Shown: positions 1 to 64,000 of the stretch, piece after piece
Layout of the letters: every line of letters begins with the position of its first letter
Numbering within the stretch: position 1 is the first letter of the stretch
Assembly (NCBI GenBank): GCA_963668695.2
Contig: CAXXLQ010000004.1
Location: 3,360,001 to 3,424,000, forward strand
From: Vicinamibacteria bacterium
GTDB lineage: Bacteria; Acidobacteriota; Vicinamibacteria; Marinacidobacterales; Marinacidobacteraceae
Length of the DNA stretch: 64,000 nt
Reading direction: 5' to 3'
Made by a program: the position numbers and the translations under genes
The notes under the pieces: model-generated
Told to the model about the DNA's origin: nothing
The model's database searches: none
What the model saw: the letters and a program-made list of their open reading frames with translations, nothing else

Positions 1-218
1 GCCGCCCGGAACTTGCCCGGGCGTTTGCGGACTACATGTTCTCGCTCGAAGCGCAGCAGGTGGCGGCAAACCAACTCCAGTTGGTTCCCTCGCGCGACGA
101 TACGGAGATTCCTCCCGGCATGCCCCCACTCGACTCGCTGATGCGGCTCGATATGGTGACCCTGGGTGACCTGCGTCCATCGTGGGCAGCCCGTTTCCGT
201 CGCGAGATGATTCCCTGA
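1..218 (+). CDS. 3' end of an ABC transporter substrate-binding protein (partial)
   Basis: Open frame from the window edge reads RPELARAFADYMFSLEAQQ, resembling the C-terminal motif of Fe3+/polyamine/thiamine-type binding proteins; an ABC ATPase lies downstream. Confidence 0.6.
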   Translation, partial: RPELARAFADYMFSLEAQQVAANQLQLVPSRDDTEIPPGMPPLDSLMRLDMVTLGDLRPSWAARFRREMIP

Positions 219-356
219 TGAGTAACCCCGGATGAGCAACCCCGGATGAGTAACCCCGGATGAGTAACCCCGGATGAGTAACCCCGGATGAGCAACCCCG
301 GATGAGTAACCCCTGATGAGTAACCCCTGATAAGCAACCCCTGATGAGTAACCCCG
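217..356 (+). repeat. Tandem repeat, 10 x 14 bp (GATGAGTAACCCCG and variants)
   Basis: Read directly; spans the upstream stop codon and the downstream start codon. Confidence 0.95.
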
Positions 357-1996
357 AAGACCCGCCCGTTTCCCCGGAAAGCGTGGAAGCGCTCACCGCC
401 TCCCTGATGCCCCATGCGGCTTCTCTGGGCTCCCGCGCCGCCGGCTTTCGGAGTTGGCTGGCGCGTCTGGCCGCCGGATGGGTCCAGGCCGGGATCACCG
501 GTCCGACGCAGCTGGCGCCGGAAGGCGCCGAAGGACCGCCAAATCCGGCCGACGCGGCCCCCGACACCGTGAATCTCGTGCAGACAACACATCTGGACGA
601 CATTCGCGAAGCAGCGGAGTGGGCGGCAAGTACGCGCTTTCTCAGCACCGAGCGGCGCGCGGCAATGAGACTGCTCACCGACGTACTGGCCATCGGGGCC
701 GCAGCGCCCCTGCCCGCTTTCCTTTCCGGCGAGGAAGCGGGCGCCATCCTGGACTCTTTCCCCGCGGCGTCCGCCCCCCCCGTCACGCTCTGGCGAGCCG
801 TGAACGGCCGTGAGTCGGCCGGACTCTGGTCCGCGATTCTCTGGAATCGCCTCGTGGGGGATCCTCAGGAACTCCATGCGGGGCCGGAATGCGTCGCCGC
901 CGCGGTAGCCGTGGCCGAAGCACGCGACCGGACGCTGGGAGAGCTCCTGGACGCCATTGTGGTGGGCTGCGGCGTGGGGAATTGGCACCGAGATGCTGTC
1001 GGCGCGGCCATGGAGGAGGCCGGCATCCACACCCCGGGAGCGCTCGCTCCCGTGGCGACGGCCGCCGCGGTCGGACGCCTCGAGGGTATCGGCGCCCGAA
1101 ATCTCGGACAGAGCATCCGGCGCGCCAGTGCGCTCACTCCCATGCACCCCTACCGGGCATCGACCGAAGGGACGAGCGTCAAACTGCTTTTCGGCGCCTT
1201 CGGCCAAATGCTGGGAGCAGCGGCAGCCCTCAGCATCAAAAATCCGATCGGCCTCCTGCCCGCTCCGTCGCTCTCGCGGCGGTCCCGACAGCCAGGGGTG
1301 GTGCCCTTCGACCCGCGCGTGGCGACCAGGGCAGTTCACGGAATTCCACTCAAGGAGTACCCCGGGTCGCGGGCGGTCCAGTCCATTCTGGCGACCATCG
1401 AAAAACTGCCGCGAATCGAACCGGACGCGGTCAAATCCATCACGGTCGAGACCTACCCCTTCTCGGCAACGGTATCCGGCTGGTCCCGCCCGGACACGGG
1501 ACCGATCGCCATGCAGAGCCACATCCCGACGGCAGTCGCTTTGATGATCGCGGCCCGCGGGCAGCGGATTCCCTTTGAGGCCGGCCTCTACCCGAAATTC
1601 CGCGACCCGGGAACCATTGCGCTCGCGGAGCGGGTGATCGTGCGATCGCACGAATTCGGTGAACCGGGGGCTCCCCCGAGTCGGCGTGTCCGTTGGGCCA
1701 AGGTCACGATCCGGCCCAAGGCCGGCCCGGATCTGACCGCCTCATCGGGACCTCCCTTCGCGCCCCCGCCACCGGGAGCCATCCGGGATCGCTTCGCCAA
1801 TCTGACCCGAGGGGCCGCGGTGCAAGACCCGCATCGGTTCCCCGACTCGGCGCCGGTACGGAGCCTCTTTCCCAAGGCGCCACCCACCTCATCGGTGACG
1901 ATGCCCGCACCGACGGTACTTCCGTCAGTCGAGCTCGCCGAATCCGAGGCGACGGACAAGAAGTCCACCCACGGGACCAACAAGCTCTTCGGGTAA
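344..1996 (+). CDS. MmgE/PrpD family protein
   Basis: GIHTPGALAPVATAAAVGRL, LKEYPGSRAVQS and VKSITVETY match the MmgE/PrpD pattern. Confidence 0.7.
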   Translation: MSNPEDPPVSPESVEALTASLMPHAASLGSRAAGFRSWLARLAAGWVQAGITGPTQLAPEGAEGPPNPADAAPDTVNLVQTTHLDDIREAAEWAASTRFLSTERRAAMRLLTDVLAIGAAAPLPAFLSGEEAGAILDSFPAASAPPVTLWRAVNGRESAGLWSAILWNRLVGDPQELHAGPECVAAAVAVAEARDRTLGELLDAIVVGCGVGNWHRDAVGAAMEEAGIHTPGALAPVATAAAVGRLEGIGARNLGQSIRRASALTPMHPYRASTEGTSVKLLFGAFGQMLGAAAALSIKNPIGLLPAPSLSRRSRQPGVVPFDPRVATRAVHGIPLKEYPGSRAVQSILATIEKLPRIEPDAVKSITVETYPFSATVSGWSRPDTGPIAMQSHIPTAVALMIAARGQRIPFEAGLYPKFRDPGTIALAERVIVRSHEFGEPGAPPSRRVRWAKVTIRPKAGPDLTASSGPPFAPPPPGAIRDRFANLTRGAAVQDPHRFPDSAPVRSLFPKAPPTSSVTMPAPTVLPSVELAESEATDKKSTHGTNKLFG

Positions 1997-1998
1997 CC

Positions 1999-3111
1999 GT
2001 GAATCCGCGCAAGGCGGGGCTCGCCCTCGAAGGACTTGGCAAGCGCTTCGGAGACACGGAATCGGTGTCGGACGTCACGCTGCGGGTCGGGCCCGGGGAA
2101 CTCATGGCGCTGCTCGGCTCAAGCGGAGCCGGCAAGTCCACCATCCTTCGCTGTATCGCCGGGCACCTGGAACCGGACGCGGGGGAGATCTGGATCGGCG
2201 GCGAACGCATGGACCAGGCGCCCCCCGAGAAGCGCAACGTGGGGATGGTGTTCCAGAGCTATGCGCTCTTCCCGCATCTGAACGTGCGCCGCAATGTTGC
2301 CTTCGGACCCGAACGGCGCGGCGCATCCCGGAGCGAGGCGACCGAACTCGCGGACGAAATGCTGGACCGGGTGGGTCTCCTGGAACTCGGGGATCGCTAT
2401 CCCCGCCAGATCTCGGGCGGCGAGCAGCAGCGGGTGGCCGTCGCCCGAGCGCTCGCCATCCGACCGGAAGTCCTGCTGCTGGACGAGCCGCTCTCGAGCC
2501 TCGATCAGACGCTCCGGCGCGAACTGCGGTCGCTGTTACACAGACTGCAGCGGTCGTTCGGCGCGACGACGGTCTGGGTCACCCACGATCAGGAAGAAGC
2601 CCTGACCGTCGCCGACCGGGTGGCGGTGCTCGACCGGGGCCGTCTCCAGCAGGTCGGGACGCCTCTCGAACTCCACACCCGGCCGGCGAACACTTTCGTC
2701 GCCAGCTTCGTCGGCAAGATGAACCTGCTTCCTGCCACTCGGGAGGCCGCCAGCGGGGATGCCTTCCGGCTTGCGGACGGACCGGTCCTGCGCGTGGCGC
2801 GGGACGCGCTGCCCGGGCCTGCATCCCCCGGGCCTGCATCCAAGGATCCCGCCGGCGCGGGCGCCCGGCCCCTTCTGGCAATGCGGCCGGAGGTGGTCCA
2901 GATCGGTCACCCTCCGGCGGCACCCGGCTTCAACCGGATTGGCGCCACTGTCCGGCGGATCTCTTTCCTCGGAGATCGTCTGGAGATCGAACTCGAACTT
3001 GAGGGCGGGCACCGGTTGCTGGCGCGCGGAAACACCCTGTTCGAGAGTCTCGCCCGGGAAGGAGACCAGGTCCGCATCTACTGGCCGGTCGCCGACACCC
3101 GGCTTCTCTAA
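1999..3111 (+). CDS. ABC transporter ATP-binding protein (PotA/FbpC-like, TOBE domain)
   Basis: Walker A GSSGAGKS, signature ISGGEQQR, LLLDEP, VTHDQEEA; GTG start 2 nt after the upstream stop. Confidence 0.92.
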   Translation: MNPRKAGLALEGLGKRFGDTESVSDVTLRVGPGELMALLGSSGAGKSTILRCIAGHLEPDAGEIWIGGERMDQAPPEKRNVGMVFQSYALFPHLNVRRNVAFGPERRGASRSEATELADEMLDRVGLLELGDRYPRQISGGEQQRVAVARALAIRPEVLLLDEPLSSLDQTLRRELRSLLHRLQRSFGATTVWVTHDQEEALTVADRVAVLDRGRLQQVGTPLELHTRPANTFVASFVGKMNLLPATREAASGDAFRLADGPVLRVARDALPGPASPGPASKDPAGAGARPLLAMRPEVVQIGHPPAAPGFNRIGATVRRISFLGDRLEIELELEGGHRLLARGNTLFESLAREGDQVRIYWPVADTRLL

Positions 3112-3225
3112 CAGCCTGTGGTGGAACCCGGGTGAGCGCCGAGAGCGGCCAGTTCTCCCGGTGGGGGGGCGGTTCAGGCGGGATGGATCGCCGCTCAAAC
3201 GCCGCCTGGGTTTCACCACAGGCTG
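3112..3225 (-). mobile_element. MITE family A, short copy
   Basis: Terminal inverted repeats CAGCCTGTGGTGGAACCC / GGGTTTCACCACAGGCTG; flanks CTAA / TTAA; abuts the upstream TAA stop. Confidence 0.85.
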
Positions 3226-3799
3226 TTAACCCTAGGTCGAGCGTTCCGGAAGGGGGGCATGCCTCCGGGATGGCGGTACGAGAGGGCCAACGCTATTCCC
3301 CTCTCCACCCCAATCACCCTTAGCGACGCGTCTCCCAACGCGCGCTTTCCAAACCCCCTCACGGCGTAGATCCAACACACATCGCCACTTATCACCAGAG
3401 AGCGCCGGCCTTCGGCCCGCACGGCGGCCCGTAGGCAAGGGACCGCCGACCTCCCGGCAGTCGCTGTGAAAGTGCAGATCTGCGGGAACCCAGACCACCC
3501 GGATGGCGCGCGACAGCGGAGCGCGAAACGCGCGCCGATGACGTTGCGCCATTCCAAGGTGAGGGCCGTGCCTTTTTCATGACAGGCGAGAGTGTGCCGG
3601 AGGACCCGATCATGAAGGTGTCTCCCGGTGGGGCCCGGCACAGCCCGCCGCAGGCGGGCGACCGGTGCCCGCAGGGCAGCGAAGCCTCGGCACCTACCCT
3701 CGCGGTTAGCGACAGCAGAAGCGCACAGTCCCTACCACCCTCACCTCGCCGGGCAGGCCAGCGCCACCCTCGTTGAAGCCGATCCCCGCCAGCGCGCCG

Positions 3800-5326
3800 C
3801 TACGCGATCCAGTCGAAACTCCGCTCGACGGCCTTCCTCCAGGTGACGAGCCGCGCTGCCCGATCCGCGTCGTCGATCGTGGGTTCGAAGCGGGCATCCT
3901 CTTCGAGCGCTCCCGCCAGCTCGGTCTCGGAATCCCAAAACCCGATGGCGAGACCCGCGGCAACGGCCGCTCCCAGAGCCGTGGTTTCAACGCACCGGGG
4001 ACGCACCACCGGTATCCCCAGAATGTCCGCCTGGAACGCAAGCAGGAGTGCGCTGACGGTCATGCCGCCGTCCACCCGGAGCTCCTCGGGCGCCTGGCCG
4101 GTGTCGAGGCGCATCGCCTCGAGGACCTCCCAGACCTGGAACGCGGAGGCTTCGATGGCGGCGCGGGCCAAATGGCGCCGGTCGGTGTGCCGGGTCAATC
4201 CGCAGATCACCCCTCGCGCGTCGGCGCGCCACCAGGGAGCGAAGAGCCCGGAAAACGCCGGGACGATCACGGCTCCCCCCGAATCCTCCACCTCGAGCGC
4301 CAACGCCTCGACCTCAGCCGCGGACTGCGCGAACCCCAGTTGGTCCCGGAGCCACTGGACCAGCGAGCCGGCCACCGCAACGGCTCCCTCCAGGGCGTAG
4401 TCCACCCTTTCCGAATCGCTGTAGGCGACCGTGGTCAGCAGACCGGCCTTCGACTGGATCGCTTTCCCCCCGGTGTGCATCAACAAGAAAGCGCCGGTGC
4501 CGTAGGTGCATTTGGCCTCGCCGGGCCGGCGCCGTAACTGACCAAGGAGGGCCGCCTGCTGGTCTCCAATCACCCCGGTGATCGGCACCCTGGCGCCGAA
4601 AGGGCCGCCGGAGCTCGTGTGGCCCCACGCTTCCGGGTGGGAAGAGGGAGCGATTTCCGGGAGCATCCGGCCTGGCACCCCGAGCGCATCGAGCAGTTCG
4701 TCGCTCCAGCGCAGTTCCCCAAGATCCATCATCAGGGTCCGGCTGGCGTTGGTCGCATCGGTGCGGTGCACCGCGCCCCCGGTGAGCTTCCAGACGAGCC
4801 AGGATTCCACGGTGCCGAAGACGGCGCGTCCCGCGTTCGCGCGCTCCCGGAGGCCTTCCTGATTCTCGAGAAGCCAGCGGAGCTTCGGACCCGAGAAGTA
4901 GGTGGCCGCGGGAAGTCCCGTCAGTTCGCGAAGGCGCCCGGCGCCGATCGTGCGTTCCAGATCCGCCGCGAGTCCGGCGGTACGGGTGTCCTGCCAGACG
5001 ATCGCCGGAGCGAGGGGCTCGCCCGTTGCCGGATCCCACACCACGGTGGTCTCCCGCTGGTTCGTGATTCCTACCGCCGCGACGTCGCTCCCTTCGAGCC
5101 CACCGTTGTTGAGTGCTCCGGCGACCACCTCGGCGGTCCGGTCCCATATCTCGACCGGATCGTGTTCCACCCAACCCGGACGCGGTGTGATCTGCCGGTG
5201 CTCCCGCTGCGCCGAGCCCACGACGGCGCCATCTCGTGCGAAGAGGAGACAGCGGCTGCTGGTGGTGCCCTGGTCGATCGCGGCCACCACCCGAGGCCGC
5301 AACCCCCCGGCCGCCGAGGCGGTCAA
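3800..5326 (-). CDS. glpK: Glycerol kinase
   Basis: AIDQGTTSSR, GITNQRETT, IVWQDTRT, GDQQAAL, KCTYGTG, PAFSGLFAPWW. Confidence 0.97.
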   Translation of the reverse strand: MTASAAGGLRPRVVAAIDQGTTSSRCLLFARDGAVVGSAQREHRQITPRPGWVEHDPVEIWDRTAEVVAGALNNGGLEGSDVAAVGITNQRETTVVWDPATGEPLAPAIVWQDTRTAGLAADLERTIGAGRLRELTGLPAATYFSGPKLRWLLENQEGLRERANAGRAVFGTVESWLVWKLTGGAVHRTDATNASRTLMMDLGELRWSDELLDALGVPGRMLPEIAPSSHPEAWGHTSSGGPFGARVPITGVIGDQQAALLGQLRRRPGEAKCTYGTGAFLLMHTGGKAIQSKAGLLTTVAYSDSERVDYALEGAVAVAGSLVQWLRDQLGFAQSAAEVEALALEVEDSGGAVIVPAFSGLFAPWWRADARGVICGLTRHTDRRHLARAAIEASAFQVWEVLEAMRLDTGQAPEELRVDGGMTVSALLLAFQADILGIPVVRPRCVETTALGAAVAAGLAIGFWDSETELAGALEEDARFEPTIDDADRAARLVTWRKAVERSFDWIA

Positions 5327-6903
5327 GGAATATTCAGCCGCAACGCGCGCCCGGGCCTCGCCCCGGTCACTTCCCCGTCCTGGAGGACGAAGACTCCGGA
5401 GACCAGCACGTGGTGCGCACCGGTGGAGTAGTGGTGGGGATCGCCGAATTCGGCGTGGTCCTCCACGGCCGCGGGGTCGAGGACGGCGATGTCGGCGATG
5501 AACCCTTCCTCGATGACACCCCGGCCGTCGAGGCTGAGCCGTTCGGCTGGAAATGACGACATCTTGCGGACCGCCTCCTCGAGAGACAGAAGGCCCGCCT
5601 CGCGCACGTAGAGGCTCAGCACCCGCGAGAAGGTGGCGTAGTTGCGCGGGTGGGGCACCCCCTCCCCGGGCGCCACCACGCCCCCGTCGGAGGAGATCAT
5701 CGTGCGGGGATGGGCCATGATCCGGCGCACGTCGTCCTCGTGCATGGCGTGGAAGACGCCGCCGAAACCGCCCTTTTCCTGCAACTCGAGCGCCAGGGTC
5801 GCTCCGTTGTCGGTGTTCGACTCAAGGCCCCGCTCCCGCAGGATGTCGCCCATGCTCTTGCCCTCGAGCGAGGGGTCCCATTCACAACTGGCGATCTGCA
5901 CGTTGTCGGGGCTCCCGCCCCCCCGGTCCACTTCCAGATTGTTCTTGATCGCCTCGCGGATCCGTTCCCGCTGCTCCGGATCCTGGAGCCGCTCCAGGAG
6001 CGCCTCGTTCCCGCCGGCGAGGCTCCATCCGGGGAACAGGATGGTCAGTCCGGTGGACGATGCCGTGTAGGGGTACTGGTCGATCGTCACGTCCACGCCG
6101 CGCGCGACCGCCTCGTCCACGAGGCGCAGGCTCTCGGTGCTCTGACCCCACATCGGGGCGCCGACCACCTTGTGGTGGGTGATCTGGGTCGGGAGCCCTC
6201 CTTCTTCTCCGATGCGGATCGTCTCGCGCACCGAATCCATCAACGTGAGCCCCTCTTCCCGCATGTGGCTGACGTGAATGCCGCCGTAGCGGGCCGCGAC
6301 CTTGGCCAGCTCGATGACCTCCTCGGTCTCGGCGAAGGTCCCCGGTGGGTACTTGAGGCCGGTGGAGAGTCCGTAGGCGCCTTCCTGCATCGCCTGGTCC
6401 ACCAGCGCGCGCATCTCGTCGAGTTCCGCATCGGTGGGCGCACGGTCTTCGAGGCCGACCACTTCGCGGCGGATCGTGCCGTGTCCGACCATCAGCCCCA
6501 TGTTGATCGCCGCGCCCTCGGCTTCGAATTGCGCGAGCCACTCGCCGATCGGCAGCGGCGAGCCCCCATCCGGACCGCCCATGGCCGTGGTCACCCCCTG
6601 GCGGAGGTAGTTCTCGGCGAGGGGATGGCGGAGCACCCCTCGGACGGCGTGGCTGTGGAGGTCCACGAAACCGGGCACCACCGCGAGTCCCGACACGTCC
6701 ACTCTCGTCTCGGCACGGGCTCCGGAAAGATCACCCACCGTCGCCACCCGGTCGCCCCGGATCCCGACGTCCGCAATCTGGGGGGCTCCGCCCCGGCCGT
6801 CATGAACTTCGCCGCCGGTGAGCACCACGTCGTAGGGCTCCCCGCAACCGGCGGCCACCGCCGCCGTCAGCAAGAGCAGGAGTCGCATTGCGCGTTGGGC
6901 CAT
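5323..6903 (-). CDS. N-acyl-D-amino-acid deacylase (amidohydrolase family), probable lipoprotein
   Basis: PGFVDLHSH, SHMREE, DQYPYTASST, PHPRNYATF; lipobox-like AAGC; start may instead be 6921. Confidence 0.88.
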   Translation of the reverse strand: MAQRAMRLLLLLTAAVAAGCGEPYDVVLTGGEVHDGRGGAPQIADVGIRGDRVATVGDLSGARAETRVDVSGLAVVPGFVDLHSHAVRGVLRHPLAENYLRQGVTTAMGGPDGGSPLPIGEWLAQFEAEGAAINMGLMVGHGTIRREVVGLEDRAPTDAELDEMRALVDQAMQEGAYGLSTGLKYPPGTFAETEEVIELAKVAARYGGIHVSHMREEGLTLMDSVRETIRIGEEGGLPTQITHHKVVGAPMWGQSTESLRLVDEAVARGVDVTIDQYPYTASSTGLTILFPGWSLAGGNEALLERLQDPEQRERIREAIKNNLEVDRGGGSPDNVQIASCEWDPSLEGKSMGDILRERGLESNTDNGATLALELQEKGGFGGVFHAMHEDDVRRIMAHPRTMISSDGGVVAPGEGVPHPRNYATFSRVLSLYVREAGLLSLEEAVRKMSSFPAERLSLDGRGVIEEGFIADIAVLDPAAVEDHAEFGDPHHYSTGAHHVLVSGVFVLQDGEVTGARPGRALRLNIP

Positions 6904-7036
6904 TGAGTCTTCCTCCGCCATTCCGTTAGAAGTCGTTTCTCCGGAACGGGCCGCAACCGAGTCTATCGGTATGCTGACCGCCTCGGTCCCGCGCCTCCAT
7001 CATGGGCCCTGGCGGGGACCGACAAGGAGAACTCGC

Positions 7037-8929
7037 ATGCGCTGGAACCGGAATTCAACAGCCTGTGACAAAACCCACGCGGCCCAGTTCTCCCGGTGGG
7101 GGCTCGACGGGCGATCCATCCCGGCCAGACAGCCGGTAGTGAAACCCACGCGGCCCAGTTCTCCCGGTGGGGGCTCGGCCGGCGATCCATCCCGGCTGAA
7201 CCGCGTCGCTTCGCGCCGCTCATCGTTGCGTTTCGGTCGGAATACACCCGGGCCAGTTCTCCCGGTGGGGGCTCCTCCCTCACGCGCCTTGCCAGCCGGG
7301 CCCCCACCGGGAGGACTGGCCCCACCGGGAGAACTGGGCCTCGCCCCCACCGGGAGACTGGCCAGCCTCGGCGCTCACGTAGGTTCCACCACCGGCTGTT
7401 CACCGCCCCGCTTCGCGGCGCTCTGCGTTGCGTTTCGGTCGAAATACACCCGGCCCAGTTCTCCCGGTGGGGGCTCCTCCCTCACGCGCCTTGTCAGCCG
7501 GGCCCCCACCGGGAGGACTGGCCCCACCGGGAGAACTGGGCCTCGCCCGTCTCGGCGCTCACGTGGGTTTCACCACAGGCTATTAGTCATCCCCGTCCTC
7601 CTGACCGCTCTCATCCTGCCGGTGATCGCGGCCGGGCAGCCAGCCCCCACCGTTCTTCCCATGCGGGACCGGGCGGCGCTCATCGACCGCTGGCTCGAGG
7701 TGCGGTTCGAGACCGTGCTGCCGGAAATCATGCGGCGCGACGGCGTGGACATGTGGATCGTTGCGGCGAGGGAATACAACGAGGATCCGGTCATCCGGAC
7801 GATGCTCCCCTACACCTGGCTCGCGGCCCGGCGCCGCACCGTGCTCCTGTTCTTCGACCGCGGTCCGGAGGAGGGCGTCGAGCGGCTCGCGGTGGCCCGG
7901 TACGACATCGGAGGCATCCCGGGCGCCTGGGATCCCGAAACCGAACCCGATCAGTGGGCCCGGGTCGCCGAACTGGTCCGTGAGCGGAATCCCAACGTGA
8001 TTGCAGTGAACCGTTCGTCGGATTTCGGGCTGGCTGACGGGATCACCGCCACCGAATACGAGGCGCTCGGGGAGGCGCTCGGGCCTGAATTGTCACAGCG
8101 GGTAACCAGCGCCGAGACGCTGGCCATCGCCTGGCTCGAAACCCGGACTCCGGAGGAGATGGCGGTCTATCCCGCCGTCGTCCGCCTCGCCCGCTCCATC
8201 CTCTCCGAGGGCCTGTCGGAAAAGGCGATCCAGCCGGGCGTCACCACCACCCAGGATCTCTCCTGGTGGTACCGCGAGCGGATCCGCGAACTCAAACTCC
8301 AGACCTGGTTCCAGCCGGGCGTTTCGGTGCAGCGTCGCGAGGGAGCGATGTTCGGTGGCGACGCGGGAGACCAGGGCGATTTCTCTTCACGCCCCCCTCC
8401 GGACACCATCATGCCCGGCGACCTGCTGCACGTGGACTTCGGGATTACCTATCTCCGGCTCAACACGGATACCCAGATGCACGCCTACGTGCTGCGCCAC
8501 GGCGAAACGGCGGCCCCGGCGGGACTCAGTGAAGCGCTTTCCACCGGAAACCGGCTCCAGGACATCCTCACCGACGAATTCGTCACCGGCCGCACAGGAA
8601 ACGAAATCCTCGCGGCGGCGCTCGCCCAGGCGAAGAGCGAGGGCATCACTGCCTCGATCTACACCCACCCGATCGGCTTCCACGGCCACGCGGCCGGGCC
8701 CACGATCGGGCTGTGGGATCGCCAGGAAGGTGTGCCCGGCAAGGGTGACTATCCACTCTTTCCGATGACCGCGCACTCCATCGAGCTGAACGCCCGGGTC
8801 GCGGTGCCCGAGTGGGACGGCCAGGAGGTCCGGATCGCGCTGGAGGAGGACGCCATCTTCGACGGCGAATCCACGACGTATATCGATCCCCGGATGGAAC
8901 GCCTGCTGCTGATCCCCCGCCCGCGCTAG
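7037..8929 (+). CDS. M24 family (Xaa-Pro) aminopeptidase with an in-frame MITE in its signal peptide
   Basis: AAGGAG SD before ATG 7037; LLHVDFG..NTDTQ, THPIGFHGH, SIELN, LEED metal-site motifs. Confidence 0.85.
   Translation: MRWNRNSTACDKTHAAQFSRWGLDGRSIPARQPVVKPTRPSSPGGGSAGDPSRLNRVASRRSSLRFGRNTPGPVLPVGAPPSRALPAGPPPGGLAPPGELGLAPTGRLASLGAHVGSTTGCSPPRFAALCVAFRSKYTRPSSPGGGSSLTRLVSRAPTGRTGPTGRTGPRPSRRSRGFHHRLLVIPVLLTALILPVIAAGQPAPTVLPMRDRAALIDRWLEVRFETVLPEIMRRDGVDMWIVAAREYNEDPVIRTMLPYTWLAARRRTVLLFFDRGPEEGVERLAVARYDIGGIPGAWDPETEPDQWARVAELVRERNPNVIAVNRSSDFGLADGITATEYEALGEALGPELSQRVTSAETLAIAWLETRTPEEMAVYPAVVRLARSILSEGLSEKAIQPGVTTTQDLSWWYRERIRELKLQTWFQPGVSVQRREGAMFGGDAGDQGDFSSRPPPDTIMPGDLLHVDFGITYLRLNTDTQMHAYVLRHGETAAPAGLSEALSTGNRLQDILTDEFVTGRTGNEILAAALAQAKSEGITASIYTHPIGFHGHAAGPTIGLWDRQEGVPGKGDYPLFPMTAHSIELNARVAVPEWDGQEVRIALEEDAIFDGESTTYIDPRMERLLLIPRPR
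7059..7582 (+). mobile_element. MITE family A, composite copy (2 left arms, 2 right arms)
   Basis: Ends CAGCCTGTG / CACCACAGGCTA; flanks TCAA / TTAG; shares blocks with 11103-12024 and 57630-57845. Confidence 0.88.
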
Positions 8930-8975
8930 GTAGGAGCGCCGGGCAGTCCTCCCGGTGGGGCCGTTCACACCGGCA
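8930..8975 (+). repeat. REP-like family B element carrying an 18-nt module variant
   Basis: GTAGGAGCGCCGG-[GCAGTCCTCCCGGTGGGG]-CCGTTCACACCGGC immediately after the stop codon. Confidence 0.6.
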
Positions 8976-9084
8976 TCGCGGCCAAAGGCCGCGAAACTCC
9001 CATCTCCAACCGAGCAGAAGCGCGCGGACGGCCTGGCGCGCCGGTACTCCGATCGGCATCGCCCACGCAGCAGGCGAAACTGCC

Positions 9085-9302
9085 TCAGCCTCTCAGCAAC
9101 AGCGTGGTGACCAGCGTCGTCAGTGTCCCAACCATCGTCCCGAGCAACAGGAACAAGAAGGTCCAGATCCGACCCAACTGCTTTTCCACCGCGTCAAGCC
9201 GGGCATTGACTGCCGTCAATCCCGTCTGAAATTGGGCGGTCTGTTCCGCCGCAGTACGCGAATCAGCGCCGTGAGCTGCTGGACCGCAGTTTGCCCGGCC
9301 AT
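9085..9302 (-). pseudogene. Small coiled-coil protein with C-terminal membrane helix, frameshifted near 9250
   Basis: GGAG then ATG 9302 gives MAGQTAVQQLTALIRVL; another frame continues EQTAQFQTGLTAVNARLDAVEKQLGRIWTFLFLLLGTMVGTLTTLVTTLLLRG-stop. Confidence 0.5.
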
Positions 9303-9602
9303 GGACTCGATCTCCCGAACCGGGGTTAGACCTGTCCAGCGTCCCGATTTCCCGTCACCAGCAAGCGAAACAGCGCGCCCGATTCGGGCGGCGCATCCGA
9401 TTTGCCTTGGGCTCCTTCACTCTGTACGCCCGGCATGGAAGCTCCTTTGCGCCACAAATCCGGCGCGGATTGGCCGTGTCCGCTGCAGGGACGCGAACCG
9501 GGTTCCTACCTGTCATAGACGGAAACCGGGCGGGAAAATTCTCACCCGACTGAAAAAAGGTCTCCAAGCGGCCGCCCGGCACCGTGACATCCTTGCCGCC
9601 CC

Positions 9603-10958
9603 ATGACCGCCGTTCTCCTCGGCACCCTCTTCGTAGCGGTTTCGATCGGCGTCCTGCGCCTGCATCCGTTCCTCGCGCTGACGCTCGGGGCGATCCTCGC
9701 GGGGTCGCTCGGCCCCTCGGAAGCGTCCGGCCCGGAGCGTGTCTACGCGGCGCTCGAAGCGACCGGCGGCGCGTTCGGCGACCTCGTCGGAGCCATCGGA
9801 ATCGCCATCGCTCTCGCGGCGGTTATCGGGGACTGCCTCCTCCGGAGCGGGGCCGCCGACCGGATTGCGGGGGCACTACTCGGCGTCTTCGGGGAACGCC
9901 GGGCCGTGTGGGCGCTGGCGGCGGCGGCCTACGTGCTGTCGATCCCGGTGTTCTTCGACACCGTGTTCTTCCTGCTCATCCCCCTGGCCCGCGCACTCGC
10001 CCGACGCGCCCCCGGCCGCTACCCGATGTTCGTGATGGCGATCTGCGCCGGCGCCATCGCCACCCACTCCCTCGTACCGCCAACCCCGGGTCCACTTGGA
10101 ATGGCGGACACCCTCCAGCTCGACCTGGGGACCGCTATCGGGTTCGGACTGCTGCTCGGGATCCTGCCGGTCACCGCGGCACTCGTGACCGCACCGCTGT
10201 TCGCGCGGGGGATGAAGGTCGAACCGGACAACGAAGAAATCCCCAATTCCGATCCACCGGAAAACAGCGGAGCCGGCCCCGGTCTGTTTGCCTCCGTGTT
10301 TCCTATCGCGCTGCCGGTGGTTCTCATGAGCGGGGCCTCGGCGGTCTCTGCCGGCGCCGAGGGGGCGATTCCGGGCGCTGCCTGGCTGGCGGTCCTCGGA
10401 CACCGGAACGCGGCGCTCTTCCTGGCAGCGTTCGCCGCTGCTTTCGTGCTCTGGAGAACTCGCCGCCTTGCGGTGCGGCAGCTTCTCGGCTCCTTTGGCG
10501 GAGCGATCGGTGAAGCCGGTCCCATCATCCTGATCACCGCCGCCGGCGGGGCATTCGGGCGCGCCCTGGCCGGAACGGATGTCGTAGAGGCGCTGGTTGG
10601 GATCTCATCCGCCGCCAATGGAACCGTGCTGTTGCTGCTGGCGGCCGGCATCGCTTCCCTGCTCAAGCTGGCGCAGGGTTCGGGGACGGTCGCAATCCTG
10701 ACCGGGTCGGCGATCGTGGCTTCCCTGCTACCGGAGCTGGACGCCCTCGCCTTCCACCCCGGCTATCTCTTCGCGGCGGTGGGATTTGGCTCGATGGCCG
10801 CATCCTGGATGAACGACAGCGGGTTCTGGGTGGTGGGACGGATGTCCGGATTCAGCGAGGGCGAGACCTTCCGCACCTGGACGGCGGTCGCCGCCGCGGT
10901 CGGAATCTTCGGCCTGATCCAGGTGCTGGTGCTGGCCACCCTCTTCCCGCTTGTCTGA
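9603..10958 (+). CDS. GntP family permease
   Basis: Polytopic membrane protein; SIPVFFDT, HSLVPPTPGP, LAQGSGTVA, SWMNDSGFW. Confidence 0.92.
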   Translation: MTAVLLGTLFVAVSIGVLRLHPFLALTLGAILAGSLGPSEASGPERVYAALEATGGAFGDLVGAIGIAIALAAVIGDCLLRSGAADRIAGALLGVFGERRAVWALAAAAYVLSIPVFFDTVFFLLIPLARALARRAPGRYPMFVMAICAGAIATHSLVPPTPGPLGMADTLQLDLGTAIGFGLLLGILPVTAALVTAPLFARGMKVEPDNEEIPNSDPPENSGAGPGLFASVFPIALPVVLMSGASAVSAGAEGAIPGAAWLAVLGHRNAALFLAAFAAAFVLWRTRRLAVRQLLGSFGGAIGEAGPIILITAAGGAFGRALAGTDVVEALVGISSAANGTVLLLLAAGIASLLKLAQGSGTVAILTGSAIVASLLPELDALAFHPGYLFAAVGFGSMAASWMNDSGFWVVGRMSGFSEGETFRTWTAVAAAVGIFGLIQVLVLATLFPLV

Positions 10959-11102
10959 CGGGGGGCGCTCACCTGCACTCCATGTCTCATCTGCACTTGC
11001 GGATCGACACCGACCGGCGCCGATCCGCGCTCAAGGTCCGCCTCCAGGGAGCCGTCTCGAACGCCGTGTCGCGAAAGCCCTCGATGGTCACTCCGGGCTT
11101 AA

Positions 11103-12024
11103 CAGCCTGTAGTGAAACCCACGCGGCGTTCGAGCGGCGATCCATCCCGACTAAACGACCGGTGATGAAACCCACGCGGCGTTCGGCCGGCGATCCATCC
11201 CGGCCAAACAACCGGTGATGAAACCCACGCGGCGTTCGGCCGGCGATCCATCCCGGCCAAACAACCGGTGATGAAACCCACGCGGCGTTCGGCCGGCGAT
11301 CCATCCCGGCCAAACAACCGGTGATGAAACCCACGCGGCGTTCGGCCGGCGATCCATCCCGGCCAAACAACCGGTGATGAAACCCACGCGGCGTTCGGCC
11401 GGCGATCCATCCCGGCTGACCGCGTCGCTTCGCGCCGCTCATCGTTGCGTTTCAGTCGGAATACACCCGGGCCAGTTCTCCCGGTGGGGGCTCCTCCCTC
11501 ACGCGCCTTGTCAGCCGGGCCCCCACCGGGAGGACTGGCCCCACCGGGAGAACTGGGCCTCGCCCCCACCGGGAGGACTGGCCGGCCTCGGCGCTCACCC
11601 GGGTTCCACCACCGGCTGTTCACCGCGTCGCTTCGCGCCGCTCATCGTTGCGTTTCGGTCGGAATACACCCGGGCCAGTTCTCCCGGTGGGGGCTCCTCC
11701 CTCACGCGCCTTGTCAGCCGGGCCCCCACCGGGAGGACTGGCCCCACCGGGAGAACTGGGCCTCGCCCCCACCGGGAGGACTGGCCGGCCTCGGCGCTCA
11801 CCCGGGTTCCACCACCGGCTGTTCACCGCGTCGCTTCGCGCCGCTCATCGTTGCGTTTCGGTCGGAATACACCCGGGCCAGTTCTCCCGGTGGGGGCTCC
11901 TCCCTCACGCGCCTTGTCAGCCGGGCCCCCACCGGGAGGACTGGCCCCACCGGGAGAACTGGGCCTCGCCCCCACCGGGAGGACTGGCCAGCCTCGGCGC
12001 TCACCCGGGTTCCACCACCGGCTG
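11103..12024 (+). mobile_element. MITE family A, expanded copy (6 x 53-bp left arms, 3 x 203-bp right arms)
   Basis: GAAACCC recurs at 11114, 11167, 11220, 11273, 11326, 11379; right units start at 11420, 11623, 11826; flanks TTAA / TTGA. Confidence 0.92.
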
Positions 12025-12246
12025 TTGAGAATCGGGAAGCCTGCCACGTACCGGCAACCGCACCGGGTCAACCGGTCGTTCCGGCCTTCGGGTTTCGGCG
12101 CGCTCCGGCCAAATAGGCTTCCCGGGCGGCCTTCTCCTGGGTCGCATCTTCCCGTTTGGCTGGCTGGATCCGCAGGCGCTTACGCTGCCCGACCAATCCC
12201 TCGGAGACTCTCGCCCTCGCGCCGACTTCCACCAAGGACTTAGCCT

Positions 12247-13656
12247 ATGAGCGAAACACGCAAACCCAACCCCCAGGCACGCGCCCGCAGCCGGCGGGAG
12301 TTCGTCAAATCCGTCGCGGCCGGATCGGCGCTGGCCGCGGGTCTTCCGTCAGCGCTTGCGGGCGAACGTCGGACGATGGCCCGCCGGGAACTCCCCGGGC
12401 TGTCCGGGGAGTCTCCTGCCGGCCAAGTCGCCCCCTCCGACCGCATCGGCCTGGCCGTGATCGGTGCGGGCGGGATGGGCATGACGGACTTGGCCACGGC
12501 ACTGCGCATCCCCGGGATCGAACTCGTGGCCGCGTGCGACATCTTCGATGGCCGCCTGGACGCCGCCCGCGAGCGACACGGCGACATCTTCACCAGCCGC
12601 GACTATCAGGAGGTGCTCGCGCGCGACGATGTCGATGCGGTCATCGTGGGGACACCCGACCACTGGCACCAGCCGATCTCGGTCGACGCCTTGCGGGCGG
12701 GGAAGGCCGTCTACTGCGAAAAGCCGATGGTCCACAACATCGCCGAGGGCCACGGCCTGATCCAGGCCCAGGAGGAATCCGGAAGCGTCTTCCAGGTGGG
12801 CAGCCAGGGCATGAGCTCACTCGGCAACGAAAAGGCAAAGGAACTGTACGAAGAAGGCGCCATCGGCGAGCTCAACTACGCCGAGGGCTTCTGGGCGCGC
12901 AACGATCCGATCGGCGCGTGGCAGTATCCGATCCCGGCCGGCGCGTCCGAGGAGACCGTCGATTGGAAGCGCTTCCTGGGCCCGGCTCCCGAGTTTTCGT
13001 ACGACCCGCTGCGCGTCTTCCGCTGGCGCAACTACCGCGACTACGGCACCGGAGTCGCCGGGGACCTCTTCGTCCATCTTTTTTCGAGCCTGCACTTCGT
13101 CGTGAGTTCGCGGGGTCCGACGCGCGTCCAGGCGGCGGGCGGGCTGCGCTACTGGAAGGACGGTCGCGAAGTGCCGGACGTGCTCCTCGGCATCTTCGAC
13201 TATCCCGAGACCGACACGCACCCGGGGTTCAACCTGTCGCTGCGCGTCAATTTCGTGGATGGAACTTCCGGCAGCACCTTCTTGCGGCTGGTGGGGAGCG
13301 AGGGGGCGATGGACGTGACCTGGACCGACGTGGTGCTGCGCAAGAACGTCGCGGTCGACCCGATGGACGCCTTCTCCCAGGAGAAGATGGCCGAGGCGGC
13401 GAGGAACGAGGAAGGACTGCCCGCGCGGGTTCGCATGCAGCCGCCCGTCGAGGTCCGGTACGAGGTCGAGCCCGGCTATCGCGGCGCCCACGCGGACCAC
13501 TTCTTCAACTTCTTCCAGGCGGTCCGCGGCGGGCCGCCGGTGCTGGAGGACGCGGCCTTTGGCCTGCGGGCTGCCGCTCCGGCACTGGCCTGCAACATGA
13601 GCTACTTCCAGGACCGAATCGTCCACTGGGACCCCGAAGGCATGAGGCTCGTCTGA
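12247..13656 (+). CDS. Tat-exported Gfo/Idh/MocA family oxidoreductase
   Basis: SRREFVK Tat motif, IGAGGMG, GTPDHWH, YCEKPM, WRNYRDYGTG. Confidence 0.93.
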   Translation: MSETRKPNPQARARSRREFVKSVAAGSALAAGLPSALAGERRTMARRELPGLSGESPAGQVAPSDRIGLAVIGAGGMGMTDLATALRIPGIELVAACDIFDGRLDAARERHGDIFTSRDYQEVLARDDVDAVIVGTPDHWHQPISVDALRAGKAVYCEKPMVHNIAEGHGLIQAQEESGSVFQVGSQGMSSLGNEKAKELYEEGAIGELNYAEGFWARNDPIGAWQYPIPAGASEETVDWKRFLGPAPEFSYDPLRVFRWRNYRDYGTGVAGDLFVHLFSSLHFVVSSRGPTRVQAAGGLRYWKDGREVPDVLLGIFDYPETDTHPGFNLSLRVNFVDGTSGSTFLRLVGSEGAMDVTWTDVVLRKNVAVDPMDAFSQEKMAEAARNEEGLPARVRMQPPVEVRYEVEPGYRGAHADHFFNFFQAVRGGPPVLEDAAFGLRAAAPALACNMSYFQDRIVHWDPEGMRLV

Positions 13657-15002
13657 TGAGTGAAGCAAACAAAATGCACAAAGTGCTGCTCGCGATGGTT
13701 CTCGCCGCGGCCTGCGGCGGCGAGTCTCCGCGCGGCGGGAGCGCCGACTCCGAAGCCGACTCCGAAATGGTCACACCCGCCGGGGAAGCGTTCGGCCCCC
13801 CCAACACCCTCACCGAAGCCGAACGCGCCGCGGGTTGGCGCCTCCTCTTCGACGGCGAGACGACACAGGGATGGCGCGGCTACAACCGCGATGAGTTTCC
13901 GGACACCGGATGGGCGGTGATCGATGGCATGCTGGTCGTGGGCGCAACCGCCGTGGATCCGGACGTCCCGGTGGGCGGGGACCTGGTCACCACCGAATCC
14001 TTCGCCGACTTCGACCTCAAGTTCGAGTTCAGGCTCTCCGAGGTGGCCAACAGCGGCGTCCTCTACCGGGTGATTGAGGAGGAGGGCGCCGAGATCTGGT
14101 TCAACGCGCCGGAGTACCAGGTGCTGGACGACGCCGCGTACATCGAGATGGGAACGATGGATATGAAGACGCATCTCACCGGCGACAACTACGACCTGCA
14201 CGCGGCGGGCGAGAGGACTCTGCACGGACCGGGCGAGTGGAACCAGGGCCGCATCCGCGTCCTGAACAACCATGTGGAGCACTGGCTGAACGGGACGAAG
14301 ACGGTGGAGTACGAGCTCGGCTCGGCGGAATGGGAGCAATTGGTCGCGGCCAGCAAATTCGCGCCCTATCACCGTTACGGCCGCGCAATGTCGGGTCCCA
14401 TAGGCCTGCAGGACCACGGCCGCAACGTCTGGTACCGGAATATCAAGATCCTGCCGTTGGGACCGGTCTCCCTGTTCAACGGCGAGAATCTCGACGGCTG
14501 GCAGGTACACGGCACCGAGCGCTGGTACGTCGAGAACGGGGAACTGGTGTGCGAAAGCGGCCCCGACGCGGAGTATGGCTATCTCACCACGGCGCAGACG
14601 TTTCGCGATTTTGACCTGACGCTCGACTTCAAGCAGGAGGCCGACGGCAACAGCGGGGTGTTCTTCCGCGCCAGCGTCGAGGGGACGGTCGTAAGCGGCT
14701 GGCAGGCCGAGGTCGCGCCGCCCGGGCTGTTCACCGGCGGCATCTACGAGTCGTACGGCCGCGGCTGGCTGGTGCAACCCGATCCGGCGCTGGACGCGGC
14801 GCTCCGCATGGGCGACTGGAACACCATGCGCGTCCGGGCGGTGGGCGACCGGGTGACCACCTGGCTGAACGGAACCCGCATGGTGGACTTCGAGGACGAG
14901 CAGATCGGGGCGGGAGAGGGGTCGATCGCACTCCAGATCCACGACGGGGGCGGGATCACGGTGCGCTGGCGGAACATCCGGGTGGTGGACCTGGGGGGGT
15001 GA
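13656..15002 (+). CDS. Tandem DUF1080 (3-keto-disaccharide hydrolase-like) lipoprotein
   Basis: Two domains with LF(D/N)G..L/TxGW, NSGV, GxWN, LQ(D/I)H motifs; TGATG coupling to upstream gene; lipobox AAAC. Confidence 0.9.
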   Translation: MSEANKMHKVLLAMVLAAACGGESPRGGSADSEADSEMVTPAGEAFGPPNTLTEAERAAGWRLLFDGETTQGWRGYNRDEFPDTGWAVIDGMLVVGATAVDPDVPVGGDLVTTESFADFDLKFEFRLSEVANSGVLYRVIEEEGAEIWFNAPEYQVLDDAAYIEMGTMDMKTHLTGDNYDLHAAGERTLHGPGEWNQGRIRVLNNHVEHWLNGTKTVEYELGSAEWEQLVAASKFAPYHRYGRAMSGPIGLQDHGRNVWYRNIKILPLGPVSLFNGENLDGWQVHGTERWYVENGELVCESGPDAEYGYLTTAQTFRDFDLTLDFKQEADGNSGVFFRASVEGTVVSGWQAEVAPPGLFTGGIYESYGRGWLVQPDPALDAALRMGDWNTMRVRAVGDRVTTWLNGTRMVDFEDEQIGAGEGSIALQIHDGGGITVRWRNIRVVDLGG

Positions 15003-15099
15003 GCCACCCGTCTATGTCGGTCAACCGAGTTGCTGGACGCATGGGACTGGACTCAGCGTTATCAGAACCCGGGAAGACCGCGCCGCTCGACTGACCTGC

Positions 15100-15528
15100 G
15101 TGGAGCCGCCCGTCGGCGCGGCGTTCGGGCGGGCGCTCGCGGCCGGCGGGGTCACGGAGGACCTCGCGCGGATGTCAGCCGCCGCGGACGGCATCCTCCT
15201 CCTCTTGCTCGCCGCCGGCATCGCTTCCCTGCTCAAGCTGGCGCAGGGTTCGGGGACGGTCGCAATCCTGACCGGGTCGGCGATCGTGGCTTCCCTGCTA
15301 CCGGAGCTGGACGCCCTCGCCTTCCACCCCGGCTATCTCTTCGCGGCGGTGGGATTCGGCTCGATGGCGGCGTCCTGGATGAACGACAGTGGTTTCTGGG
15401 TGGTGGGCCGGATGTCCGGATTCAGCGAGGGAGACACCTTCCGCACCTGGACGGCCGTCGCCGCCGCAGTCGGGATTTTCGGCGTGGCGCAGGTTCTGCT
15501 CCTGGCGAGCCTCTTCCCATTCGTCTGA
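15100..15528 (+). pseudogene. Orphan 3' third of a GntP permease paralogue
   Basis: Homologous to 10541-10958 and identical over 15214-15356; the 5' two-thirds are absent. Confidence 0.85.
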
Positions 15529-15679
15529 AGAGCGAAGGGGGGAAGAAGCAGGCTGGGAAAACTTCCCAGAGAAGAGAGGATTTCGGCCTCACGGTGCACG
15601 AAGCGGACGTGTCGATGGCCTTCGGGCGCCGGACAGGCCGATGCCGGTGCGGTCGTGTGTTTCGCTACCATGATCTGCC

Positions 15680-15988
15680 GTGACCAACCCGAAAACTCAG
15701 CCGGATCCCCTGCGACCTATCGCGGTCGAGCCCCGCGATGGCTATCGCATCTGGCTCCGCTACGCCGACGGCGCAGAGGGCGAAGTGGACCTCTCTGACC
15801 TCGCGGGCAAGGGCGTCTTCGCGGCTTGGCTGGACAGGGATTTCTTTCACGACGTATGGATCGCGGAGGGAGGGGAAATCGCGTGGCGGGATGACATTGA
15901 TCTGTGCCGTCACGCGCTTTATTTCCGGCTCACCGGGAAGACCCCGGAGCAGGTGTTCCCGGGGCTGAGAAACAGGGCAAGTGCCTGA
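15680..15988 (+). CDS. DUF2442 family protein (putative antitoxin)
   Basis: AVEPRDGYRIWLRYADG..GEVDL..F..V.I....IAW..DIDLC...LY pattern. Confidence 0.8.
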   Translation: MTNPKTQPDPLRPIAVEPRDGYRIWLRYADGAEGEVDLSDLAGKGVFAAWLDRDFFHDVWIAEGGEIAWRDDIDLCRHALYFRLTGKTPEQVFPGLRNRASA

Positions 15989-16240
15989 AGTAAGCCGCTT
16001 CTACGGGATCGTCGTGCAGATCTTCTATTCGGACCACGCACCGCCCCATTTCCACGCGAAATACGCAGGGAAGAGATCCTGGTTTCCATACGAGACATGA
16101 CTGTGCTCGAAGGACGGTTGCCGCCCCGAGCACTCGGCATGGTCATGGAATGGGCGGCGATCAATCAGGCCGAGTTGCTCGACGCCTGGAACCGGGCGCA
16201 GCAACATGAGTCGCCGGGCAAAATCGCACCGCTCAGCTGA
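15981..16240 (+). pseudogene. DUF4160 family protein (putative toxin), frameshifted near 16068
   Basis: MPEVSRFYGIVVQIFYSDHAPPHFHAKYAG, then EEILVSIRDMTVLEGRLPPRALGMVMEWA...IAPLS-stop in another frame. Confidence 0.82.
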
Positions 16241-16711
16241 CTGAGCGTAGAACCGCGCGCCGGCGGGGGAGCTCTCGATTTTCTCGGCGCGTTGTGTCGC
16301 CGGGGAACACCTACCCGACTCAGGGGTGTTTCATCCGATGGCTCTGTGAATGCCGCTGATGGCGTCGGCGCGCGCTACTGGCTCAACTCTCGTAGCACCC
16401 GACGCGTCCTGCCAGCAACGTGGAGCCGGATGAAGATGCGTCTTCCTCCTCAGAGCTCCAACACCCCAGTCGAAGTGATCCGGACCAACAAAACGCAAGG
16501 GACAACTGGAACCGGGAGCAATGTGGATGTCAGTTGCATACTCCCCCGGCGAATCGAACACGCTCTCGTGCGACGCGGCCACCGCCCGGAGCGCCACCAC
16601 AACTCCGCCCGCGGCCCGCGGCGCTGCGCGCCGCTGTGCCGGCCGGAGGTCGGCGGTCCCTTGCCCGGCGGTGCCGCCCTCCTTGATTGAGTGACGTTTC
16701 CTGCTGGTGCG

Positions 16712-19150
16712 CTACCGCAGGAACTCCTGGAGGCGCTGCCGGGCGAGCGCGAACCGTTCCAGAATCCGAGGGACCGGCAGCTCGCCGTACCGTGCGCGAA
16801 CCTCGGCTTCGGAGAAATCGAGAGCGCGGAGCAGATCGCGCGCCGCGGAGTCGGCCGCTCCCGGGTCGTAACTGCCCACTTCTCCGATCCATACCGGGGA
16901 CGTCTGCGCGAAGACCGAACCGTTCATGCCGGGCCAGCGCTCCTCTCCGCCGTGGGCCCGGGCCGCGACCCACCCCCCGGCCGGGAGGTTGAGGATTCCG
17001 CTCAGTTCGCGGACCCCCGGTCCATCGAGCCCCGACGCGGTGTCCACCACCTCCCCGTTCACCAGGAGATCCACCTGTCCCACCGCTCCGGTGGAAGCCA
17101 GGGTCAGAGTCCACGAGACCTCCCCACCCCGTTCGATCGCCCCGCCCGGGCGTTGCCCTTCCACCCGGAAGTCCAGGAGCGGTCCGGTGCTCACAAAGCT
17201 CCGTCCCGCGCGCAGCGCCTCCAGATACGGCCCGAGCCGGAAGGAACCCGGGACGTGTACGTAGATCCGTGCGGTACCCACCGCCATGGTCCGGTGGTAG
17301 TCGAGCATCACGTCGGTCCCGGCGGAGGCGGCGAGCGGCACCCCCAGATTCAGGAACCGGTGCCAGAGGTCCGCGGTGCCGAACTCGTTCGTCCACAGAC
17401 ACGCGACCTCCAGAGTGTCGAGATCGCCGAGCAGGGCGTCGGGTATCACCATGATCGGGATTGCGCCCAGACCGGCCTCGCTCCCGAAGGGATCCGGAAC
17501 GGACACGGGATGCATGTAGGCGCTCACCCCGCCCTGGCGCCGGGAATGTGCGAGCGCTTCGAGGTTCGGGCGGTCGTCGGCCTCATAGATCGGGTAGCCG
17601 GGCCCCCAGAACCACGGCCAGAAAGCGCTCTCGATACCGACAAGACCGAGGTGGCCCAGGAAATGGGATCGGATTTCCTGGCCGAACAGGATGGCGGGAA
17701 CGCCGTCCACCCGGCGGTCCGCGAAGAACTCGGTGTCGTTTCGCCGGTGGTGCAGGTTCGCCATCAGCGGGGTGCCGAGGTCCATGTCCTCGCCCGCGAG
17801 CAGCAACTGCAGATCGTCGGGTGAGAGTCGGGTGACGCCTCCGTAGTTGAGATGGAAGTGGTGGTCGGCGGAACGGTAACCATGAGCCCGCGCGTCCCAG
17901 AGCGGTTCGAAGACCAGATCAACTTCGGCGGTTTCCCCGGGCGACACCGCAACGGACGCCGTTGCGGGGAGACTCCCGAAGCCGTGGGTGGCGGTGATCT
18001 GCACCTCTCCCGGCGTGGCCACCGGAACTTCGACCTCGACCACGCCCGGTGAATAGAAGTAGATCCGTCCGTGGGTTCCGTCGAACCGCGGAAAGACGCC
18101 CGGGACAACCGCCGGATGCCCGACGGAGTCCAGCACCTCGAGCCGCGCCGGAACCGTCGCCCCATCCCCGGCCTTGCGCGTGGTGATCCGGACGCGGGCC
18201 AGCGGGGCGCCGAAATCCCAGCCGCGAATGGGGATATCCGTCACGGGTCCGCCCCGGGTGCTGATCTTCCGGAGGCGGAATCGTTCCGCTGCGTCCGCTT
18301 CGGTATAGATCACATGCCCGCCGTCGGCGGTAAACGCCGGAGTCAGCGGGAGTCCGCGGGCCGCTACCAGTTCCACCGGGTCCGCCTTTTCCGGATCCAG
18401 CAGCATCAGGCGGTAGCCGTCGCCCCCATCGCCCGCGGGCCAGTTCAGCGCCAGGACGGCCTGCCCGCGCGCGGCGCCGGGCCGGGCCTGAGACGCGATG
18501 GATTCCGCCCGGAGCGAGGTCTCGGCGCCGTCCGCGCTCCGCACGATCACCGCGTCCGGAGAGGACCGCCCCTTGGACAGATAGGCGAGGGATCCATCGG
18601 GGAGCGGCTGCGGCCGCACCTCCAGACCGCGGCGCTCCGTGACGCGCGAGGGTTCGCCGGTTTCGACCGACAGGCGCCAAATGTCGAGATCACCCTCGGT
18701 GGCGGCACTGAAGTAGAGGGTCTCTCCGTCGGGCGCCCACGCCGGGTCGAGAACGATGGATTCATCTTCGAAGAGCAGCGTTTCCTCACCGGTCGCGACC
18801 TCAAGCGACCAGATCGTGAGCCGCTCGGTGTCGTCGCGCAGGAACGCGAGCCGGCTGCCATCCGGATGCCACGCGGGCCTGCTGTCGGTTTCACGGCCGC
18901 TGGTCGCCCGGCGAGCCACCCCGGTCTCCGTGTCCAGCAGCCAGATCCAACCGCGAGCGGAAATCGCGATGGTCCGTCCATCCGGTGACGGGGCGGGGTC
19001 GGTGGGGCCCGCGACCAGAAGCGGCAACTCGAAACCCTCGACGTACACATGATGCGAGTAACCCGCGAGCTTCGGATAGCGGTTCGTCCACTGGGCAGAG
19101 ACGCTCCCCGGGACAAGGGCAGCCAGGATGGCCAAGGCAGCGAGTCTCAT
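16712..19150 (-). CDS. Secreted protein with TolB-like repeats and a CehA/McbA-like metallohydrolase domain
   Basis: Signal peptide; PAPSPDG, PAWHPDG, PAWAPDG repeats; ADHHFH, YMHP, AGTD, GRSFVSTGP. Confidence 0.75.
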   Translation of the reverse strand: MRLAALAILAALVPGSVSAQWTNRYPKLAGYSHHVYVEGFELPLLVAGPTDPAPSPDGRTIAISARGWIWLLDTETGVARRATSGRETDSRPAWHPDGSRLAFLRDDTERLTIWSLEVATGEETLLFEDESIVLDPAWAPDGETLYFSAATEGDLDIWRLSVETGEPSRVTERRGLEVRPQPLPDGSLAYLSKGRSSPDAVIVRSADGAETSLRAESIASQARPGAARGQAVLALNWPAGDGGDGYRLMLLDPEKADPVELVAARGLPLTPAFTADGGHVIYTEADAAERFRLRKISTRGGPVTDIPIRGWDFGAPLARVRITTRKAGDGATVPARLEVLDSVGHPAVVPGVFPRFDGTHGRIYFYSPGVVEVEVPVATPGEVQITATHGFGSLPATASVAVSPGETAEVDLVFEPLWDARAHGYRSADHHFHLNYGGVTRLSPDDLQLLLAGEDMDLGTPLMANLHHRRNDTEFFADRRVDGVPAILFGQEIRSHFLGHLGLVGIESAFWPWFWGPGYPIYEADDRPNLEALAHSRRQGGVSAYMHPVSVPDPFGSEAGLGAIPIMVIPDALLGDLDTLEVACLWTNEFGTADLWHRFLNLGVPLAASAGTDVMLDYHRTMAVGTARIYVHVPGSFRLGPYLEALRAGRSFVSTGPLLDFRVEGQRPGGAIERGGEVSWTLTLASTGAVGQVDLLVNGEVVDTASGLDGPGVRELSGILNLPAGGWVAARAHGGEERWPGMNGSVFAQTSPVWIGEVGSYDPGAADSAARDLLRALDFSEAEVRARYGELPVPRILERFALARQRLQEFLR

Positions 19151-19300
19151 GGAATCACCTCGATTATTTGCGCTGGCGCCAACGCGCCGGTGACAGCACG
19201 GTCTTCGGGAGGTTTTGGCCGGGGGCGGGACTTACGCGCCCGGACGTGCGGCGCCGAGCGCCGCAGCGGTGGGGTGTGGGGAGGGGTTTCCCCTCCCCAC

Positions 19301-19437
19301 GAGAAACGGTGGAGAGAATCGCGAAGCGTTTCACGCCACCATTCCGTGGGAAAGCACCCCGCACCCGGGGACCTCCTGAGATGTGGCGCCTCTCTCGAGC
19401 GGGACGTCATGCGGGGGGCTTTCTCCACGGATTGTCT
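19301..19437. repeat. Possible second MITE-like element
   Basis: Imperfect inverted ends (GTGGAGA / TCTCCAC cores) beside the hairpin GTGGGGAGGGGTTTCCCCTCCCCAC; only one copy in the window. Confidence 0.35.
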
Positions 19438-20257
19438 GCTCGGCCACCGGAACATCGGTGACGAACATGAAACCCGGCGCGTGGGAAATCATGAACTCCG
19501 GTCCGGCGTTTCGACAGACGACCTGCGAGGTCACGCCGCAAGCCCAGAAGACCGGCACCTCTCCCGGGCGAAGCCCCCCGTCCTCCCCCCAATCGGGACA
19601 GGCGAGATCGTGGATCCCGAGCGCCGCCGGGTCACCGATGTGCACCGGGGCGCCGTGCGCCAGCGGCTGCTCGCCGCTGATCCGGACGGCATCGTCCACC
19701 CGCGCTGCAGGAATCGGCCTCATGGTGACCACGAGACGCCCGCGGAACGGGCCCGCGGGTTCGCAGTCGCGATCGGTGATGTACATGGGTACGACGCGGT
19801 CCTCGTCCTGATGCCGAAGCCGTATTCCGGCCTCCACCAGGCCCGCCTCGAACCCGAAACTGCAGCCGAGAAGGAAAGCGGTGAGATCCGGTTCCCATAC
19901 GTTCCGCACGTCCTGTAACTCGCGGTCCGGCGCCCCGCGCCTGGTGACCCGGTAACGGGGCAAATCAGTGCGCAGGTCGGCGCCCGGGGCGAGCGAGCGG
20001 AGCACCGGATGCTCGCTCACTGCGAGGAGCGGACAGGGGCGTGGGTTCCGCTCGCAAAACGATCGGAAATCGCCGGCAAGCGACCGTGGCAGCACGATCA
20101 GATTCGCCTGCGCGAAACCTGGGCAGACTCCGGAGGTCGTCTCCGTGAATCGCCCCTCACGACAGGCAGCACGGAGCGCCGCCGGCTCCGACCAGGGGCC
20201 GACGCTGCTTCCGGGCTTTCGCTCGTCAGAAACGGGAAGACGGCCCCGGTTCATCAT
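19331..20257 (-). CDS. Putative hydro-lyase, DUF1445 (D-glutamate cyclase-like) family
   Basis: [64 protein letters not shown]. Confidence 0.9.
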
Positions 20258-20382
20258 CGCCCCGCCGGTCGACGATGCCGCCCTGGGGGGCGGCGTTCCC
20301 TCACACATGGCAGCCCTCCATCAGCGGGACTCTACCGGGACTTCGCCTCGCCGGACCAAGGAGGGATCCCGATTCGGCTACC

Positions 20383-20411
20383 TTGACCATGATCTGCGCG
20401 CTGCCTATACT
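20383..20411 (+). promoter_or_regulatory. Sigma70-type promoter for the rplM operon
   Basis: TTGACC-N17-TATACT. Confidence 0.8.
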
Positions 20412-20514
20412 GCCCCCTTCGGGCGACTCCGCGATCTCCGCACGTTCCGGCGGCATTCGGACCGGGACTTGCCGAGAAGCGACCCGCCCGAATTTTTTTA
20501 CTCTGGAACGCCTC

Positions 20515-20625
20515 GACCCCGTACTGTCCGACCCCGTACTGTCCGATCCCCCGCCGTCCTACTCCCCGCCGTCCTACTCCCTGCCGTCCTACTCCCTGCC
20601 GTCCTACTCCCTGCCGTCCTACCCC
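20515..20625 (+). repeat. Two adjacent 15-bp tandem repeats upstream of rplM
   Basis: 2 x GACCCCGTACTGTCC (20515-20544) and 5 x CYGCCGTCCTACTCC (20551-20625). Confidence 0.92.
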
Positions 20626-20649
20626 GATTCGACCTCCGTCCTCAGCATC

Positions 20650-21108
20650 TTGTCCCGTTCGGCAGGCACGACCTTCGCCCGCGCCGGTGAAATCAGGCGG
20701 CGCTGGTTCGTGGTGGACGCGGGAGACCAGCCTCTCGGCCGTCTCGCCAGCCGGATAGCGCTGGTGCTGAGGGGCAAACACAAGCCTTCCTGGACCCCGT
20801 TTCTGGATTGCGGCGATCACGTGATCGTCCTCAACGCCGCCCGGGTCCAGCTCACCGGCCGCAAGGAAGAGCAGAAGGTGTACCACCGGACGAGCGGACG
20901 GCCCGGCGGTCTGAAGTCCAGAACCGCCGGACAGATCCGCAGTACGCACCCCGAGCGTCTCTTTGAGAGCGCGGTGCGGGGAATGCTGCCCAAGGGGAGT
21001 CTCGGGCGTTCGCAGTTCCTGAAGCTCAAGGTGTACTCCGGCGGCGAACATCCACACGCGGCCCAACAGCCCGAACCCCTCCCGGCCCGACTCGGCCCGT
21101 CATCCTGA
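20650..21108 (+). CDS. rplM: 50S ribosomal protein L13 (start uncertain)
   Basis: [50 protein letters not shown]. Confidence 0.96.
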
Positions 21109-21500
21109 TGTCAGAACCCCTCGCCTACGGGACCGGCAAGCGGAAGTGCTCCATCGCGCGGGTGTACCTGCGGAGCGGTTCCGGCCAGATCCTCGTCAAT
21201 CAGCGGCCCTTCACGGACTACTTCCCGAGAGAGACCTACCAGAACTGGGTCACCCAGCCGCTGCTCGCCACCGACCAGGGCACGGCCATCGACGTGGATG
21301 CCCGGGTCAAGGGCGGAGGATTGTCAGGACAGGCGGCTGCGGTTCGCCTCGGTATTGCGCGCGCACTGGTTGACAACGACGGACGGCTCCGTCCCGAACT
21401 CAAGCGCCGGGGTTTCCTCACCCGGGACGCGCGGCGCAAGGAGCGTAAGAAATACGGGCAACCCGGAGCCCGGAAACGCTTCCAGTACTCCAAGCGCTGA
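21108..21500 (+). CDS. rpsI: 30S ribosomal protein S9
   Basis: [33 protein letters not shown]. Confidence 0.99.
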
Positions 21501-21575
21501 CGATGGCTCGTCTTCTGCTTCCGAGCCTCCTCTAGCGGTCATCCGCCGGTAGTTGATCCCCCAGTAGTTGATTCG

Positions 21576-22496
<921 letters not shown>

Positions 22497-22560
22497 CCGG
22501 ACACCCTCGTTTACTAACGCCGCATCAGCCGTACCGACGGCTGGAACAGGAGATTCCGCA

Positions 22561-23187
22561 ATGGCCGCCATCAGCGCCCAGGACGTCAAGAAGCTCCGCG
22601 ACCACACCGGAGCGGGTTTCGCCGATTGCAAGAAAGCGCTCGTGGACGCCGACGGAGATTTTGACAAGGCCATCCGGTTGTTGCGCGAGAAGGGCGCCGC
22701 GGCAGCGGAACGCCGCGCGGGAAGGATGGCCAGCGAGGGACTCATCCACTCGTACATCCACGACCACCGGATCGGCGTGATGGTTGAGCTGTCCTGCGAA
22801 ACCGATTTCGTCGCGCGGAACCAGACGTTCCGGGACCTCGCAAACGATGTGGCGATCCACATCGCCTGCGCGTACCCCGCCCCGGCCCGCTGGGTCCGGC
22901 GCGAGGACGTGCCCGAAGAGGTGATCCGCGACGAAACCGAACTCATCCGCGCGCAATTGGCGCAGGATCCGAAGAACGCCAGGAAACCGGAAGCGATTGT
23001 CGAGCGCATCGTGGCCGGGAAGCTCGACCGGTTCCTCTCCGAGCGGGTACTCCTCGAGCAGATGTACGCCCTCGACGACTCCAAGAAGATTCGCGTTCAG
23101 GACCGGGTCCTGGAAGCGGCGCAGGCGATCAAGGAAAACATCCAGGTCCGGCGCTTCGTCCGGTTCGAACGCGGCGAACACGTCTAA
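22561..23187 (+). CDS. tsf: Elongation factor Ts (short form)
   Basis: VKKLRDHTGAG..DCKKAL, ELSCETDFVA, VRRFVRF; AGGAG SD. Confidence 0.97.
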   Translation: MAAISAQDVKKLRDHTGAGFADCKKALVDADGDFDKAIRLLREKGAAAAERRAGRMASEGLIHSYIHDHRIGVMVELSCETDFVARNQTFRDLANDVAIHIACAYPAPARWVRREDVPEEVIRDETELIRAQLAQDPKNARKPEAIVERIVAGKLDRFLSERVLLEQMYALDDSKKIRVQDRVLEAAQAIKENIQVRRFVRFERGEHV

Positions 23188-23313
23188 CAGCCCCCGCCGC
23201 GTCCGTCCGGGTACCATGGCACCACTCGGACAGACCAGGGACGCGCGGGGCACAGGTCCCCTCTCGGCGCGGCCGTGGTCGCCGCACCTTTGCGATCCCA
23301 TGACGGGCATCAG

Positions 23314-24030
23314 ATGACCGGACCAAGACGGGTTCTGCTCAAGCTGTCCGGCCAGGCGCTCAAGGGCGAAGAGCACGCCGGAATCTCCACCGCGGAGGTC
23401 GAGCGGATGGCCCGGCTGATCGCCGCGGTCCATGGCGACGGAATCGAGACCGCGTGTGTGATCGGGGGCGGCAACATCTTCCGCGGCCTGGGGGCCGAGA
23501 CGCGGGGGATGGACCGGGTCAGCGCGGATTCGATGGGGATGCTCGCCACCCTGATCAACGCCCTGGCGATCCAGGAGGCGCTCGAAAAGCTCAGTTGCCA
23601 GACCCGGGTGATGTCGGCCATCACCGTCCGTCAGGTCGCCGAACCCTTCATTCGTCGCAGAGCCCTGCGGCATCTCGAGAAGGGACGGATCACGCTCTTC
23701 GCGGCGGGTACCGGCAACCCCTACTTCTCGACCGATACCGCCGCCGCGCTGCGCGCCAACGAGATCCGCGCGGATGTGCTCATCAAGGCCACCCGGGTTC
23801 CGGGGGTATTCACCGGAGACCCGGAAAAGGACCCGGGGGCGCGGCCGATCCGCCGGTTAACCTATCTTGAAGCGATCCGTCAGGAGCTTCGCTTCATGGA
23901 TACCACCGCGATTTCCCTGTGCATGGAGAACGACCTCCCGATCGTGGTGTGCCACCAGGACGACATTCAGGAAGCCGCCCGGGGCGCCGACGTCGGCACC
24001 CGGGTCGAGAAGGCGACCCGCCACGAGTAG
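23314..24030 (+). CDS. pyrH: UMP kinase
   Basis: LLKLSG, GGGNIFRG, GTGNPYFSTDTAAALRA. Confidence 0.98.
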   Translation: MTGPRRVLLKLSGQALKGEEHAGISTAEVERMARLIAAVHGDGIETACVIGGGNIFRGLGAETRGMDRVSADSMGMLATLINALAIQEALEKLSCQTRVMSAITVRQVAEPFIRRRALRHLEKGRITLFAAGTGNPYFSTDTAAALRANEIRADVLIKATRVPGVFTGDPEKDPGARPIRRLTYLEAIRQELRFMDTTAISLCMENDLPIVVCHQDDIQEAARGADVGTRVEKATRHE

Positions 24031-24051
24031 GGTCGCGGGGGAGCGGAAGCG

Positions 24052-24609
24052 ATGGCTCACGAGATTCTGGATGACCTGAAACGCCGGATGGACAAGACGG
24101 TCGAGGTGTTCGAGCACGAACTCGCTTCGGTTCGAACCGGCCGGGCCTCGGTGGCCTTGCTGGATTCGGTTCGGGTGGACTACTACGGACAACTCCTGCC
24201 GCTGCAGCAGGTAGCCACCCTCAAGACCCCGGACGCCAGCACCATCACCGTTCAGCCCTGGGAGCGCAACCTGTTGCCCGCGGTGGACCGCGCCATCCGG
24301 GCCGCCGATCTTGACCTGAACCCCAATTCCGACGGGACGACGCTCCGCATTCCGATTCCGCCGCTCAGCCAGGAGCGGCGCAAACGGCTCGCCAAGAAGA
24401 TCAGCCGGATGGCCGAGGAACACAAGAACGCCCTCCGCCAGGTCCGCCGCGACGCCAATCAGCGCCTCAAGAAGCTGGTGAAGAACAAGGAACTTTCCGA
24501 GGACCTGGAACACGACCTCGAAGCGGACGTGCAAGAGACGACCGATGCGTACGCGAAGCGCATCGGTGACATCGCAGCTCGCAAGGAATCGAGCATCCTT
24601 TCTATCTGA
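24052..24609 (+). CDS. frr: Ribosome recycling factor
   Basis: VRTGRAS, VDYYG, LNPNSDG, IPPLSQERR, RRDAN. Confidence 0.98.
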   Translation: MAHEILDDLKRRMDKTVEVFEHELASVRTGRASVALLDSVRVDYYGQLLPLQQVATLKTPDASTITVQPWERNLLPAVDRAIRAADLDLNPNSDGTTLRIPIPPLSQERRKRLAKKISRMAEEHKNALRQVRRDANQRLKKLVKNKELSEDLEHDLEADVQETTDAYAKRIGDIAARKESSILSI

Positions 24610-25832
24610 TGCTCGCGGGAGAAACCGTGGCCACGCCCTACTCTTTTCTGACCCATCTGGAGTGTTCGAGGACCGGGCATCACCACGACGCCTTCGCGCC
24701 GCAGAATCTCTCGAACGAGAAGCACCCGCTCCTCGCCTGCTACGACCTCGACGCCGCCGCGGAGACCTTCACTCCCGCGGCGATTGCGGACCGGCCCTTT
24801 GATCTCTGGCGGTACCACGAAGTGCTGCCCATCCAGGAGGAGCGCCACTGCCTGAAGCTCGGGGAAGGCGGAACGCCGCTCACCCCCGCCCCTACCCTGG
24901 GCGCCGAACTCGGTATCCGGGAGCTGTTCATCAAGAACGAGGGGATGAACCCCACCGGGAGCTTCAAGGATCGGGGACTCTGCCTGGCAGTCTCGGCCGC
25001 CTACCAGTTCGGCGCTTCCGGCATTGCCCTCCCCTCAGCCGGGAACGCCGGCGGGTCCGCCGCTGCCTATGCCGCCCGCGCCGGAATGCAGTGCGTGGTC
25101 GCGGTCCCCCGGGACTGTCCCGAGGTGAACCGGATCGAAGCGTCGGTGTACGGGGCCGAGGTGCACTCGATCGACGGCCTGATCTCCGACGCCGGCCGGA
25201 TGATCGCGGAGATGGCGCCCGGGCGAGGCCTCTTCGAGATGGCCACCCTGAAGGAGCCCTACCGCATCGAGGGCAAGAAGACCTTGGCCTACGAGGTGTT
25301 CGAACAGCTCGGACGCCTGCCCGAGGTGATGATCTACCCGACCGGTGGCGGCACCGGGCTGATCGGCATGTGGAAGGCCTTCGACGAGATGGAGCGCCTC
25401 GGCTGGATTGGCTCCGAGCGTCCGCGGATGATCGCGGTGCAGGCCGAGGGCTGCGCCCCCATTCCGAAGGCATTCGACGAAGGCGCCGAGGCCTCCGAGA
25501 TGTGGCAAGACGCCCACACCGTGGCGTCCGGGCTTCGGGTGCCCAAAGCGCTCGGGGATTTCCTGATCCTGGCGGCCGTCCGGGCGAGCGGTGGATCAGC
25601 CATCGCGGTCTCGGATGAGGAACTCATGCGGGATGCGCGCCGGATCGGCGCCGCGGAGGGCATCTTCGCCGCGCCCGAGGGGGGCGCCTGCCTGAGCGCG
25701 CTGCGTCGCCTCCGCGCTGCGGGTGACGTAGCGAAGGACGACACCGTCGTCATCTTCAACACCGGCACCGGCGCGAAGTACGTGGAAGCCTTCCTCGGGC
25801 CCGGCGCCAGCCCCGCCCACGCAGAGTTGTAG
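24609..25832 (+). CDS. thrC: Threonine synthase (PLP fold II)
   Basis: LGEGGTPL, NPTGSFKDRG, SAGNAG, RIEGKKT, YPTGGGTG, NTGTG.KY. Confidence 0.85.
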   Translation: MLAGETVATPYSFLTHLECSRTGHHHDAFAPQNLSNEKHPLLACYDLDAAAETFTPAAIADRPFDLWRYHEVLPIQEERHCLKLGEGGTPLTPAPTLGAELGIRELFIKNEGMNPTGSFKDRGLCLAVSAAYQFGASGIALPSAGNAGGSAAAYAARAGMQCVVAVPRDCPEVNRIEASVYGAEVHSIDGLISDAGRMIAEMAPGRGLFEMATLKEPYRIEGKKTLAYEVFEQLGRLPEVMIYPTGGGTGLIGMWKAFDEMERLGWIGSERPRMIAVQAEGCAPIPKAFDEGAEASEMWQDAHTVASGLRVPKALGDFLILAAVRASGGSAIAVSDEELMRDARRIGAAEGIFAAPEGGACLSALRRLRAAGDVAKDDTVVIFNTGTGAKYVEAFLGPGASPAHAEL

Positions 25833-25836
25833 AGCC

Positions 25837-25990
25837 CAGGGAACGCCGGTGCCGGCTTCCGACTGGCAGTGTGGCGCGAAGGCTGGGAACGCCGATCTTC
25901 AGACCGGCACCCGCGGCGCGCAGCGCCGCGGAATCCCGTAGAGCGACCCATCCGATGGCGCGAGAGCGGGAACGCCGACCTCCGGCCCAC
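25837..25990 (+). repeat. Cluster of REP-like family B elements without the 18-nt module
   Basis: Three GGGAACGCCG-initiated units, e.g. CTGGGAACGCCGATCTTCAGACCGGC and GGGAACGCCGACCTCCGGCCC. Confidence 0.6.
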
Positions 25991-26092
25991 ACCACCCCGC
26001 AAAGCGGAGCGAAACGCCCAGTGCGAGTAAGGCAGAGTGCGTAGCTCGTTCTATCCCGTTGGCCAACTCCTGATCAATCCAATCAACACCCC

Positions 26093-27013
26093 ATGCTTGA
26101 AATCAGAAACCTCGTCAAGGTGTACCCGGGGCCGGTCGCGGCGCTCCAGGGCGTCTCGCTCAAAGCCTCCCGGGGCATGCTGGGCCTCCTCGGGCCGAAC
26201 GGCGCCGGGAAGACCACCCTCCTCCGTATCGTTGCAGGCCTCCTGGAACCGACCTCCGGAACAGTCCTCCTTGATGGCGAAGACGTAACCACCGATCCCC
26301 GGCGGATCCACCGGCAGCTCGGTTACCTGCCGCAAGACTTCGGCTTCTATCCTCACCTGACCGGGGCGGCGATGCTCCGCTTCCTGCTGGTACTCAAGGG
26401 CGTGAAGGCGCCGCAGGGCGTAACGCGGCTTGCCGCGGAACTTCTCGAGCGCGTGAACCTGCAAGACGCCGCGAAGCGCAAGGTCGGCACCTATTCGGGC
26501 GGCATGAGGCAACGGCTGGGTATCGCGCAAGCGCTGGCGGGGAACCCGCGGATCATCGTCGTTGACGAGCCTACGGCCGGGCTCGATCCCGAGGAGCGGA
26601 TGCGGTTCTACCGGCTGCTCGCCGAAGTGGCCGAAGACCGGCTGGTGCTGCTTTCCACGCATATCGTGGAGGACATCTCCGTGTTGTGTCCGAGAGTGGC
26701 CATCCTGCACAACGGACAAGCGGTGGCCGACACCACCCCGGGCGAAGCGCGCGCCCGTCTTCGGGGTGCGATCTTCGAGGGGGCAGTCGCAAAGGCCGGC
26801 ATGGATGAAATAGCGCGGCGCTTCGAGGTCACCCAGGCGGTCCTGATCGAGGGGCGCAACCGGGTACGCGTCCATGTTCCGAACGGACCGCCGCCCGAAG
26901 GTTTCGAACCGGTCGCTCCGAGCCTCGAAGACGCCTACCTCCTCCTCACGCGGGACAGTGGATCCGGAAACGGCGTGCAGCCGCCGGAGGCTGAAGCGCG
27001 CGCGGGCTCGTGA
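26093..27013 (+). CDS. ABC-2 type exporter ATP-binding protein
   Basis: GPNGAGKT, YSGGMRQR, VDEPTAGLD, LSTHI. Confidence 0.95.
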   Translation: MLEIRNLVKVYPGPVAALQGVSLKASRGMLGLLGPNGAGKTTLLRIVAGLLEPTSGTVLLDGEDVTTDPRRIHRQLGYLPQDFGFYPHLTGAAMLRFLLVLKGVKAPQGVTRLAAELLERVNLQDAAKRKVGTYSGGMRQRLGIAQALAGNPRIIVVDEPTAGLDPEERMRFYRLLAEVAEDRLVLLSTHIVEDISVLCPRVAILHNGQAVADTTPGEARARLRGAIFEGAVAKAGMDEIARRFEVTQAVLIEGRNRVRVHVPNGPPPEGFEPVAPSLEDAYLLLTRDSGSGNGVQPPEAEARAGS

Positions 27014-30000
27014 CCTCTTTCGCCAGGTGGGCCGCCGTCGCCCGCCGGGAACTGTCCTCGGCGCTGCGGCGGCCCTCCTACTGGTTTCTGTTCGGGGTTC
27101 TGGTACTGGCGGCGTGGGGGTTCTCCGAGGGGAACGTGACCATCTCCAGCGGCGACGCAACCGCGGGAGGAAACCGGTCGCACGTCACCTCCGTCTTCGC
27201 CCAGAGCATGTTCCAGTCGATCTCGATCTCGGGCATGGGCGCCTGGTTCCTGGCCATCGGGGCGGGGCTCGTGCTGGTCCGGGACGCGGAACATCGCGTG
27301 GGCGAGGTGCTCCACGCGACCCGGCTGACTCCCCGGGAGTACGTGTGGGGCAGCTTCGCCGGAGCGGTTACGGCCTTCCTGGTCATCTGGGGCCTGTACC
27401 TGGGTGCCTCCGTGGGCTTCAACCATGTCCTGGCGGCCGGAGCGGAATCCCGCCAGATCGGGCCGTTCGTTCTCGGGAACTACCTCGCTCCCACCCTGCT
27501 CCTCGGCCTTCCCCAGATCGTGTTCTTCGCGGGCGTACCACTGTTCCTCGGCGCCTGGACCCGCCGCCCGATCGTGGTCTTCGCGTTTCCGATCGCGGTG
27601 CTGCTCGTCGCCCTGGGATTTTTGGTCTCCTGGTCGCCGAGCTGGCTCGACCCGGCGATCAACCGCGCGCTGATGCTTGCGGATCCCTCGGGTTTCCGGT
27701 GGCTGAACGAGACCTTCCTGAAGATTGATCGGGGGGTTGACTTCTACAACACGGCGCCGCTGCCTCCGGACACCGGATTCCTCCTCAGCCGCATCGCTCT
27801 GGCCGCCGTCGGACTGCTGGCGGTGGAAGCCGCGGTGCGGAACACCGCCCGCCGACTCCTTCGGGGAGACATGGATTCGGTGGTGGTCGGCTTTCGCCGG
27901 AGCGGCAAGAAGAAGACGCCCGCGCCGGACCTCACGAGCGCACCGGCCCCCGCCGGGAGGACGCTGAGCGAACTCGGCATGCGGACCAGCCCCCCGGGGT
28001 TCTTCACGGCGGTTCACGCGATCGGCCGGGCCGAGGTCCGCGAGTTGCTCGTTCGGCCGGGTGTCTATCTTTTCGTCCCCCTGATCCTCTGGCAGTCGGT
28101 CAGTCAGAGTCTCTTCGCGCTCGGGCCTTTCGATTCGCCGCTGCTGGTGACTTCGGGGGCGATGGCGGCGCGGCAGTTCAACACGCTGAGCCTGCTCGTG
28201 TGCATTCTGCTGCTCTTCTACACGGTGGAGTCGCTGGTGAAGGAGCGAGCCCAGCGATTCGCCGAGATCTACCGGGCGACACCCGTCGGGACCGGGGCGA
28301 TGCTCCTCGGCAAGACCGCGGGCAGCGTCGTGTTGGCGGCGCTGGTCCTGAGCACCGCCCTGATCGCGTCCGCGACGATCATCGCGGTGCGGCAGCTTCT
28401 CGGCGATCCGGTCGGCTTCACGCTCTGGCCGTTCATTGCAGCCTGGGGCGGCGTGATGGCCCCGACGTTCATTTTCTGGACGACGTTCATCACCGCCGCC
28501 TTCGCCCTCTTCCGCAACCGCTACACGGTGTACGGACTCGGGCTGGCGATCGCGATCTACACCGTCTACCGGATGAACGCGGGCGAGGCGCTCTCGTGGG
28601 TCACCAACTGGATAGCCTGGAACTCGATCCAGTGGAGCGATATGGGCGCTTTTTCACTCCACGGCCGCGCCCTGTTGCTGAACCGCCTCCTGTACCTGAG
28701 TCTCGTCCCCCTGCTCCTGGTCCTGGCGATGCGGTGGTTCGGGCGGCAGGAGTTCGACGCCACTCGGATCCTGCACCGCCTGCGGCCGAAGGCCCTGTTG
28801 GGGAGCGGGGTGCGGCTCCTTCCTTTCGCCGTGCCGCCGGTTTTCCTCGCGTCCCTGCTGTTCTTTGGCGGACGAGCCGGCTACCAGGGACCGGGCGTTG
28901 AGGAAGCCGTCAAGAACTACTGGCGGCGCAACGTGGCCACCTGGACCGACTTCAGAATGCCGTCGGTCTCCCACGTGGACCTGGACGTCGAACTCGAGCC
29001 CCGGGCCCATTCCGCTTCGGTGTCCGGCGCCTACACGTTCTTCAACCACCGCGACTATGTGGTTCGCCAGCTTCCCATCACCGCCGGCCTCTGGGACCCC
29101 ATCGAGTGGACCCTCGACGGGGAGCCCTACGAACCGGAGGACCGCTCGGGTCTCTTTGTCTTCACCCCCGAAGAACCGCTGGCGCCCGGGGAGTCGCTCA
29201 CGGTCGGTTTCCGCTACGACCTGCAGCACCCCCGCGGCTTGAGCACGAGGGTCGGCGGCCGCGGCCAGTTCATCCTCAATTCGGGGGTCGTCCTCACCGC
29301 CTTCGCGCCCACCTTCGCTCCGGTTCCCGGGTACCTGCCGGGAATCGGCGTGGACGAAGAGAACCGGTACGACCAGCGGGAGTACCCCGACGATTTCTTC
29401 GAGGGGGAGACCGAACCGGCCTTCGGCTGGGGCGGAACGCCCCTCACCACGAGAATCCGAATCACCACGCCGGAGGAATACACCGCGAACAGCGTGGGTC
29501 GGCTGGTGAGCGACGAGGTCCGGGAGGGGCGGCGCACTGTGGTGTGGGAGTCCGACCACCCGGTCCGGCTCTTCAACATCGTCGCCGGCCGCTACGCGGT
29601 CAAGGAGGGGCGGGGCACCGCCATCTACTACCACCCGGAGCACGACTACAACGTCGAGGAGATGTCCGCCGCACTCGACGCGGCGAGGGAGCACTACTCG
29701 GAGTGGTTCCACCCCTTCCCGTGGGAACGCCTGAAGCTCTCCGAGTTCCCGGCGTTCGCCGGCTACGCGCAGGGATTCCCCACGAACATCACCTTCAGCG
29801 AGGGAATCGGCTTCCTGACGAAGAGCGATCCCCGCTCGCACGCCGCCTTCGCCATCGTGGCGCACGAAGCGGCGCACCAGTGGTGGGGGAACATCCTGAC
29901 TCCCGGACGCGGACCGGGCGGCAACATGCTGTCCGAGGGGATGTCCCACTACGCGACCATCCTGCTACACGAGCAGGTCTATGGAGACCGCCACCGGATC

Positions 30001-30648
30001 GAGTTCGTGAAACGGATCGAAGATCAATACGGCGACGCGCGGTTCGTGGATTCCGAACGGCCCCTCGTCAAGACGGACGGCTCACGATCGGGCGACGCAG
30101 CGGTCATCTACCAAAAGGGCGGGTGGGTGATGTGGATGCTCCAGCGGGAGATGGGCCGCGAAAACCTCCTGGCGGGGCTCCGCGCCTTCATCGAGGCGTA
30201 CCGCTCCAGTCCGGACTTTCCGGTCATCCAGGACATGCTGAGGGTGCTCCGGGACTACGCCCCGGACCCCGATGTCTTCGACTCGTTCACCCGGCAGTGG
30301 TTCCACGACGTGGTCGTCCCGGAGTACCGGCTCTCCCAGGTGACGAAAGAGAGGGATGGCGACGGTTGGGTCGTGCGCGGCTCGCTGGAGAACGCGGGGA
30401 CGGGACGGGTGACGGTGGAGGTGGCCGCGACGGCTGGCGAGCGTTGGTCCGACGAAGGCGACGACGCCAACCGGACGGTCGTCCGGAGCGATTACCGTGA
30501 CTCCAGGGCGGCAATCGAACTGGGCGCTGGGGAATCAGCCGACTTTCAGATCGCCACCGACTTCGATCCGGCACGCATCGTCGTCGACCCGGACGCGCTC
30601 GTACTCCAGTTGCGCCGGGAGGCCGCGGTCTTCGAGTTCCCTCAATAA
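27010..30648 (+). CDS. Double ABC-2 permease fused to an M1 family aminopeptidase domain
   Basis: Two hydrophobic permease blocks, then YAQGF, HEAAHQWW..LSEG, YQKG. Confidence 0.88.
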   Translation: MTSFARWAAVARRELSSALRRPSYWFLFGVLVLAAWGFSEGNVTISSGDATAGGNRSHVTSVFAQSMFQSISISGMGAWFLAIGAGLVLVRDAEHRVGEVLHATRLTPREYVWGSFAGAVTAFLVIWGLYLGASVGFNHVLAAGAESRQIGPFVLGNYLAPTLLLGLPQIVFFAGVPLFLGAWTRRPIVVFAFPIAVLLVALGFLVSWSPSWLDPAINRALMLADPSGFRWLNETFLKIDRGVDFYNTAPLPPDTGFLLSRIALAAVGLLAVEAAVRNTARRLLRGDMDSVVVGFRRSGKKKTPAPDLTSAPAPAGRTLSELGMRTSPPGFFTAVHAIGRAEVRELLVRPGVYLFVPLILWQSVSQSLFALGPFDSPLLVTSGAMAARQFNTLSLLVCILLLFYTVESLVKERAQRFAEIYRATPVGTGAMLLGKTAGSVVLAALVLSTALIASATIIAVRQLLGDPVGFTLWPFIAAWGGVMAPTFIFWTTFITAAFALFRNRYTVYGLGLAIAIYTVYRMNAGEALSWVTNWIAWNSIQWSDMGAFSLHGRALLLNRLLYLSLVPLLLVLAMRWFGRQEFDATRILHRLRPKALLGSGVRLLPFAVPPVFLASLLFFGGRAGYQGPGVEEAVKNYWRRNVATWTDFRMPSVSHVDLDVELEPRAHSASVSGAYTFFNHRDYVVRQLPITAGLWDPIEWTLDGEPYEPEDRSGLFVFTPEEPLAPGESLTVGFRYDLQHPRGLSTRVGGRGQFILNSGVVLTAFAPTFAPVPGYLPGIGVDEENRYDQREYPDDFFEGETEPAFGWGGTPLTTRIRITTPEEYTANSVGRLVSDEVREGRRTVVWESDHPVRLFNIVAGRYAVKEGRGTAIYYHPEHDYNVEEMSAALDAAREHYSEWFHPFPWERLKLSEFPAFAGYAQGFPTNITFSEGIGFLTKSDPRSHAAFAIVAHEAAHQWWGNILTPGRGPGGNMLSEGMSHYATILLHEQVYGDRHRIEFVKRIEDQYGDARFVDSERPLVKTDGSRSGDAAVIYQKGGWVMWMLQREMGRENLLAGLRAFIEAYRSSPDFPVIQDMLRVLRDYAPDPDVFDSFTRQWFHDVVVPEYRLSQVTKERDGDGWVVRGSLENAGTGRVTVEVAATAGERWSDEGDDANRTVVRSDYRDSRAAIELGAGESADFQIATDFDPARIVVDPDALVLQLRREAAVFEFPQ

Positions 30649-30707
30649 CGGGCGCGCGTGGCGCCGTCCCCCAACCAGGACCGCCATTCACCCAAATCGC
30701 GCCGCTG

Positions 30708-30752
30708 GGCTGGGAACGCCGGCCAGTTCTCCCGGTGGGGGCTTCACACCGT
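30708..30752 (+). repeat. REP-like family B element with the 18-nt module
   Basis: CTGGGAACGCCGG-[CCAGTTCTCCCGGTGGGG]-GCTTCACACCG. Confidence 0.7.
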
Positions 30753-30860
30753 TCCGCGGCGCGAGCGCCGCAAAACGGTGTCGAGCTACCCGTCCCCGAT
30801 GGCCCGCGAGCGCCGGAATGCCGGTTCGAGCCGGCGTCCCCTGCGCCGCAGCCCGCGACG

Positions 30861-33029
30861 CTACTGCTGCTCGTCCGTGGCCGTCTGTTCCGGCACGTCC
30901 CCGAGGCGGACCGCCCAGAGGCCCGAGTTGCGGTCCGAGAAGAAGATGACGCCCTTATGGGGCTGGACGCCCCAGACCTGCGGCGCGTTCGGCAGGAACC
31001 CCTCGGGGTCGAGTGGCAGGAAGCGGGCGATCTCCCGGCCCTGGCGGTAAAGGTTCCCGAGCAGCTCGCCCGAGACGTCCACCACCCGGAGCCCGCCGTT
31101 GTAGAACGCCACGTACATCACGTCGTCCTCGATCCAGATGTTGTGGCTTCCCGCCTCGGGGACCTCGTAGCGGCCGACCAACCGCGGCGGCGCCTCGAAC
31201 TTCTCGTCCCACTCCAGGATGTGGATCCAGCCACGCCAGCGGGTGGGCTCGTTGTCGTACCCGGGAGTGCCGGTTCCGATCTCCGAGAGCGGGCTGTAGC
31301 GTCCGCTACGGGCGGCCTCGTCCCCGGCGAAGATGTAGAACTTGCCGGTCGAGGCGCTCCGGTAGGGATAGACCGCGTGGTTCCAGCCGGTCGGGAACGG
31401 GAACTGTCCGATGAGCTTCGGACTCTGCGGCGTGCCGCCCTTACCGGCGCCGCCCACGTCGATCACCGCGACCCCGTCGCTCCAGTTCGCCGAATAGGCG
31501 ATGCCCTCCACCACCCAGACGTCGTGGATCGAGCGCGCCGGGCTGTCGAGGGCGAAACTGCCCACCCGGTGCGGAACCGAAGGATCCTCGATGTTGATGA
31601 TGTCGAAGCGCCGGCCGCCGGAGAGGGCGTAGACGTGCCCTTCGTGGATGAAGGTGTTGTGGACGCCGCCGGTGAGTTGGTCGTCGTACTCGGCGAGCTT
31701 CTGCACTCCCTTGGCCGGGTCGGACACGTCGAGGATGACCAGTCCGTTCCGCCGGTTGGACGCTCCCTCGCGGGAGATCACCGCGGTCGCTCCGTCCTCG
31801 GAGATCTTGACGTCATTCACGGTGCGGGCGTCCACCCGCACCACGTCCACGATCTCCAGGTTCTCGGGATCGGTAACGTCCCAGATGTAGGCATGGCCGG
31901 CGGCGCTGTGGGTGCCGGTCATCGCGTAGTCGCGCCCGTTCGGCGCCTCCCAGACCCACAGATCCGAGGTCGCCCGGTCCTTTACCCGGCCGTGGCCGAC
32001 CAGCTCTATGGGCCGCCGGGCGCCGCGCTCGGCGACCCGCACCACTGTTGAGGCCGAGACCCCGCCGGTGCGGGCGACCACCGTATAGACACCCGGAAGA
32101 TCGGCCACGAACCGCCCGTCCTGCGTGATGAGGCCCGAGGAGGGACCACCCATGCCCATCGCGTCGGTGATCGCCGACACGCTGAACCCGACCGGGACGT
32201 CTTCGAGCGTCCCGCCGGCCGCGTCGGTCATCGTCACCTTGAGGTGCGTCACGTCGCCGGTGCGGACGGCGCTCCGGTCCGGAGTGAGTTTCATGTCCGC
32301 GACCGGATTCGGCGCCACTTCGAGTGCCATTTCGGCGGTAGCGGCGCCGGCGGTCGCGGTGACCGCCACCGGCCCCGCCGCCCCGAGCGCCAGCACCCCC
32401 CGGGTGCGAGTCCGTTCGATGGTCGCCGGCCGGCCGACCGGCATGGCTACCGACTCATCGGAAGAGGCCCAGCTGACTTCGAGCCCTTCCACGAGCGTCC
32501 CGGTGTCGTCGAGAGGCTCGGCGCGCACGGTCACCTCGGTGCCCGCGTAGAGCGGCCCCTCAGCGGTCACCGTGAGCGACGCCACCGGGCGCGGCAGGAT
32601 GGTGAGCGGGATTCGCTGCTCGAGATAGCCATCGGCCTCCGAGTCCCGCGCCGACGGATCGGGACCGGAGCCCACCACCCGGACCATCACGGCGTAATCG
32701 CCGGGACGCCGGGTCGAGACCTCGCCTTCTCGTGACACCTTGAAGATGTTGAACCCCCAGGTGCGCTTCTCCAGGTTCCAGAACTGGCCGTAGAGGGGCA
32801 GATAGAGGAGTTCGGCCTCGATCTCGTTGCCCTCCGCATCGAGCACGGCGGCCTCGATCTGCGCCGTCTCGCCGGCGGTCAGGGTGATCTTCTCGGGCGA
32901 AACGGTGAGCGAAGCAGGCTTCGGCCCGTTTTCCGATTCGGGTGGCGCCTGCGCGAGCGCACCCGCCGGAAGGAGGAGAACGGCGGCCAGCAGGACCGCC
33001 GAACGCTGAAAGGAAACCGGCAACTGCAT
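30861..33029 (-). CDS. Secreted Ig-like (Big_2-type) plus LVIVD-repeat protein
   Basis: Signal peptide; VSWASSDESVA; YIWDVTDP, LVILDVSDP, VAVIDV, GGLRVVDVS repeats. Confidence 0.8.
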   Translation of the reverse strand: MQLPVSFQRSAVLLAAVLLLPAGALAQAPPESENGPKPASLTVSPEKITLTAGETAQIEAAVLDAEGNEIEAELLYLPLYGQFWNLEKRTWGFNIFKVSREGEVSTRRPGDYAVMVRVVGSGPDPSARDSEADGYLEQRIPLTILPRPVASLTVTAEGPLYAGTEVTVRAEPLDDTGTLVEGLEVSWASSDESVAMPVGRPATIERTRTRGVLALGAAGPVAVTATAGAATAEMALEVAPNPVADMKLTPDRSAVRTGDVTHLKVTMTDAAGGTLEDVPVGFSVSAITDAMGMGGPSSGLITQDGRFVADLPGVYTVVARTGGVSASTVVRVAERGARRPIELVGHGRVKDRATSDLWVWEAPNGRDYAMTGTHSAAGHAYIWDVTDPENLEIVDVVRVDARTVNDVKISEDGATAVISREGASNRRNGLVILDVSDPAKGVQKLAEYDDQLTGGVHNTFIHEGHVYALSGGRRFDIINIEDPSVPHRVGSFALDSPARSIHDVWVVEGIAYSANWSDGVAVIDVGGAGKGGTPQSPKLIGQFPFPTGWNHAVYPYRSASTGKFYIFAGDEAARSGRYSPLSEIGTGTPGYDNEPTRWRGWIHILEWDEKFEAPPRLVGRYEVPEAGSHNIWIEDDVMYVAFYNGGLRVVDVSGELLGNLYRQGREIARFLPLDPEGFLPNAPQVWGVQPHKGVIFFSDRNSGLWAVRLGDVPEQTATDEQQ

Positions 33030-34972
33030 CACCACGCCACTCCGTAGTCGTCGCCGTGCTGGCTTGAGCCGCCCCAGAAGGTGCCGTGCTCGCGGTCGAA
33101 CCAGATGGCGTTGATTGGCCCCGAGGTTCGCGGCGCGAAGCGCAGCGAGTAACCCATTCCGATCAGCTCGTTGCGGATCCACTCGGGGACCTGTTGGTTC
33201 AGCAACAAGGAGCCGGGCTCCGACTCATGGGCGCCGAAGGAACTCCTGAGCTGGTAGCTGTTGAAATTCGCGGCCTCGGCGGCTTCCTGCACGTTCATGC
33301 CGAATTCGACGACGTTCAGGAAGAATTGCAGGAGGTTCTGATCCTGGCTGTCTCCGCCCTGGACCGCGAAGGAAAGGAACGGCGCCCCGTCCTTGACGGC
33401 GAGGCTCGGCGTCAGGGTGGCGCGTGGCCGCTTCCCGGGTTCGAGAACGTTGTAGGGGTTCATGGCCGGGTCGAGGACGAAGCTCTGCATCCGCTGGCTG
33501 AGACCGATCCCGGTTTCGCCCGCCAGTACCGCCGGCAGCCAACCGCCGCTCGGGGTCACGGATACCACCCAGCCGGCAGCGTCTGCGGCCTGAATGGAGG
33601 TGGTGCCGGCCAGGAACCCGTCAAGGAACTCCTGGCGCTCCTCTTCGGTGGTCGGGGTCCCCGACGTCCCTGAAAAGCGGTCGAGGTACTCCAGGAACGG
33701 GTTCTCGCCGCCCTGGAAGGGGTATGGATCCCCGGGACCGATCGTGGGATCGTTCCGGTCGCTCCGAATCAACTCCCCGCGGTGCCGGGCGTATTCCTTG
33801 GAGAGCAATCCCTGGATCGGCTCCTCGGGCGGGAAGTAGGGATCGCCGTAGTAGAAGTCGCGATCGGCGAAGGCGAGGCTGATCGCCTGGTAGAGAGTGT
33901 GGATGTAGCGGGAGCTGTTGTAGCCCATCCCCTTGAGATCCAAGGGTTCCACGATGTTGAGCGTCTGGAGCAGCACCGGGCTCTGCACCCAGTGGGTCAG
34001 CTTGTACACCTCGATCCCCTTGTAGTTCGTGGACACCGGCTCCTCGATATGGACCTTCCAGTTGGCGAGGTCCTCGGTGGTGATGAGGCCTCCCTGCTCC
34101 TGAACGCCGCGGGCGAACTCCTCGGCGATGTCTCCCTTGTAGAAGCGGTCATAGGCGGCGTAAATCGCCTCCTCTCGGCTCTTGCCGGCGGCGAGCGCTT
34201 CCGCTTCGGCGTCCACCAGCTTCCGAAGGGTGGCGGCCAGTTCCGGTTGACGGAAATTCTCGCCCGGGGCGGGACCGCCGGCGCTGAACTCGCGATAGTT
34301 CGGGTCGTCGCGGTCCCAGTAGTTGCCGCGCTCCTCCGCGAGGTCTCCCGTGGCGCCGCTGCCGGTGGCATCGCCCCGGTGCGGCAGCAGGGTGCGGGCC
34401 GAGTACGGCCACTCCGCGATCCGGTCGGCTCCCCGCTGAATCGCGCGCGCGGCGGACGCCTCGATGGGATAGCCATCCGCCATCTCGATCGCCGGCGCGA
34501 GCACCTGGGCGAGCGACATGGTTCCGTACTCGGCGAGCATCGTCATGAGGCCGCCGGGAGTTCCCGGAGTCACCGCGGCGAGCGGACCGAGCGAAGGCGG
34601 GTACTCCATCCCCTGCCCACGGAAGAACTCCGGCGTCGCGCCCGTCGGCGCCACTCCGAGGGCGTTGATCCCGATGACCTTCTTCTGTTCGGGATGCCAG
34701 ATCAGCGCCTGGGTCTCGCCGCCCCAGCTCAGGGCGTCGAACATCGTCGCGGTGGCGCCCAGCATGGCGCAGGCGGCGTCCACCGCGTTTCCGCCCTGGC
34801 CGAAGATCATGGCCCCGGCGGTGGCGCCGAGCGGCTTGCCGGTGATCGCCATCCAGTGTTTTCCGTGGAGAACGGGCTTTTGGGGCTGGGCGACGGCGGT
34901 GGTGGCAACGAGGGCCGCCGACAGGAACAGCGAAACGGGCAACGCCCGGACAGGAAAGGAAGTGCGCTTCAT
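33029..34972 (-). CDS. ggt: Gamma-glutamyltransferase family protein
   Basis: GGNAVDAA, VTPGTPGG, FYKGDIA, AFADRD, nucleophile GTTS, PGKRPRATLTP, GGDSQDQ. Confidence 0.9.
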   Translation of the reverse strand: MKRTSFPVRALPVSLFLSAALVATTAVAQPQKPVLHGKHWMAITGKPLGATAGAMIFGQGGNAVDAACAMLGATATMFDALSWGGETQALIWHPEQKKVIGINALGVAPTGATPEFFRGQGMEYPPSLGPLAAVTPGTPGGLMTMLAEYGTMSLAQVLAPAIEMADGYPIEASAARAIQRGADRIAEWPYSARTLLPHRGDATGSGATGDLAEERGNYWDRDDPNYREFSAGGPAPGENFRQPELAATLRKLVDAEAEALAAGKSREEAIYAAYDRFYKGDIAEEFARGVQEQGGLITTEDLANWKVHIEEPVSTNYKGIEVYKLTHWVQSPVLLQTLNIVEPLDLKGMGYNSSRYIHTLYQAISLAFADRDFYYGDPYFPPEEPIQGLLSKEYARHRGELIRSDRNDPTIGPGDPYPFQGGENPFLEYLDRFSGTSGTPTTEEERQEFLDGFLAGTTSIQAADAAGWVVSVTPSGGWLPAVLAGETGIGLSQRMQSFVLDPAMNPYNVLEPGKRPRATLTPSLAVKDGAPFLSFAVQGGDSQDQNLLQFFLNVVEFGMNVQEAAEAANFNSYQLRSSFGAHESEPGSLLLNQQVPEWIRNELIGMGYSLRFAPRTSGPINAIWFDREHGTFWGGSSQHGDDYGVAW

Positions 34973-35149
34973 GGGACGCATTGTGCGGCTCCCGGTCCGG
35001 CGAGGCAACGGTGATCGGGCCGCAGACCGTGCGCCTTGTGCGATCGACGGGCTCCCCGTCGCGTGTCAGTGAGTGTTTTTTCGGGGCGAAAGGGCAGACT
35101 GGCCGCCAGGGGCGGACGCGTCGTGGGACGATTGTCAATTACGGCCGTC

Positions 35150-36025
35150 ATGCACAGCGGACAAAGAAAGCGGGCCTCGACGGCAGACCTCGCCGCCGCC
35201 GCCCGCGCCCGGCATCAGCGGGACCGGGTGCGGCTGGTGGACGATCCCTATGCCTTGTCCCTCACCAGCCCTTCGCTGCAGCGGGTCCTTCGCTTTCGGC
35301 CGGCCGCCTGGTTCATGGCGAACTGGGCGCTGCGGGGCCTGAAACCCGTCATCCTCGGATTGTTCATCCGGGCCCGCTACGCGGAACAGGCGGTAGAGGC
35401 GGCCTTCCGGGAAGGCATCCGCCAGTACGTGATCGTCGGCGCCGGACTGGATTCTTTCGCGCTGCGCCGGACCGACCTCGTCCCGCCGCTCCGGGTGTTC
35501 GAGACCGACCGCCCCCATATGCAGGAGGTGAAATTGGAACGCCTCCGGAGCGCCGGGATTCCCCTGCCCTCGGGACTCCACTTCGTCCCGGCCGATCTGG
35601 AACGGGTTTCGGTGATGGATGCCCTGGCGGACTCATCATTCGATCGAGAGAGCCCGGTGATCCTGTCCTTCCTCGGGGTGACCTACTACCTGACTCCGGA
35701 AACGCTCGCGGAGTCCGCCCGGTCCATCGCCGCCGGCGTCGTCCCCGGCTCGCGCCTCGTCCTCGACTACATGCTCGACGAAGCGTCGGCCTGGCCCGAG
35801 CACCGCAGGATGCGGGACCAGCTTGAGGACTACGTGGCCAAACGCGGGGAGCCCATGAAGAGCGAATACAGCGTTGCGGCGATGAGCGAACTGCTGGCGG
35901 ACGCGGGCTTTCGCACTATGGAGGGCGTCACCATGATGGAATTGGCGGAGCGCTACGCCGGGGAACTCGGCCCCCTGCCGTTTGAGACGCCGGGGCTCTT
36001 CGCCTGCGGGCTGTTCGAGAAGTAG
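35150..36025 (+). CDS. SAM-dependent methyltransferase (leucine carboxyl methyltransferase-like)
   Basis: STA..AAAARA, DPYA, QYVIVGAGLDS, FVPADL, LGVTYYL. Confidence 0.9.
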   Translation: MHSGQRKRASTADLAAAARARHQRDRVRLVDDPYALSLTSPSLQRVLRFRPAAWFMANWALRGLKPVILGLFIRARYAEQAVEAAFREGIRQYVIVGAGLDSFALRRTDLVPPLRVFETDRPHMQEVKLERLRSAGIPLPSGLHFVPADLERVSVMDALADSSFDRESPVILSFLGVTYYLTPETLAESARSIAAGVVPGSRLVLDYMLDEASAWPEHRRMRDQLEDYVAKRGEPMKSEYSVAAMSELLADAGFRTMEGVTMMELAERYAGELGPLPFETPGLFACGLFEK

Positions 36026-36084
36026 CCGCAGGCCGCGCTCGTTCTCGATCAGCAGTGCGAGTTTCGCTGCGCTGGCGCGCAGCG

Positions 36085-36136
36085 GTGCCGGTTTGAGGGC
36101 CCCCACCGGGAGAACTGGCGGAGGTCGGCGTCCCGA
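36085..36136 (-). repeat. REP-like family B element with the 18-nt module
   Basis: Minus strand CGGGACGCCGACCTCCG-[18-mer]-GCCCTCAAACCGGC, between convergent genes. Confidence 0.65.
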
Positions 36137-36206
36137 TGCGTTCCGTTCTTGCCGCGGGTCGGCGGAGTGAGTTCCGCCCGCTCCGCGGGCGGCGGCGCTC
36201 CTTCCC

Positions 36207-38249
36207 CTAGTTCTGGGGTTCGTCCGTGGTCATTTCGTCGGTGATCGCGAAGCGCTCGAACCAGTTGCGGAGGAGGAGCTGCACCCGCAGGAAGTTCGTC
36301 GGGGGGAGGCTGCGGCTGTGCCAGCCGTCGGTCAGCCGCACCATCGCCGTCGGAATCTTCCTCATCTTGAGCGCCCGGTAGTACTGCTCGGTCTGCTCCA
36401 TCGGGGTGCGGAGGTCCTTCTCTCCGGTCATGAGCATCGTCGGGGTGGTGACGTTGCCGACGTACATGAGCGTCGAGCGCCGGAGGTGTTCCTCGGGGTC
36501 GTCCCACGGCATTTTCTCGAAGTTCCGGTACCAGCTCGCCCCGTCGGTCGTCCCCACGAAGCTCAGCCAGTTGGTCACCGGGGCCTTCGAAACCGCCGCC
36601 GTGAAGCGGTCTGTATTACCGACAATCCAGGAGGTCAGCACGCCCCCGCCGCTGCCGCCGTACACGAACAGGTTGCGGTCATCGATATAGCCGCGGGAGA
36701 TGATTTCGTCCACCCCCGCCATCAGGTCGTCGAGATCCTTCCCCGGATAGGCGTTCTTGATCTCGTTGCCGAACGAACTGCCGTAGCCGCTGCTGCCGCG
36801 CGGGTTCGTGTAGAGCACCACGTAACCGTTCGCCGCGTGGTCCTGGTTCTTGAAGTCGAACCCGCTGTGGTACATCGAGTGCGGTCCGCCGTGGATCCGG
36901 AGGATCAGCGGGTACTTGCGCGACGGATCGAAGTCGGGCGGCTTCACGATCCAGCCGTGGATATCGAGGTCGTCCGGGGACTTGTACCAGAGCTCCTCGA
37001 CCTCCCCGAGGCGCACCTCGGCGAGCACGGAAGCGTTCGTGACGTGGAGGGTCGTCAGCTCCTCGGGCGAATCCACCGCGAAGGCCACCAGGTTCCCGGG
37101 GGTGTGGTACGAGCTCACCACCCCCACCGCGGTCCCGTCTTCGCTCACGGTGGAAACCGACAGCATGTGATTCCCGGAGCTGACCGGCCGGACCTCGCCC
37201 TCGACCGGGGCGAAGTAGAGGTTGTTGGTGCCGCGGAGCTGGCCGCCGAAATAGACGCCGCTGCCGTCGGCGGACCAGCCCACGATCCCGGGCCGGCGGC
37301 CCATCTCGGTGGCGATGATCCGCGGGTTGCTCCCGTCGCTCTCCATGACGTAGAGGCCTTCCTCCCGGTAGGTGTCCGTCGTGTGGTCCATCCCGGTGTA
37401 GGCGATCAGGCTGCCATCCGGAGAGGGGACGGGTCCCGAGTCCGGACCGCTGCGGCTCGTGAGGGCCGTGATCCGGCCGGTCGCCACCTCGACCCGGTAG
37501 ATCTCGGATTCGCGCCAGGCGTGTTCCGCGTCCGCCGTTCTCAGCGAGGTGAAGACGATGTCGGCTCCGTCCCCCACGAAGCGGGGGCCGTCGTGGTGGA
37601 AGTCGCCGCTCGTCAACTGGCGCGGCGTTCCACCGTCCGCACTCACCACGAAGATGTGCCGGAAACCGGCCGGGAAATAGCCCTGCCCGTCGCGCCGGTA
37701 GTTGAGGCGGGTGACGATCCGCGGGGGCTTTGTCCATTCGGCGCCTTCGGGCGCCTTCGGCATGTCGATCGCCCAGTCGGGATCGGGCCCCGGATCCACC
37801 ACCGCCCGGAAGGCGATGGATCCGCTGTCCGGCGCCCAGACGAGCTGCGAGGGCGGGCGGTCAAGCCGGGTCACCTGGCTCTCCGCGCCCTCGGCGTCCA
37901 TCCAGCGCACGAAGATCTGGCCGTCGCGGAGGAAGGCGATCCGGGTGCCGTCCGGCGACCAGCGCGGGCTGCCCCCCTCGGTGAGGAACCGGTTTCTCGA
38001 GCCGTCGGCGCCGATCTGCCAGAGCTCGGTCTTCCAGCGATCCTTCATCGCGTCCACGAAGCGCCGCTCGTACACCACGCTCTCCCCGTCCGGGGAGATC
38101 TGCGGGCTCTGGACCGCCTCCCAGGAGAGGTAGTCGGCGAGCTCGAGCGGCCGCATTCCGTCTTGCGCCGCGGCGCCGGCCGCGAAGAGGAGCAGGACCG
38201 CCGCGAGCATCCCGCCAACACGCCAGGTCTTCATTCCGTGGATCCGCAT
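36207..38249 (-). CDS. S9 family (acylaminoacyl/prolyl oligo-) peptidase, secreted
   Basis: Beta-propeller repeats, IHGGPH, NPRGSSGYG, GGSGGG, GEKDLR, GWH; GGAGG SD. Confidence 0.93.
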   Translation of the reverse strand: MRIHGMKTWRVGGMLAAVLLLFAAGAAAQDGMRPLELADYLSWEAVQSPQISPDGESVVYERRFVDAMKDRWKTELWQIGADGSRNRFLTEGGSPRWSPDGTRIAFLRDGQIFVRWMDAEGAESQVTRLDRPPSQLVWAPDSGSIAFRAVVDPGPDPDWAIDMPKAPEGAEWTKPPRIVTRLNYRRDGQGYFPAGFRHIFVVSADGGTPRQLTSGDFHHDGPRFVGDGADIVFTSLRTADAEHAWRESEIYRVEVATGRITALTSRSGPDSGPVPSPDGSLIAYTGMDHTTDTYREEGLYVMESDGSNPRIIATEMGRRPGIVGWSADGSGVYFGGQLRGTNNLYFAPVEGEVRPVSSGNHMLSVSTVSEDGTAVGVVSSYHTPGNLVAFAVDSPEELTTLHVTNASVLAEVRLGEVEELWYKSPDDLDIHGWIVKPPDFDPSRKYPLILRIHGGPHSMYHSGFDFKNQDHAANGYVVLYTNPRGSSGYGSSFGNEIKNAYPGKDLDDLMAGVDEIISRGYIDDRNLFVYGGSGGGVLTSWIVGNTDRFTAAVSKAPVTNWLSFVGTTDGASWYRNFEKMPWDDPEEHLRRSTLMYVGNVTTPTMLMTGEKDLRTPMEQTEQYYRALKMRKIPTAMVRLTDGWHSRSLPPTNFLRVQLLLRNWFERFAITDEMTTDEPQN

Positions 38250-38456
38250 TCGGGCACCTCCGTTGGAGCGACGCCGCACCGTAGGGCGCCACCGGGCGAG
38301 TTTACGGGACACGGCCGTTGGATGTCGGGACACCATTGGCCCACGGAAGCCGGCTTTCGAAATCCCGGTGGTTAGTATCGAAGGCGTGCGGCGATGCGGG
38401 GAGTCGTATCTCCAAGCCGGAGTTCGTCCCTGGGGATCGCTGGAGAGGAGACCAAA

Positions 38457-39572
38457 GTGAACCAGAAAACCGCGACAGGTTCTATCTCAAGAGTACGCAT
38501 TGCGTTGCTGCCGGCGCTGGTTTTCGCCCTCGCCGCGGGGTTCGGCTGCTCGCGACCGGCGGTCGAGACGGCGGCGGAGGCCGTCTATCCGGGCGCGTCG
38601 TGGGACCGGATCGCGGATCCCGCCTCCACAGGATTTTCGGCCGAGGCGCTGGACGCGATCCACCCGTACGTGGACGGGATCAACACCTCCGCCGTGATGG
38701 TCGTGGTCGGGGGGCGCGTCCTCTTCGAGCACGGGCCCGTGGATTCGCTCAGCTATCTCGCCTCGGTCCGGAAGAGCATCCTCGCCATGCTTTACGGCCA
38801 CTACGTGGAGGACGGGACGATAGATCTCGAACTCACGCTCGAGGATCTGGGCATGGACGATGTCCAGGGCCTCCTCCCGATCGAGAAACGGGCGCGGGTG
38901 TTGGATCTCGTCACCGCGCGCTCCGGGGTCTATCACCCGGCCTCGAACGCGGGGGACAACCTCGCGGACGCCCCGCCCCGCGGCTCGCAGGAGCCCGGCA
39001 CGTACTACCTGTACAGCAACTGGGACTTCAACGCGGCGGGTGCGGTCTTCGAACAACTTACGGGGCGCAACATCTACGACGCGCTCGAAACCGACCTCGC
39101 GCTCCCCCTCGGATTCGAGGACTGGCACCGGTGGATCCACCGCAAGTCGGGAGACGCGACGCGATCGCACAACCTCGCCTACCACATGACGCTCTCGACC
39201 CGCGACATGGCCCGGATCGGATACCTGATGCTTCGGGGCGGCATTTGGAGGGAGGAGCGTGTGCTTCCGCAGGGATGGGCCGAGCGGATTTCGAGCGTGG
39301 TCACGCCGTCGGAGGAGATGAATCCGGAGAGCCGGCGTGGAGGCGAGTTCGGCTACGGCTACATGTGGTGGGTGTGGGACGGCCCGGCGGTGCCGGAGGG
39401 GTTCGCGGGCGCCTACACCGGACGCGGAGCCTACGGCCAGTTCATCACGGTCATCCCGTCGCTCAACATGGTCGTCGCCCACAAGACGGTGCCGGACGTC
39501 CGCACGTCGTGGGACGACTACATGGGGATCCTCGCCCGCCTCGTCGCCGCCCACTGCGGCGCCGACTGCTGA
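38457..39572 (+). CDS. Beta-lactamase-fold serine hydrolase, probable lipoprotein
   Basis: SVRK (SxxK), YSN, YGYMWW, GAYGQ; lipobox-like GFGC. Confidence 0.88.
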   Translation: MNQKTATGSISRVRIALLPALVFALAAGFGCSRPAVETAAEAVYPGASWDRIADPASTGFSAEALDAIHPYVDGINTSAVMVVVGGRVLFEHGPVDSLSYLASVRKSILAMLYGHYVEDGTIDLELTLEDLGMDDVQGLLPIEKRARVLDLVTARSGVYHPASNAGDNLADAPPRGSQEPGTYYLYSNWDFNAAGAVFEQLTGRNIYDALETDLALPLGFEDWHRWIHRKSGDATRSHNLAYHMTLSTRDMARIGYLMLRGGIWREERVLPQGWAERISSVVTPSEEMNPESRRGGEFGYGYMWWVWDGPAVPEGFAGAYTGRGAYGQFITVIPSLNMVVAHKTVPDVRTSWDDYMGILARLVAAHCGADC

Positions 39573-39659
39573 CGGTTTTGGCGTAAACAGATCCGAAGGA
39601 GGCCGGAACAGCGAGTGAAGGGACTCCAATAGGTTGACTCAGAGGAGACTCCAGGGCAT

Positions 39660-40084
39660 GTGCTGGATGGGGACAACGTCCGCCACGGACTGAACCGGGA
39701 CCTGGGTTTCACCGAGGCCGACCGCGTGGAAAACATCCGGAGGGTCGCCGAGGTGGCCCGGCTCATGGTGGACGCCGGCCTGATCGTGATCGTCGCTTTC
39801 ATCAGTCCTTTCCGCTCGGAACGAGAGCAGGCCCGAGCCCTGTTCGGACCGGGTGAATTCCGGGAGATCTCGTAGACGCGCCGCTCGCCATCTGTGAAGA
39901 GCGGGATCCAAAGGGCCTCTACGCCCGCGCGAGGAAGGGCGAGGTGAAGAACTTCACCGGGACCAGCAGCCCCTACGAACCCTACGAACCCTACGAACCC
40001 CCCGAACGCCCGGACCTCCGGCTGGATACCAGCACCGAATCACCGGAGCGCTGCGTGGAACGGGTTCTGGAGTCGCTCGGGTAG
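39660..40084 (+). pseudogene. cysC: Adenylyl-sulfate kinase remnant
   Basis: [25 protein letters not shown]; frameshift near 39872; then [19 protein letters not shown]; N-terminal P-loop absent. Confidence 0.88.
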
Positions 40085-40101
40085 GTCGGAAGCGCCGTAA
40101 G

Positions 40102-41394
40102 TCAGGTCACCGGGTTTCGGCGCTGGAAGCGGGGACCTTGGTACTCCTCCCCTGCCAACACCCCCCGAAGCGCTTCGACGGCGTCCCAAACGTCCCGGTA
40201 ACGAACGTAGAGCGGCGCAAACCCGAAACGAAGCAGGTCGGGTTCCCGGAAGTCGCCTACCACCCCCCGCGCGATCAGCGCCTGCATGACCGGGTAGGCA
40301 TCCGGATGGCGGAGCGAAACCTGACTCCCCCGCTCCCGGGCGTCCCGGGGGCTCACCGATGTGACCCCGAACTCCCCGAGCCGTTCGTCGGCCAGGCGGA
40401 GGAAGAGGTCCCCGAGCGCCTCACTTTTGCGGCGCAACGCGTCCATGTCCACGCCTTCGAAGGTGCGGAGCCCCTCGTCGAGTGCGGTCATCGAGAGGAT
40501 CCCCGGAGTTCCGGTCACAAAGCGGCGCATCCCGGACGCCGGCCGGTAGCGTGTTTCGAACGCGAACGGGCTCCGGTGTCCCATCCAGCCGCAGAGCGGT
40601 GTGTCGAGCGTCTGCTGGAACTCACGGGCCACATAGAGGAACCCGGGGGCTCCGGGGCCGCCGTTCAGGTACTTGTACCCGCAGCCCACCGCGAACTCGA
40701 CGCGGTCCTCGTTCAGCCGAAGGGGGAAGGCTCCCACGCTGTGGCTGAGATCCCAGACCAGCGGGACACCCGCCGCGCGGCCGGCCTCGGTGAGCGCGCG
40801 CAGGTCGCGCTTCCGGCCGGTCCGAAAGTCCACCTGGGTCAGGGTCGCGACCGCCACCTCCGGTCCCATGGCCGCCTCGAAGTCATCCGGCGGGACGAGT
40901 TGGAGGCGCGCCCCGCTGTCGCCGAGCAGGTTCGTGAGCCCCTCCGCGATGTAGAGGTCCGTGGGGAAGTTGCTCTCTTCGGCCAGCACCACCTGGCGCG
41001 AACCCGGCCGGCGCAGCAAGGCTGCGAGCAGCTTGAAGAGGTTCAGGGAAACCGAATCGGCGGCGATCACCTCGTCCTCCCCGGCGCCGAGCAGGGGAGC
41101 GATCCGGGCTCCCACCCGCTCGGGCAGACGGAACCAGCCGTGGCGGTTCCAGGAAGCGATCAGGTCCTCTCCCCACTCGCCGGCGATCACCCCCCCAACC
41201 CGGTCGGGAATGGACCTCGAGGGGGGCCCGAGCGAGTTCCCATCCAGGTAGACAACGCCGTCCGGCAGCAGGAACCGCTCGCGAAACCCGGCCAGCGGGT
41301 CGCTTCGGTCCCGTTCCAGCAGATCGTCCCCGGTGAGCGGCCGCGAACCGTCCCCAACGTCGCCGATCACCTCGCCGGTCACCTCGTCGATCAT
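40102..41394 (-). CDS. kynU: Kynureninase
   Basis: YLDGNSLG, NFPTDLY, WDLSHSVG, GCGYKYLNGGPG, RGSQVS. Confidence 0.95.
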   Translation of the reverse strand: MIDEVTGEVIGDVGDGSRPLTGDDLLERDRSDPLAGFRERFLLPDGVVYLDGNSLGPPSRSIPDRVGGVIAGEWGEDLIASWNRHGWFRLPERVGARIAPLLGAGEDEVIAADSVSLNLFKLLAALLRRPGSRQVVLAEESNFPTDLYIAEGLTNLLGDSGARLQLVPPDDFEAAMGPEVAVATLTQVDFRTGRKRDLRALTEAGRAAGVPLVWDLSHSVGAFPLRLNEDRVEFAVGCGYKYLNGGPGAPGFLYVAREFQQTLDTPLCGWMGHRSPFAFETRYRPASGMRRFVTGTPGILSMTALDEGLRTFEGVDMDALRRKSEALGDLFLRLADERLGEFGVTSVSPRDARERGSQVSLRHPDAYPVMQALIARGVVGDFREPDLLRFGFAPLYVRYRDVWDAVEALRGVLAGEEYQGPRFQRRNPVT

Positions 41395-41501
41395 CGGGCG
41401 CCGTCTCCGGCGGGGCAGCCCGGGGCTATAAAACAGGCGCAAGACTCCCGGTTCCGGTCCATCAAGGGATTATTCCGCGAGAACGGCCATCCCGCACTAC
41501 A

Positions 41502-44500
41502 TTGCGCGAACAAGAACCCGCCTTCGAGGAACCGCCACTGACCTCCCTGCTCTCCCGCTTCGACCCCGCGGTTGCCGGCTGGTTCCGAGAGCGTTTCGAA
41601 GCGCCCACCGAACCCCAGGCAAAGGGCTGGCCCGCGATCGCACGGGGAGAAGACGTCCTGATCACCGCGCCTACCGGCTCGGGCAAGACGCTCGCCGCGT
41701 TCCTGTTCGCGCTGGACCGGCTCACCCGGGAGGCCCGCGTCGGACCGCTGGCGGACGAAACGCGCGTCGTCTATGTCTCGCCGCTCAAGGCGCTGAGCGC
41801 CGATATCCGCCGGAATCTCGAAATCCCGCTCGCCGGAATCGCCGCGCGGGCCGCGGCGGCGGGCGATCCCCTTCCCGCGCTCCGCGCCGAACTCCGCACC
41901 GGAGACACGCCTGCCGCTCAGCGGGCCCGGATGACCCGGAAGCCGCCCCACATCCTGGTCACGACGCCGGAATCGCTCTACCTGCTGCTCACCGCCGCCC
42001 GCGGCCGTGAGCTCCTCTCGACCGCGGACACCGTGATCGTGGACGAGATCCACGCGCTGGCGCGCGACAAGCGCGGAAGCCATCTCGCGCTCTCGCTCGA
42101 ACGCCTCGACCGGATCGCAGGGCGCCGCCTGCAGCGCATCGGCCTCTCCGCCACCGTCCGGCCGATATCCGAGGTGGCCGGCTTCCTGAGCCCGCGCACG
42201 CCGGGGGGACCGACCGTCATTGACGTCGGCCACCGCCGGGAACTCGACCTCGCGGTGGAGATTCCGGACAGCGAACTGGGTGCGGTGGCGAGCCACGAGA
42301 TCATGGAGGACATCCGGGACCGGATCGCCACCCTCATCGAGGAACACGACACCACCCTCGTGTTCGTGAATACCCGCCGGATGGCGGAGCGGCTGACCCA
42401 CGATCTGGGCGAACGGCTTCCCGCGGGGGCCGTACTCGCCCATCACGGCAGCCTCGCCCGGGAGTTGCGGCTCGAGGCCGAGCGCCGGCTCCAGACCGGG
42501 GAGGTCCGGGCCATCGTCGCGACAGCCTCCCTCGAGCTCGGGATCGACATCGGTTCGGTGAACCTGGTCTGCCAGCTCGGCTCGCCCCGTTCCATCGCGG
42601 TCGCCCTGCAACGGGTGGGCCGCTCGGGACACTGGCTCGGCGCCACCCCGAAAGGGCGGTTCTTTCCCACCACCCGCGATGAACTGGTCGAGTGTGCGGC
42701 ACTGGTCGCCGCGATGGAGTCGGGAGACCTGGACCGGATCCGCATCCCCCAGGCGCCCCTCGACATCCTCGCCCAGCAGCTCGTGGCGGAAACGGGAGCC
42801 ACGCCCGAGCAGCGGCACGATCTGGACCAGCTGTTCGATTTCGTGCGGTGCGCCTACCCCTACCGGCAACTCGAGCGGACGGTGTTCGACGACCTCGTCG
42901 CCATGCTCTCGGAAGGCATCGCGACCGCGCGCGGACGGCGCGGCGCCTACCTGCACCGGGACACCGTTTCCGGCACGGTGCGCGCCCGCCGGGGCGCCCG
43001 GCTGGCGGCCATCCAGAGCGGCGGAGCGATCCCGGAGACGGCGCAATATCAAGTTGTCGCCGAACCCGACGACCGGATCGTAGGCCAGCTCGACGAGGAC
43101 TTCGCCATCGAGAGCTACCGGGGCGACGTCTTTTTGCTCGGGACCACCGCCTGGCGGATCCGGCGGATCGCCGAAGGACAGGTCCGGGTCGAAGACGCCC
43201 AGGGCGCGGCGCCGACCATTCCCTTCTGGAGGGGAGAAGCGCCGGGCCGGACCCCCGAACTGAGCGTCCGGGTGGCGGAACTCCGCGAACGAGTGGATGA
43301 AAGCCTGCCGGAGAAGGCCCGCGTCGAGCTGAGCGCGGCGTCGCACCTCGACGGCGCCGGCGCCGACCAGCTCATCCGCTATCTCGCCGCCGGCCGGGCC
43401 GCGCTGGGCGCCATGCCGAGCCAGCGCACCGTGGTTGCGGAGCGGTTCTTCGACGAATCGGGCGGGATGCAGCTCGTGATCCACGCTCCCTTCGGGAGCC
43501 GGATCAACCGGGCCTGGGGTCTCGCGCTCCGGAAGCGCTTCTGCCGGTCCTTCAACCTGGAACTCCAGGCGGCGGCAACCGATGACGGCATCGTCATCTC
43601 CCTGACCGACCTGCACTCCTTCCCGCTGGAGTCGGTGTTCTCGTTCCTGAAGCCGGCAACCCTCGAGCCGGTGCTGACCCAGGCGGTTCTGGGCGTACCC
43701 CTGTTCTTCGTGCGCTGGCGCTGGGCCGCATCCCGGGCGCTCGCGGTGCCCCGCCGGCGGTCCGGCAAGCGGGTGCCGCCACCCATCCAGCGGATGCTCA
43801 CCGACGACTTGCTCGCCGCGGTCTTCCCGGACCAGGCCGCCTGCGCCGAAAACCTTGCCGGTGAGGTGCGGATTCCGAAACACCCGCTGGTTGACGAGGC
43901 GATCGCCGATTGCCTCCACGAAGCGTTGGACCTCGAGGGCCTGCGAAAGCTCCTCGAAAACATCCGGAGCGGACGGGTGCGCACGGTGGCGGTGGACACC
44001 CCGGAAGCGTCGCCCTTCGCGGCCGAGATTCTGAACGCCAATCCGTTCGCATTCCTCGATCCGGCGCCCCTGGAGGAGCGCCGCGCCCGGGCCGTCCGGA
44101 TGCGGCGGTCGCTGCCCCCCGAACTCGATTCCGAGGCGGTCCTCGACCCCGAGGCGATCGAGCAGGCAGCGGCGGAAGCGGCGCCGCCGGTCCGGGACGC
44201 GGACGAACTCCACGACGCGCTGCTCACCCTGGGAGCGATGCGGGAGACGCCGGAATGGGCCGGATGGTTCGCCGAGCTCGAAACCGGCCGCCGCGCTACC
44301 GCGTTTTCGGCGAGCGGGGGTCGGCTATGGGTGGCCGTCGAGCGGCTCGGTATCGCCCGAGCAGTCTGGGCCCGCGCGGTCTGGCCGGATGCTCCCCCGC
44401 CCGCGGCCGGCCCGACGGAATCGTCCGGGGTCCCGGACACCCGGGCCGCTGCGGCTGCCGCGATTCTTCGCGGAGTCATGGACTCCTCCGGCCCCATGAC

Positions 44501-45836
44501 CGCACCGGGGCTCGCCGACCGGCTGGCGATCCCCGAGACGACGGTCCAGGCAGCGCTCCAGCTTCTGGAGGCCGAGGGAGTGGTGCTTCAGGGGCGTTTT
44601 TCACACCCCCCGGCGGAAACAGGACCGGTCGAGTGGTGCCACCGGCGGGTGCTGGCCCGCGTCCACCGCCTCACCCTCGCGCGGCTCCGCCGCGAGTCGG
44701 CGCCGGTCAGCGCCGCCGCCTTCCTCGACTTCCTGGCCGGGTGGCAGCACGCGACGGCCGAGACCCGGCTCCACGGGCCGCGCGGGGTCCGGGAGGTGAT
44801 CGCCCAGTTACAGGGGCTCGAAGCGCCGGCGGCGGCCTGGGAGTCACAGATCCTGCCGCTGCGGATCGCCGGATATCGCCGCGACTGGCTCGACGAGAAC
44901 TGCCTTTCGGGCGAGGTGGTGTGGGGACGGACATCCCTTCCGGAAACGTCCCCGAACGGGAGCGCGGCGGCTCGGCTCCCGGCGCGGCCGACCCGAGCGG
45001 CCCCGATCGGACTGCTCCTCCGAAGTGAACTCGGCCGTTGGCTTCGACGCCGGGAGGAGGACCGCGCGGACCGCTCTTCGGCGGCGGGCAAGGTCCTGAA
45101 ACTCCTCGAAGAGGGCGGAGCGCAGTTCTTCGCCGAACTCCAGGCGCGCTCCGGGTTATTGCCCGCGGCCCTCGAGGACGCGCTCTGGGAACTGACCGCC
45201 GGCGGGCGGGTAACCGCGGACGGTTTCGACAACCTGCGCGCGCTCATGGACCCGCGGCGGCGAAGCGCCTACGGGCGTTACCGAAGGCGGAAGGCGCGCT
45301 ACTCGCCGGGCCGCTGGGCGCTCCTGGCGGCGCCCGCTGACGAGGGGGGAGAACCGACCGATCACGAAGCGGTCGCCCGCCAACTCCTCCGGCGCTGGGG
45401 GGTGGTGTTCCGCGACCTGCTGAAGCGGGAGCGGATCGAATCGCGCTGGCGCGACCTCCAACTCGTCCTGCGGCGGCTGGAGATGCGGGGCGAGGTGGTC
45501 GGCGGGCGGTTCGTCACGACCTTCGCCGGAGAGCAGTTCGCCCTGCCCGAGGCCGTTGCCCCACTGCGCCGCGCCGGTCGGGACGGGGGCGAGCCGGGGC
45601 CGAGGCTGACCATCGGCGCCGCCGATCCGCTCAACCTGTCCGGGATCCTGATTCCCGGCCCGCGCGTTCCTGTCACATCGTCGGAGAACCTGGTGCTGCA
45701 AGGGGGCGCCCTGACCCCGGCGGGCAGGGGCCCCATCCACGCGGACTACACCCCGAGCGCACCGTCCGGCCCTCCCGGCTCCGCACCACCATTCGCCAAC
45801 CACGCGGGCCTTCCGCATCCACTCAGCGAGCCTTAA
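41502..45836 (+). CDS. lhr: Lhr family SF2 helicase (long form)
   Basis: PTGSGKT, VSPLKAL, DEIH, GLSAT, HHGSL, LELGIDIG, QRVGRSGH, PFWRGE, GEQFA. Confidence 0.93.
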   Translation: MREQEPAFEEPPLTSLLSRFDPAVAGWFRERFEAPTEPQAKGWPAIARGEDVLITAPTGSGKTLAAFLFALDRLTREARVGPLADETRVVYVSPLKALSADIRRNLEIPLAGIAARAAAAGDPLPALRAELRTGDTPAAQRARMTRKPPHILVTTPESLYLLLTAARGRELLSTADTVIVDEIHALARDKRGSHLALSLERLDRIAGRRLQRIGLSATVRPISEVAGFLSPRTPGGPTVIDVGHRRELDLAVEIPDSELGAVASHEIMEDIRDRIATLIEEHDTTLVFVNTRRMAERLTHDLGERLPAGAVLAHHGSLARELRLEAERRLQTGEVRAIVATASLELGIDIGSVNLVCQLGSPRSIAVALQRVGRSGHWLGATPKGRFFPTTRDELVECAALVAAMESGDLDRIRIPQAPLDILAQQLVAETGATPEQRHDLDQLFDFVRCAYPYRQLERTVFDDLVAMLSEGIATARGRRGAYLHRDTVSGTVRARRGARLAAIQSGGAIPETAQYQVVAEPDDRIVGQLDEDFAIESYRGDVFLLGTTAWRIRRIAEGQVRVEDAQGAAPTIPFWRGEAPGRTPELSVRVAELRERVDESLPEKARVELSAASHLDGAGADQLIRYLAAGRAALGAMPSQRTVVAERFFDESGGMQLVIHAPFGSRINRAWGLALRKRFCRSFNLELQAAATDDGIVISLTDLHSFPLESVFSFLKPATLEPVLTQAVLGVPLFFVRWRWAASRALAVPRRRSGKRVPPPIQRMLTDDLLAAVFPDQAACAENLAGEVRIPKHPLVDEAIADCLHEALDLEGLRKLLENIRSGRVRTVAVDTPEASPFAAEILNANPFAFLDPAPLEERRARAVRMRRSLPPELDSEAVLDPEAIEQAAAEAAPPVRDADELHDALLTLGAMRETPEWAGWFAELETGRRATAFSASGGRLWVAVERLGIARAVWARAVWPDAPPPAAGPTESSGVPDTRAAAAAAILRGVMDSSGPMTAPGLADRLAIPETTVQAALQLLEAEGVVLQGRFSHPPAETGPVEWCHRRVLARVHRLTLARLRRESAPVSAAAFLDFLAGWQHATAETRLHGPRGVREVIAQLQGLEAPAAAWESQILPLRIAGYRRDWLDENCLSGEVVWGRTSLPETSPNGSAAARLPARPTRAAPIGLLLRSELGRWLRRREEDRADRSSAAGKVLKLLEEGGAQFFAELQARSGLLPAALEDALWELTAGGRVTADGFDNLRALMDPRRRSAYGRYRRRKARYSPGRWALLAAPADEGGEPTDHEAVARQLLRRWGVVFRDLLKRERIESRWRDLQLVLRRLEMRGEVVGGRFVTTFAGEQFALPEAVAPLRRAGRDGGEPGPRLTIGAADPLNLSGILIPGPRVPVTSSENLVLQGGALTPAGRGPIHADYTPSAPSGPPGSAPPFANHAGLPHPLSEP

Positions 45837-45850
45837 ATATGGTAATATGG
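45836..45850 (+). promoter_or_regulatory. Extended -10 box with a possible antitoxin operator
   Basis: TGGTAATAT 7 nt before GTG 45856; overlapping direct repeat AATATGG x2. Confidence 0.55.
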
Positions 45851-45855
45851 GTCGC

Positions 45856-46122
45856 GTGAAGACAACGATCGAACTTCCGGACCCGATCCTCCGGCAGGCC
45901 CGGATGCTGGCCGCCGCGCGCGGGACGACTCTGAAACGACTCTTCACCGAAGCCCTTGAGGAGAAACTCCGCGCTGACACCCGGCGGGCCGGAGAATCCC
46001 GGAACAAGCCACCATGGATGGCGGCATTCGGAGAGCTGTCCGACCTGTCAGAAGAGACCCGGCGCATAGAACGCATCATTGAAGATGAGTTCGAACGCCT
46101 GGAACCCGAAGACCTGGATTGA
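45856..46122 (+). CDS. VapB-like ribbon-helix-helix antitoxin
   Basis: MKTTIELPD..L...A...G.TL; acidic C-terminus; overlaps the PIN gene. Confidence 0.8.
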   Translation: MKTTIELPDPILRQARMLAAARGTTLKRLFTEALEEKLRADTRRAGESRNKPPWMAAFGELSDLSEETRRIERIIEDEFERLEPEDLD

Positions 46123-46496
46123 TTCTCGACACGAACGCCCTGTCTGCGCTGGCGGACGGGAATTCGGCCGTCGAAGCGCCCATGATGCTGGCGGACCGAT
46201 TAGTGGTTCCCGTCGTTGTGCTGGGCGAATTCGTTTTCGGGATTCGCCAATCCCGCCATCGTGGCCGTTACGAGGACTGGCTTCGCCGAAGGCTCCGCCT
46301 CGTGGACATCGCCGCGGTCAGTTCACGGACAGCCCATCACTACGCCGAAATCCGTCTCGAACTGAAGCGTGCGGGGCGTCCCATCCCGGCGAACGATGTC
46401 TGGATCGCGGCGCTGGCCCGGCAGCATGCGCTGCCGCTGCTCAGCCGCGATACCCATTTCGACGCCGTCCGGGATCTGGAGAGGATTCCTTTCTGA
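46119..46496 (+). CDS. vapC: VapC PIN-domain toxin
   Basis: ILDTN, VLGE, IPANDVWIAALA, SRDTHF. Confidence 0.92.
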   Translation: MILDTNALSALADGNSAVEAPMMLADRLVVPVVVLGEFVFGIRQSRHRGRYEDWLRRRLRLVDIAAVSSRTAHHYAEIRLELKRAGRPIPANDVWIAALARQHALPLLSRDTHFDAVRDLERIPF

Positions 46497-46545
46497 CCCA
46501 TCGCGATCCGGCGCCCGCTGATGAGTTGACTGCTACCCTGCGTGG

Positions 46546-46797
46546 ATGAGCCGGGACGGCAAAGACGACCGGATTGACGAAGCCGTGCTGGCGCTCCTCT
46601 ATCTGGGGATTCACGAGCGCGATCCCGGGATGGGGGCGCGCACCTGGAAGTCGTTCGACTGGGACGCGATGGACCGGCTTCACCAGAAGGGTCTGATTTC
46701 CAACCCGGTGAGCAAGGCCAGGTCGGTCGTCTTGACCGAGACAGGTTTGCCCCCGGCGGAGGCGGCGTTTCGGCGACTCTTCGAGGTGGACGGGTGA
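46546..46797 (+). CDS. Small winged-helix-like protein (DUF6429-like)
   Basis: IDEAVLALLYL..WKSFDWDAMDRLHQKGLI..KARSV.LTE.G. Confidence 0.75.
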   Translation: MSRDGKDDRIDEAVLALLYLGIHERDPGMGARTWKSFDWDAMDRLHQKGLISNPVSKARSVVLTETGLPPAEAAFRRLFEVDG

Positions 46798-46928
46798 GCC
46801 CCGCGTCGCATTGAGGTGAGCGAGGCCGCACCGCCTGCTTCCGGTCCCTGCCCCGCTGGTCCCCGTTACCGTGAGGCGGAGGTGGCTACGGACTCCGTGA
46901 TCGGCGCCGGGGCGGTCCGGCCGGTCTC

Positions 46929-48230
46929 GTGCTGACTCGCCGAGGCGCGCCGGGCGGGACGGCGGCAGCACCTCCGGTCGCCGCGGCCGAACGAGCGTTC
47001 CGGGAACGTTACGGGCATCGCCCCGAGACCGTCGCGTTCGCCCCGGGCCGGGTGAACATCATCGGGGAGCACGTCGACTACTGCGGGCTGCCCGTGCTGC
47101 CGGCGGCGCTCGGGCGCGGCGTAGCGCTCGCTTTCGCTCCGCGCGCCGACGACCGGATCCGCTGCTTCAGCACCGAGCCCGGCTTCGGCGAGACCGATTT
47201 CGCCCAGGGGGAGGCGCCGCCCACCGGGTTCGGGCGCTACCTGAGCGCCGCCGCGGTCGGACTCGAAGCAGGCGACTGGACCCCGGCCTCCCACGCCGGC
47301 TTCGACGGGGCGCTCGCCTCCGATCTGCCGGTGGCCGCCGGACTCTCCTCCTCGTCAGCGGTCGTGATCGCGGGAGCGCTCGCAATGCTCACGGTTCGGG
47401 GCCGCCTCACCCCCGGCGCCGCCCTTTCCGGCGACGAAGCGATGCGGCTCGCCCTCGATCTCGCCGAAGCGGAGCACGGGGTGGCCATCCAGGGCGGCGC
47501 CATGGACCAGTCCATCTGCCTGGCTGGAATCCCCGGACACGCGCTCCACATCGCCTTCGAACCACCCGGCTGGAGCCCGGTCCCGGTGGACGCGGGGCGT
47601 TTCCGCTTTCTCGTGGCGTACAGCGGTCAGCGCGCCGACAAGGGTGCGGCCGCGGGCGCCGTCTTCGACGAACGTGTCGGGCAGGCGCGGGAGGCGCTGG
47701 TCCGCGTCCGCGCCCTTCTTCCGGATGCGGACGGCTATCCGGCGCTGCTCGCCAACTATCCCGTGAAGGAACTCCTGTCGCTGGCACAACGCCTGCCCCC
47801 GCCGCTAAGCGGACGCTTTCGGCATGTGGTGACCGAAGCCCGGCGCACCACGGCAGCTCTCAGCCACCTGCGGGACGGCGACGCCATCGCCCTCGGCCAG
47901 GTGTTGAATGCCTCCCACGAAAGCCTCCGTTACGACTACGAGGTGAGCACGCCGGAACTCGATGCCCTGGTGGAGGCGGCGCGCCACGGCGGAGCCCTGG
48001 GCGCCCGGCTGACGGGCGCCGGACTGGGCGGCGCCGTGGTGATCCTCTCCGCTCCCGGCGCCCAAGCCGCCATCCGGGCGTGTCTGACCGAGCGGTACTA
48101 CGCCCCGCGCGGAATCCCGAGTCCCGGAACCACCCACCTGGTGGACGCCACACCCTCCGGACCGGCGGCCCTGCTCCAGGCCGAACTGCGCGCTCCCAGT
48201 TTCCCAGCCACGTCGCTCGCGAAGCTGTAA
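46929..48230 (+). CDS. galK: Galactokinase family (GHMP) kinase
   Basis: APGRVNIIGEHVDY, PVAAGLSSSSA, GAMDQ, SHESLRYDYEVS, GARLTGAGLGG. Confidence 0.85.
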   Translation: MLTRRGAPGGTAAAPPVAAAERAFRERYGHRPETVAFAPGRVNIIGEHVDYCGLPVLPAALGRGVALAFAPRADDRIRCFSTEPGFGETDFAQGEAPPTGFGRYLSAAAVGLEAGDWTPASHAGFDGALASDLPVAAGLSSSSAVVIAGALAMLTVRGRLTPGAALSGDEAMRLALDLAEAEHGVAIQGGAMDQSICLAGIPGHALHIAFEPPGWSPVPVDAGRFRFLVAYSGQRADKGAAAGAVFDERVGQAREALVRVRALLPDADGYPALLANYPVKELLSLAQRLPPPLSGRFRHVVTEARRTTAALSHLRDGDAIALGQVLNASHESLRYDYEVSTPELDALVEAARHGGALGARLTGAGLGGAVVILSAPGAQAAIRACLTERYYAPRGIPSPGTTHLVDATPSGPAALLQAELRAPSFPATSLAKL

Positions 48231-51200
48231 AGGACCGGAACCAGGAACAGCGTGACCAGGGTGGCGAAAGCGACCCCGCAAGCCAGCGAAACCGCCATCG
48301 GAATGAGCAACGCGGCCTGGTAGCTCCGCTCCAGCAGCAGCGGGGTCACCCCGGCGCAGGTGGTCAGCGAGGTAATGACGATGGCCCGGAAGCGCGCTGG
48401 TCCGGACGCAAGCGCCGCTTCCCGTGCCGAAAGACCCCGAGTTCGGCTCTTGTTGCTGAAATCGAGCATCACGAGAGCATCGTTGACCACGATCCCAATG
48501 AGCGGCGCCATTCCGAAAAAGCTCATCAGATCCAGATTGATTCCCATGATGAAGTGCCCGTACACCGCCCCGGCTAGCCCGAACGGGATCGCGGCCAGGA
48601 TGACGAACGGCTGGGTCCACGAACCGAGCGGTACGGCGAGCAACACAAAGATGAGCATCACGGCCAGGAGCCCGCTGCGTGCGAGGGCCCCCTGGCTTTC
48701 CTCTGCCTCTCCGGCCACCCCGGTGATCCCGAAGTCGTATCCCGCAAAGCGCTCGCGGAGTTCGGGAAACACTCCATTGCGGGCGCCCGCGATGACGGCG
48801 TCGGGAGTCGCAACGCGGCCGTCAACACTGGCGAGAACGGTGACAGCCCGCGATGAATCCACCCGGCGGATGACGGATTGTCCGCTCGCCCGGGAGACCT
48901 CAGCGATCTCGCCAAGCGAGGTCACGCGGCCGTCCGGCCGGCGTACCGGCAGTTCCGCCATTCCCGGAACACCCCCGGAATCGGCCCGCGGGTAGCGGAG
49001 GACGACCCGAATCTCGTCGCGGCCCCGGTGGTACCGCGCAATCTCCTCGCCATGAAACGCCTGCCGGAGCTGGCGGCCCACCATCCCGGCATCGATTCCG
49101 GTTCCGGCTCCTCCGGGTCGAACCCGAGCCACCAGTCCCGGCGCCATTCCCTCGAAATCGTCGAGAACGAGCGTCACTCCCGGGATTTCCCCGAGCCCGG
49201 CCTGGAGCGCCTCCGACGCCGCCACCAGCCCATCGAAGTCGGGACCGCGGATCCTGATGGACACATCCGCCGGCTGGCCGAACGCATCGCTGATCACGGA
49301 CACCTCGGCGTCCAGCGGCTCCGACCGAACATGCTCCCGCACCCGATCCGCAACGCTACGGGTCGACAACCCCGCGCGGTCCTCCTGGGGGCTGAGACGC
49401 CACACGATCTGGCCTATCGCCGCCCCCACCCCACCGGACTGCCCACCGAACGACTCCCCGACACCGATCGGGAAACGCTGTCCCACCAGAACCACCCGGT
49501 GGCGCTGCACGTCCCCCCCGGATTCCTCAAGGATTTCTTCGCGCACCTCGTCCACCGCGACGTTTAGCGAGGCAATGACCTTGCGGGTGGCGTCCGAAGT
49601 CGCCGACGCCGGCAGCGTGACCTGCAGGATGACGATGTTGTTGTCCATGGGCGAGTTCGTCACCACCGGCACCCAACCCCCCGCCGTCAAACCGAAGGCG
49701 AGGGACAGCGCGAAGACGCCCGCCGCCAGCGTCGCGAGCCGGTTACTGAGCGCCCACCGCAGCGCTGGCCGGTAGACCATCGCCACGATCCAGTCGAAAC
49801 CCGACTGGACCGTGCCGCGGATCCGGGCGAGTCGGCGGCTCGGACGCACGGCCAAGCCGCCGTGCGCCAGGTGATGCGGGAGGATCAGGGCGGCTTCCAG
49901 GAGGGAGAACGCCAAAATGGGAAGCACCATGCGCGGCACGTCGCCGATCAGTTCGCCGTAAACGCCCGGAATTCCAAGGAGCGGGGCAAACGCGGCCATC
50001 GTGGTCAGCACGCCGAACGCCGCCGGGAAGAAGACCCGCCGGGTGCCCCGAATAGCTGCCTCTTCCACGTTCTCGCCGCCGCCCTCCATCCGTCGCTGAA
50101 CGTTTTCGCCGACCACGATCGCATCGTCCACCACGATGCCGAGGGCCATGATGAACCCGAACATGCTGATCAGGTTCACCGTGACCCCGAGCCAGGGCAT
50201 CAACAGGAAGGCGCCGAAGAAGGGTGAACGGAAGTCCGGCGGCAGTCCAGACCGCAAGGCGGGTCGAGAGAGTGAAGAAGAGAACCAGGAAGATGAGACC
50301 CAGACCGGAAATCCCGTTCCGGATCATGAGGTCCAGACGGTCCTGGAAGTCCTCGGACGCGAAGTACCAGGGCGTCGCCTGGATGCCTTCCGGAAGCTGG
50401 ATTCCCCGGATGACTTCGCGCGCCCTCTCGGTGGTCTCCGCAAGCCGGCCGCTTTCTCTGAGGCTCACGGTCAGGAATACCGCGGGTTCGCCGTCCATCC
50501 AGGCTTCCCGATCCGCCGCATCCAGGCCGTCGGTCACGATCCCCACCTCAGCCAGGCGGGCAGTTCCGCCACCCGGGACCGCAATGAGCGGGATCCGCCC
50601 GAAGTCTTCAGCGTTAATCGCGGCCCCTTCGGTTCTCAGGCTGAGCTCGTGCGAGCCGCTGCGCGCCGTTCCGGCAGGAATCTCCGCGGAACCCGACCGC
50701 ACGGCAGCCGCCACCCGATCGAAAGTCAGCCCGAAGCGCGTCAGGTTCTCCTCGGGGATCTCGATCGTCAGTTCCCGGTCCCACCCGGTCAGGCGCTCCA
50801 CACTGGATACCCCGCGAACTGCGGCGACGGCATCCTGGACCCTGCGGGCCGCCTCGTGAAGGTCCCGTTCGCCGGCTACCCCGTGCACGGCGATCCGGAA
50901 GATCTCCCGGTTCTCGGCGATTTCGGATACCACGGGATCCTCCGCCTCGGCCGGGAGGGTGGTGAGCGATCCCACGCGCTCGCGCACCCGGTCCCCGATG
51001 CGGCGGATGTCCGCCCCGGCTTCCAGAACGAGCGTCAGCGCCGCGGCCTCATCCACGGCGAGGCCGGTCGTTTCGCGAACGCCCTCAATCCCCCGGAGCG
51101 CTTCTTCCAGCAGGAGCAGCACGCGCGATTCGACCACTTCGGCTTCGGCTCCCGGCAACACGACCCGCACCACGACGGCGGGGGAAGACGTCTCCGGAAG

Positions 51201-51344
51201 GAGTTCGTGCGGAACTCCGCCGAGGGCGATGTAGCCGGCCAGACAGACCCCGAAGAAGATCAGGTTCGCAGCGACCCGGTTCCGCACGAATCAGGCGATC
51301 ACTCCGGTGGAACGACCGCTGCCAGCGGCGGTGGTTTGAACCAT
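48098..51344 (-). pseudogene. AcrB-like RND efflux permease, disrupted
   Basis: In-frame TGA at 51291-51293 (IA*FVRNRVAANL); frameshift near 50222; LGIVVDDAIVVGEN, GIVVNDA, RFRAI..TSLTT. Confidence 0.88.
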
Positions 51345-51351
51345 GGGGCCG

Positions 51352-52542
51352 CTAGCAGCCCGACCCGGGAGGTCCCTCACCGGCCGCCCCGCGCGCTTCC
51401 ATGACCCGCACCCGCATCCCTTCGGCGACCATCGAAGGAGGAGAGATCACGAGCCGCTCCCCATCCGCGAGACCGGAGCGCACCCAGAGAGCGGCATCGC
51501 CGGCCGGCCAGAAAGCGTCCACCTCGCGAACCCGGATCCGGTCCTCGGCGTCCACGATGAGGACGGTGCCGTCAGCGCGGAACGCGCTCCGCGGCACCAC
51601 CGCCACCTCCGCGAACTCCTTTCCCTCGATCTCGACCCGCACGAACATGCCTGCCACCAGCGGCGGCCGGCCATCAGCAGTTTCCCGGTAAGGGTGGGGC
51701 ACTTCGATCACCGCGGGAAAGAACCGGGTCGCCGGATCCACTTCACCCTCCATCCGGGTGAGTCGCCCTTCCCAGGTCCACCGTTCAGCCGCCGTCGGTG
51801 GGCCGAGGGTCGCCGTCACGCGCGCCGCAGGCCCCGGTCCAACCGCTCCCCGAAACGGCAGATCCACAAGGGGAAGGGCCGCGTCCGGCAGCGAAACGCG
51901 CACCTCGGACACGTCCAGAGAAAGCAACTCCAGAAGCGGCGCGCCGGGGGTGACACATTCTCCAACCTCGGCGTTCCGAGAGGCAATCAGACCGGCATGC
52001 GGAGCCAGGATCTCCGTGTTCTTCAGATCCTCCTCGGCTCGTTCGAGCGCCGCCCGGGCGGCGCTGGCTGCCTCTTCGGCCGCCGCCAGTTGCGGGAGCC
52101 GAAGCGCCAGGGGATCGGGGGCCATCCCCGCCCCGTCCCATTCCGACCGAGCCAGGTCCGCACCTGCCCGCTCCCTCAGCACCCGCAGTTCCGCCTCGGC
52201 AGCGGCGCTCCGCGCCTGCGCGAGAGCCTGCTCGTAGGGAGCGCGCCGGATCCGGAACAGGGGAGCTTCCGCGGCAACCTGCGCCCCGATTCGGAGAGCG
52301 TCCGCCGCCTAGATCACCTCTCCGGCCGTCTGGGCGGAGACGGTGGTCCGCTTCGCCGGGCGGGCGGTGCCGTCGGCGCTGACCACGACCCGATGCGCCC
52401 CCAGTTCCACCGTCTGCACGTGGACCTCCGTCAGGGGCGTCTCGATTTCCTGCGCCTCCGGCTCCGGCCCGAGAGCTACCAGGATCGCGACGGTCGCAAC
52501 GGATAGCAGCAGGATCGGAACGAAGAGAAAGCGTCGAAGCAT
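51352..52542 (-). pseudogene. RND membrane-fusion (periplasmic adaptor) protein, disrupted
   Basis: In-frame TAG at 52309-52311; EILAPHAGLI, VDPATR, GMFVRVEI, GL..GERLV. Confidence 0.85.
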
Positions 52543-52773
52543 CAGCGCGACCTCATTGGGACCCCGTCCGCACGACCGCTCCCCAGATCATGCGAATCAG
52601 GCCGCTGGCTGCCCCCATGACGGAAGCAGAGTGTATTGCCAAGCGGAAGCCGCCGATCGGTTCATGGGGACGCGGGCTGGCTGCGGTGCGCACGCGCGGA
52701 CGGGACCGGACGACCGCCGTCTACTGTTCCGTCGAACTCAGCCGCCGATGTCATCCCTGCACCACCCCGGAGA

Positions 52774-53619
52774 ATGAGTCCGTTGCGTTTGTGGGCGCTG
52801 TCGGACCTGCATATATCCCATCCGGCGAACCGGGAAGCGCTTGAGAGCTTTCCCGCGCATCCCGAAGACTGGCTCGTCCTGGCGGGGGACATCACGGATG
52901 GGGCCCGGCACCTCGACTGGCTGCTGGGGCACCTCACCCCAAAGTTTCGTCAGATCGTCTGGGCCCCCGGAAACCACGAGCTCTGGACTCTTCCGGACAC
53001 TGCCCCTCCACTGCGGGGCGTCGCTCTTTATGAGCGGCTCGTCGAGATAGCCCACGCGCACGGCGCGCTTACCCCCGAAGACCCCTACCCGATTGTCGAG
53101 CACCGCGACGGGAGGATCATGATCGCGCCGCTGTTCCTGCTCTACGACTACAGCTTTCGGCCGCGGCACGTTCCGCGCCATCAGGTCGTTCGCTGGGCCC
53201 ACGAGACCGGCGCCGTCTGCACGGACGAATACGTGCTGCATCCCGACCCCTTCCCGGATCGGGACTCCTGGTGCGCCGCGCGCTGCGAATCCACCTTCGC
53301 ACGGCTCGCCGCATGTCCGGCGGAAATCCCGAAAGTGCTGATCAATCACTTCCCCCTCGAAGAGGAACACGCCGTGCTCCCCCGCGTTCCCCGCTTTACC
53401 CCCTGGTGCGGAACACAGCGGACGCACGGTTGGCACCGGCGCTTCAACGCCTGCGCGGTGGTGTACGGGCACCTGCATATCCGGGGAATTCATTGGCTGG
53501 ACGGGGTGCCCTTTCAGGAGGTATCGCTCGGCTACCCAAACCAGTGGGACCGAGCGCGGGGGGTCGGCGCCTACCTGCGCGAGGTGACCCTGGCGTCTCG
53601 AAGTCCCGCTCCCCGATGA
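52774..53619 (+). CDS. Calcineurin-like metallophosphoesterase resembling mycobacterial PptH (Rv2795c)
   Basis: LWALSDLH, DWLVLAGD, PGNHELW, PLFLLYDYSF, NHFPL, WCGT, YGHLH, EVSLGYP; similarity to PptH is from recall. Confidence 0.82.
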   Translation: MSPLRLWALSDLHISHPANREALESFPAHPEDWLVLAGDITDGARHLDWLLGHLTPKFRQIVWAPGNHELWTLPDTAPPLRGVALYERLVEIAHAHGALTPEDPYPIVEHRDGRIMIAPLFLLYDYSFRPRHVPRHQVVRWAHETGAVCTDEYVLHPDPFPDRDSWCAARCESTFARLAACPAEIPKVLINHFPLEEEHAVLPRVPRFTPWCGTQRTHGWHRRFNACAVVYGHLHIRGIHWLDGVPFQEVSLGYPNQWDRARGVGAYLREVTLASRSPAPR

Positions 53620-54353
53620 CAGTCCTGGACGATCCGTGGTGGAGCCCCTGGCGCGAGGCCGACGGCTCGCTCATCCTGCATGTGGACCTCCGGCCTGATC
53701 AGGGAAGGGAGGCGCGGGCTCTGGATCTGCTCGACGACGAAGAACGGCGGCGATGGGACCGATTCCTGGTGCAACGCGCCGGGCGCCAGTACTCTCTATG
53801 CCGGGCGGCCCTTCGGATCAATCTGTGCGAGCGGCTGGGGTGCCGGAACCGTGAACTCTCCTTCGGCTATCTCGAACACGGCAAGCCGTTCGCCAAAGTG
53901 AACGGGGCGCCCTCGCCCATCAGTTTCAATGTGAGCCACAGTGGCATGCACGGCCTGATCGCCTTCGCGGAGCACGATGATCTCGGAGTCGACCTGGAAG
54001 AACGCGCTCCCGGCAGGAATTTCGACGGCATCGCGAGCAGCGTTTACGGTCCGGCCGAACGGCGCGCCCTCTCAGCGGCCGCCGGACGCGAGAAGGCGGA
54101 TCTGTTCTACAGGCTGTGGAGCTTGAAGGAGGCTTTGATCAAGGCCCTCGGCACCGGGTTTTCTCTGAATCCGTCCCGCTTCGAGGTGCCCCGGCCGATG
54201 CTCGAGGGCGGGCGGTCCGGCGAGTTCCGCTTCCCGCACAGGCCGTCCGATTCCTTCTGGCTGGAGGACCTGGGAGAACCCCGGTTCGCAGCCGCGCGCG
54301 CCTACCGGTTGCCGGCGCCCGACGTTGTACCGAGCGGTTTCAGCGCGAGCTGA
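53616..54353 (+). CDS. Sfp-type 4'-phosphopantetheinyl transferase
   Basis: HGKP, FNVSHS, LGVDLE, FYRLWSLKEALIKALGTG; ATGA coupling. Confidence 0.93.
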   Translation: MTVLDDPWWSPWREADGSLILHVDLRPDQGREARALDLLDDEERRRWDRFLVQRAGRQYSLCRAALRINLCERLGCRNRELSFGYLEHGKPFAKVNGAPSPISFNVSHSGMHGLIAFAEHDDLGVDLEERAPGRNFDGIASSVYGPAERRALSAAAGREKADLFYRLWSLKEALIKALGTGFSLNPSRFEVPRPMLEGGRSGEFRFPHRPSDSFWLEDLGEPRFAAARAYRLPAPDVVPSGFSAS

Positions 54354-55245
54354 AACCGGTCCGGCGGAGGAAATCCACCGTCAGCCTGGCGCATTCCTCC
54401 GGCTTCTCGAGTTGCGCGAGATGGGTGGTCCCGGGAAGGAACTCGTAGTCGACGGACTTCGAACGGCTCAGATCGCAAGCCGGAAGAAAGTAGTGTTTGA
54501 GAGACGGGTCCGCTCCGATCACCTTCACCGGCAACGGTAGGGAATCCGGGTCCACCATACGGGAGAAGCCAGATATCGACGCCAGGATCTTCGCTTCGTA
54601 CTCGGGCGGACACCGAAGCTCACAGCCGTCCGCCGCGGACCGGAGCGTCGTCCGGGCCATCAACCGGGGCACGTCGGGGAGGACACGGGCGAGTGCCGGC
54701 TGAGCGTTCATCAGGTCGATGAATTCCTGCTGGTTCCGGAACCGGGACGCACGGATCCGGGTTCGCGCTGCCGCCTGGTGACAGGCAAGTTCGAAAACTC
54801 GCTGTCCGACTCCAGCCTGGAACAAGGGCGGGTCGAAAAGAACCAGCGCCGCATACGAGGCGCCGAGGGAAGGTGCCAAGGCGGCTGCCAGACAGGAAAC
54901 GGAGTGGTAGATGCCGGCTCTCGGCCGGACTCCGAAGGCACGGTCTACTACCCGGCCGACGGCCTCCAGATCACAGCAGAAGGTCGGAAGGCTGTGCCGC
55001 GCCAGATCTCCCGACGGGTTCGCCCCATGATTCCGAAGGTCGAACACAATGACGTCAAACTCGTCCAGCAGAAGCGACCAGAACGGGTAGTAGAGGTCGA
55101 TAGCGAGCCCGTTGCCGTGGCTCATCAGCAGCCGGGCGCCATCGGGATTCCCGTATCGGCGGACCGGCACCGCAACGCCGCCCTCCAGCTTCGCTTCGGC
55201 GGTGGAAATCGCCCCGGGCGGGGCCAGCGAGGCGGGATCACGCAT
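54340..55245 (-). CDS. Alpha/beta hydrolase fold protein
   Basis: SHGNG, FDLRNHG, YHSVS nucleophile elbow, FDPP, GTTHL..LEKP. Confidence 0.8.
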   Translation of the reverse strand: MRDPASLAPPGAISTAEAKLEGGVAVPVRRYGNPDGARLLMSHGNGLAIDLYYPFWSLLLDEFDVIVFDLRNHGANPSGDLARHSLPTFCCDLEAVGRVVDRAFGVRPRAGIYHSVSCLAAALAPSLGASYAALVLFDPPLFQAGVGQRVFELACHQAAARTRIRASRFRNQQEFIDLMNAQPALARVLPDVPRLMARTTLRSAADGCELRCPPEYEAKILASISGFSRMVDPDSLPLPVKVIGADPSLKHYFLPACDLSRSKSVDYEFLPGTTHLAQLEKPEECARLTVDFLRRTGFSSR

Positions 55246-55341
55246 GAGGCTCTCGACTCTTGATCGGGGCCGCCGGCTGCGTGGTCGGAATTCCCGCCCC
55301 GGAGGCGGGGATTCCCGCGCCTCCGGAAGGGGGTCAGAGCG

Positions 55342-57426
55342 TCAGTTCCCCTTGTCCTCCGGCAAGGCCAGAGCCACGTAGGACTCCGGCACCCGGCCGC
55401 GCTGACCGGTCTGCACCACGATGTACTGCCGGCCATCGTGCTTGTAGGTCATCATCCCGTACATCCCGATCGCCGGAAGCTCGACGCTGCCGACCTTCTC
55501 GCCAGTCAGCTTGTTGTGGGCATTCAGGACTCGCGGACCCGACATGCCCTCGGTGGTGAGCAGAAGGTCACCGCTCACCATGAGGATCGAGCGCCCCTGC
55601 CCGCCGGCCTTGGAAAGATCCTTCCCCTGAAGCGCCGGATGGTTCTTGATCCGGTCGTTCGGCTCGCCGATCGGGATCCACCAGAGGTGTTCCCCGGTGT
55701 TCATGTCGATCGCGGTGACCCGGCTGTAGGGCGGCTTGTAGATGGGCAGCCCCTCCGGACCCGGTACCCCGATGGTCCGGAAGTTGACCCAGTCGGAGAC
55801 GGTCTCGCCGATAGTGGTGCACTTTCCGCTCGGGGAGGTGCAGTCGTGCACCGACTGATCGGCGTCCACCCCCGGCTGCACCACCCGCCCCGAGCACGAC
55901 GGCCCGGAGGACTGGTAGAGGATGCCGGTGGACGCATCGAGTGCCGCCGGATGGGTGATGTTCACTCCGGCGGTGCTGCCGCAGGCGACCCAGCCCTTGT
56001 TCTCCTCGAATCCCTTCGGGATCGGGGGCGTGTAGGGACCGCCGACCAGATACTCGGAAACGATCTCCATGGCCTGCTGCCGGAGTTCCGGGGTGTAGTC
56101 GATCAGGTTGTCCTCGCTGAGATCCAGCGGCTCGAGCGGCGCCGGCAGCGTCGGGACCGGCTGGGTGGGTGAAAGCTTCTCGCCCGGCACCATGGACTGC
56201 GGAACCTCCTGCTCCTCGATCGGCCACACCGGCTCGCCGGTCTCCCGGTTGAAAGCGAAGGTGTAACCCTGCTTGGTGGTCTGGATGGCCATGGGAACCT
56301 TCTCGCCGTTCACCGTCACGTCCGCCAGGATCGGGACGTTCGGGAGGTCGTAGTTCCAGATCGGATGGTGGGTGGTCTGGAAGTGCCAGACGCGCTCCCC
56401 GGTCTCGGTGTTCAGCGCGATGACGCTGGTGCCGAAGAGGTTGTTTCCGGGGCGGAAGCCGCCGTAGAAATCAATCGTGGGCGCGTTTGTCGGGATGTAG
56501 ACGATGTTGCGGTCGAGATCGGCCGACAAGGGGGCCCAGGAGGAGACGTCGCCCGTCCATTGCCAGGCATCGCTCTCCCAGGTGTCCATCCCGAAGGCGT
56601 CCTCGGACTGCGGGATGACGTGGAACTTCCACTTGAAGGCGCCGGTCTTCACGTCGTAGGCGAGGATGTCGCCGGGGATGTTCTCAATCCGGGTCTGGTG
56701 GTAGCCCTGCGCGTGCGAGTTCCCGATGACGATGGTGCCGTTCACCACGATGGGCGGCGAGGAACTCGTGATGTAGCCGATGGAAGGAGGAAGTCCCTCG
56801 GCGGGGTCGTAGTTGAGGCCGCGGTCGGCGATCAGGTCGGCGACCAGATCCACGACGCCCGTCTTCGGGAACCCCGGGATCGGAACCGGCTTCCCGAAGC
56901 CTTCGAGATGCTCGCCGGTCTGCCCGTCGAACGCGTGCAGGAAGAACCCGGGCGAGACCACGTAGATCACCAGCCGCCCGTCCATCTCCGCGTAAGCGAC
57001 CCCCTTCCCGTAACTCGAACGCATGGATTCCTGAAAGCGTCGCGTATCCGGCTCGCTGTAGGTCCACAGCGTCTCTCCCGTAGCCGGATCCATCGACACG
57101 ACGGTGCGCCGATAACCTACGACCGAGTAGAGCTTCCCGTTGATGTAGCTCGGGGTAGCCTTCGAGAGGTAGCTCGGCTTCGGCCCGTAGTTGTCGCCCC
57201 GCCACATCCAGGCGACTTCCAGGTCGCCGAAGTTGTCCGCATTGATGTCGTTAAGCGGCGAGGAGCGGGTTCCCCAGGCGTCTCCGCTCTGGTAGCGCCA
57301 TTCCCCTTCGGGCATGTCGCGGTTCTGCGCCACGAGGGGCGCCGCCAGCAGCAGCGCGACCGCCAGGATGCCGGCGATCTGCGCCGGGCTTTTCCAAGGC
57401 GCAGAGAGATGGCTCATTCGGGTCAT
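55342..57426 (-). CDS. PQQ-dependent dehydrogenase (quinoprotein glucose dehydrogenase-like), secreted
   Basis: GGAGG SD before ATG 57426; SPLNDINADNF, ATP, SSPP, WHFQTTHHPIWNYD, MTYKHDGRQYIV. Confidence 0.88.
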   Translation of the reverse strand: MTRMSHLSAPWKSPAQIAGILAVALLLAAPLVAQNRDMPEGEWRYQSGDAWGTRSSPLNDINADNFGDLEVAWMWRGDNYGPKPSYLSKATPSYINGKLYSVVGYRRTVVSMDPATGETLWTYSEPDTRRFQESMRSSYGKGVAYAEMDGRLVIYVVSPGFFLHAFDGQTGEHLEGFGKPVPIPGFPKTGVVDLVADLIADRGLNYDPAEGLPPSIGYITSSSPPIVVNGTIVIGNSHAQGYHQTRIENIPGDILAYDVKTGAFKWKFHVIPQSEDAFGMDTWESDAWQWTGDVSSWAPLSADLDRNIVYIPTNAPTIDFYGGFRPGNNLFGTSVIALNTETGERVWHFQTTHHPIWNYDLPNVPILADVTVNGEKVPMAIQTTKQGYTFAFNRETGEPVWPIEEQEVPQSMVPGEKLSPTQPVPTLPAPLEPLDLSEDNLIDYTPELRQQAMEIVSEYLVGGPYTPPIPKGFEENKGWVACGSTAGVNITHPAALDASTGILYQSSGPSCSGRVVQPGVDADQSVHDCTSPSGKCTTIGETVSDWVNFRTIGVPGPEGLPIYKPPYSRVTAIDMNTGEHLWWIPIGEPNDRIKNHPALQGKDLSKAGGQGRSILMVSGDLLLTTEGMSGPRVLNAHNKLTGEKVGSVELPAIGMYGMMTYKHDGRQYIVVQTGQRGRVPESYVALALPEDKGN

Positions 57427-57629
57427 CTGGAACCTCCAGTGATTGGGGAAGCGGCTAATCGTAAGGCTTTCCACGGCCGGTTGGCATCGCCGAAGCGAGG
57501 CGAACATGCGGAACGGCGGCCTCTGGCCGGCACGGTCGCCTGCAAGGGACCAAATCAGCGCCAAGACCCCCGAAAACCACGGGTGTCCACCTGCTACGTC
57601 CGCGGATGTTGGAGCGTTCCATGGGCTAG

Positions 57630-57845
57630 CAGCCTGTGGTGAAACCCAGGCGGCGTTCGAGCGGCGATCCATCCCGGCTGAACCACTCCGCTTCGCTCCG
57701 TTCTGCGTTGCGTTTCGGTCGAAATACACCCGGGCCAGTTCTCCCGGTGGGGGCTCCTCCCTCACGCGCCTTGTCAGCCGGGCGCCTCGCCCCCACCGGG
57801 AGAACTGGCCGCTCTCGGCGCTCACCCGGATCCCACCACAGGCTG
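57630..57845 (+). mobile_element. MITE family A, unit-length copy (216 bp)
   Basis: CAGCCTGTGGTG / CACCACAGGCTG ends with CTAG on both sides; the right CTAG is the upstream gene's stop. Confidence 0.92.
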
Positions 57846-59915
57846 CTAGCGCAGAACGTCCAGCAGATTCGAATGATCGTCCGTCCACAGATAGCGCTCG
57901 TGGGGTTCGGCGGCGTCCCCCGTCCACGGTTCCGCCCGTCCCAGCACGCTCGGATCGGTGATGAAGTCGGTGTTCAGGGTGAGCAGGACCCAGGTCGCGG
58001 TGTAGCGGAAACGTTCCGGTTCCGGGTCGCTGACCATCAACAGCGACAGGAAGTCGAGCTGGAGCGACTGAGCCCGGATCACGGGAGCGAGGTCCACGTG
58101 CCGGTTCGAAATGTGGACGGCAATCGTGCCGCCCGGGGCAAGGCGGCTCTGGTACAGCTCGAAAGCCTCGGCCGTCAGCAGATGGACCGGGATGGCGTCC
58201 CCGGCAAAGGCGTCGAGCACGATCACGTCGAACGCCGGTTCCCCCTCCTGCTGTTCCCTCAGCAGACTCAGTCGGCCGTCGCCGAGCACGACCTCGACAT
58301 CCACCGGCGTATCGGTGAGGAAGGTGAAGAAGTCGCGCGCCGCGCTCACCACCTGAGGGTCGATCTCGTAGAAGCGGAACAGGTCGCCCCTTCGCCCATG
58401 AACGAGTATCGACCCGGTTCCCAATCCGACCACCGCCACCCGGAGGGGCTGGACCAGCCGCCGCTTCGGGTGCCGGTTCAGCACCGCCTCGATGCCGGTG
58501 CCCTCGTAGTAGTAGAGGGTGGGCTCCATGCGGCGTCCGGGAGCGAACCACTGGGAACCGTGCGCGATCCCGCCGTGCCACATGTCGCGGCGCCACTCCG
58601 GGGTGCCCGGGTAAGCCTCCATCACCCGTACGACCCCGAAGAAGTTCCGCGTGGCGGAGAGCGGACGCCGGTGCTCGAGCGCGCTGATCGCGATGACGAT
58701 TCCGAGAGTTGCCGCCGGGACCAGCTTCCACCGCAGGGCCCGGGCTCTCTCGGCGGACGGCCTGCCGACAAGGAAGGCAACCCCCACCGCCAGGACGAGG
58801 GCGAGCGGATACTCCCAGACGTTCGGGAACAGCAACGGACTCCCGAGCGACGCCGCGAGCCCCCCGAGAGCTCCGCCCGCCGTCATCGAGAGATAAAAGC
58901 CCGTGAGGCGGGACGGAACGGGCTTCCTCCGCGCGATCTCCCCATGGACGATCCAGCAACCGATGAACAGGAAGGAGAGCGCCGCAGCAGCGTGTGCGAT
59001 CAAAGCGCTGTCGAGGCCGTAGGTGATGTCCTGGAACCACACGAAGAGGCACGCCGCCACCGAAACGAGTAACAACGGAGGGAGGACGCGGCGGGGGTAC
59101 GGGTTTCCCCCGCGGAACGCCAGGATGAAGGTGAGCAGATAGATGGCGAGTGGAGCGATCCAGAGGAACGGGACCGCCGCCACGTCCCGGGTCAGATGGG
59201 TAGTAACCGCCACCAGCGCCAGCGAGCCGACCGCGGCCAGCAGGAACACCGAAACGTGAAATCCCTGGGCTCCGCGAGGCTCGGGCCGCAAGGCGCCCAC
59301 CGGGGTCCGCGCCGAGAAGAAACCGGCGAGAGTCGTTACGAGGGCGAGCAGAAGGAATCCCCCCGACCACAACTCCGCCTGTCCGGCGAGTCCGACAAGC
59401 GGTTCGAGCAGCAGCGGGTAGCTGGCGAGACCGATGAGGGAGCCCGCGTTCGAGAGCGCGTAGAACCGGTACACGTCGGGCGCCGGCGCTTCGCCCGCTC
59501 CCGGACCGCCGGCGCGCGCCAGCCATACCGAGACCAGCGGAGTGGTTGCGGCGAGCGCGAAGAAGGCGGGCCCAAGGGTGACGAGGAGCGTGAGGAGGAT
59601 CCAGCCCGCCGGAGCCTCCCCGCCCGCGGGAGCCCAGTCGGGTCCGGGGATCGGCGGAAGACAGAACAGGGCGGCCAGACCCAGAACGAGTGCGTGGACC
59701 GCCACCTGAATCCGCGGAGGGAACCGGGTAGCCAGCAGATGCGCGTAGAGATATCCGCCCAGGAGGACTGCCTGGAAGAAGAAGAGCGCCACGGCCCAGA
59801 CCATGGGCGCCCCCCCGTACCAGGGAAGCAGGCTCCGCGCTGCCAGCGGCTGCACGACGAAAAGCAGCAGCGCGCCCAGGAAGACCGCGGCGCCGGAGAT
59901 CCAGATTCTGCTCAC
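57846..59915 (-). CDS. Fused membrane domain / spermidine synthase-like SAM-binding protein
   Basis: Many TM helices; RNFFGV, HGSQ, VVGLGTG, YEIDP, GDGR, LDAF, HLLT.EA, WTDD. Confidence 0.88.
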   Translation of the reverse strand: MSRIWISGAAVFLGALLLFVVQPLAARSLLPWYGGAPMVWAVALFFFQAVLLGGYLYAHLLATRFPPRIQVAVHALVLGLAALFCLPPIPGPDWAPAGGEAPAGWILLTLLVTLGPAFFALAATTPLVSVWLARAGGPGAGEAPAPDVYRFYALSNAGSLIGLASYPLLLEPLVGLAGQAELWSGGFLLLALVTTLAGFFSARTPVGALRPEPRGAQGFHVSVFLLAAVGSLALVAVTTHLTRDVAAVPFLWIAPLAIYLLTFILAFRGGNPYPRRVLPPLLLVSVAACLFVWFQDITYGLDSALIAHAAAALSFLFIGCWIVHGEIARRKPVPSRLTGFYLSMTAGGALGGLAASLGSPLLFPNVWEYPLALVLAVGVAFLVGRPSAERARALRWKLVPAATLGIVIAISALEHRRPLSATRNFFGVVRVMEAYPGTPEWRRDMWHGGIAHGSQWFAPGRRMEPTLYYYEGTGIEAVLNRHPKRRLVQPLRVAVVGLGTGSILVHGRRGDLFRFYEIDPQVVSAARDFFTFLTDTPVDVEVVLGDGRLSLLREQQEGEPAFDVIVLDAFAGDAIPVHLLTAEAFELYQSRLAPGGTIAVHISNRHVDLAPVIRAQSLQLDFLSLLMVSDPEPERFRYTATWVLLTLNTDFITDPSVLGRAEPWTGDAAEPHERYLWTDDHSNLLDVLR

Positions 59916-59951
59916 GAGAGGCGGGGGGGCTTGTTACGATAAGCGGCCATC

Positions 59952-60542
59952 ATGAAGAAACGCCGACCGCATTCTCCGCAAGGTCCCTCCGGAACCGGAA
60001 AGGCAGCGGCTCCGCCGCCGGTTACCGGTCCGGCAACCGCCAAAAAGGGCTGGGGCGCCGCGCCGTACCTCGCGATCGGTTTGCTCGCAGTAGGCGCCGC
60101 GGTGTTCTTCGTCGCGGCCTTCGAGGACACCACCGTGGAGAGCGAACTGCAGCCGGCCTCGGACCTGTCCGCCGCCGCCTATGACCTGGGCGGTCAGGTC
60201 GCCAAGCCGTTTCCCTACTACGACTCGGTCGAGGAGGCGCGCCCCTTCCCGGTGACGCTTCCGCCCAACACCTATACCAACGAAACGCTGCAGACGACCT
60301 ACGCGATCGCCAAGGAGATTCCCGAAGTGCTGGTCCAGTTGCCGTGTCTTTGCGGTTGTCACGGCGCTTCGGAGAATCACGGAAGCCTGCTCGACTGCTA
60401 CGTGGACAACCACGCGGCCACTTGAAGCACCTGCCTCCAGGAGGTCCTCCTGGCCCAGCAGATGCACGAAGACGGAGCGAGTCCCGACGAAATCCGCGAA
60501 GCGATCTACGAGCACGAGTTCACAGACATCCCCCTGCGTTAG
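59952..60542 (+). CDS. PCYCGC-like Cys-rich membrane-anchored protein, probable selenoprotein (TGA 60423-60425)
   Basis: LPCLCGC..H.SLLDCY...HAAT-TGA-STC, continuing in frame as LQEVLLAQQMHEDGASPDEIREAI..F to TAG 60542. Confidence 0.8.
60437..60453 (+). promoter_or_regulatory. Candidate bacterial SECIS element
   Basis: Perfect hairpin CCAGGAG-GTC-CTCCTGG after an 11-nt spacer from the in-frame TGA; loop begins GU. Confidence 0.72.
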
Positions 60543-60614
60543 CGCGCCGAACGGTTCCCTGACGGAACCGCACTCCCGGGCTTTGTCCGCAGGCTGTTCT
60601 AGGTCCGCAGGCTG

Positions 60615-61082
60615 CTAGCGCTCGCGCCAGAAGAGGGGATTCGGGCGGTAGCGCGGGAATGCCCAGGGGAGGTCCTCCATTACCGGCTCGGAGGATGCCT
60701 CCGCCGCCGCTTTGTTTCCCGCTGAACTCGGGGCCCGTGTTCCGTGGTTTTGTTCGAGGTAGTCGAGAACCTTTTCCTGGACTTCGGGCTCGAGCGGCGG
60801 CATTCCCATGCCGAGCATCAGGTCGAGAACCTGTTCCCACTGCTCCCGGTTGAGGTTCGCAGACCTGATGTAGCTGTCGTCATGACAAAAGAGACAGCTC
60901 TCTTCGATGAGCGCCAGGCCCTCATCCGTTGCCGCACGGTCCGCGGCCTGGTTGCCGGGTTCCGGGGAAGTGCCGGTCTCGCCGCCGAAAAGCGCAAACG
61001 CGCTGGGCGGTAGCAGAAGCAGGCCCGCAAGCAGCGAAGCCCGCGTCTCAGAGCGCGGTGACCGCAATCCTGTGCATCGCAT
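60615..61082 (-). CDS. Monoheme cytochrome c, probable partner of the adjacent molybdoenzyme (start uncertain)
   Basis: Signal peptide, CLFCH, W...LDLM..MGM, VLDYL. Confidence 0.8.
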   Translation of the reverse strand: MRCTGLRSPRSETRASLLAGLLLLPPSAFALFGGETGTSPEPGNQAADRAATDEGLALIEESCLFCHDDSYIRSANLNREQWEQVLDLMLGMGMPPLEPEVQEKVLDYLEQNHGTRAPSSAGNKAAAEASSEPVMEDLPWAFPRYRPNPLFWRER

Positions 61083-62247
61083 TGTTCAAGTAGCCCCTCG
61101 GGTTCCAGCCGGGGACGACCATGGGTTGCTGACGTCCCCGGTGATCCGTGGCCCGCGCCCAGATCTCGTAGTGACCCGGGATGTCGAAGGCCACCGAGCC
61201 TTCGAAACGCTGCCACGCGAACGCGTTTTCTGGTTCCTCGAGCTGACACTCCAGCCAGGTCGCTCCAAAGTCGGCGCTTAGATGCATGGCGTTCACCGGG
61301 CCGTCGCCCGCCCATGCCCAGCCGCGTACCGCGAGCGGGCTCGCGGCGGAATGCCGCACCCCGGTTTCGGGACGGGTGATGATGGACTTGACCGGCATCG
61401 GGCCGATGATCTCCATGTCCTCCTCGGGGACCTCGGTCCCCGGGGCCACCGGATAGCGGGGCACGCGGTAGGAAAACCCCGTCATCTTGGGTCCGTCGTG
61501 CACCTGATCGCGGACCCAGAGTCGCCGCAGCCACTTGCCGCTCGCCGAGGCGGGGAAGCCCGGAGCGACCACGCGGAGCGGGAATCCGTGGTGGGGCGGC
61601 AGCGGTTCGCCGTTCATTTCCCAAGCCAGCAGGGTGGAGTCGTCCATCGCCTTGGATACCGGGACCCCCCGCGAAATCGGAATCTCGTCGGGATTTCCGC
61701 TCAGGTGGGGATCCTCCCCGTAGTAGGCGACGTAGACGGCGGTGTCGAGCACCCCGGCAGCGCCCAGCACATCGCGCAGACGCACCCCGGTATAGCGCGC
61801 ACAACCCACGGCGCCGAGCCACCATTGGTTTCCGGACGCTCCCGGCTGAAAGGCCGCCCTCCCGTTGCCCGCGCACTCGAGGACGAGAGCCCGGGTTACG
61901 TTTTCGAATCTCGATCGCAGGTCGGCGAGCGAGAATTCCAACGCGTTTCCGACCTCGCCATCGATCCGGAGCGACCAACCCTCCAGGCTTCCGGAGAGCG
62001 CCCGCTCCGGCAGGCTTCCGTTGTTTCGTACGAAGTGTTTGTCGTTGGGCGTGTGACGCGGATCGAGGTCGGCGACCAGGGTCTCGGCGTTCACCGGCCG
62101 CTCGCTCAGAATCCGGAGGCCGCGCTTCCCGAAGACCGTGCCACCGGTCTGGGCGGCAACGCCCTCCAGGGCCAGGGCGCTCGCGCCGGCAGCCACCGGG
62201 ACCGACCCGAGGAACCGCCGTCTCGACAGGAGATGGACAGGTTTCAT
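61048..62247 (-). CDS. Tat-exported sulfite oxidase family molybdoenzyme (SorA/SorT-like)
   Basis: SRRRFL, FVRNN, LECAGNGR, HGFPLRVV.PG....SGKWL, KS.I, WNPRGYLNN. Confidence 0.92.
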   Translation of the reverse strand: MKPVHLLSRRRFLGSVPVAAGASALALEGVAAQTGGTVFGKRGLRILSERPVNAETLVADLDPRHTPNDKHFVRNNGSLPERALSGSLEGWSLRIDGEVGNALEFSLADLRSRFENVTRALVLECAGNGRAAFQPGASGNQWWLGAVGCARYTGVRLRDVLGAAGVLDTAVYVAYYGEDPHLSGNPDEIPISRGVPVSKAMDDSTLLAWEMNGEPLPPHHGFPLRVVAPGFPASASGKWLRRLWVRDQVHDGPKMTGFSYRVPRYPVAPGTEVPEEDMEIIGPMPVKSIITRPETGVRHSAASPLAVRGWAWAGDGPVNAMHLSADFGATWLECQLEEPENAFAWQRFEGSVAFDIPGHYEIWARATDHRGRQQPMVVPGWNPRGYLNNAMHRIAVTAL

Positions 62248-62637
62248 GGGCGGGAGATGCTATCCGACCTGCCGCCGCCGGAGGACCCTTTTCCGCATGC
62301 CGCAGATGCCCGCGGACGGCCGGTACCAAGCTGCAATTCGTGCCATTTTGCTAGACTGCGTGCCGGTGCGCCTCGTCGAGGCGTTTGGGGTGCCCGGATG
62401 CAGTCCCGGTTTCCCGGTTGTTGCCGCTCCTGCCGGCTAGCGGGGCGGGACCGGTCGAAATGGCGGGTTCTGGTCTTTTTCTTGCTTGTTTGACCGCGCG
62501 TCGCTATGGCGGCCCGGCGAAAACCACCCCCTGCCGGGGAGTTCACAAACCGCTCGCCCCGACGGTACCCACTGACGGTTCCCATTGGCGGACGGGCTGC
62601 GCCGCAACCTCTTCCGACAGCTTGAACGTCTTCTCCC

Positions 62638-63204
62638 ATGAACACCCCGCCACCCGGCCGCAACTCCGCCGACGCCAGGACAGCGGGGGAGGTGTACCTG
62701 GAGAATGCGCGCTTCGAGTTTCGACGGCTGCGCCGCCTGGCCGAAGCAGCGATCGCGCAGGCGCCGGACGATGCGGCGCTCCATCACCGACTGTCGGAGG
62801 ACACCAACTCCATCGGAATCCTGATGCGCCATCTGGCCGGCAACCTTCGGTCTCGCTGGACGGACTTTCTGACCACCGACGGCGAAAAACCGAATCGAAA
62901 TCGCGAGTCTGAATTCGAGCCCTGCGACCATCTGAGCAGGGACGACCTGCTCGCCGAGTGGAACCAGGCGTTCGCGCTGCTGGAGGAGGTCCTGTCCGAA
63001 ATCCAGCCCGCGGACCTCGGGAAAAGCGTCCGCATCCGCGGCGAGGCGTTTCTCGTTCAGGAGGCCATTCAGCGGCAGGTTGCCCACCTTGCCTACCACA
63101 CCGGCCAGATCGTTCTGCTGGCCCGCGCGACCACTCAGGAATGGAGTTCGCTTTCCATTCCACGCGGAGCGAGCCCCGACTTCCGGAGGCGGCACAAGAA
63201 ATGA
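62638..63204 (+). CDS. DinB-like DUF1572 family protein
   Basis: NSIG.LMRHLAGNLRSRWTDFLTTDGEK..RNRESEF, HLAYHTGQIV. Confidence 0.88.
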   Translation: MNTPPPGRNSADARTAGEVYLENARFEFRRLRRLAEAAIAQAPDDAALHHRLSEDTNSIGILMRHLAGNLRSRWTDFLTTDGEKPNRNRESEFEPCDHLSRDDLLAEWNQAFALLEEVLSEIQPADLGKSVRIRGEAFLVQEAIQRQVAHLAYHTGQIVLLARATTQEWSSLSIPRGASPDFRRRHKK

Positions 63205-63842
63205 CTTTTCCGGACTTGAACACTCCCATCCCGGTCCGCCGCGCGCTTCTCGCGGCCCTCGTTCTCCTCGCCGGCGGTTGCGCCGGCACGAACCGGCCGG
63301 CGGCGACGCCTCCGGACCTTGCCGAGGTCGGTGAGGCTTCGTGGTACGGCATCGAGGAGCGGGGTCGGCCGACCGCCAGCGGAGAGCCGATGGACCCGGG
63401 CGCGCTGACCGCCGCCCATCGCACCCTGCCGTTCGGCACGATCGTGGAAGTCACGACCGTCGAGACCGGCGCCGCCGTCCAGGTGCGGATCAATGACCGA
63501 GGCCCCTTCGTTCGCTCCCGGGTGATCGACCTGTCCCACGAGGCGGCGCGCCGCCTCGGCATCCTGCGGGAAGGGGTGGCCCAGGTGCGGTTGACCGTTG
63601 CGAATATCCCCCCCCGAACACCCTTCACCGTACAGGTTGCCGCTTTTGGCCGACGCCAGGCCGCCGAGAGGTTCTCCGAAAAGCTCAGGGCGGATGGGTA
63701 TTCAGGAGTCGAGATAACTCCCGGAGACGGGGTTCACCGGGTCCGGGTGGGACGCTTCATGAAGCGGTCGGACGCCGAACTGACCGCACGCGCGCTGAAG
63801 GGCAACGGCTACGACGCCCTCGTGGTCCAGGTCCGGCTCTAA
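63201..63842 (+). CDS. rlpA: RlpA septal lytic transglycosylase with SPOR domain
   Basis: Lipobox AGGC, GEASWYG, TAAHRTLPFGT, INDRGPF..R.IDLS, VQVAAF. Confidence 0.93.
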   Translation: MTFPDLNTPIPVRRALLAALVLLAGGCAGTNRPAATPPDLAEVGEASWYGIEERGRPTASGEPMDPGALTAAHRTLPFGTIVEVTTVETGAAVQVRINDRGPFVRSRVIDLSHEAARRLGILREGVAQVRLTVANIPPRTPFTVQVAAFGRRQAAERFSEKLRADGYSGVEITPGDGVHRVRVGRFMKRSDAELTARALKGNGYDALVVQVRL

Positions 63843-63879
63843 TCCTTTCGAAAGCCCCCGCCATCCGCACGGTGCTTAA

Positions 63880-64000
63880 CAGCCGGTGGCGAAACCCACG
63901 TGAGCGCCGAGACGGGCGAGGCGCCCGGCTGACAAGGCGCGCGAGGGAGGAATACCGGGTGTATTTCGACCGAAGCGCAACGCAGAGCCCCGCGAAGCGG
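63880..64000 (-). mobile_element. MITE family A right arm lacking the 18-nt module (cut by window end)
   Basis: TTAA-CAGCCGGTGGCGAAACCCACGTGAGCGCCGAG...GGAATACCGGGTGTATTTCGACC is the reverse complement of the right arm. Confidence 0.85.

Follow-up and report, generated by a model that had tools for sequence, protein, structure and literature searches.

What is the 18-nt sequence CCAGTTCTCCCGGTGGGG (hereafter M), and how has it come to lie inside other repeats? The question is raised by a 64,000-nt stretch of the genome of a Vicinamibacteria bacterium (GCA_963668695.2, contig CAXXLQ010000004.1, positions 3,360,001-3,424,000 of the forward strand), referred to here as the window; the genome itself is G000. 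Exact M occurs 17 times in the window, on both strands, against a shuffle expectation of 0.00, and 26 copies are found at up to three mismatches (expectation 0.15). A degenerate 17-nt copy raises the total to about 27, the number given in the original prediction, and every copy sits in a repeat, as had also been claimed. No Rfam family was matched in the window at the gathering score. The copies, their hosts and several empty sites are as follows.

3149..3166, plus strand: M in context D (..AGAGCGG^M^GGGCGGTTCAGG), inside a short MITE (3112-3225).
7059..7589, plus strand: composite IS5-like MITE of two left units and two cores, with M at B sites 7084 and 7155, at A sites 7253 and 7455, as C-site doublets at 7302-7337 and 7504-7539, and as the decayed 17-nt copy at the E site (7345-7361).
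8943..8960, plus strand: variant of M, GCAGTCCTCCCGGTGGGG, in the REP-like palindrome GGAGCGCCGG^..^CCGTTCACACCGGCATCGC, followed by a hairpin and then GAAAC.
11103..12024, plus strand: MITE array of six left units and three tandem cores, with the B site empty in all six left units (11120-11397), A filled at 11472, 11675 and 11878, and the C doublet and E filled at 11521-11581, 11724-11784 and 11927-11987.
25891..25908, plus strand: empty REP-like hairpin GCCGATCTTCAGACCGGC, the unfilled counterpart of 30723 and 8943.
30723..30740, plus strand: M in a diverged REP-like element, GGGAACGCCGG^M^GCTTCACACCG.
36101..36118, minus strand: M in a diverged REP-like element, GACCTCCG^M^GCCCTCAAACCGGCACCGC.
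45324..45339, plus strand: empty ancestral site CTGGCGG-CG-CCCGCTG in the Lhr helicase ORF (41502-45836).
57630..57845, plus strand: single MITE with TIRs CAGCCTGTGG/CCACAGGCTG and a CTAG target duplication; A filled (57735-57752), C empty (57775-57789), E filled (57791-57808).
63880..64000, plus strand: MITE copy in the opposite orientation, running past the window end; E, C (63917-63931) and A (63949-63961) all empty.

The four pairs of empty and filled sites described in the original prediction were all recovered. M is lacking from the C site (CAGCCGGGC^GCCTCG) at 57775-57789 and 63917-63931, and two copies of it occupy the site at 7302-7337, 7504-7539 and 11521-11556; the A site (CACCCGG-TATT-CC) is empty at 63949-63961 and filled at 7253, 7455, 11472 and 57735; the B site (CACGCGGC-GT-TCG) is empty six times in 11120-11397 and filled at 7084 and 7155; and, in the REP-like family, an empty member lies at about 25891-25908, two filled ones lie at 30723 and 36101, and 8943 has a variant.

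M is abundant far beyond the window. The genome-wide count gave 1288 exact copies in G000 (4.1 Mb), 648 on one strand and 640 on the other, and 1631 copies at up to two mismatches. These cluster in MITEs and REP-like elements rather than being evenly spread, and only about three of the 1631 lie in a clear coding context. No replication-strand orientation bias was found, so that a fork-linked single-strand mechanism gets no support. M is usually followed by GC, as predicted (G at +1 in 1122 and C at +2 in 1120 of 1287 copies, hence GC in about 1120 of 1287). When each of 132 flank clusters was counted once, G occupied position -2 in 100, G or C position -1 in 93 or 36, G position +1 in 100 and C position +2 in 99. 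We conclude that the effective unit is the fixed 18-mer plus a trailing GC, 20 nt, usually preceded by GG or GC; the conserved unit is 18 nt, or 20-22 nt once the kept flanks are counted. On direct reading M has neither TIRs nor a target duplication, one or two bases being swapped out instead at unique-site insertions, and a six-frame reading gave zero stop codons; the earlier description of a module free of stops, lacking terminal repeats and too small for an IS or MITE was thus accurate. Alone, M does not fold (the 22-nt unit has a dG of -1.9 and -1.4 kcal/mol on the two strands, z +0.63 and +0.70). An inverted M..M' pair forms a very stable hairpin (dG -37.4 kcal/mol, z -6), and for 411 of 723 forward copies an inverted partner lies no more than 200 nt away, most commonly across a 31-nt spacer.

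There is next to no chance that M is an adapter or assembly artefact, which the original prediction had named as a danger, or a chance motif. Shuffles contained 0 copies against the 17 observed. M is not an artefact, because it is carried by 22 of the 28 genomes of the family, independent assemblies of different origin, and because the same filled and empty joints recur in contigs of several other public runs; it is, moreover, in frame and conserved in orthologous genes of two or three species. Four public runs were compared with window positions 2500-10900, using Logan contigs that are short, break at repeats and pool all genomic copies; the joints 7503>7540 (which skips 36 nt) and 7501>7540 mean only that empty paralogous copies exist in those runs. 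M is specific to one family of marine (sponge-type) Vicinamibacteria: it was found in 15 of 15 genomes of the genus and also in genera g2, g4 and g15, whereas g3, g13 and most of g14 lack it, as do all 12 genomes from two sister families. The word Marinacidobacterium occurs in no paper of the literature searched. Coding DNA of the genera is only 72-80% identical, yet they share the 18-mer letter for letter. Copies per genome are graded (0, about 10, about 100, about 1,500), which makes a search for the responsible gene feasible.

Comparison of filled with empty sites revealed a junction rule. An empty twin was found for 151 of 337 exact contexts of M; the 337 are sub-variants of about ten host families and so are not independent events. 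The net difference in length was +18 in 106 of the 151, +19 in 33, +17 in 7 and another value in 5. Of the 106 contexts at net +18, 98 show a change in the two bases that follow M: the empty twin has GT, AT, TT, CG or another pair where the filled site has GC, such that mostly two target bases past the insertion point give way to M+GC; in another genus GA was replaced by M+GC twice (L122 versus L124). Context D has M+GG, a single fill at site C has M+GT, and site A also alters the base before M. A strictly deterministic integrase would not produce junctions as non-uniform as these, the 33 contexts at +19 included. The suggestion that M might be an excision scar is not borne out, since the 18-mer is fixed across genera and since, in those same 98 contexts, the empty site is unlike the filled one minus the module. 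Target-duplication models were rejected (duplication of GGC needs a net +20, which was never seen), as was emptying of sites by simple deletion, because the filled form lacks bases of the empty junction, such as TAT at site A. Head-to-tail doublets of M occur. In G018, of genus g4, there are 13-nt restarts, in which CCAGTTCTCCCGG is repeated ahead of a full M, and also GGGGC stutters; neither the 13-nt restart nor the GGGGC repeats had a single instance in G000.

M has also entered unique coding DNA, in frame and independently at separate sites. In the Lhr helicase gene, M+GC is in frame in G001, G004 and G008, 3 of the 26 aligned family genomes, the empty ..GG-CG-CCC having become ..GG-M-GC-CCC. 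Trees of both flanks place G000, which is empty, as sister to the filled G001 (support 99/99 and 100/99), so that at least two changes of state have occurred at this site. In an RND pump gene, M is in frame only in G000 and its sister G001, of 28 genomes; in the orientation of M, ..CCCG-CG-CGGG has become ..CCCG-M-GC-CGGG. Outgroup genomes show the empty ancestral state at the unique coding sites. Presence/absence differences between genomes of the family, of the kind that the original prediction had proposed to look for in sister genomes, are seen at the Lhr and RND sites and in the composite MITE. De novo events documented in unique DNA number only two or three.

That new copies are 18-nt insertions and not point changes also bears on whether M might be a recognition word, either a DNA uptake sequence or a protein-binding site, raised by biased uptake and recombination or by selection rather than by transposition. 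Exact conservation across genera, equal strand counts (648 and 640), frequent inverted pairs and the replacement of alleles at orthologous sites would all suit such a word. Nevertheless, we regard it as quite improbable, given also that only about 3 of 1631 copies are in a clear coding context and that copies are bunched in MITEs and REP-like elements.

Within the MITE, occupancy by M turns over fast. A BLAST scan found 621 cores of the IS5-like MITE in G000, each with three M sites (A, C and E), and all 12 main combinations of A/C/E occupancy occur among them. The odds ratio for joint occupancy of A and C, which are 31 nt apart, is only 2.4, and each of four flanking SNP haplotypes at site A is found both filled and empty. 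The composite MITE at 7059..7589 is missing as a whole from G001, G008 and G009 and present in G004, where occupancy of the orthologous element differs from G000 at 6 sites; the array region at 11103..12024 is missing in G001 and G008, and G001, G004 and G008 have a precise empty site at the position of the single MITE at 57630..57845. Self-BLAST of long ORFs identified contigs C1 and C3 as haplotigs, and when these two were aligned with the main contig (144,913 columns, 730 mismatches) 6 of 65 M sites differed; occupancy therefore switches between strains that are 99.5% identical. Recent switches remake the junction specific to the site (TAT to or from G-M-GC, GC to or from M-GT), and context-specific junctions at every switch indicate copying from the paralogues. 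Exchange of this sort accounts better than fresh insertion for most of the filled/empty variation within the MITE. This comes near to one part of the outcome that the original prediction had set against itself, a single ancestral acquisition spread by recombination; the single acquisition itself is, however, excluded by the independent insertions at unique sites. Quasi-palindrome correction between the MITE arms was rejected as a source of the pattern, the flanks of A and C not being complementary on direct reading.

These observations raise the alternative that there is no dedicated machinery at all, and that M spreads by microhomology-mediated template switching and short-patch ectopic gene conversion between GC-rich hairpin repeats, its sequence being kept by selection (as a hairpin with an inverted partner, or for binding of a host protein) or by constant homogenisation. 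The remade junctions, the combinatorial occupancy with weak linkage of neighbouring sites, the stable M..M' hairpins with their frequent inverted partners, and a search of G000 for an enzyme that came up empty (see below) are all consistent with it. Furthermore, donors that share 5 nt on each side with the filled Lhr site exist (the GGCGG-M-GCCCC family), so that microhomology-guided copying without a dedicated enzyme could explain that case. The RND site, in contrast, matches any other copy in G000 over only about 3 nt to either side. Random microhomology should also vary the length of the insert, yet of 151 contexts 106 gained 18 nt and 33 gained 19. One and the same 20-nt unit, moreover, recurs in unrelated settings and beyond the one genus, and the exact 18-mer has been kept at 72-80% coding identity. 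We consider this account unlikely, though a serious contender.

We lean, with some hesitation, towards M being the core of a very small non-autonomous mobile module that combines rare de novo insertion with frequent secondary spread. De novo insertion would take place with fixed polarity just past a G-rich end (..GG or ..GC), where M+GC would take the place of one or two target bases with a net gain of 18 and at times 19 nt and no duplication. Targets would lie mostly in or beside GC-rich hairpins, namely the REP-like palindrome GGAGCGCCGG^TCTTCAGACCGGCGCTCC and the internal sites of the IS5-like MITE, with an occasional ORF in which 18 nt may be tolerated as six added residues. Filled and empty alleles would then be swapped among hundreds of paralogous copies by short-patch ectopic conversion, and M alleles would also be carried along by transposition of the MITE, which may give rise to the near-combinatorial occupancy and the differences between strains. 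The usual targets are indeed GC-rich hairpin-forming repeats: in the low-copy genome G010, 10 of 15 copies of M directly follow the GCCGG arm of the REP-like palindrome, and in G000 the same palindrome position is filled on either strand. Three things, namely that the 18-mer is exactly conserved between genera, that one junction signature recurs at unrelated sites and in a second genus, and that polarity to the hairpin arm is fixed, lead us to infer a trans-acting factor by which the 18-mer is recognised or templated.

The original prediction had suggested that M may be a cargo written into hairpin DNA by a trans-acting enzyme of HUH/RAYT type or an RNA-templated polymerase. A separate unit, hairpin targets and unrelated contexts agree with the general idea; the named enzymes were not found. 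In G000, of 91.7% completeness, so that absence is not proven, there were 0 matches to Y1_Tnp (PF01797, RAYT/HUH), which matched 6 of 14 control genomes, and 0 to the reverse transcriptase model RVT_1, whose controls matched. Resolvase (serine recombinase) likewise gave 0 matches in G000 and TnpB-type proteins none above the cut-off, and self-BLAST of long ORFs in G000 found no multicopy transposase linked to M. There were seven DDE_Tnp_1 matches and one IS110 match, none linked to M. It thus seems very improbable that a RAYT (HUH Y1) moves M as an element of REP/REPIN type, or that a reverse transcriptase or an IS110-type recombinase writes it. The large number of copies, their lying in both orientations and the many inverted pairs would fit, as would insertion into hairpins without duplication, which resembles that of REPs in small palindromes of Thermomicrobium roseum in the passages of PMC3733652 that describe them. 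A cargo of an IS110/bridge recombinase would be expected to go with a DEDD recombinase and the ends of its element. The single IS110 gene (C4:482336-483622) is itself inserted in a hairpin of the REP-like family that hosts M, and its ends bear no likeness to M. M itself is no palindrome (dG -1.9 kcal/mol, z +0.6), and neither GTAG nor CGTC, on direct reading, occurs in GG-CCAGTTCTCCCGGTGGGG-GC or its complement.

A further conceivable reading, rather improbable in our view, is that M does not move as DNA at all. An unrecognised enzyme would instead prime on the 3' end of a nick (..GG) within a GC-rich hairpin and synthesise M de novo by copying a fixed internal template, much as telomerase does or as a spacer integrase with a built-in cargo would. 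This would explain the constant 20-nt product, the one or two replaced bases, the fixed polarity, the head-to-tail doublets, the restarts and GGGGC stutters of g4 and the recurrence at Lhr; if true, M would be a mobile sequence of a new class, one that needs no DNA donor.

To our knowledge, mobile DNA shorter than about 30 nt is hardly documented. The closest known elements are the SDR elements of cyanobacteria (21-27 nt). The small dispersed repeats SDR1-8 of Nostocaceae are reportedly 21-27 nt long (Elhai et al. 2008, Genome Res 18:1484), and SDR4-6 are said in the same work to share a fold, a predicted hairpin. M and the SDRs as reported, SDR5 especially, are alike in being very short dispersed modules, far below MITE size, with no encoded enzyme, nested in other repeats or minitransposons, whose mobility is read from comparison of otherwise identical sequences. 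An SDR-type element is marked by a dispersed unit of about 20-27 nt, nested in repeats, with precise presence/absence between near-identical sequences, and M, at 18 nt or 20-22 nt with its conserved flanks, shows this. They differ in length (18-20 versus 21-27 nt) and host (Acidobacteriota, here MAGs, versus cyanobacteria); M has no hairpin of its own, unlike that reportedly shared by SDR4-6, replaces one or two target bases where an SDR reportedly inserts cleanly, and also occurs in frame in ORFs. SDR5, in the relevant passages of PMC5861425 and PMC4390886, inserts precisely at a fixed place in the short GC-rich palindrome HIP1, and the mechanism was there still discussed as open in 2015 and 2018.

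REP families (PMC3116915, PMC3733652) are tagged by GTAG or CGTC at one end and associated with RAYT transposases, and some sit in small GC-rich palindromes (PMC3733652). A REP is an imperfect palindrome of 20-40 nt able to fold alone. REPs/REPINs resemble M in having hundreds to thousands of copies and inverted doublets, mostly outside genes and at times in frame in ORFs; M differs in being neither palindromic nor tagged, and G000 has no RAYT gene match. Like MITEs, M is non-autonomous, high-copy and polymorphic between species; in contrast to them it lacks TIRs and target duplication and is far shorter (18-20 nt), the IS5-like MITE with its CTAG duplication being the host of M and not M itself. 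Rickettsia palindromic elements (RPE) are palindromic and about 100-150 nt long, whereas M adds only 6 residues. RPEs and intragenic REPs are, in a section of PMC3733652, short repeats in frame in functional genes, tolerated as extra peptide. A DNA uptake sequence is spread over coding and non-coding DNA and arises by point change, unlike M, whose new copies are 18-nt insertions.

The M family thus represents a second, independent and much more abundant case after the cyanobacterial SDRs, with about 1,600 copies in G000, a sharp junction signature (20 nt for 1-2 nt after GG or GC), turnover at the level of strains and clean gains in conserved genes. Through M, MITEs have been reshaped by the hundred into long, perfect hairpins, and proteins (the Lhr helicase and the RND pump) have gained segments of six residues; M is in this way a source of variation in regulation, structure and proteins among uncultivated bacteria associated with sponges.

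The 18-nt module, M (CCAGTTCTCCCGGTGGGG), is present in the window in 17 exact copies, both strands counted, and in 26 copies when up to three mismatches are allowed; shuffling gives expectations of 0.00 and 0.15, respectively. In the source genome (G000; 4.10 Mb, 67.5% GC, four contigs, C1–C4), of which the window covers C4:3360001–3424000, the exact 18-mer is found 1288 times (648 forward, 640 reverse) and the variant CCAGTCCTCCCGGTGGGG 156 times, and allowing up to two mismatches brings the count to 1631; orientation shows no bias relative to the replication strand. The original prediction described four pairs of host sites without (empty) and with (filled) M; all were recovered where it had placed them, and its statement that M contains no stop was borne out by the six-frame reading (PVLPVG, QFSRW, SSPGG, PHRENW, PTGRT, PPGEL). 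The module is real.

The first host of M is an IS5-like MITE with terminal inverted repeats CAGCCTGTGG/CCACAGGCTG and a 4-nt target duplication, such as CTAG, whose core is present 621 times in G000. Within it M occupies sites B (left unit), A (left of the core), C (right of the core, 0–3 copies) and E (one step beyond C). These MITEs often form composite arrays in which left units of 53 nt and core units of 203 nt are repeated in tandem, and single insertions are polymorphic for presence between species of the genus. The second host is REP-like: a palindrome, GGAGCGCCGGTCT-TC-AGACCGGCGCTCC, then a short variable hairpin, then GAAAC. Here M comes directly after the GCCGG arm; both strands of the palindrome are used, and the polarity of M to the arm is constant. 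The REP-like family shows rapid turnover between species and serves as the principal home of M in low-copy genomes; in one of these, the complete genome G010, it holds 10 of 15 copies. Hosts differ in other genera, as in G018, where tandem units of 44 and 92 nt, based on different hairpins, hold M. The window contains the following:

3112–3225, IS5-like MITE family
7059–7589, IS5-like MITE family, composite
11103–12024, IS5-like MITE family
57630–57845, IS5-like MITE copy, CTAG on both sides, precise empty site in the relatives G001, G004 and G008
63880–64000, IS5-like MITE family
8933–8998, REP-like family
25840–26000, REP-like family
30714–30775, REP-like family
36055–36140, REP-like family
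7345–7361, decayed copy of M, 17 nt

Filled and empty sites were compared through 337 contexts, defined by exact 9 + 9-nt flanks without an adjacent M, for which twins were sought within G000; these are sub-variants of about 10 host families and not independent events. At least one empty twin was found for 151, with a net length difference of +18 in 106, +19 in 33, +17 in seven and another value in five. Clean insertion accounts for only six or seven of the +18 contexts; in 98 of the 106 the two bases 3′ of the insertion point are altered, from empty to filled GT to GC (44), GC to GT (19), AT to GC (16) and GC to GG (6), with TG, TT, CG, AC or CT to GC in a few contexts. In a different genus, comparison of loci L122 and L124 showed GA replaced by M+GC at two sites. 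Because this junction rule recurs in host families, in another genus and at two unique coding sites, the effective unit is M+GC (20 nt), which replaces two target bases, sometimes one. Exceptions are M+GG in context D, within a short MITE, M+GT where site C holds a single copy, and an additional change in the base preceding M at site A.

Clear coding contexts make up about three of the 1631 copies in G000. One coding site of M lies in a gene of the window that is empty in G000:

41502–45836, Lhr helicase ORF with DEAD, Helicase_C, DEAD_assoc and three Lhr winged-helix domains
45324–45339, empty site within it, CTGGCGG-CG-CCCGCTG

In G001, G004 and G008 the site reads CTGGCGG-M-GC-CCC.., in frame, adding SSPGGG, and none of the other genomes in a 26-genome family alignment has M. 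The G000 sequence is the ancestral one and is found in outgroups too. Trees of the flanks (900 nt upstream, 470 nt downstream) place empty G000 as sister to filled G001 (support 99/99 and 100/99), so that the site must have changed state at least twice; none of 200 bootstrap trees allowed a single change. This pattern could stem from recurrent gain at the one site, from an exact reversion or from recombination between lineages over a very short tract. The second site is in an AcrB-type RND pump gene (C4:393139–396336), where, among 28 genomes, just G000 and G001 carry the complement of M, in frame, and where, in the orientation of M, CATCCCG-CG-CGGGCTC became CATCCCG-M-GC-CGGGCTC. Since the flanks of both sites are unique, conversion from a paralogous repeat is excluded, and they show true insertion without target duplication. 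The independent insertions proposed in the original prediction are thereby upheld; its alternative of an excision scar was rejected. A copy in an apparent coding region of G010 (L209, C1:663285–663602), in the SSPGGG frame with HISLTEETDVFLVAPATAHVI downstream, may be a third coding insertion.

A scan of species representatives returned, among the matches listed, at least 94 stretches, nearly all from MAGs titled Candidatus Marinacidobacterium, Vicinamibacteria or Acidobacteria, with lone stray matches in unrelated records (Georgenia, Pseudarthrobacter, a Gammaproteobacteria MAG and an Acidimicrobiaceae MAG). With up to one mismatch, M is present in 22 of 28 family genomes: in all 15 of genus g1 (8 to 1566 copies), in g15 (70), g4 (17–259) and g2 (7), and as a single copy in one of four g14 genomes; none was found in g13 (one genome), g3 (two genomes) or 12 genomes of two sister families. 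Coding DNA identity between the same family genomes falls to 72–80%. The spread across the family and the absence from sister families make M an old, lineage-specific word, conserved to the letter.

Conservation extends into the flanks: across 1287 copies, G-G-S precedes M and G-C follows it, and weighting each of 132 clusters once gives an agreeing picture (−2 G 100; −1 G 93, C 36; +1 G 100; +2 C 99). By itself M does not fold (ΔG −1.9 kcal/mol, z +0.63), and it is therefore not a REP-type palindrome. M paired with its complement (window 7240–7350) forms a strong hairpin (ΔG −37.4 kcal/mol, z −6.0), and for 411 of 723 forward copies in G000 an inverted partner lies no more than 200 nt away. 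Head-to-tail runs of the main forms, TT and TC, comprise 1161 singles, 134 doublets, two triplets, a single four-unit run and a single five-unit run. At three g4 loci (G018 L123, L130, L133) some copies have one or two partial restarts, CCAGTTCTCCCGG, on the 5′ side and repeated GGGGC on the 3′ side, a pattern resembling stuttering over a short template; such forms number zero in G000.

The original prediction suggested that M may be a cargo written into hairpin DNA by a trans-acting enzyme. Profile searches of G000 returned no Y1_Tnp (RAYT), RVT_1 or Resolvase match, and no TnpB-type match above cut-off, with controls positive each time; the HUH/RAYT and reverse transcriptase candidates were thus not found, which is not proof of absence because the assembly is 91.7% complete. 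DDE_Tnp_1 gave seven matches, and a single IS110 gene is present. This gene, a 428-aa ORF (482336–483622), belongs to an element at C4:~482150–483950 that sits within a REP-like hairpin (GCCGACCGGAGGTC/element/GGTCCGGCG) adjoining two M-bearing REP-like units, but the element ends are dissimilar to M.

Lacking a palindrome, a tag and, in G000, a RAYT, M does not belong with REP/RAYT systems; nor, without terminal repeats or target duplication and of the wrong size, with MITEs. In behaviour it resembles the small dispersed repeats (SDRs) of Nostocaceae, which two reports describe as 21–27 nt long and nested within other repeats, SDR5 being inserted precisely within the HIP1 palindrome (PMC5861425, PMC4390886). 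A third places REPs inside small GC-rich palindromes, also in frame in ORFs (PMC3733652). Compared with these elements, M is from another phylum, has no fold of its own, swaps out one or two target bases and reaches a very high copy number. A limited literature search found no description of M, and a search on the genus name was empty. It is best described as a ‘very small mobile repeat’.

Within repeats, occupancy changes readily. The composite MITE at 7059–7589 is common to G000 and G004 and missing from G001, G008 and G009; its two orthologues differ in M at six sites, the junction bases changing along each time, and otherwise by just scattered single-base differences. C1 and C3, alternative haplotigs of C4, differ from it in M state at six of 65 sites (144,913 aligned columns, 730 mismatches), and these recent switches keep the site-specific junctions: TAT versus G-M-GC at A, GC versus M-GT at C, and GT versus Mvar-GC for a second copy at C. 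Occupancy of A, C and E in G000 is nearly combinatorial (twelve main combinations: 167, 53, 27, 8, 28, 18, 103, 66, 29, 27, 63 and 26), with an odds ratio of 2.4 between A and C and no significant association between C and E among MITE cores, and each SNP haplotype flanking site A is found both filled and empty. Read most simply, the data suggest one or a few fillings per site type, after which the filled and empty alleles passed between paralogous copies by short-patch conversion and were carried along with MITE transposition. A two-tier dynamic is clear, in which M would rarely insert de novo, and filled and empty states would frequently be exchanged between paralogous host repeats.

C1, C2 and C3 are alternative haplotigs of chromosome regions, not plasmids, with identities to C4 of 99.3–99.9% (one 2-kb HSP at 98.1%), 91.6% and 97.6–99.7%, respectively; the counterpart of C2 is at window 48655–52554. 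They probably account for the 9.3% ‘contamination’ of the assembly. When gaps between conserved genes of the window were compared with syntenic regions of G001, G004, G008 and G009, those at 30640–30860, 35017–36200 and 8930–9450 differed between species by hundreds to thousands of bases (gap at 30.7 kb: G008, 3.4 kb; G009, 4.9 kb).

Follow-up and report, generated by a model that had tools for sequence, protein, structure and literature searches.

The segment 59952-60542 on the plus strand of the window (the whole 64,000-nucleotide stretch of Vicinamibacteria bacterium DNA analysed here) very probably forms a single gene for a 196-residue selenoprotein of the already catalogued CYCXC / OS_HP4 / PCYCGC family, and its apparent stop, TGA 60423, almost certainly encodes selenocysteine (Sec). 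Translation of the full CDS with TGA read as U places Sec at position 158. The start was taken as ATG 59952, the earliest start codon past an in-frame TAA at 59940. As pointed out in the initial annotation, the listed open reading frame (59952-60425) stops at TGA 60423-60425 and the frame then stays open for 38 sense codons (STCLQEVLLAQQMHEDGASPDEIREAIYEHEFTDIPLR) before being closed by TAG 60540-60542. The TGA occupies the first position of U-S-T-C, in the sequence ...HAAT-U-STCLQEVLLAQQMHEDGASPDEIR, and aligns with the Cys of HASTCxxC in Cys-form homologues. The 38 codons that follow it (60426..60539, plus strand) specify the remainder of UxxC, its xxC, together with conserved helices at the C-terminus (G175, S177, R182, I185).

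Gene callers end the product at residue 157, i.e. 39 residues short, and a truncation at the TGA loses the second half of the UxxC motif together with three conserved helices. The same truncation is found in public protein sets: the nearest database proteins, of 151-162 aa each, cover 80% of the query and are therefore cut at the TGA, one such truncated entry, 83% identical, carrying the label 'Acidobacteria bacterium'. Full-length Cys forms are present in the public collection at 43-47% identity; some of them are named 'CYCXC family (seleno)protein' by NCBI and assigned to Vicinamibacteria.

The read-through protein matches NCBIfam NF041379 (equivalog, OS_HP4_CYCXC, 'CYCXC family (seleno)protein') with 102.3 bits (E = 1.1e-29, cut-off 90) over profile positions 2-88 of 90, and Pfam PF13798 (PCYCGC) with 43.9 bits (E = 2.9e-11, cut-off 25). 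When NF041379 was searched against the six-frame translated genome, the match scored 99.3 bits and contained one TGA. The CxCxC family signature is present as a PCLCGC motif at residues 131-136 (60342..60359, plus strand). In alignment A2, which comprises 54 sequences, the invariant positions are C132, C134 and C136 of this motif, H143, S145-L-L-D148-C149, H154, C158 (the Sec column), E164 and R182, and C161 is nearly invariant. The family's Sec column carries UxxC or CxxC, and Sec/Cys pairs occur among the homologues.

The initial annotation had surmised that Sec forms of this family might already be catalogued. This is the case, as seen from the name of NF041379 and from tables in two reviews: one row of PMC9312934 reads 'Hypothetical protein OS_HP4', UxxC, 1 Sec, and PMC13188914 lists Hypothetical protein OS_HP4 / CYCXC family protein, UxxC, 1 Sec. 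OS_HP4/CYCXC is given there as a computational selenoprotein prediction. For OS_HP4, both reviews cite the 2007 Olavius-symbiont paper (PMC1976440), the main text of which names OS_HP1-3 only, OS_HP4 not being found in that text.

To follow the TGA among relatives, NF041379 was searched in 61 genomes, the source genome included. Among the 27 further genomes of the source family, 26 gave one match, each with exactly one in-frame TGA; the one that gave none is ~92% complete. The neighbouring family gave a stop-free (Cys) match in 17 of 19 genomes and, in one of its genera, all four genomes (4/4) carry a second, TGA-bearing copy. Alignment of 15 Sec and 15 Cys forms placed the U of ...DNHAAT-U-STC... 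against the C of ...DxHAST-C-xxC..., and more loci agree. The TGA therefore sits at the family's first Cys, as had been proposed, with Cys at this column in homologues. Nor is it unique to this assembly, a possibility raised in the initial annotation, since it is kept in 26/26 same-family genomes with the gene.

A wider survey of the phylum used an even sample of 301 genomes, its tally taking in one unpublished genome (G083). Matches at E <= 0.001 were found in 71/301 genomes. Above the profile cut-off there were 32 genomes, four with TGA (G000, G075, G286 and G308) and 28 with Cys; below it, eleven more TGA-bearing matches were distributed over 8 genomes. One TGA-bearing paralogue, at locus L059 (G053:C30:15318-15570), is split over two reading frames, which may be due to a frameshift or an assembly error.

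We compared the 38 post-TGA codons of this gene with those of other Sec forms. The pN/pS ratio was between 0.10 and 0.66 in 12/12 pairwise comparisons; on these ratios, the downstream codons are under purifying selection. Synonymous change was rarer over the ten codons at the start of this stretch, those of the hairpin described below, than in the remainder (~2 in 7.5 sites vs 14 in 16.3 in the comparison with L044). Such a deficit over the hairpin fits an added constraint at the RNA level. Both the peptide and the hairpin were found to be conserved beyond the TGA, a point that the initial annotation had singled out for verification.

The putative bSECIS upper stem-loop, CCAGGAGGUCCUCCUGG, lies at 60437..60453 on the plus strand and is composed of a 7-bp stem and a GUC loop (-9.9 kcal/mol), the loop G being 18 nt after the UGA. 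It had been correctly described as an 11-nt spacer (60426-60436) followed by a 17-nt palindromic hairpin, CCAGGAGGTCCTCCTGG, with a GU-initiated loop. The consensus bSECIS model of bSECISearch described in PMC13188914, as given in the legend of its Fig. 2, has a loop of 3-9 nt, an upper stem of 4-16 bp, a UGA-loop spacing of 16-37 nt, at least one G in the first two loop positions (mostly then G or U) and an MFE <= -7.5 kcal/mol. The hairpin agrees with this consensus in its small loop of 3 nt starting with G then U, its 7-bp stem, its 18-nt spacing and its energy of -9.9 kcal/mol, below -7.5 kcal/mol. A difference is that no bulged U is evident in the 7-bp stem at 60437-60453. An 11-nt spacer plus a 17-nt hairpin is also the minimal geometry of the E. 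coli fdhF SECIS; the arrangement is the same here and the sequence is unrelated.

Folding energy is not exceptional for this hairpin: an equally good fold was given by 12/200 shuffles of the 17-mer and, for the 66-nt region (z = -1.08), by 27/200. Since this is not beyond chance in GC-rich DNA, the case rests on the comparison with relatives. Thirty-two Sec-form sequences (27 + 5) were gathered, from which alignment A1 retains 27 distinct 60-mers starting at the TGA. L058 was excluded from A1 because its hairpin is located 3 nt further downstream and differs in sequence (CATCGCG/CGCGATG stem, CGUGA loop).

The upper helix, formed by A1 columns 15-21 and 25-31, is 98.9% paired over the 27 sequences. 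Of its seven pairs, four are the same throughout and two change in both partners. At pair 16-30, 23 sequences have C-G and 4 have A-U, the latter all being paralogues from one genus; at pair 21-25, G-C is found in 21, A-U in 4, G-U in 1 and a broken pair in 1, with the change also present in L070, from the same family as the source genome. The compensatory changes represent few events. The covariation score of the whole structure was 0.138, compared to a shuffled mean of 0.081, and was reached by 0/500 shuffles; slid controls, in which the 3′ partners were moved by 1-3 columns, scored 0.034-0.078. Loop positions G22 and U23 are invariant in A1. No hairpin was observed at the corresponding position in 15/15 Cys forms, whose peptide there is MKEAVL in place of the LQEVLL of Sec forms; the putative SECIS hairpin also dictates the peptide encoded.

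The initial annotation had also suggested a lower stem, CTGC 60431-60434 with GCAG 60458-60461 (60431..60461, plus strand). These segments do pair in the single-sequence minimum-energy fold. Their pairing is not conserved over the 27 sequences, where the lower helix (columns 5-12/36-43) is 76.7% paired, pair 11-37 forming in 13/27 and pair 9-39 in 15/27, and no pair changes on both sides. As a consequence of this low pairing without compensatory change, the lower helix was not counted in the element; the RNAalifold consensus likewise drops it and keeps the upper helix only.

From these features, SelB with Sec-tRNA(Sec) would most likely recognise the hairpin 60437-60453, 11 nt after UGA 60423. 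Selenocysteine would then be inserted at residue 158, and translation would run on to TAG 60540.

The source genome (4 contigs, 4.1 Mb, estimated 91.7% complete with 9.3% contamination) carries the machinery for this step, the presence of which had been proposed as a check. All components scored above their cut-offs: selA with 499 bits (cut-off 268), selB with 306 bits for its N-terminal part and 327.9 with the C-terminal piece (cut-off 242), selD with 252.7 bits (cut-off 125) and tRNA-Sec (selC) with 69.7 bits (gathering score 47). ARAGORN also reported a tRNA-SeC with anticodon tca. The four genes and the selenoprotein gene are all located on one contig, C4.

Independent samples were sought in public data, where 15 runs from several studies contain half or more of the words sampled from 59800-60700. 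Contigs of two RNA libraries from one study (X9 and X10) span 59957 to beyond 60688, a contig of an RNA library from another study (X17) spans 60158-60512, and one of a DNA run (X11) spans 59892-60523. In these four runs, with one bridging contig each, no other letter was found at 60423-60425. As RNA libraries may contain DNA and the contigs show no transcript ends, this constitutes evidence against an assembly error and weak evidence for transcription. Most or part of 59800-60700 is contained in the 'sponge metagenome' runs X11, X12 and X17, and also in runs under four other organism labels.

Both the X9 and the X10 contigs start at 59957, 5 nt inside the open reading frame, and the contig of the DNA run extends further upstream. 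No Shine-Dalgarno-like sequence was found ahead of ATG 59952. Although such contigs cannot establish transcript ends, the two observations hint weakly that the mRNA is leaderless or nearly so. At the other end of the gene, a terminator scan found nothing terminator-like immediately past TAG 60542; on the plus strand, the closest sites are at 60729-60747.

Could TGA 60423 nevertheless be a true stop? The product would then have 157 residues and the downstream 114 nt would be the untranslated remnant of a longer ancestral gene. The short public entries of close relatives (151-162 aa, 80% of the query) would agree with such a product, and TGA does serve as a normal stop codon too in this lineage, where a number of homologues end in it. 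Against this stand the TGA kept at the same column in 26/26 family genomes and in further lineages, a downstream frame that is open and under purifying selection in 12/12 comparisons, the complete Sec machinery and the conserved hairpin. The truncated product would also be deprived of C161 and of the conserved C-terminal helices. We consider a true stop highly improbable. That the TGA arose from faulty assembly or sequencing, or from a mutation that recently inactivated the gene (pseudogene) in the source genome, is an idea that a draft of 4 contigs with 9.3% estimated contamination might invite. Its probability is negligible, and it is effectively refuted already by the same TGA in 26 other genomes of the family and by the independent bridging contigs of X9, X10 and X17 (RNA) and X11 (DNA), which show no other letter.

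Returning to the 196-residue selenoprotein, we examined its architecture on an AF2 model (mean pLDDT 70.6, moderate overall; 69-92 in the C-terminal domain). A single transmembrane helix is predicted at residues 37-58 (60060..60125, plus strand), in line with the membrane anchor put forward in the initial annotation, with a Lys/Arg-rich N-terminus before it and an acidic linker after it. Membrane topology is predicted from flanking charges by the positive-inside rule; with the Lys/Arg-rich N-terminus and the acidic segment following the helix, the Cys-rich domain should therefore face the periplasm. The protein is thus predicted to be anchored in the inner membrane in an N-in/C-out orientation and to display a small, all-helical outer domain of ~100 residues. 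In the model, a disordered linker (61-83) leads to an all-helical domain from ~93 to 192, of which helices 159-173, 178-186 and 189-192 have pLDDT values of 87-92. U158 immediately precedes helix 159-173.

DSSP assigned helices only and no beta strand to the AF2 model, which therefore does not support a thioredoxin fold. A thioredoxin-fold thiol oxidoreductase, which requires a central beta-sheet flanked by helices and a CxxC at the N-terminus of helix 1, was rejected on this predicted structure. Foldseek gave no match in the PDB at E <= 0.001 (best E = 3.7), and a profile search of PDB sequences with A2 gave 0 hits at E <= 1. With VIA-align against 48,161 chains, the best match was a designed zinc-induced homodimer (Z = 5.3); CcmH (2hl7_A) was aligned over 65 residues with Z = 3.9 and an rmsd of 3.0 Å, where Z < ~8-13 may reflect a common helical arrangement only, and MerR-family metal sensors reached Z = 3.2-3.6. 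All of these scores lie below the meaningful range for helical models, and the matches are regarded as analogies only. A search of the ESM Atlas with the Cys-form homologue P0089 returned PCYCGC clusters and unnamed clusters at 0.76, below the lead threshold.

An extracytoplasmic, metal-binding or redox role, as read in the initial annotation, is plausible. With a probability approaching an even chance, in our estimate, the outer domain would hold a soft-metal (Cu, Zn or similar) site made of thiolates, one selenolate and His, and the protein would act as a periplasm-facing metal handler or sensor. We lean towards this reading because the CxCxC motif, two His, Asp and the UxxC pair would, taken together, be more usual as ligands of a soft metal than in a simple dithiol switch. 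Sec is found in a UxxC of other metal-handling proteins in the review tables, for example in the COG2217 (ZntA) row and in a CobW-like protein (PMC9312934). There, Sec likewise replaces the first Cys of a CxxC and the Cys forms are plausibly metal ligands, while the folds and families are unrelated to those of the present protein. Sec in UxxC alone does not, therefore, imply a redox enzyme.

The outer domain could instead be a thiol/selenol-disulfide oxidoreductase without a thioredoxin fold, in which U158-x-x-C161 would cycle between selenol/thiol and selenylsulfide. By analogy with CcmH, it would reduce or isomerise a periplasmic client. This is a possible reading, with an appreciable yet minority probability. 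It is favoured by the position of UxxC at a helix start in the AF2 model and by the reviews, where UxxC is classed with redox motifs and a redox role is assumed for the majority of prokaryotic selenoproteins (PMC9312934). At the distant locus L076, moreover, the gene shares its strand with an AhpC/Redoxin gene. Conversely, the invariant CxCxC, two His and Asp resemble metal ligands more than the residues of a dithiol redox site, no beta strand is present in the predicted model, and no recurring partner reductase was observed in the neighbourhoods examined. PDB 2hl7 is the periplasmic domain of CcmH, a helical thiol oxidoreductase with a CxxC motif that is anchored in the membrane and takes part in cytochrome c maturation. 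The two proteins have in common a small helical domain with a CxxC-type motif and tethering to the outer face of the inner membrane, which is known for CcmH and predicted here. CcmH is not known to have the set of CxCxC, His and Asp residues. The two sequences are not similar (0 PDB profile hits, E up to 1), and the comparison is an analogy, not a family assignment. A function other than a metal site or an oxidoreductase seems unlikely.

The gene neighbourhood was then considered. A 689-aa homologue of 'fused MFS/spermidine synthase' (57846-59915, minus strand; NF037959 63.8 bits, cut-off 40), a multi-pass membrane protein with a C-terminal spermidine-synthase-like domain, is encoded head-to-head with the selenoprotein gene, with 36 nt between the start codons. 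On the other side, a pair resembling the periplasmic sulfite dehydrogenase SorAB is arranged tail-to-tail (convergent) with the selenoprotein gene. It includes a SorB-like c-type cytochrome of 155 aa with a CxxCH haem-c motif (60615-61082, minus strand), below the SorB equivalog cut-off, and a SorA-like molybdenum sulfite dehydrogenase of 399 aa (61048-62247, minus strand), with Oxidored_molyb and Mo-co_dimer matches and below the SorA equivalog cut-off. The SorA-like protein has a twin-arginine-type N-terminus (SRRRFLG) and a dimerisation domain. Further away, a PQQ-dependent dehydrogenase beta-propeller is found at 55342-57642 on the minus strand (PF01011, 507 bits); its open reading frame runs upstream to 59526 in high-GC DNA and overlaps the neighbouring gene, and its true start is therefore much later than that of the mechanical ORF.

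Synteny was counted within 1.5-kb flanks at 30 loci of the source family and the neighbouring family. The head-to-head MFS/spermidine synthase neighbour was present in 22/30 and the SorAB-like pair was adjacent in 15/30. Among 20 loci of more distant families of the phylum, MFS/spermidine synthase was found in 0/20 and a Mo-enzyme in 1/20, with 28% identity. Since the adjacency is not seen in these distant families, it may be inherited synteny, and the conserved neighbours were not retained as a clue to function. Other neighbourhoods have no common theme: they include a P-type ATPase with DUF4198 and AhpC, XdhC with a MobA-like protein, FTR1/FtrD, and an RND pump.

A distant TGA-bearing PCYCGC subfamily of the same class, below the NF041379 cut-off, shows another arrangement, in which a same-strand hybrid histidine kinase (HisKA + HATPase_c + receiver) follows the gene and a sigma-70 gene lies beside it. 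This was observed in 5/8 copies (L086, L087, L089, L090 and L094, in G167, G225, G057, G315 and G214, respectively) and not in the three copies at L085. A FabA-like gene is often located upstream in the kinase-linked subfamily. At L085 (G315:C1:2542700-2557700), the three TGA-bearing PCYCGC paralogues lie within 9 kb; long open reading frames (566-712 aa) that match no Pfam family are located downstream of the paralogues or between them.

The histidine-kinase-linked TGA subfamily, together with the adjacency of MFS/spermidine synthase and SorAB, raises the idea that the CYCXC domain might be a selenolate/thiolate module that faces the periplasm, senses metal or redox state and signals to partner membrane proteins. 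We regard this as rather improbable. Should the gene links be functional, the reactivity tuned by Sec would be that of a sensor and not of a catalytic enzyme.

With CxCxC, Sec as the first residue of UxxC and Cys-form homologues in common, the protein shows no material difference from the CYCXC family (NF041379/PF13798), of which it is an ordinary, routine member. As the family is already catalogued, the result is an annotation correction and not new biology, and its practical value lies in a corrected annotation, both for this gene and for its near relatives among public proteins. For the family, it gives a tidy Sec/Cys pattern, with one acidobacterial family all Sec and a neighbour family with Cys forms and, in one genus, Sec paralogues.
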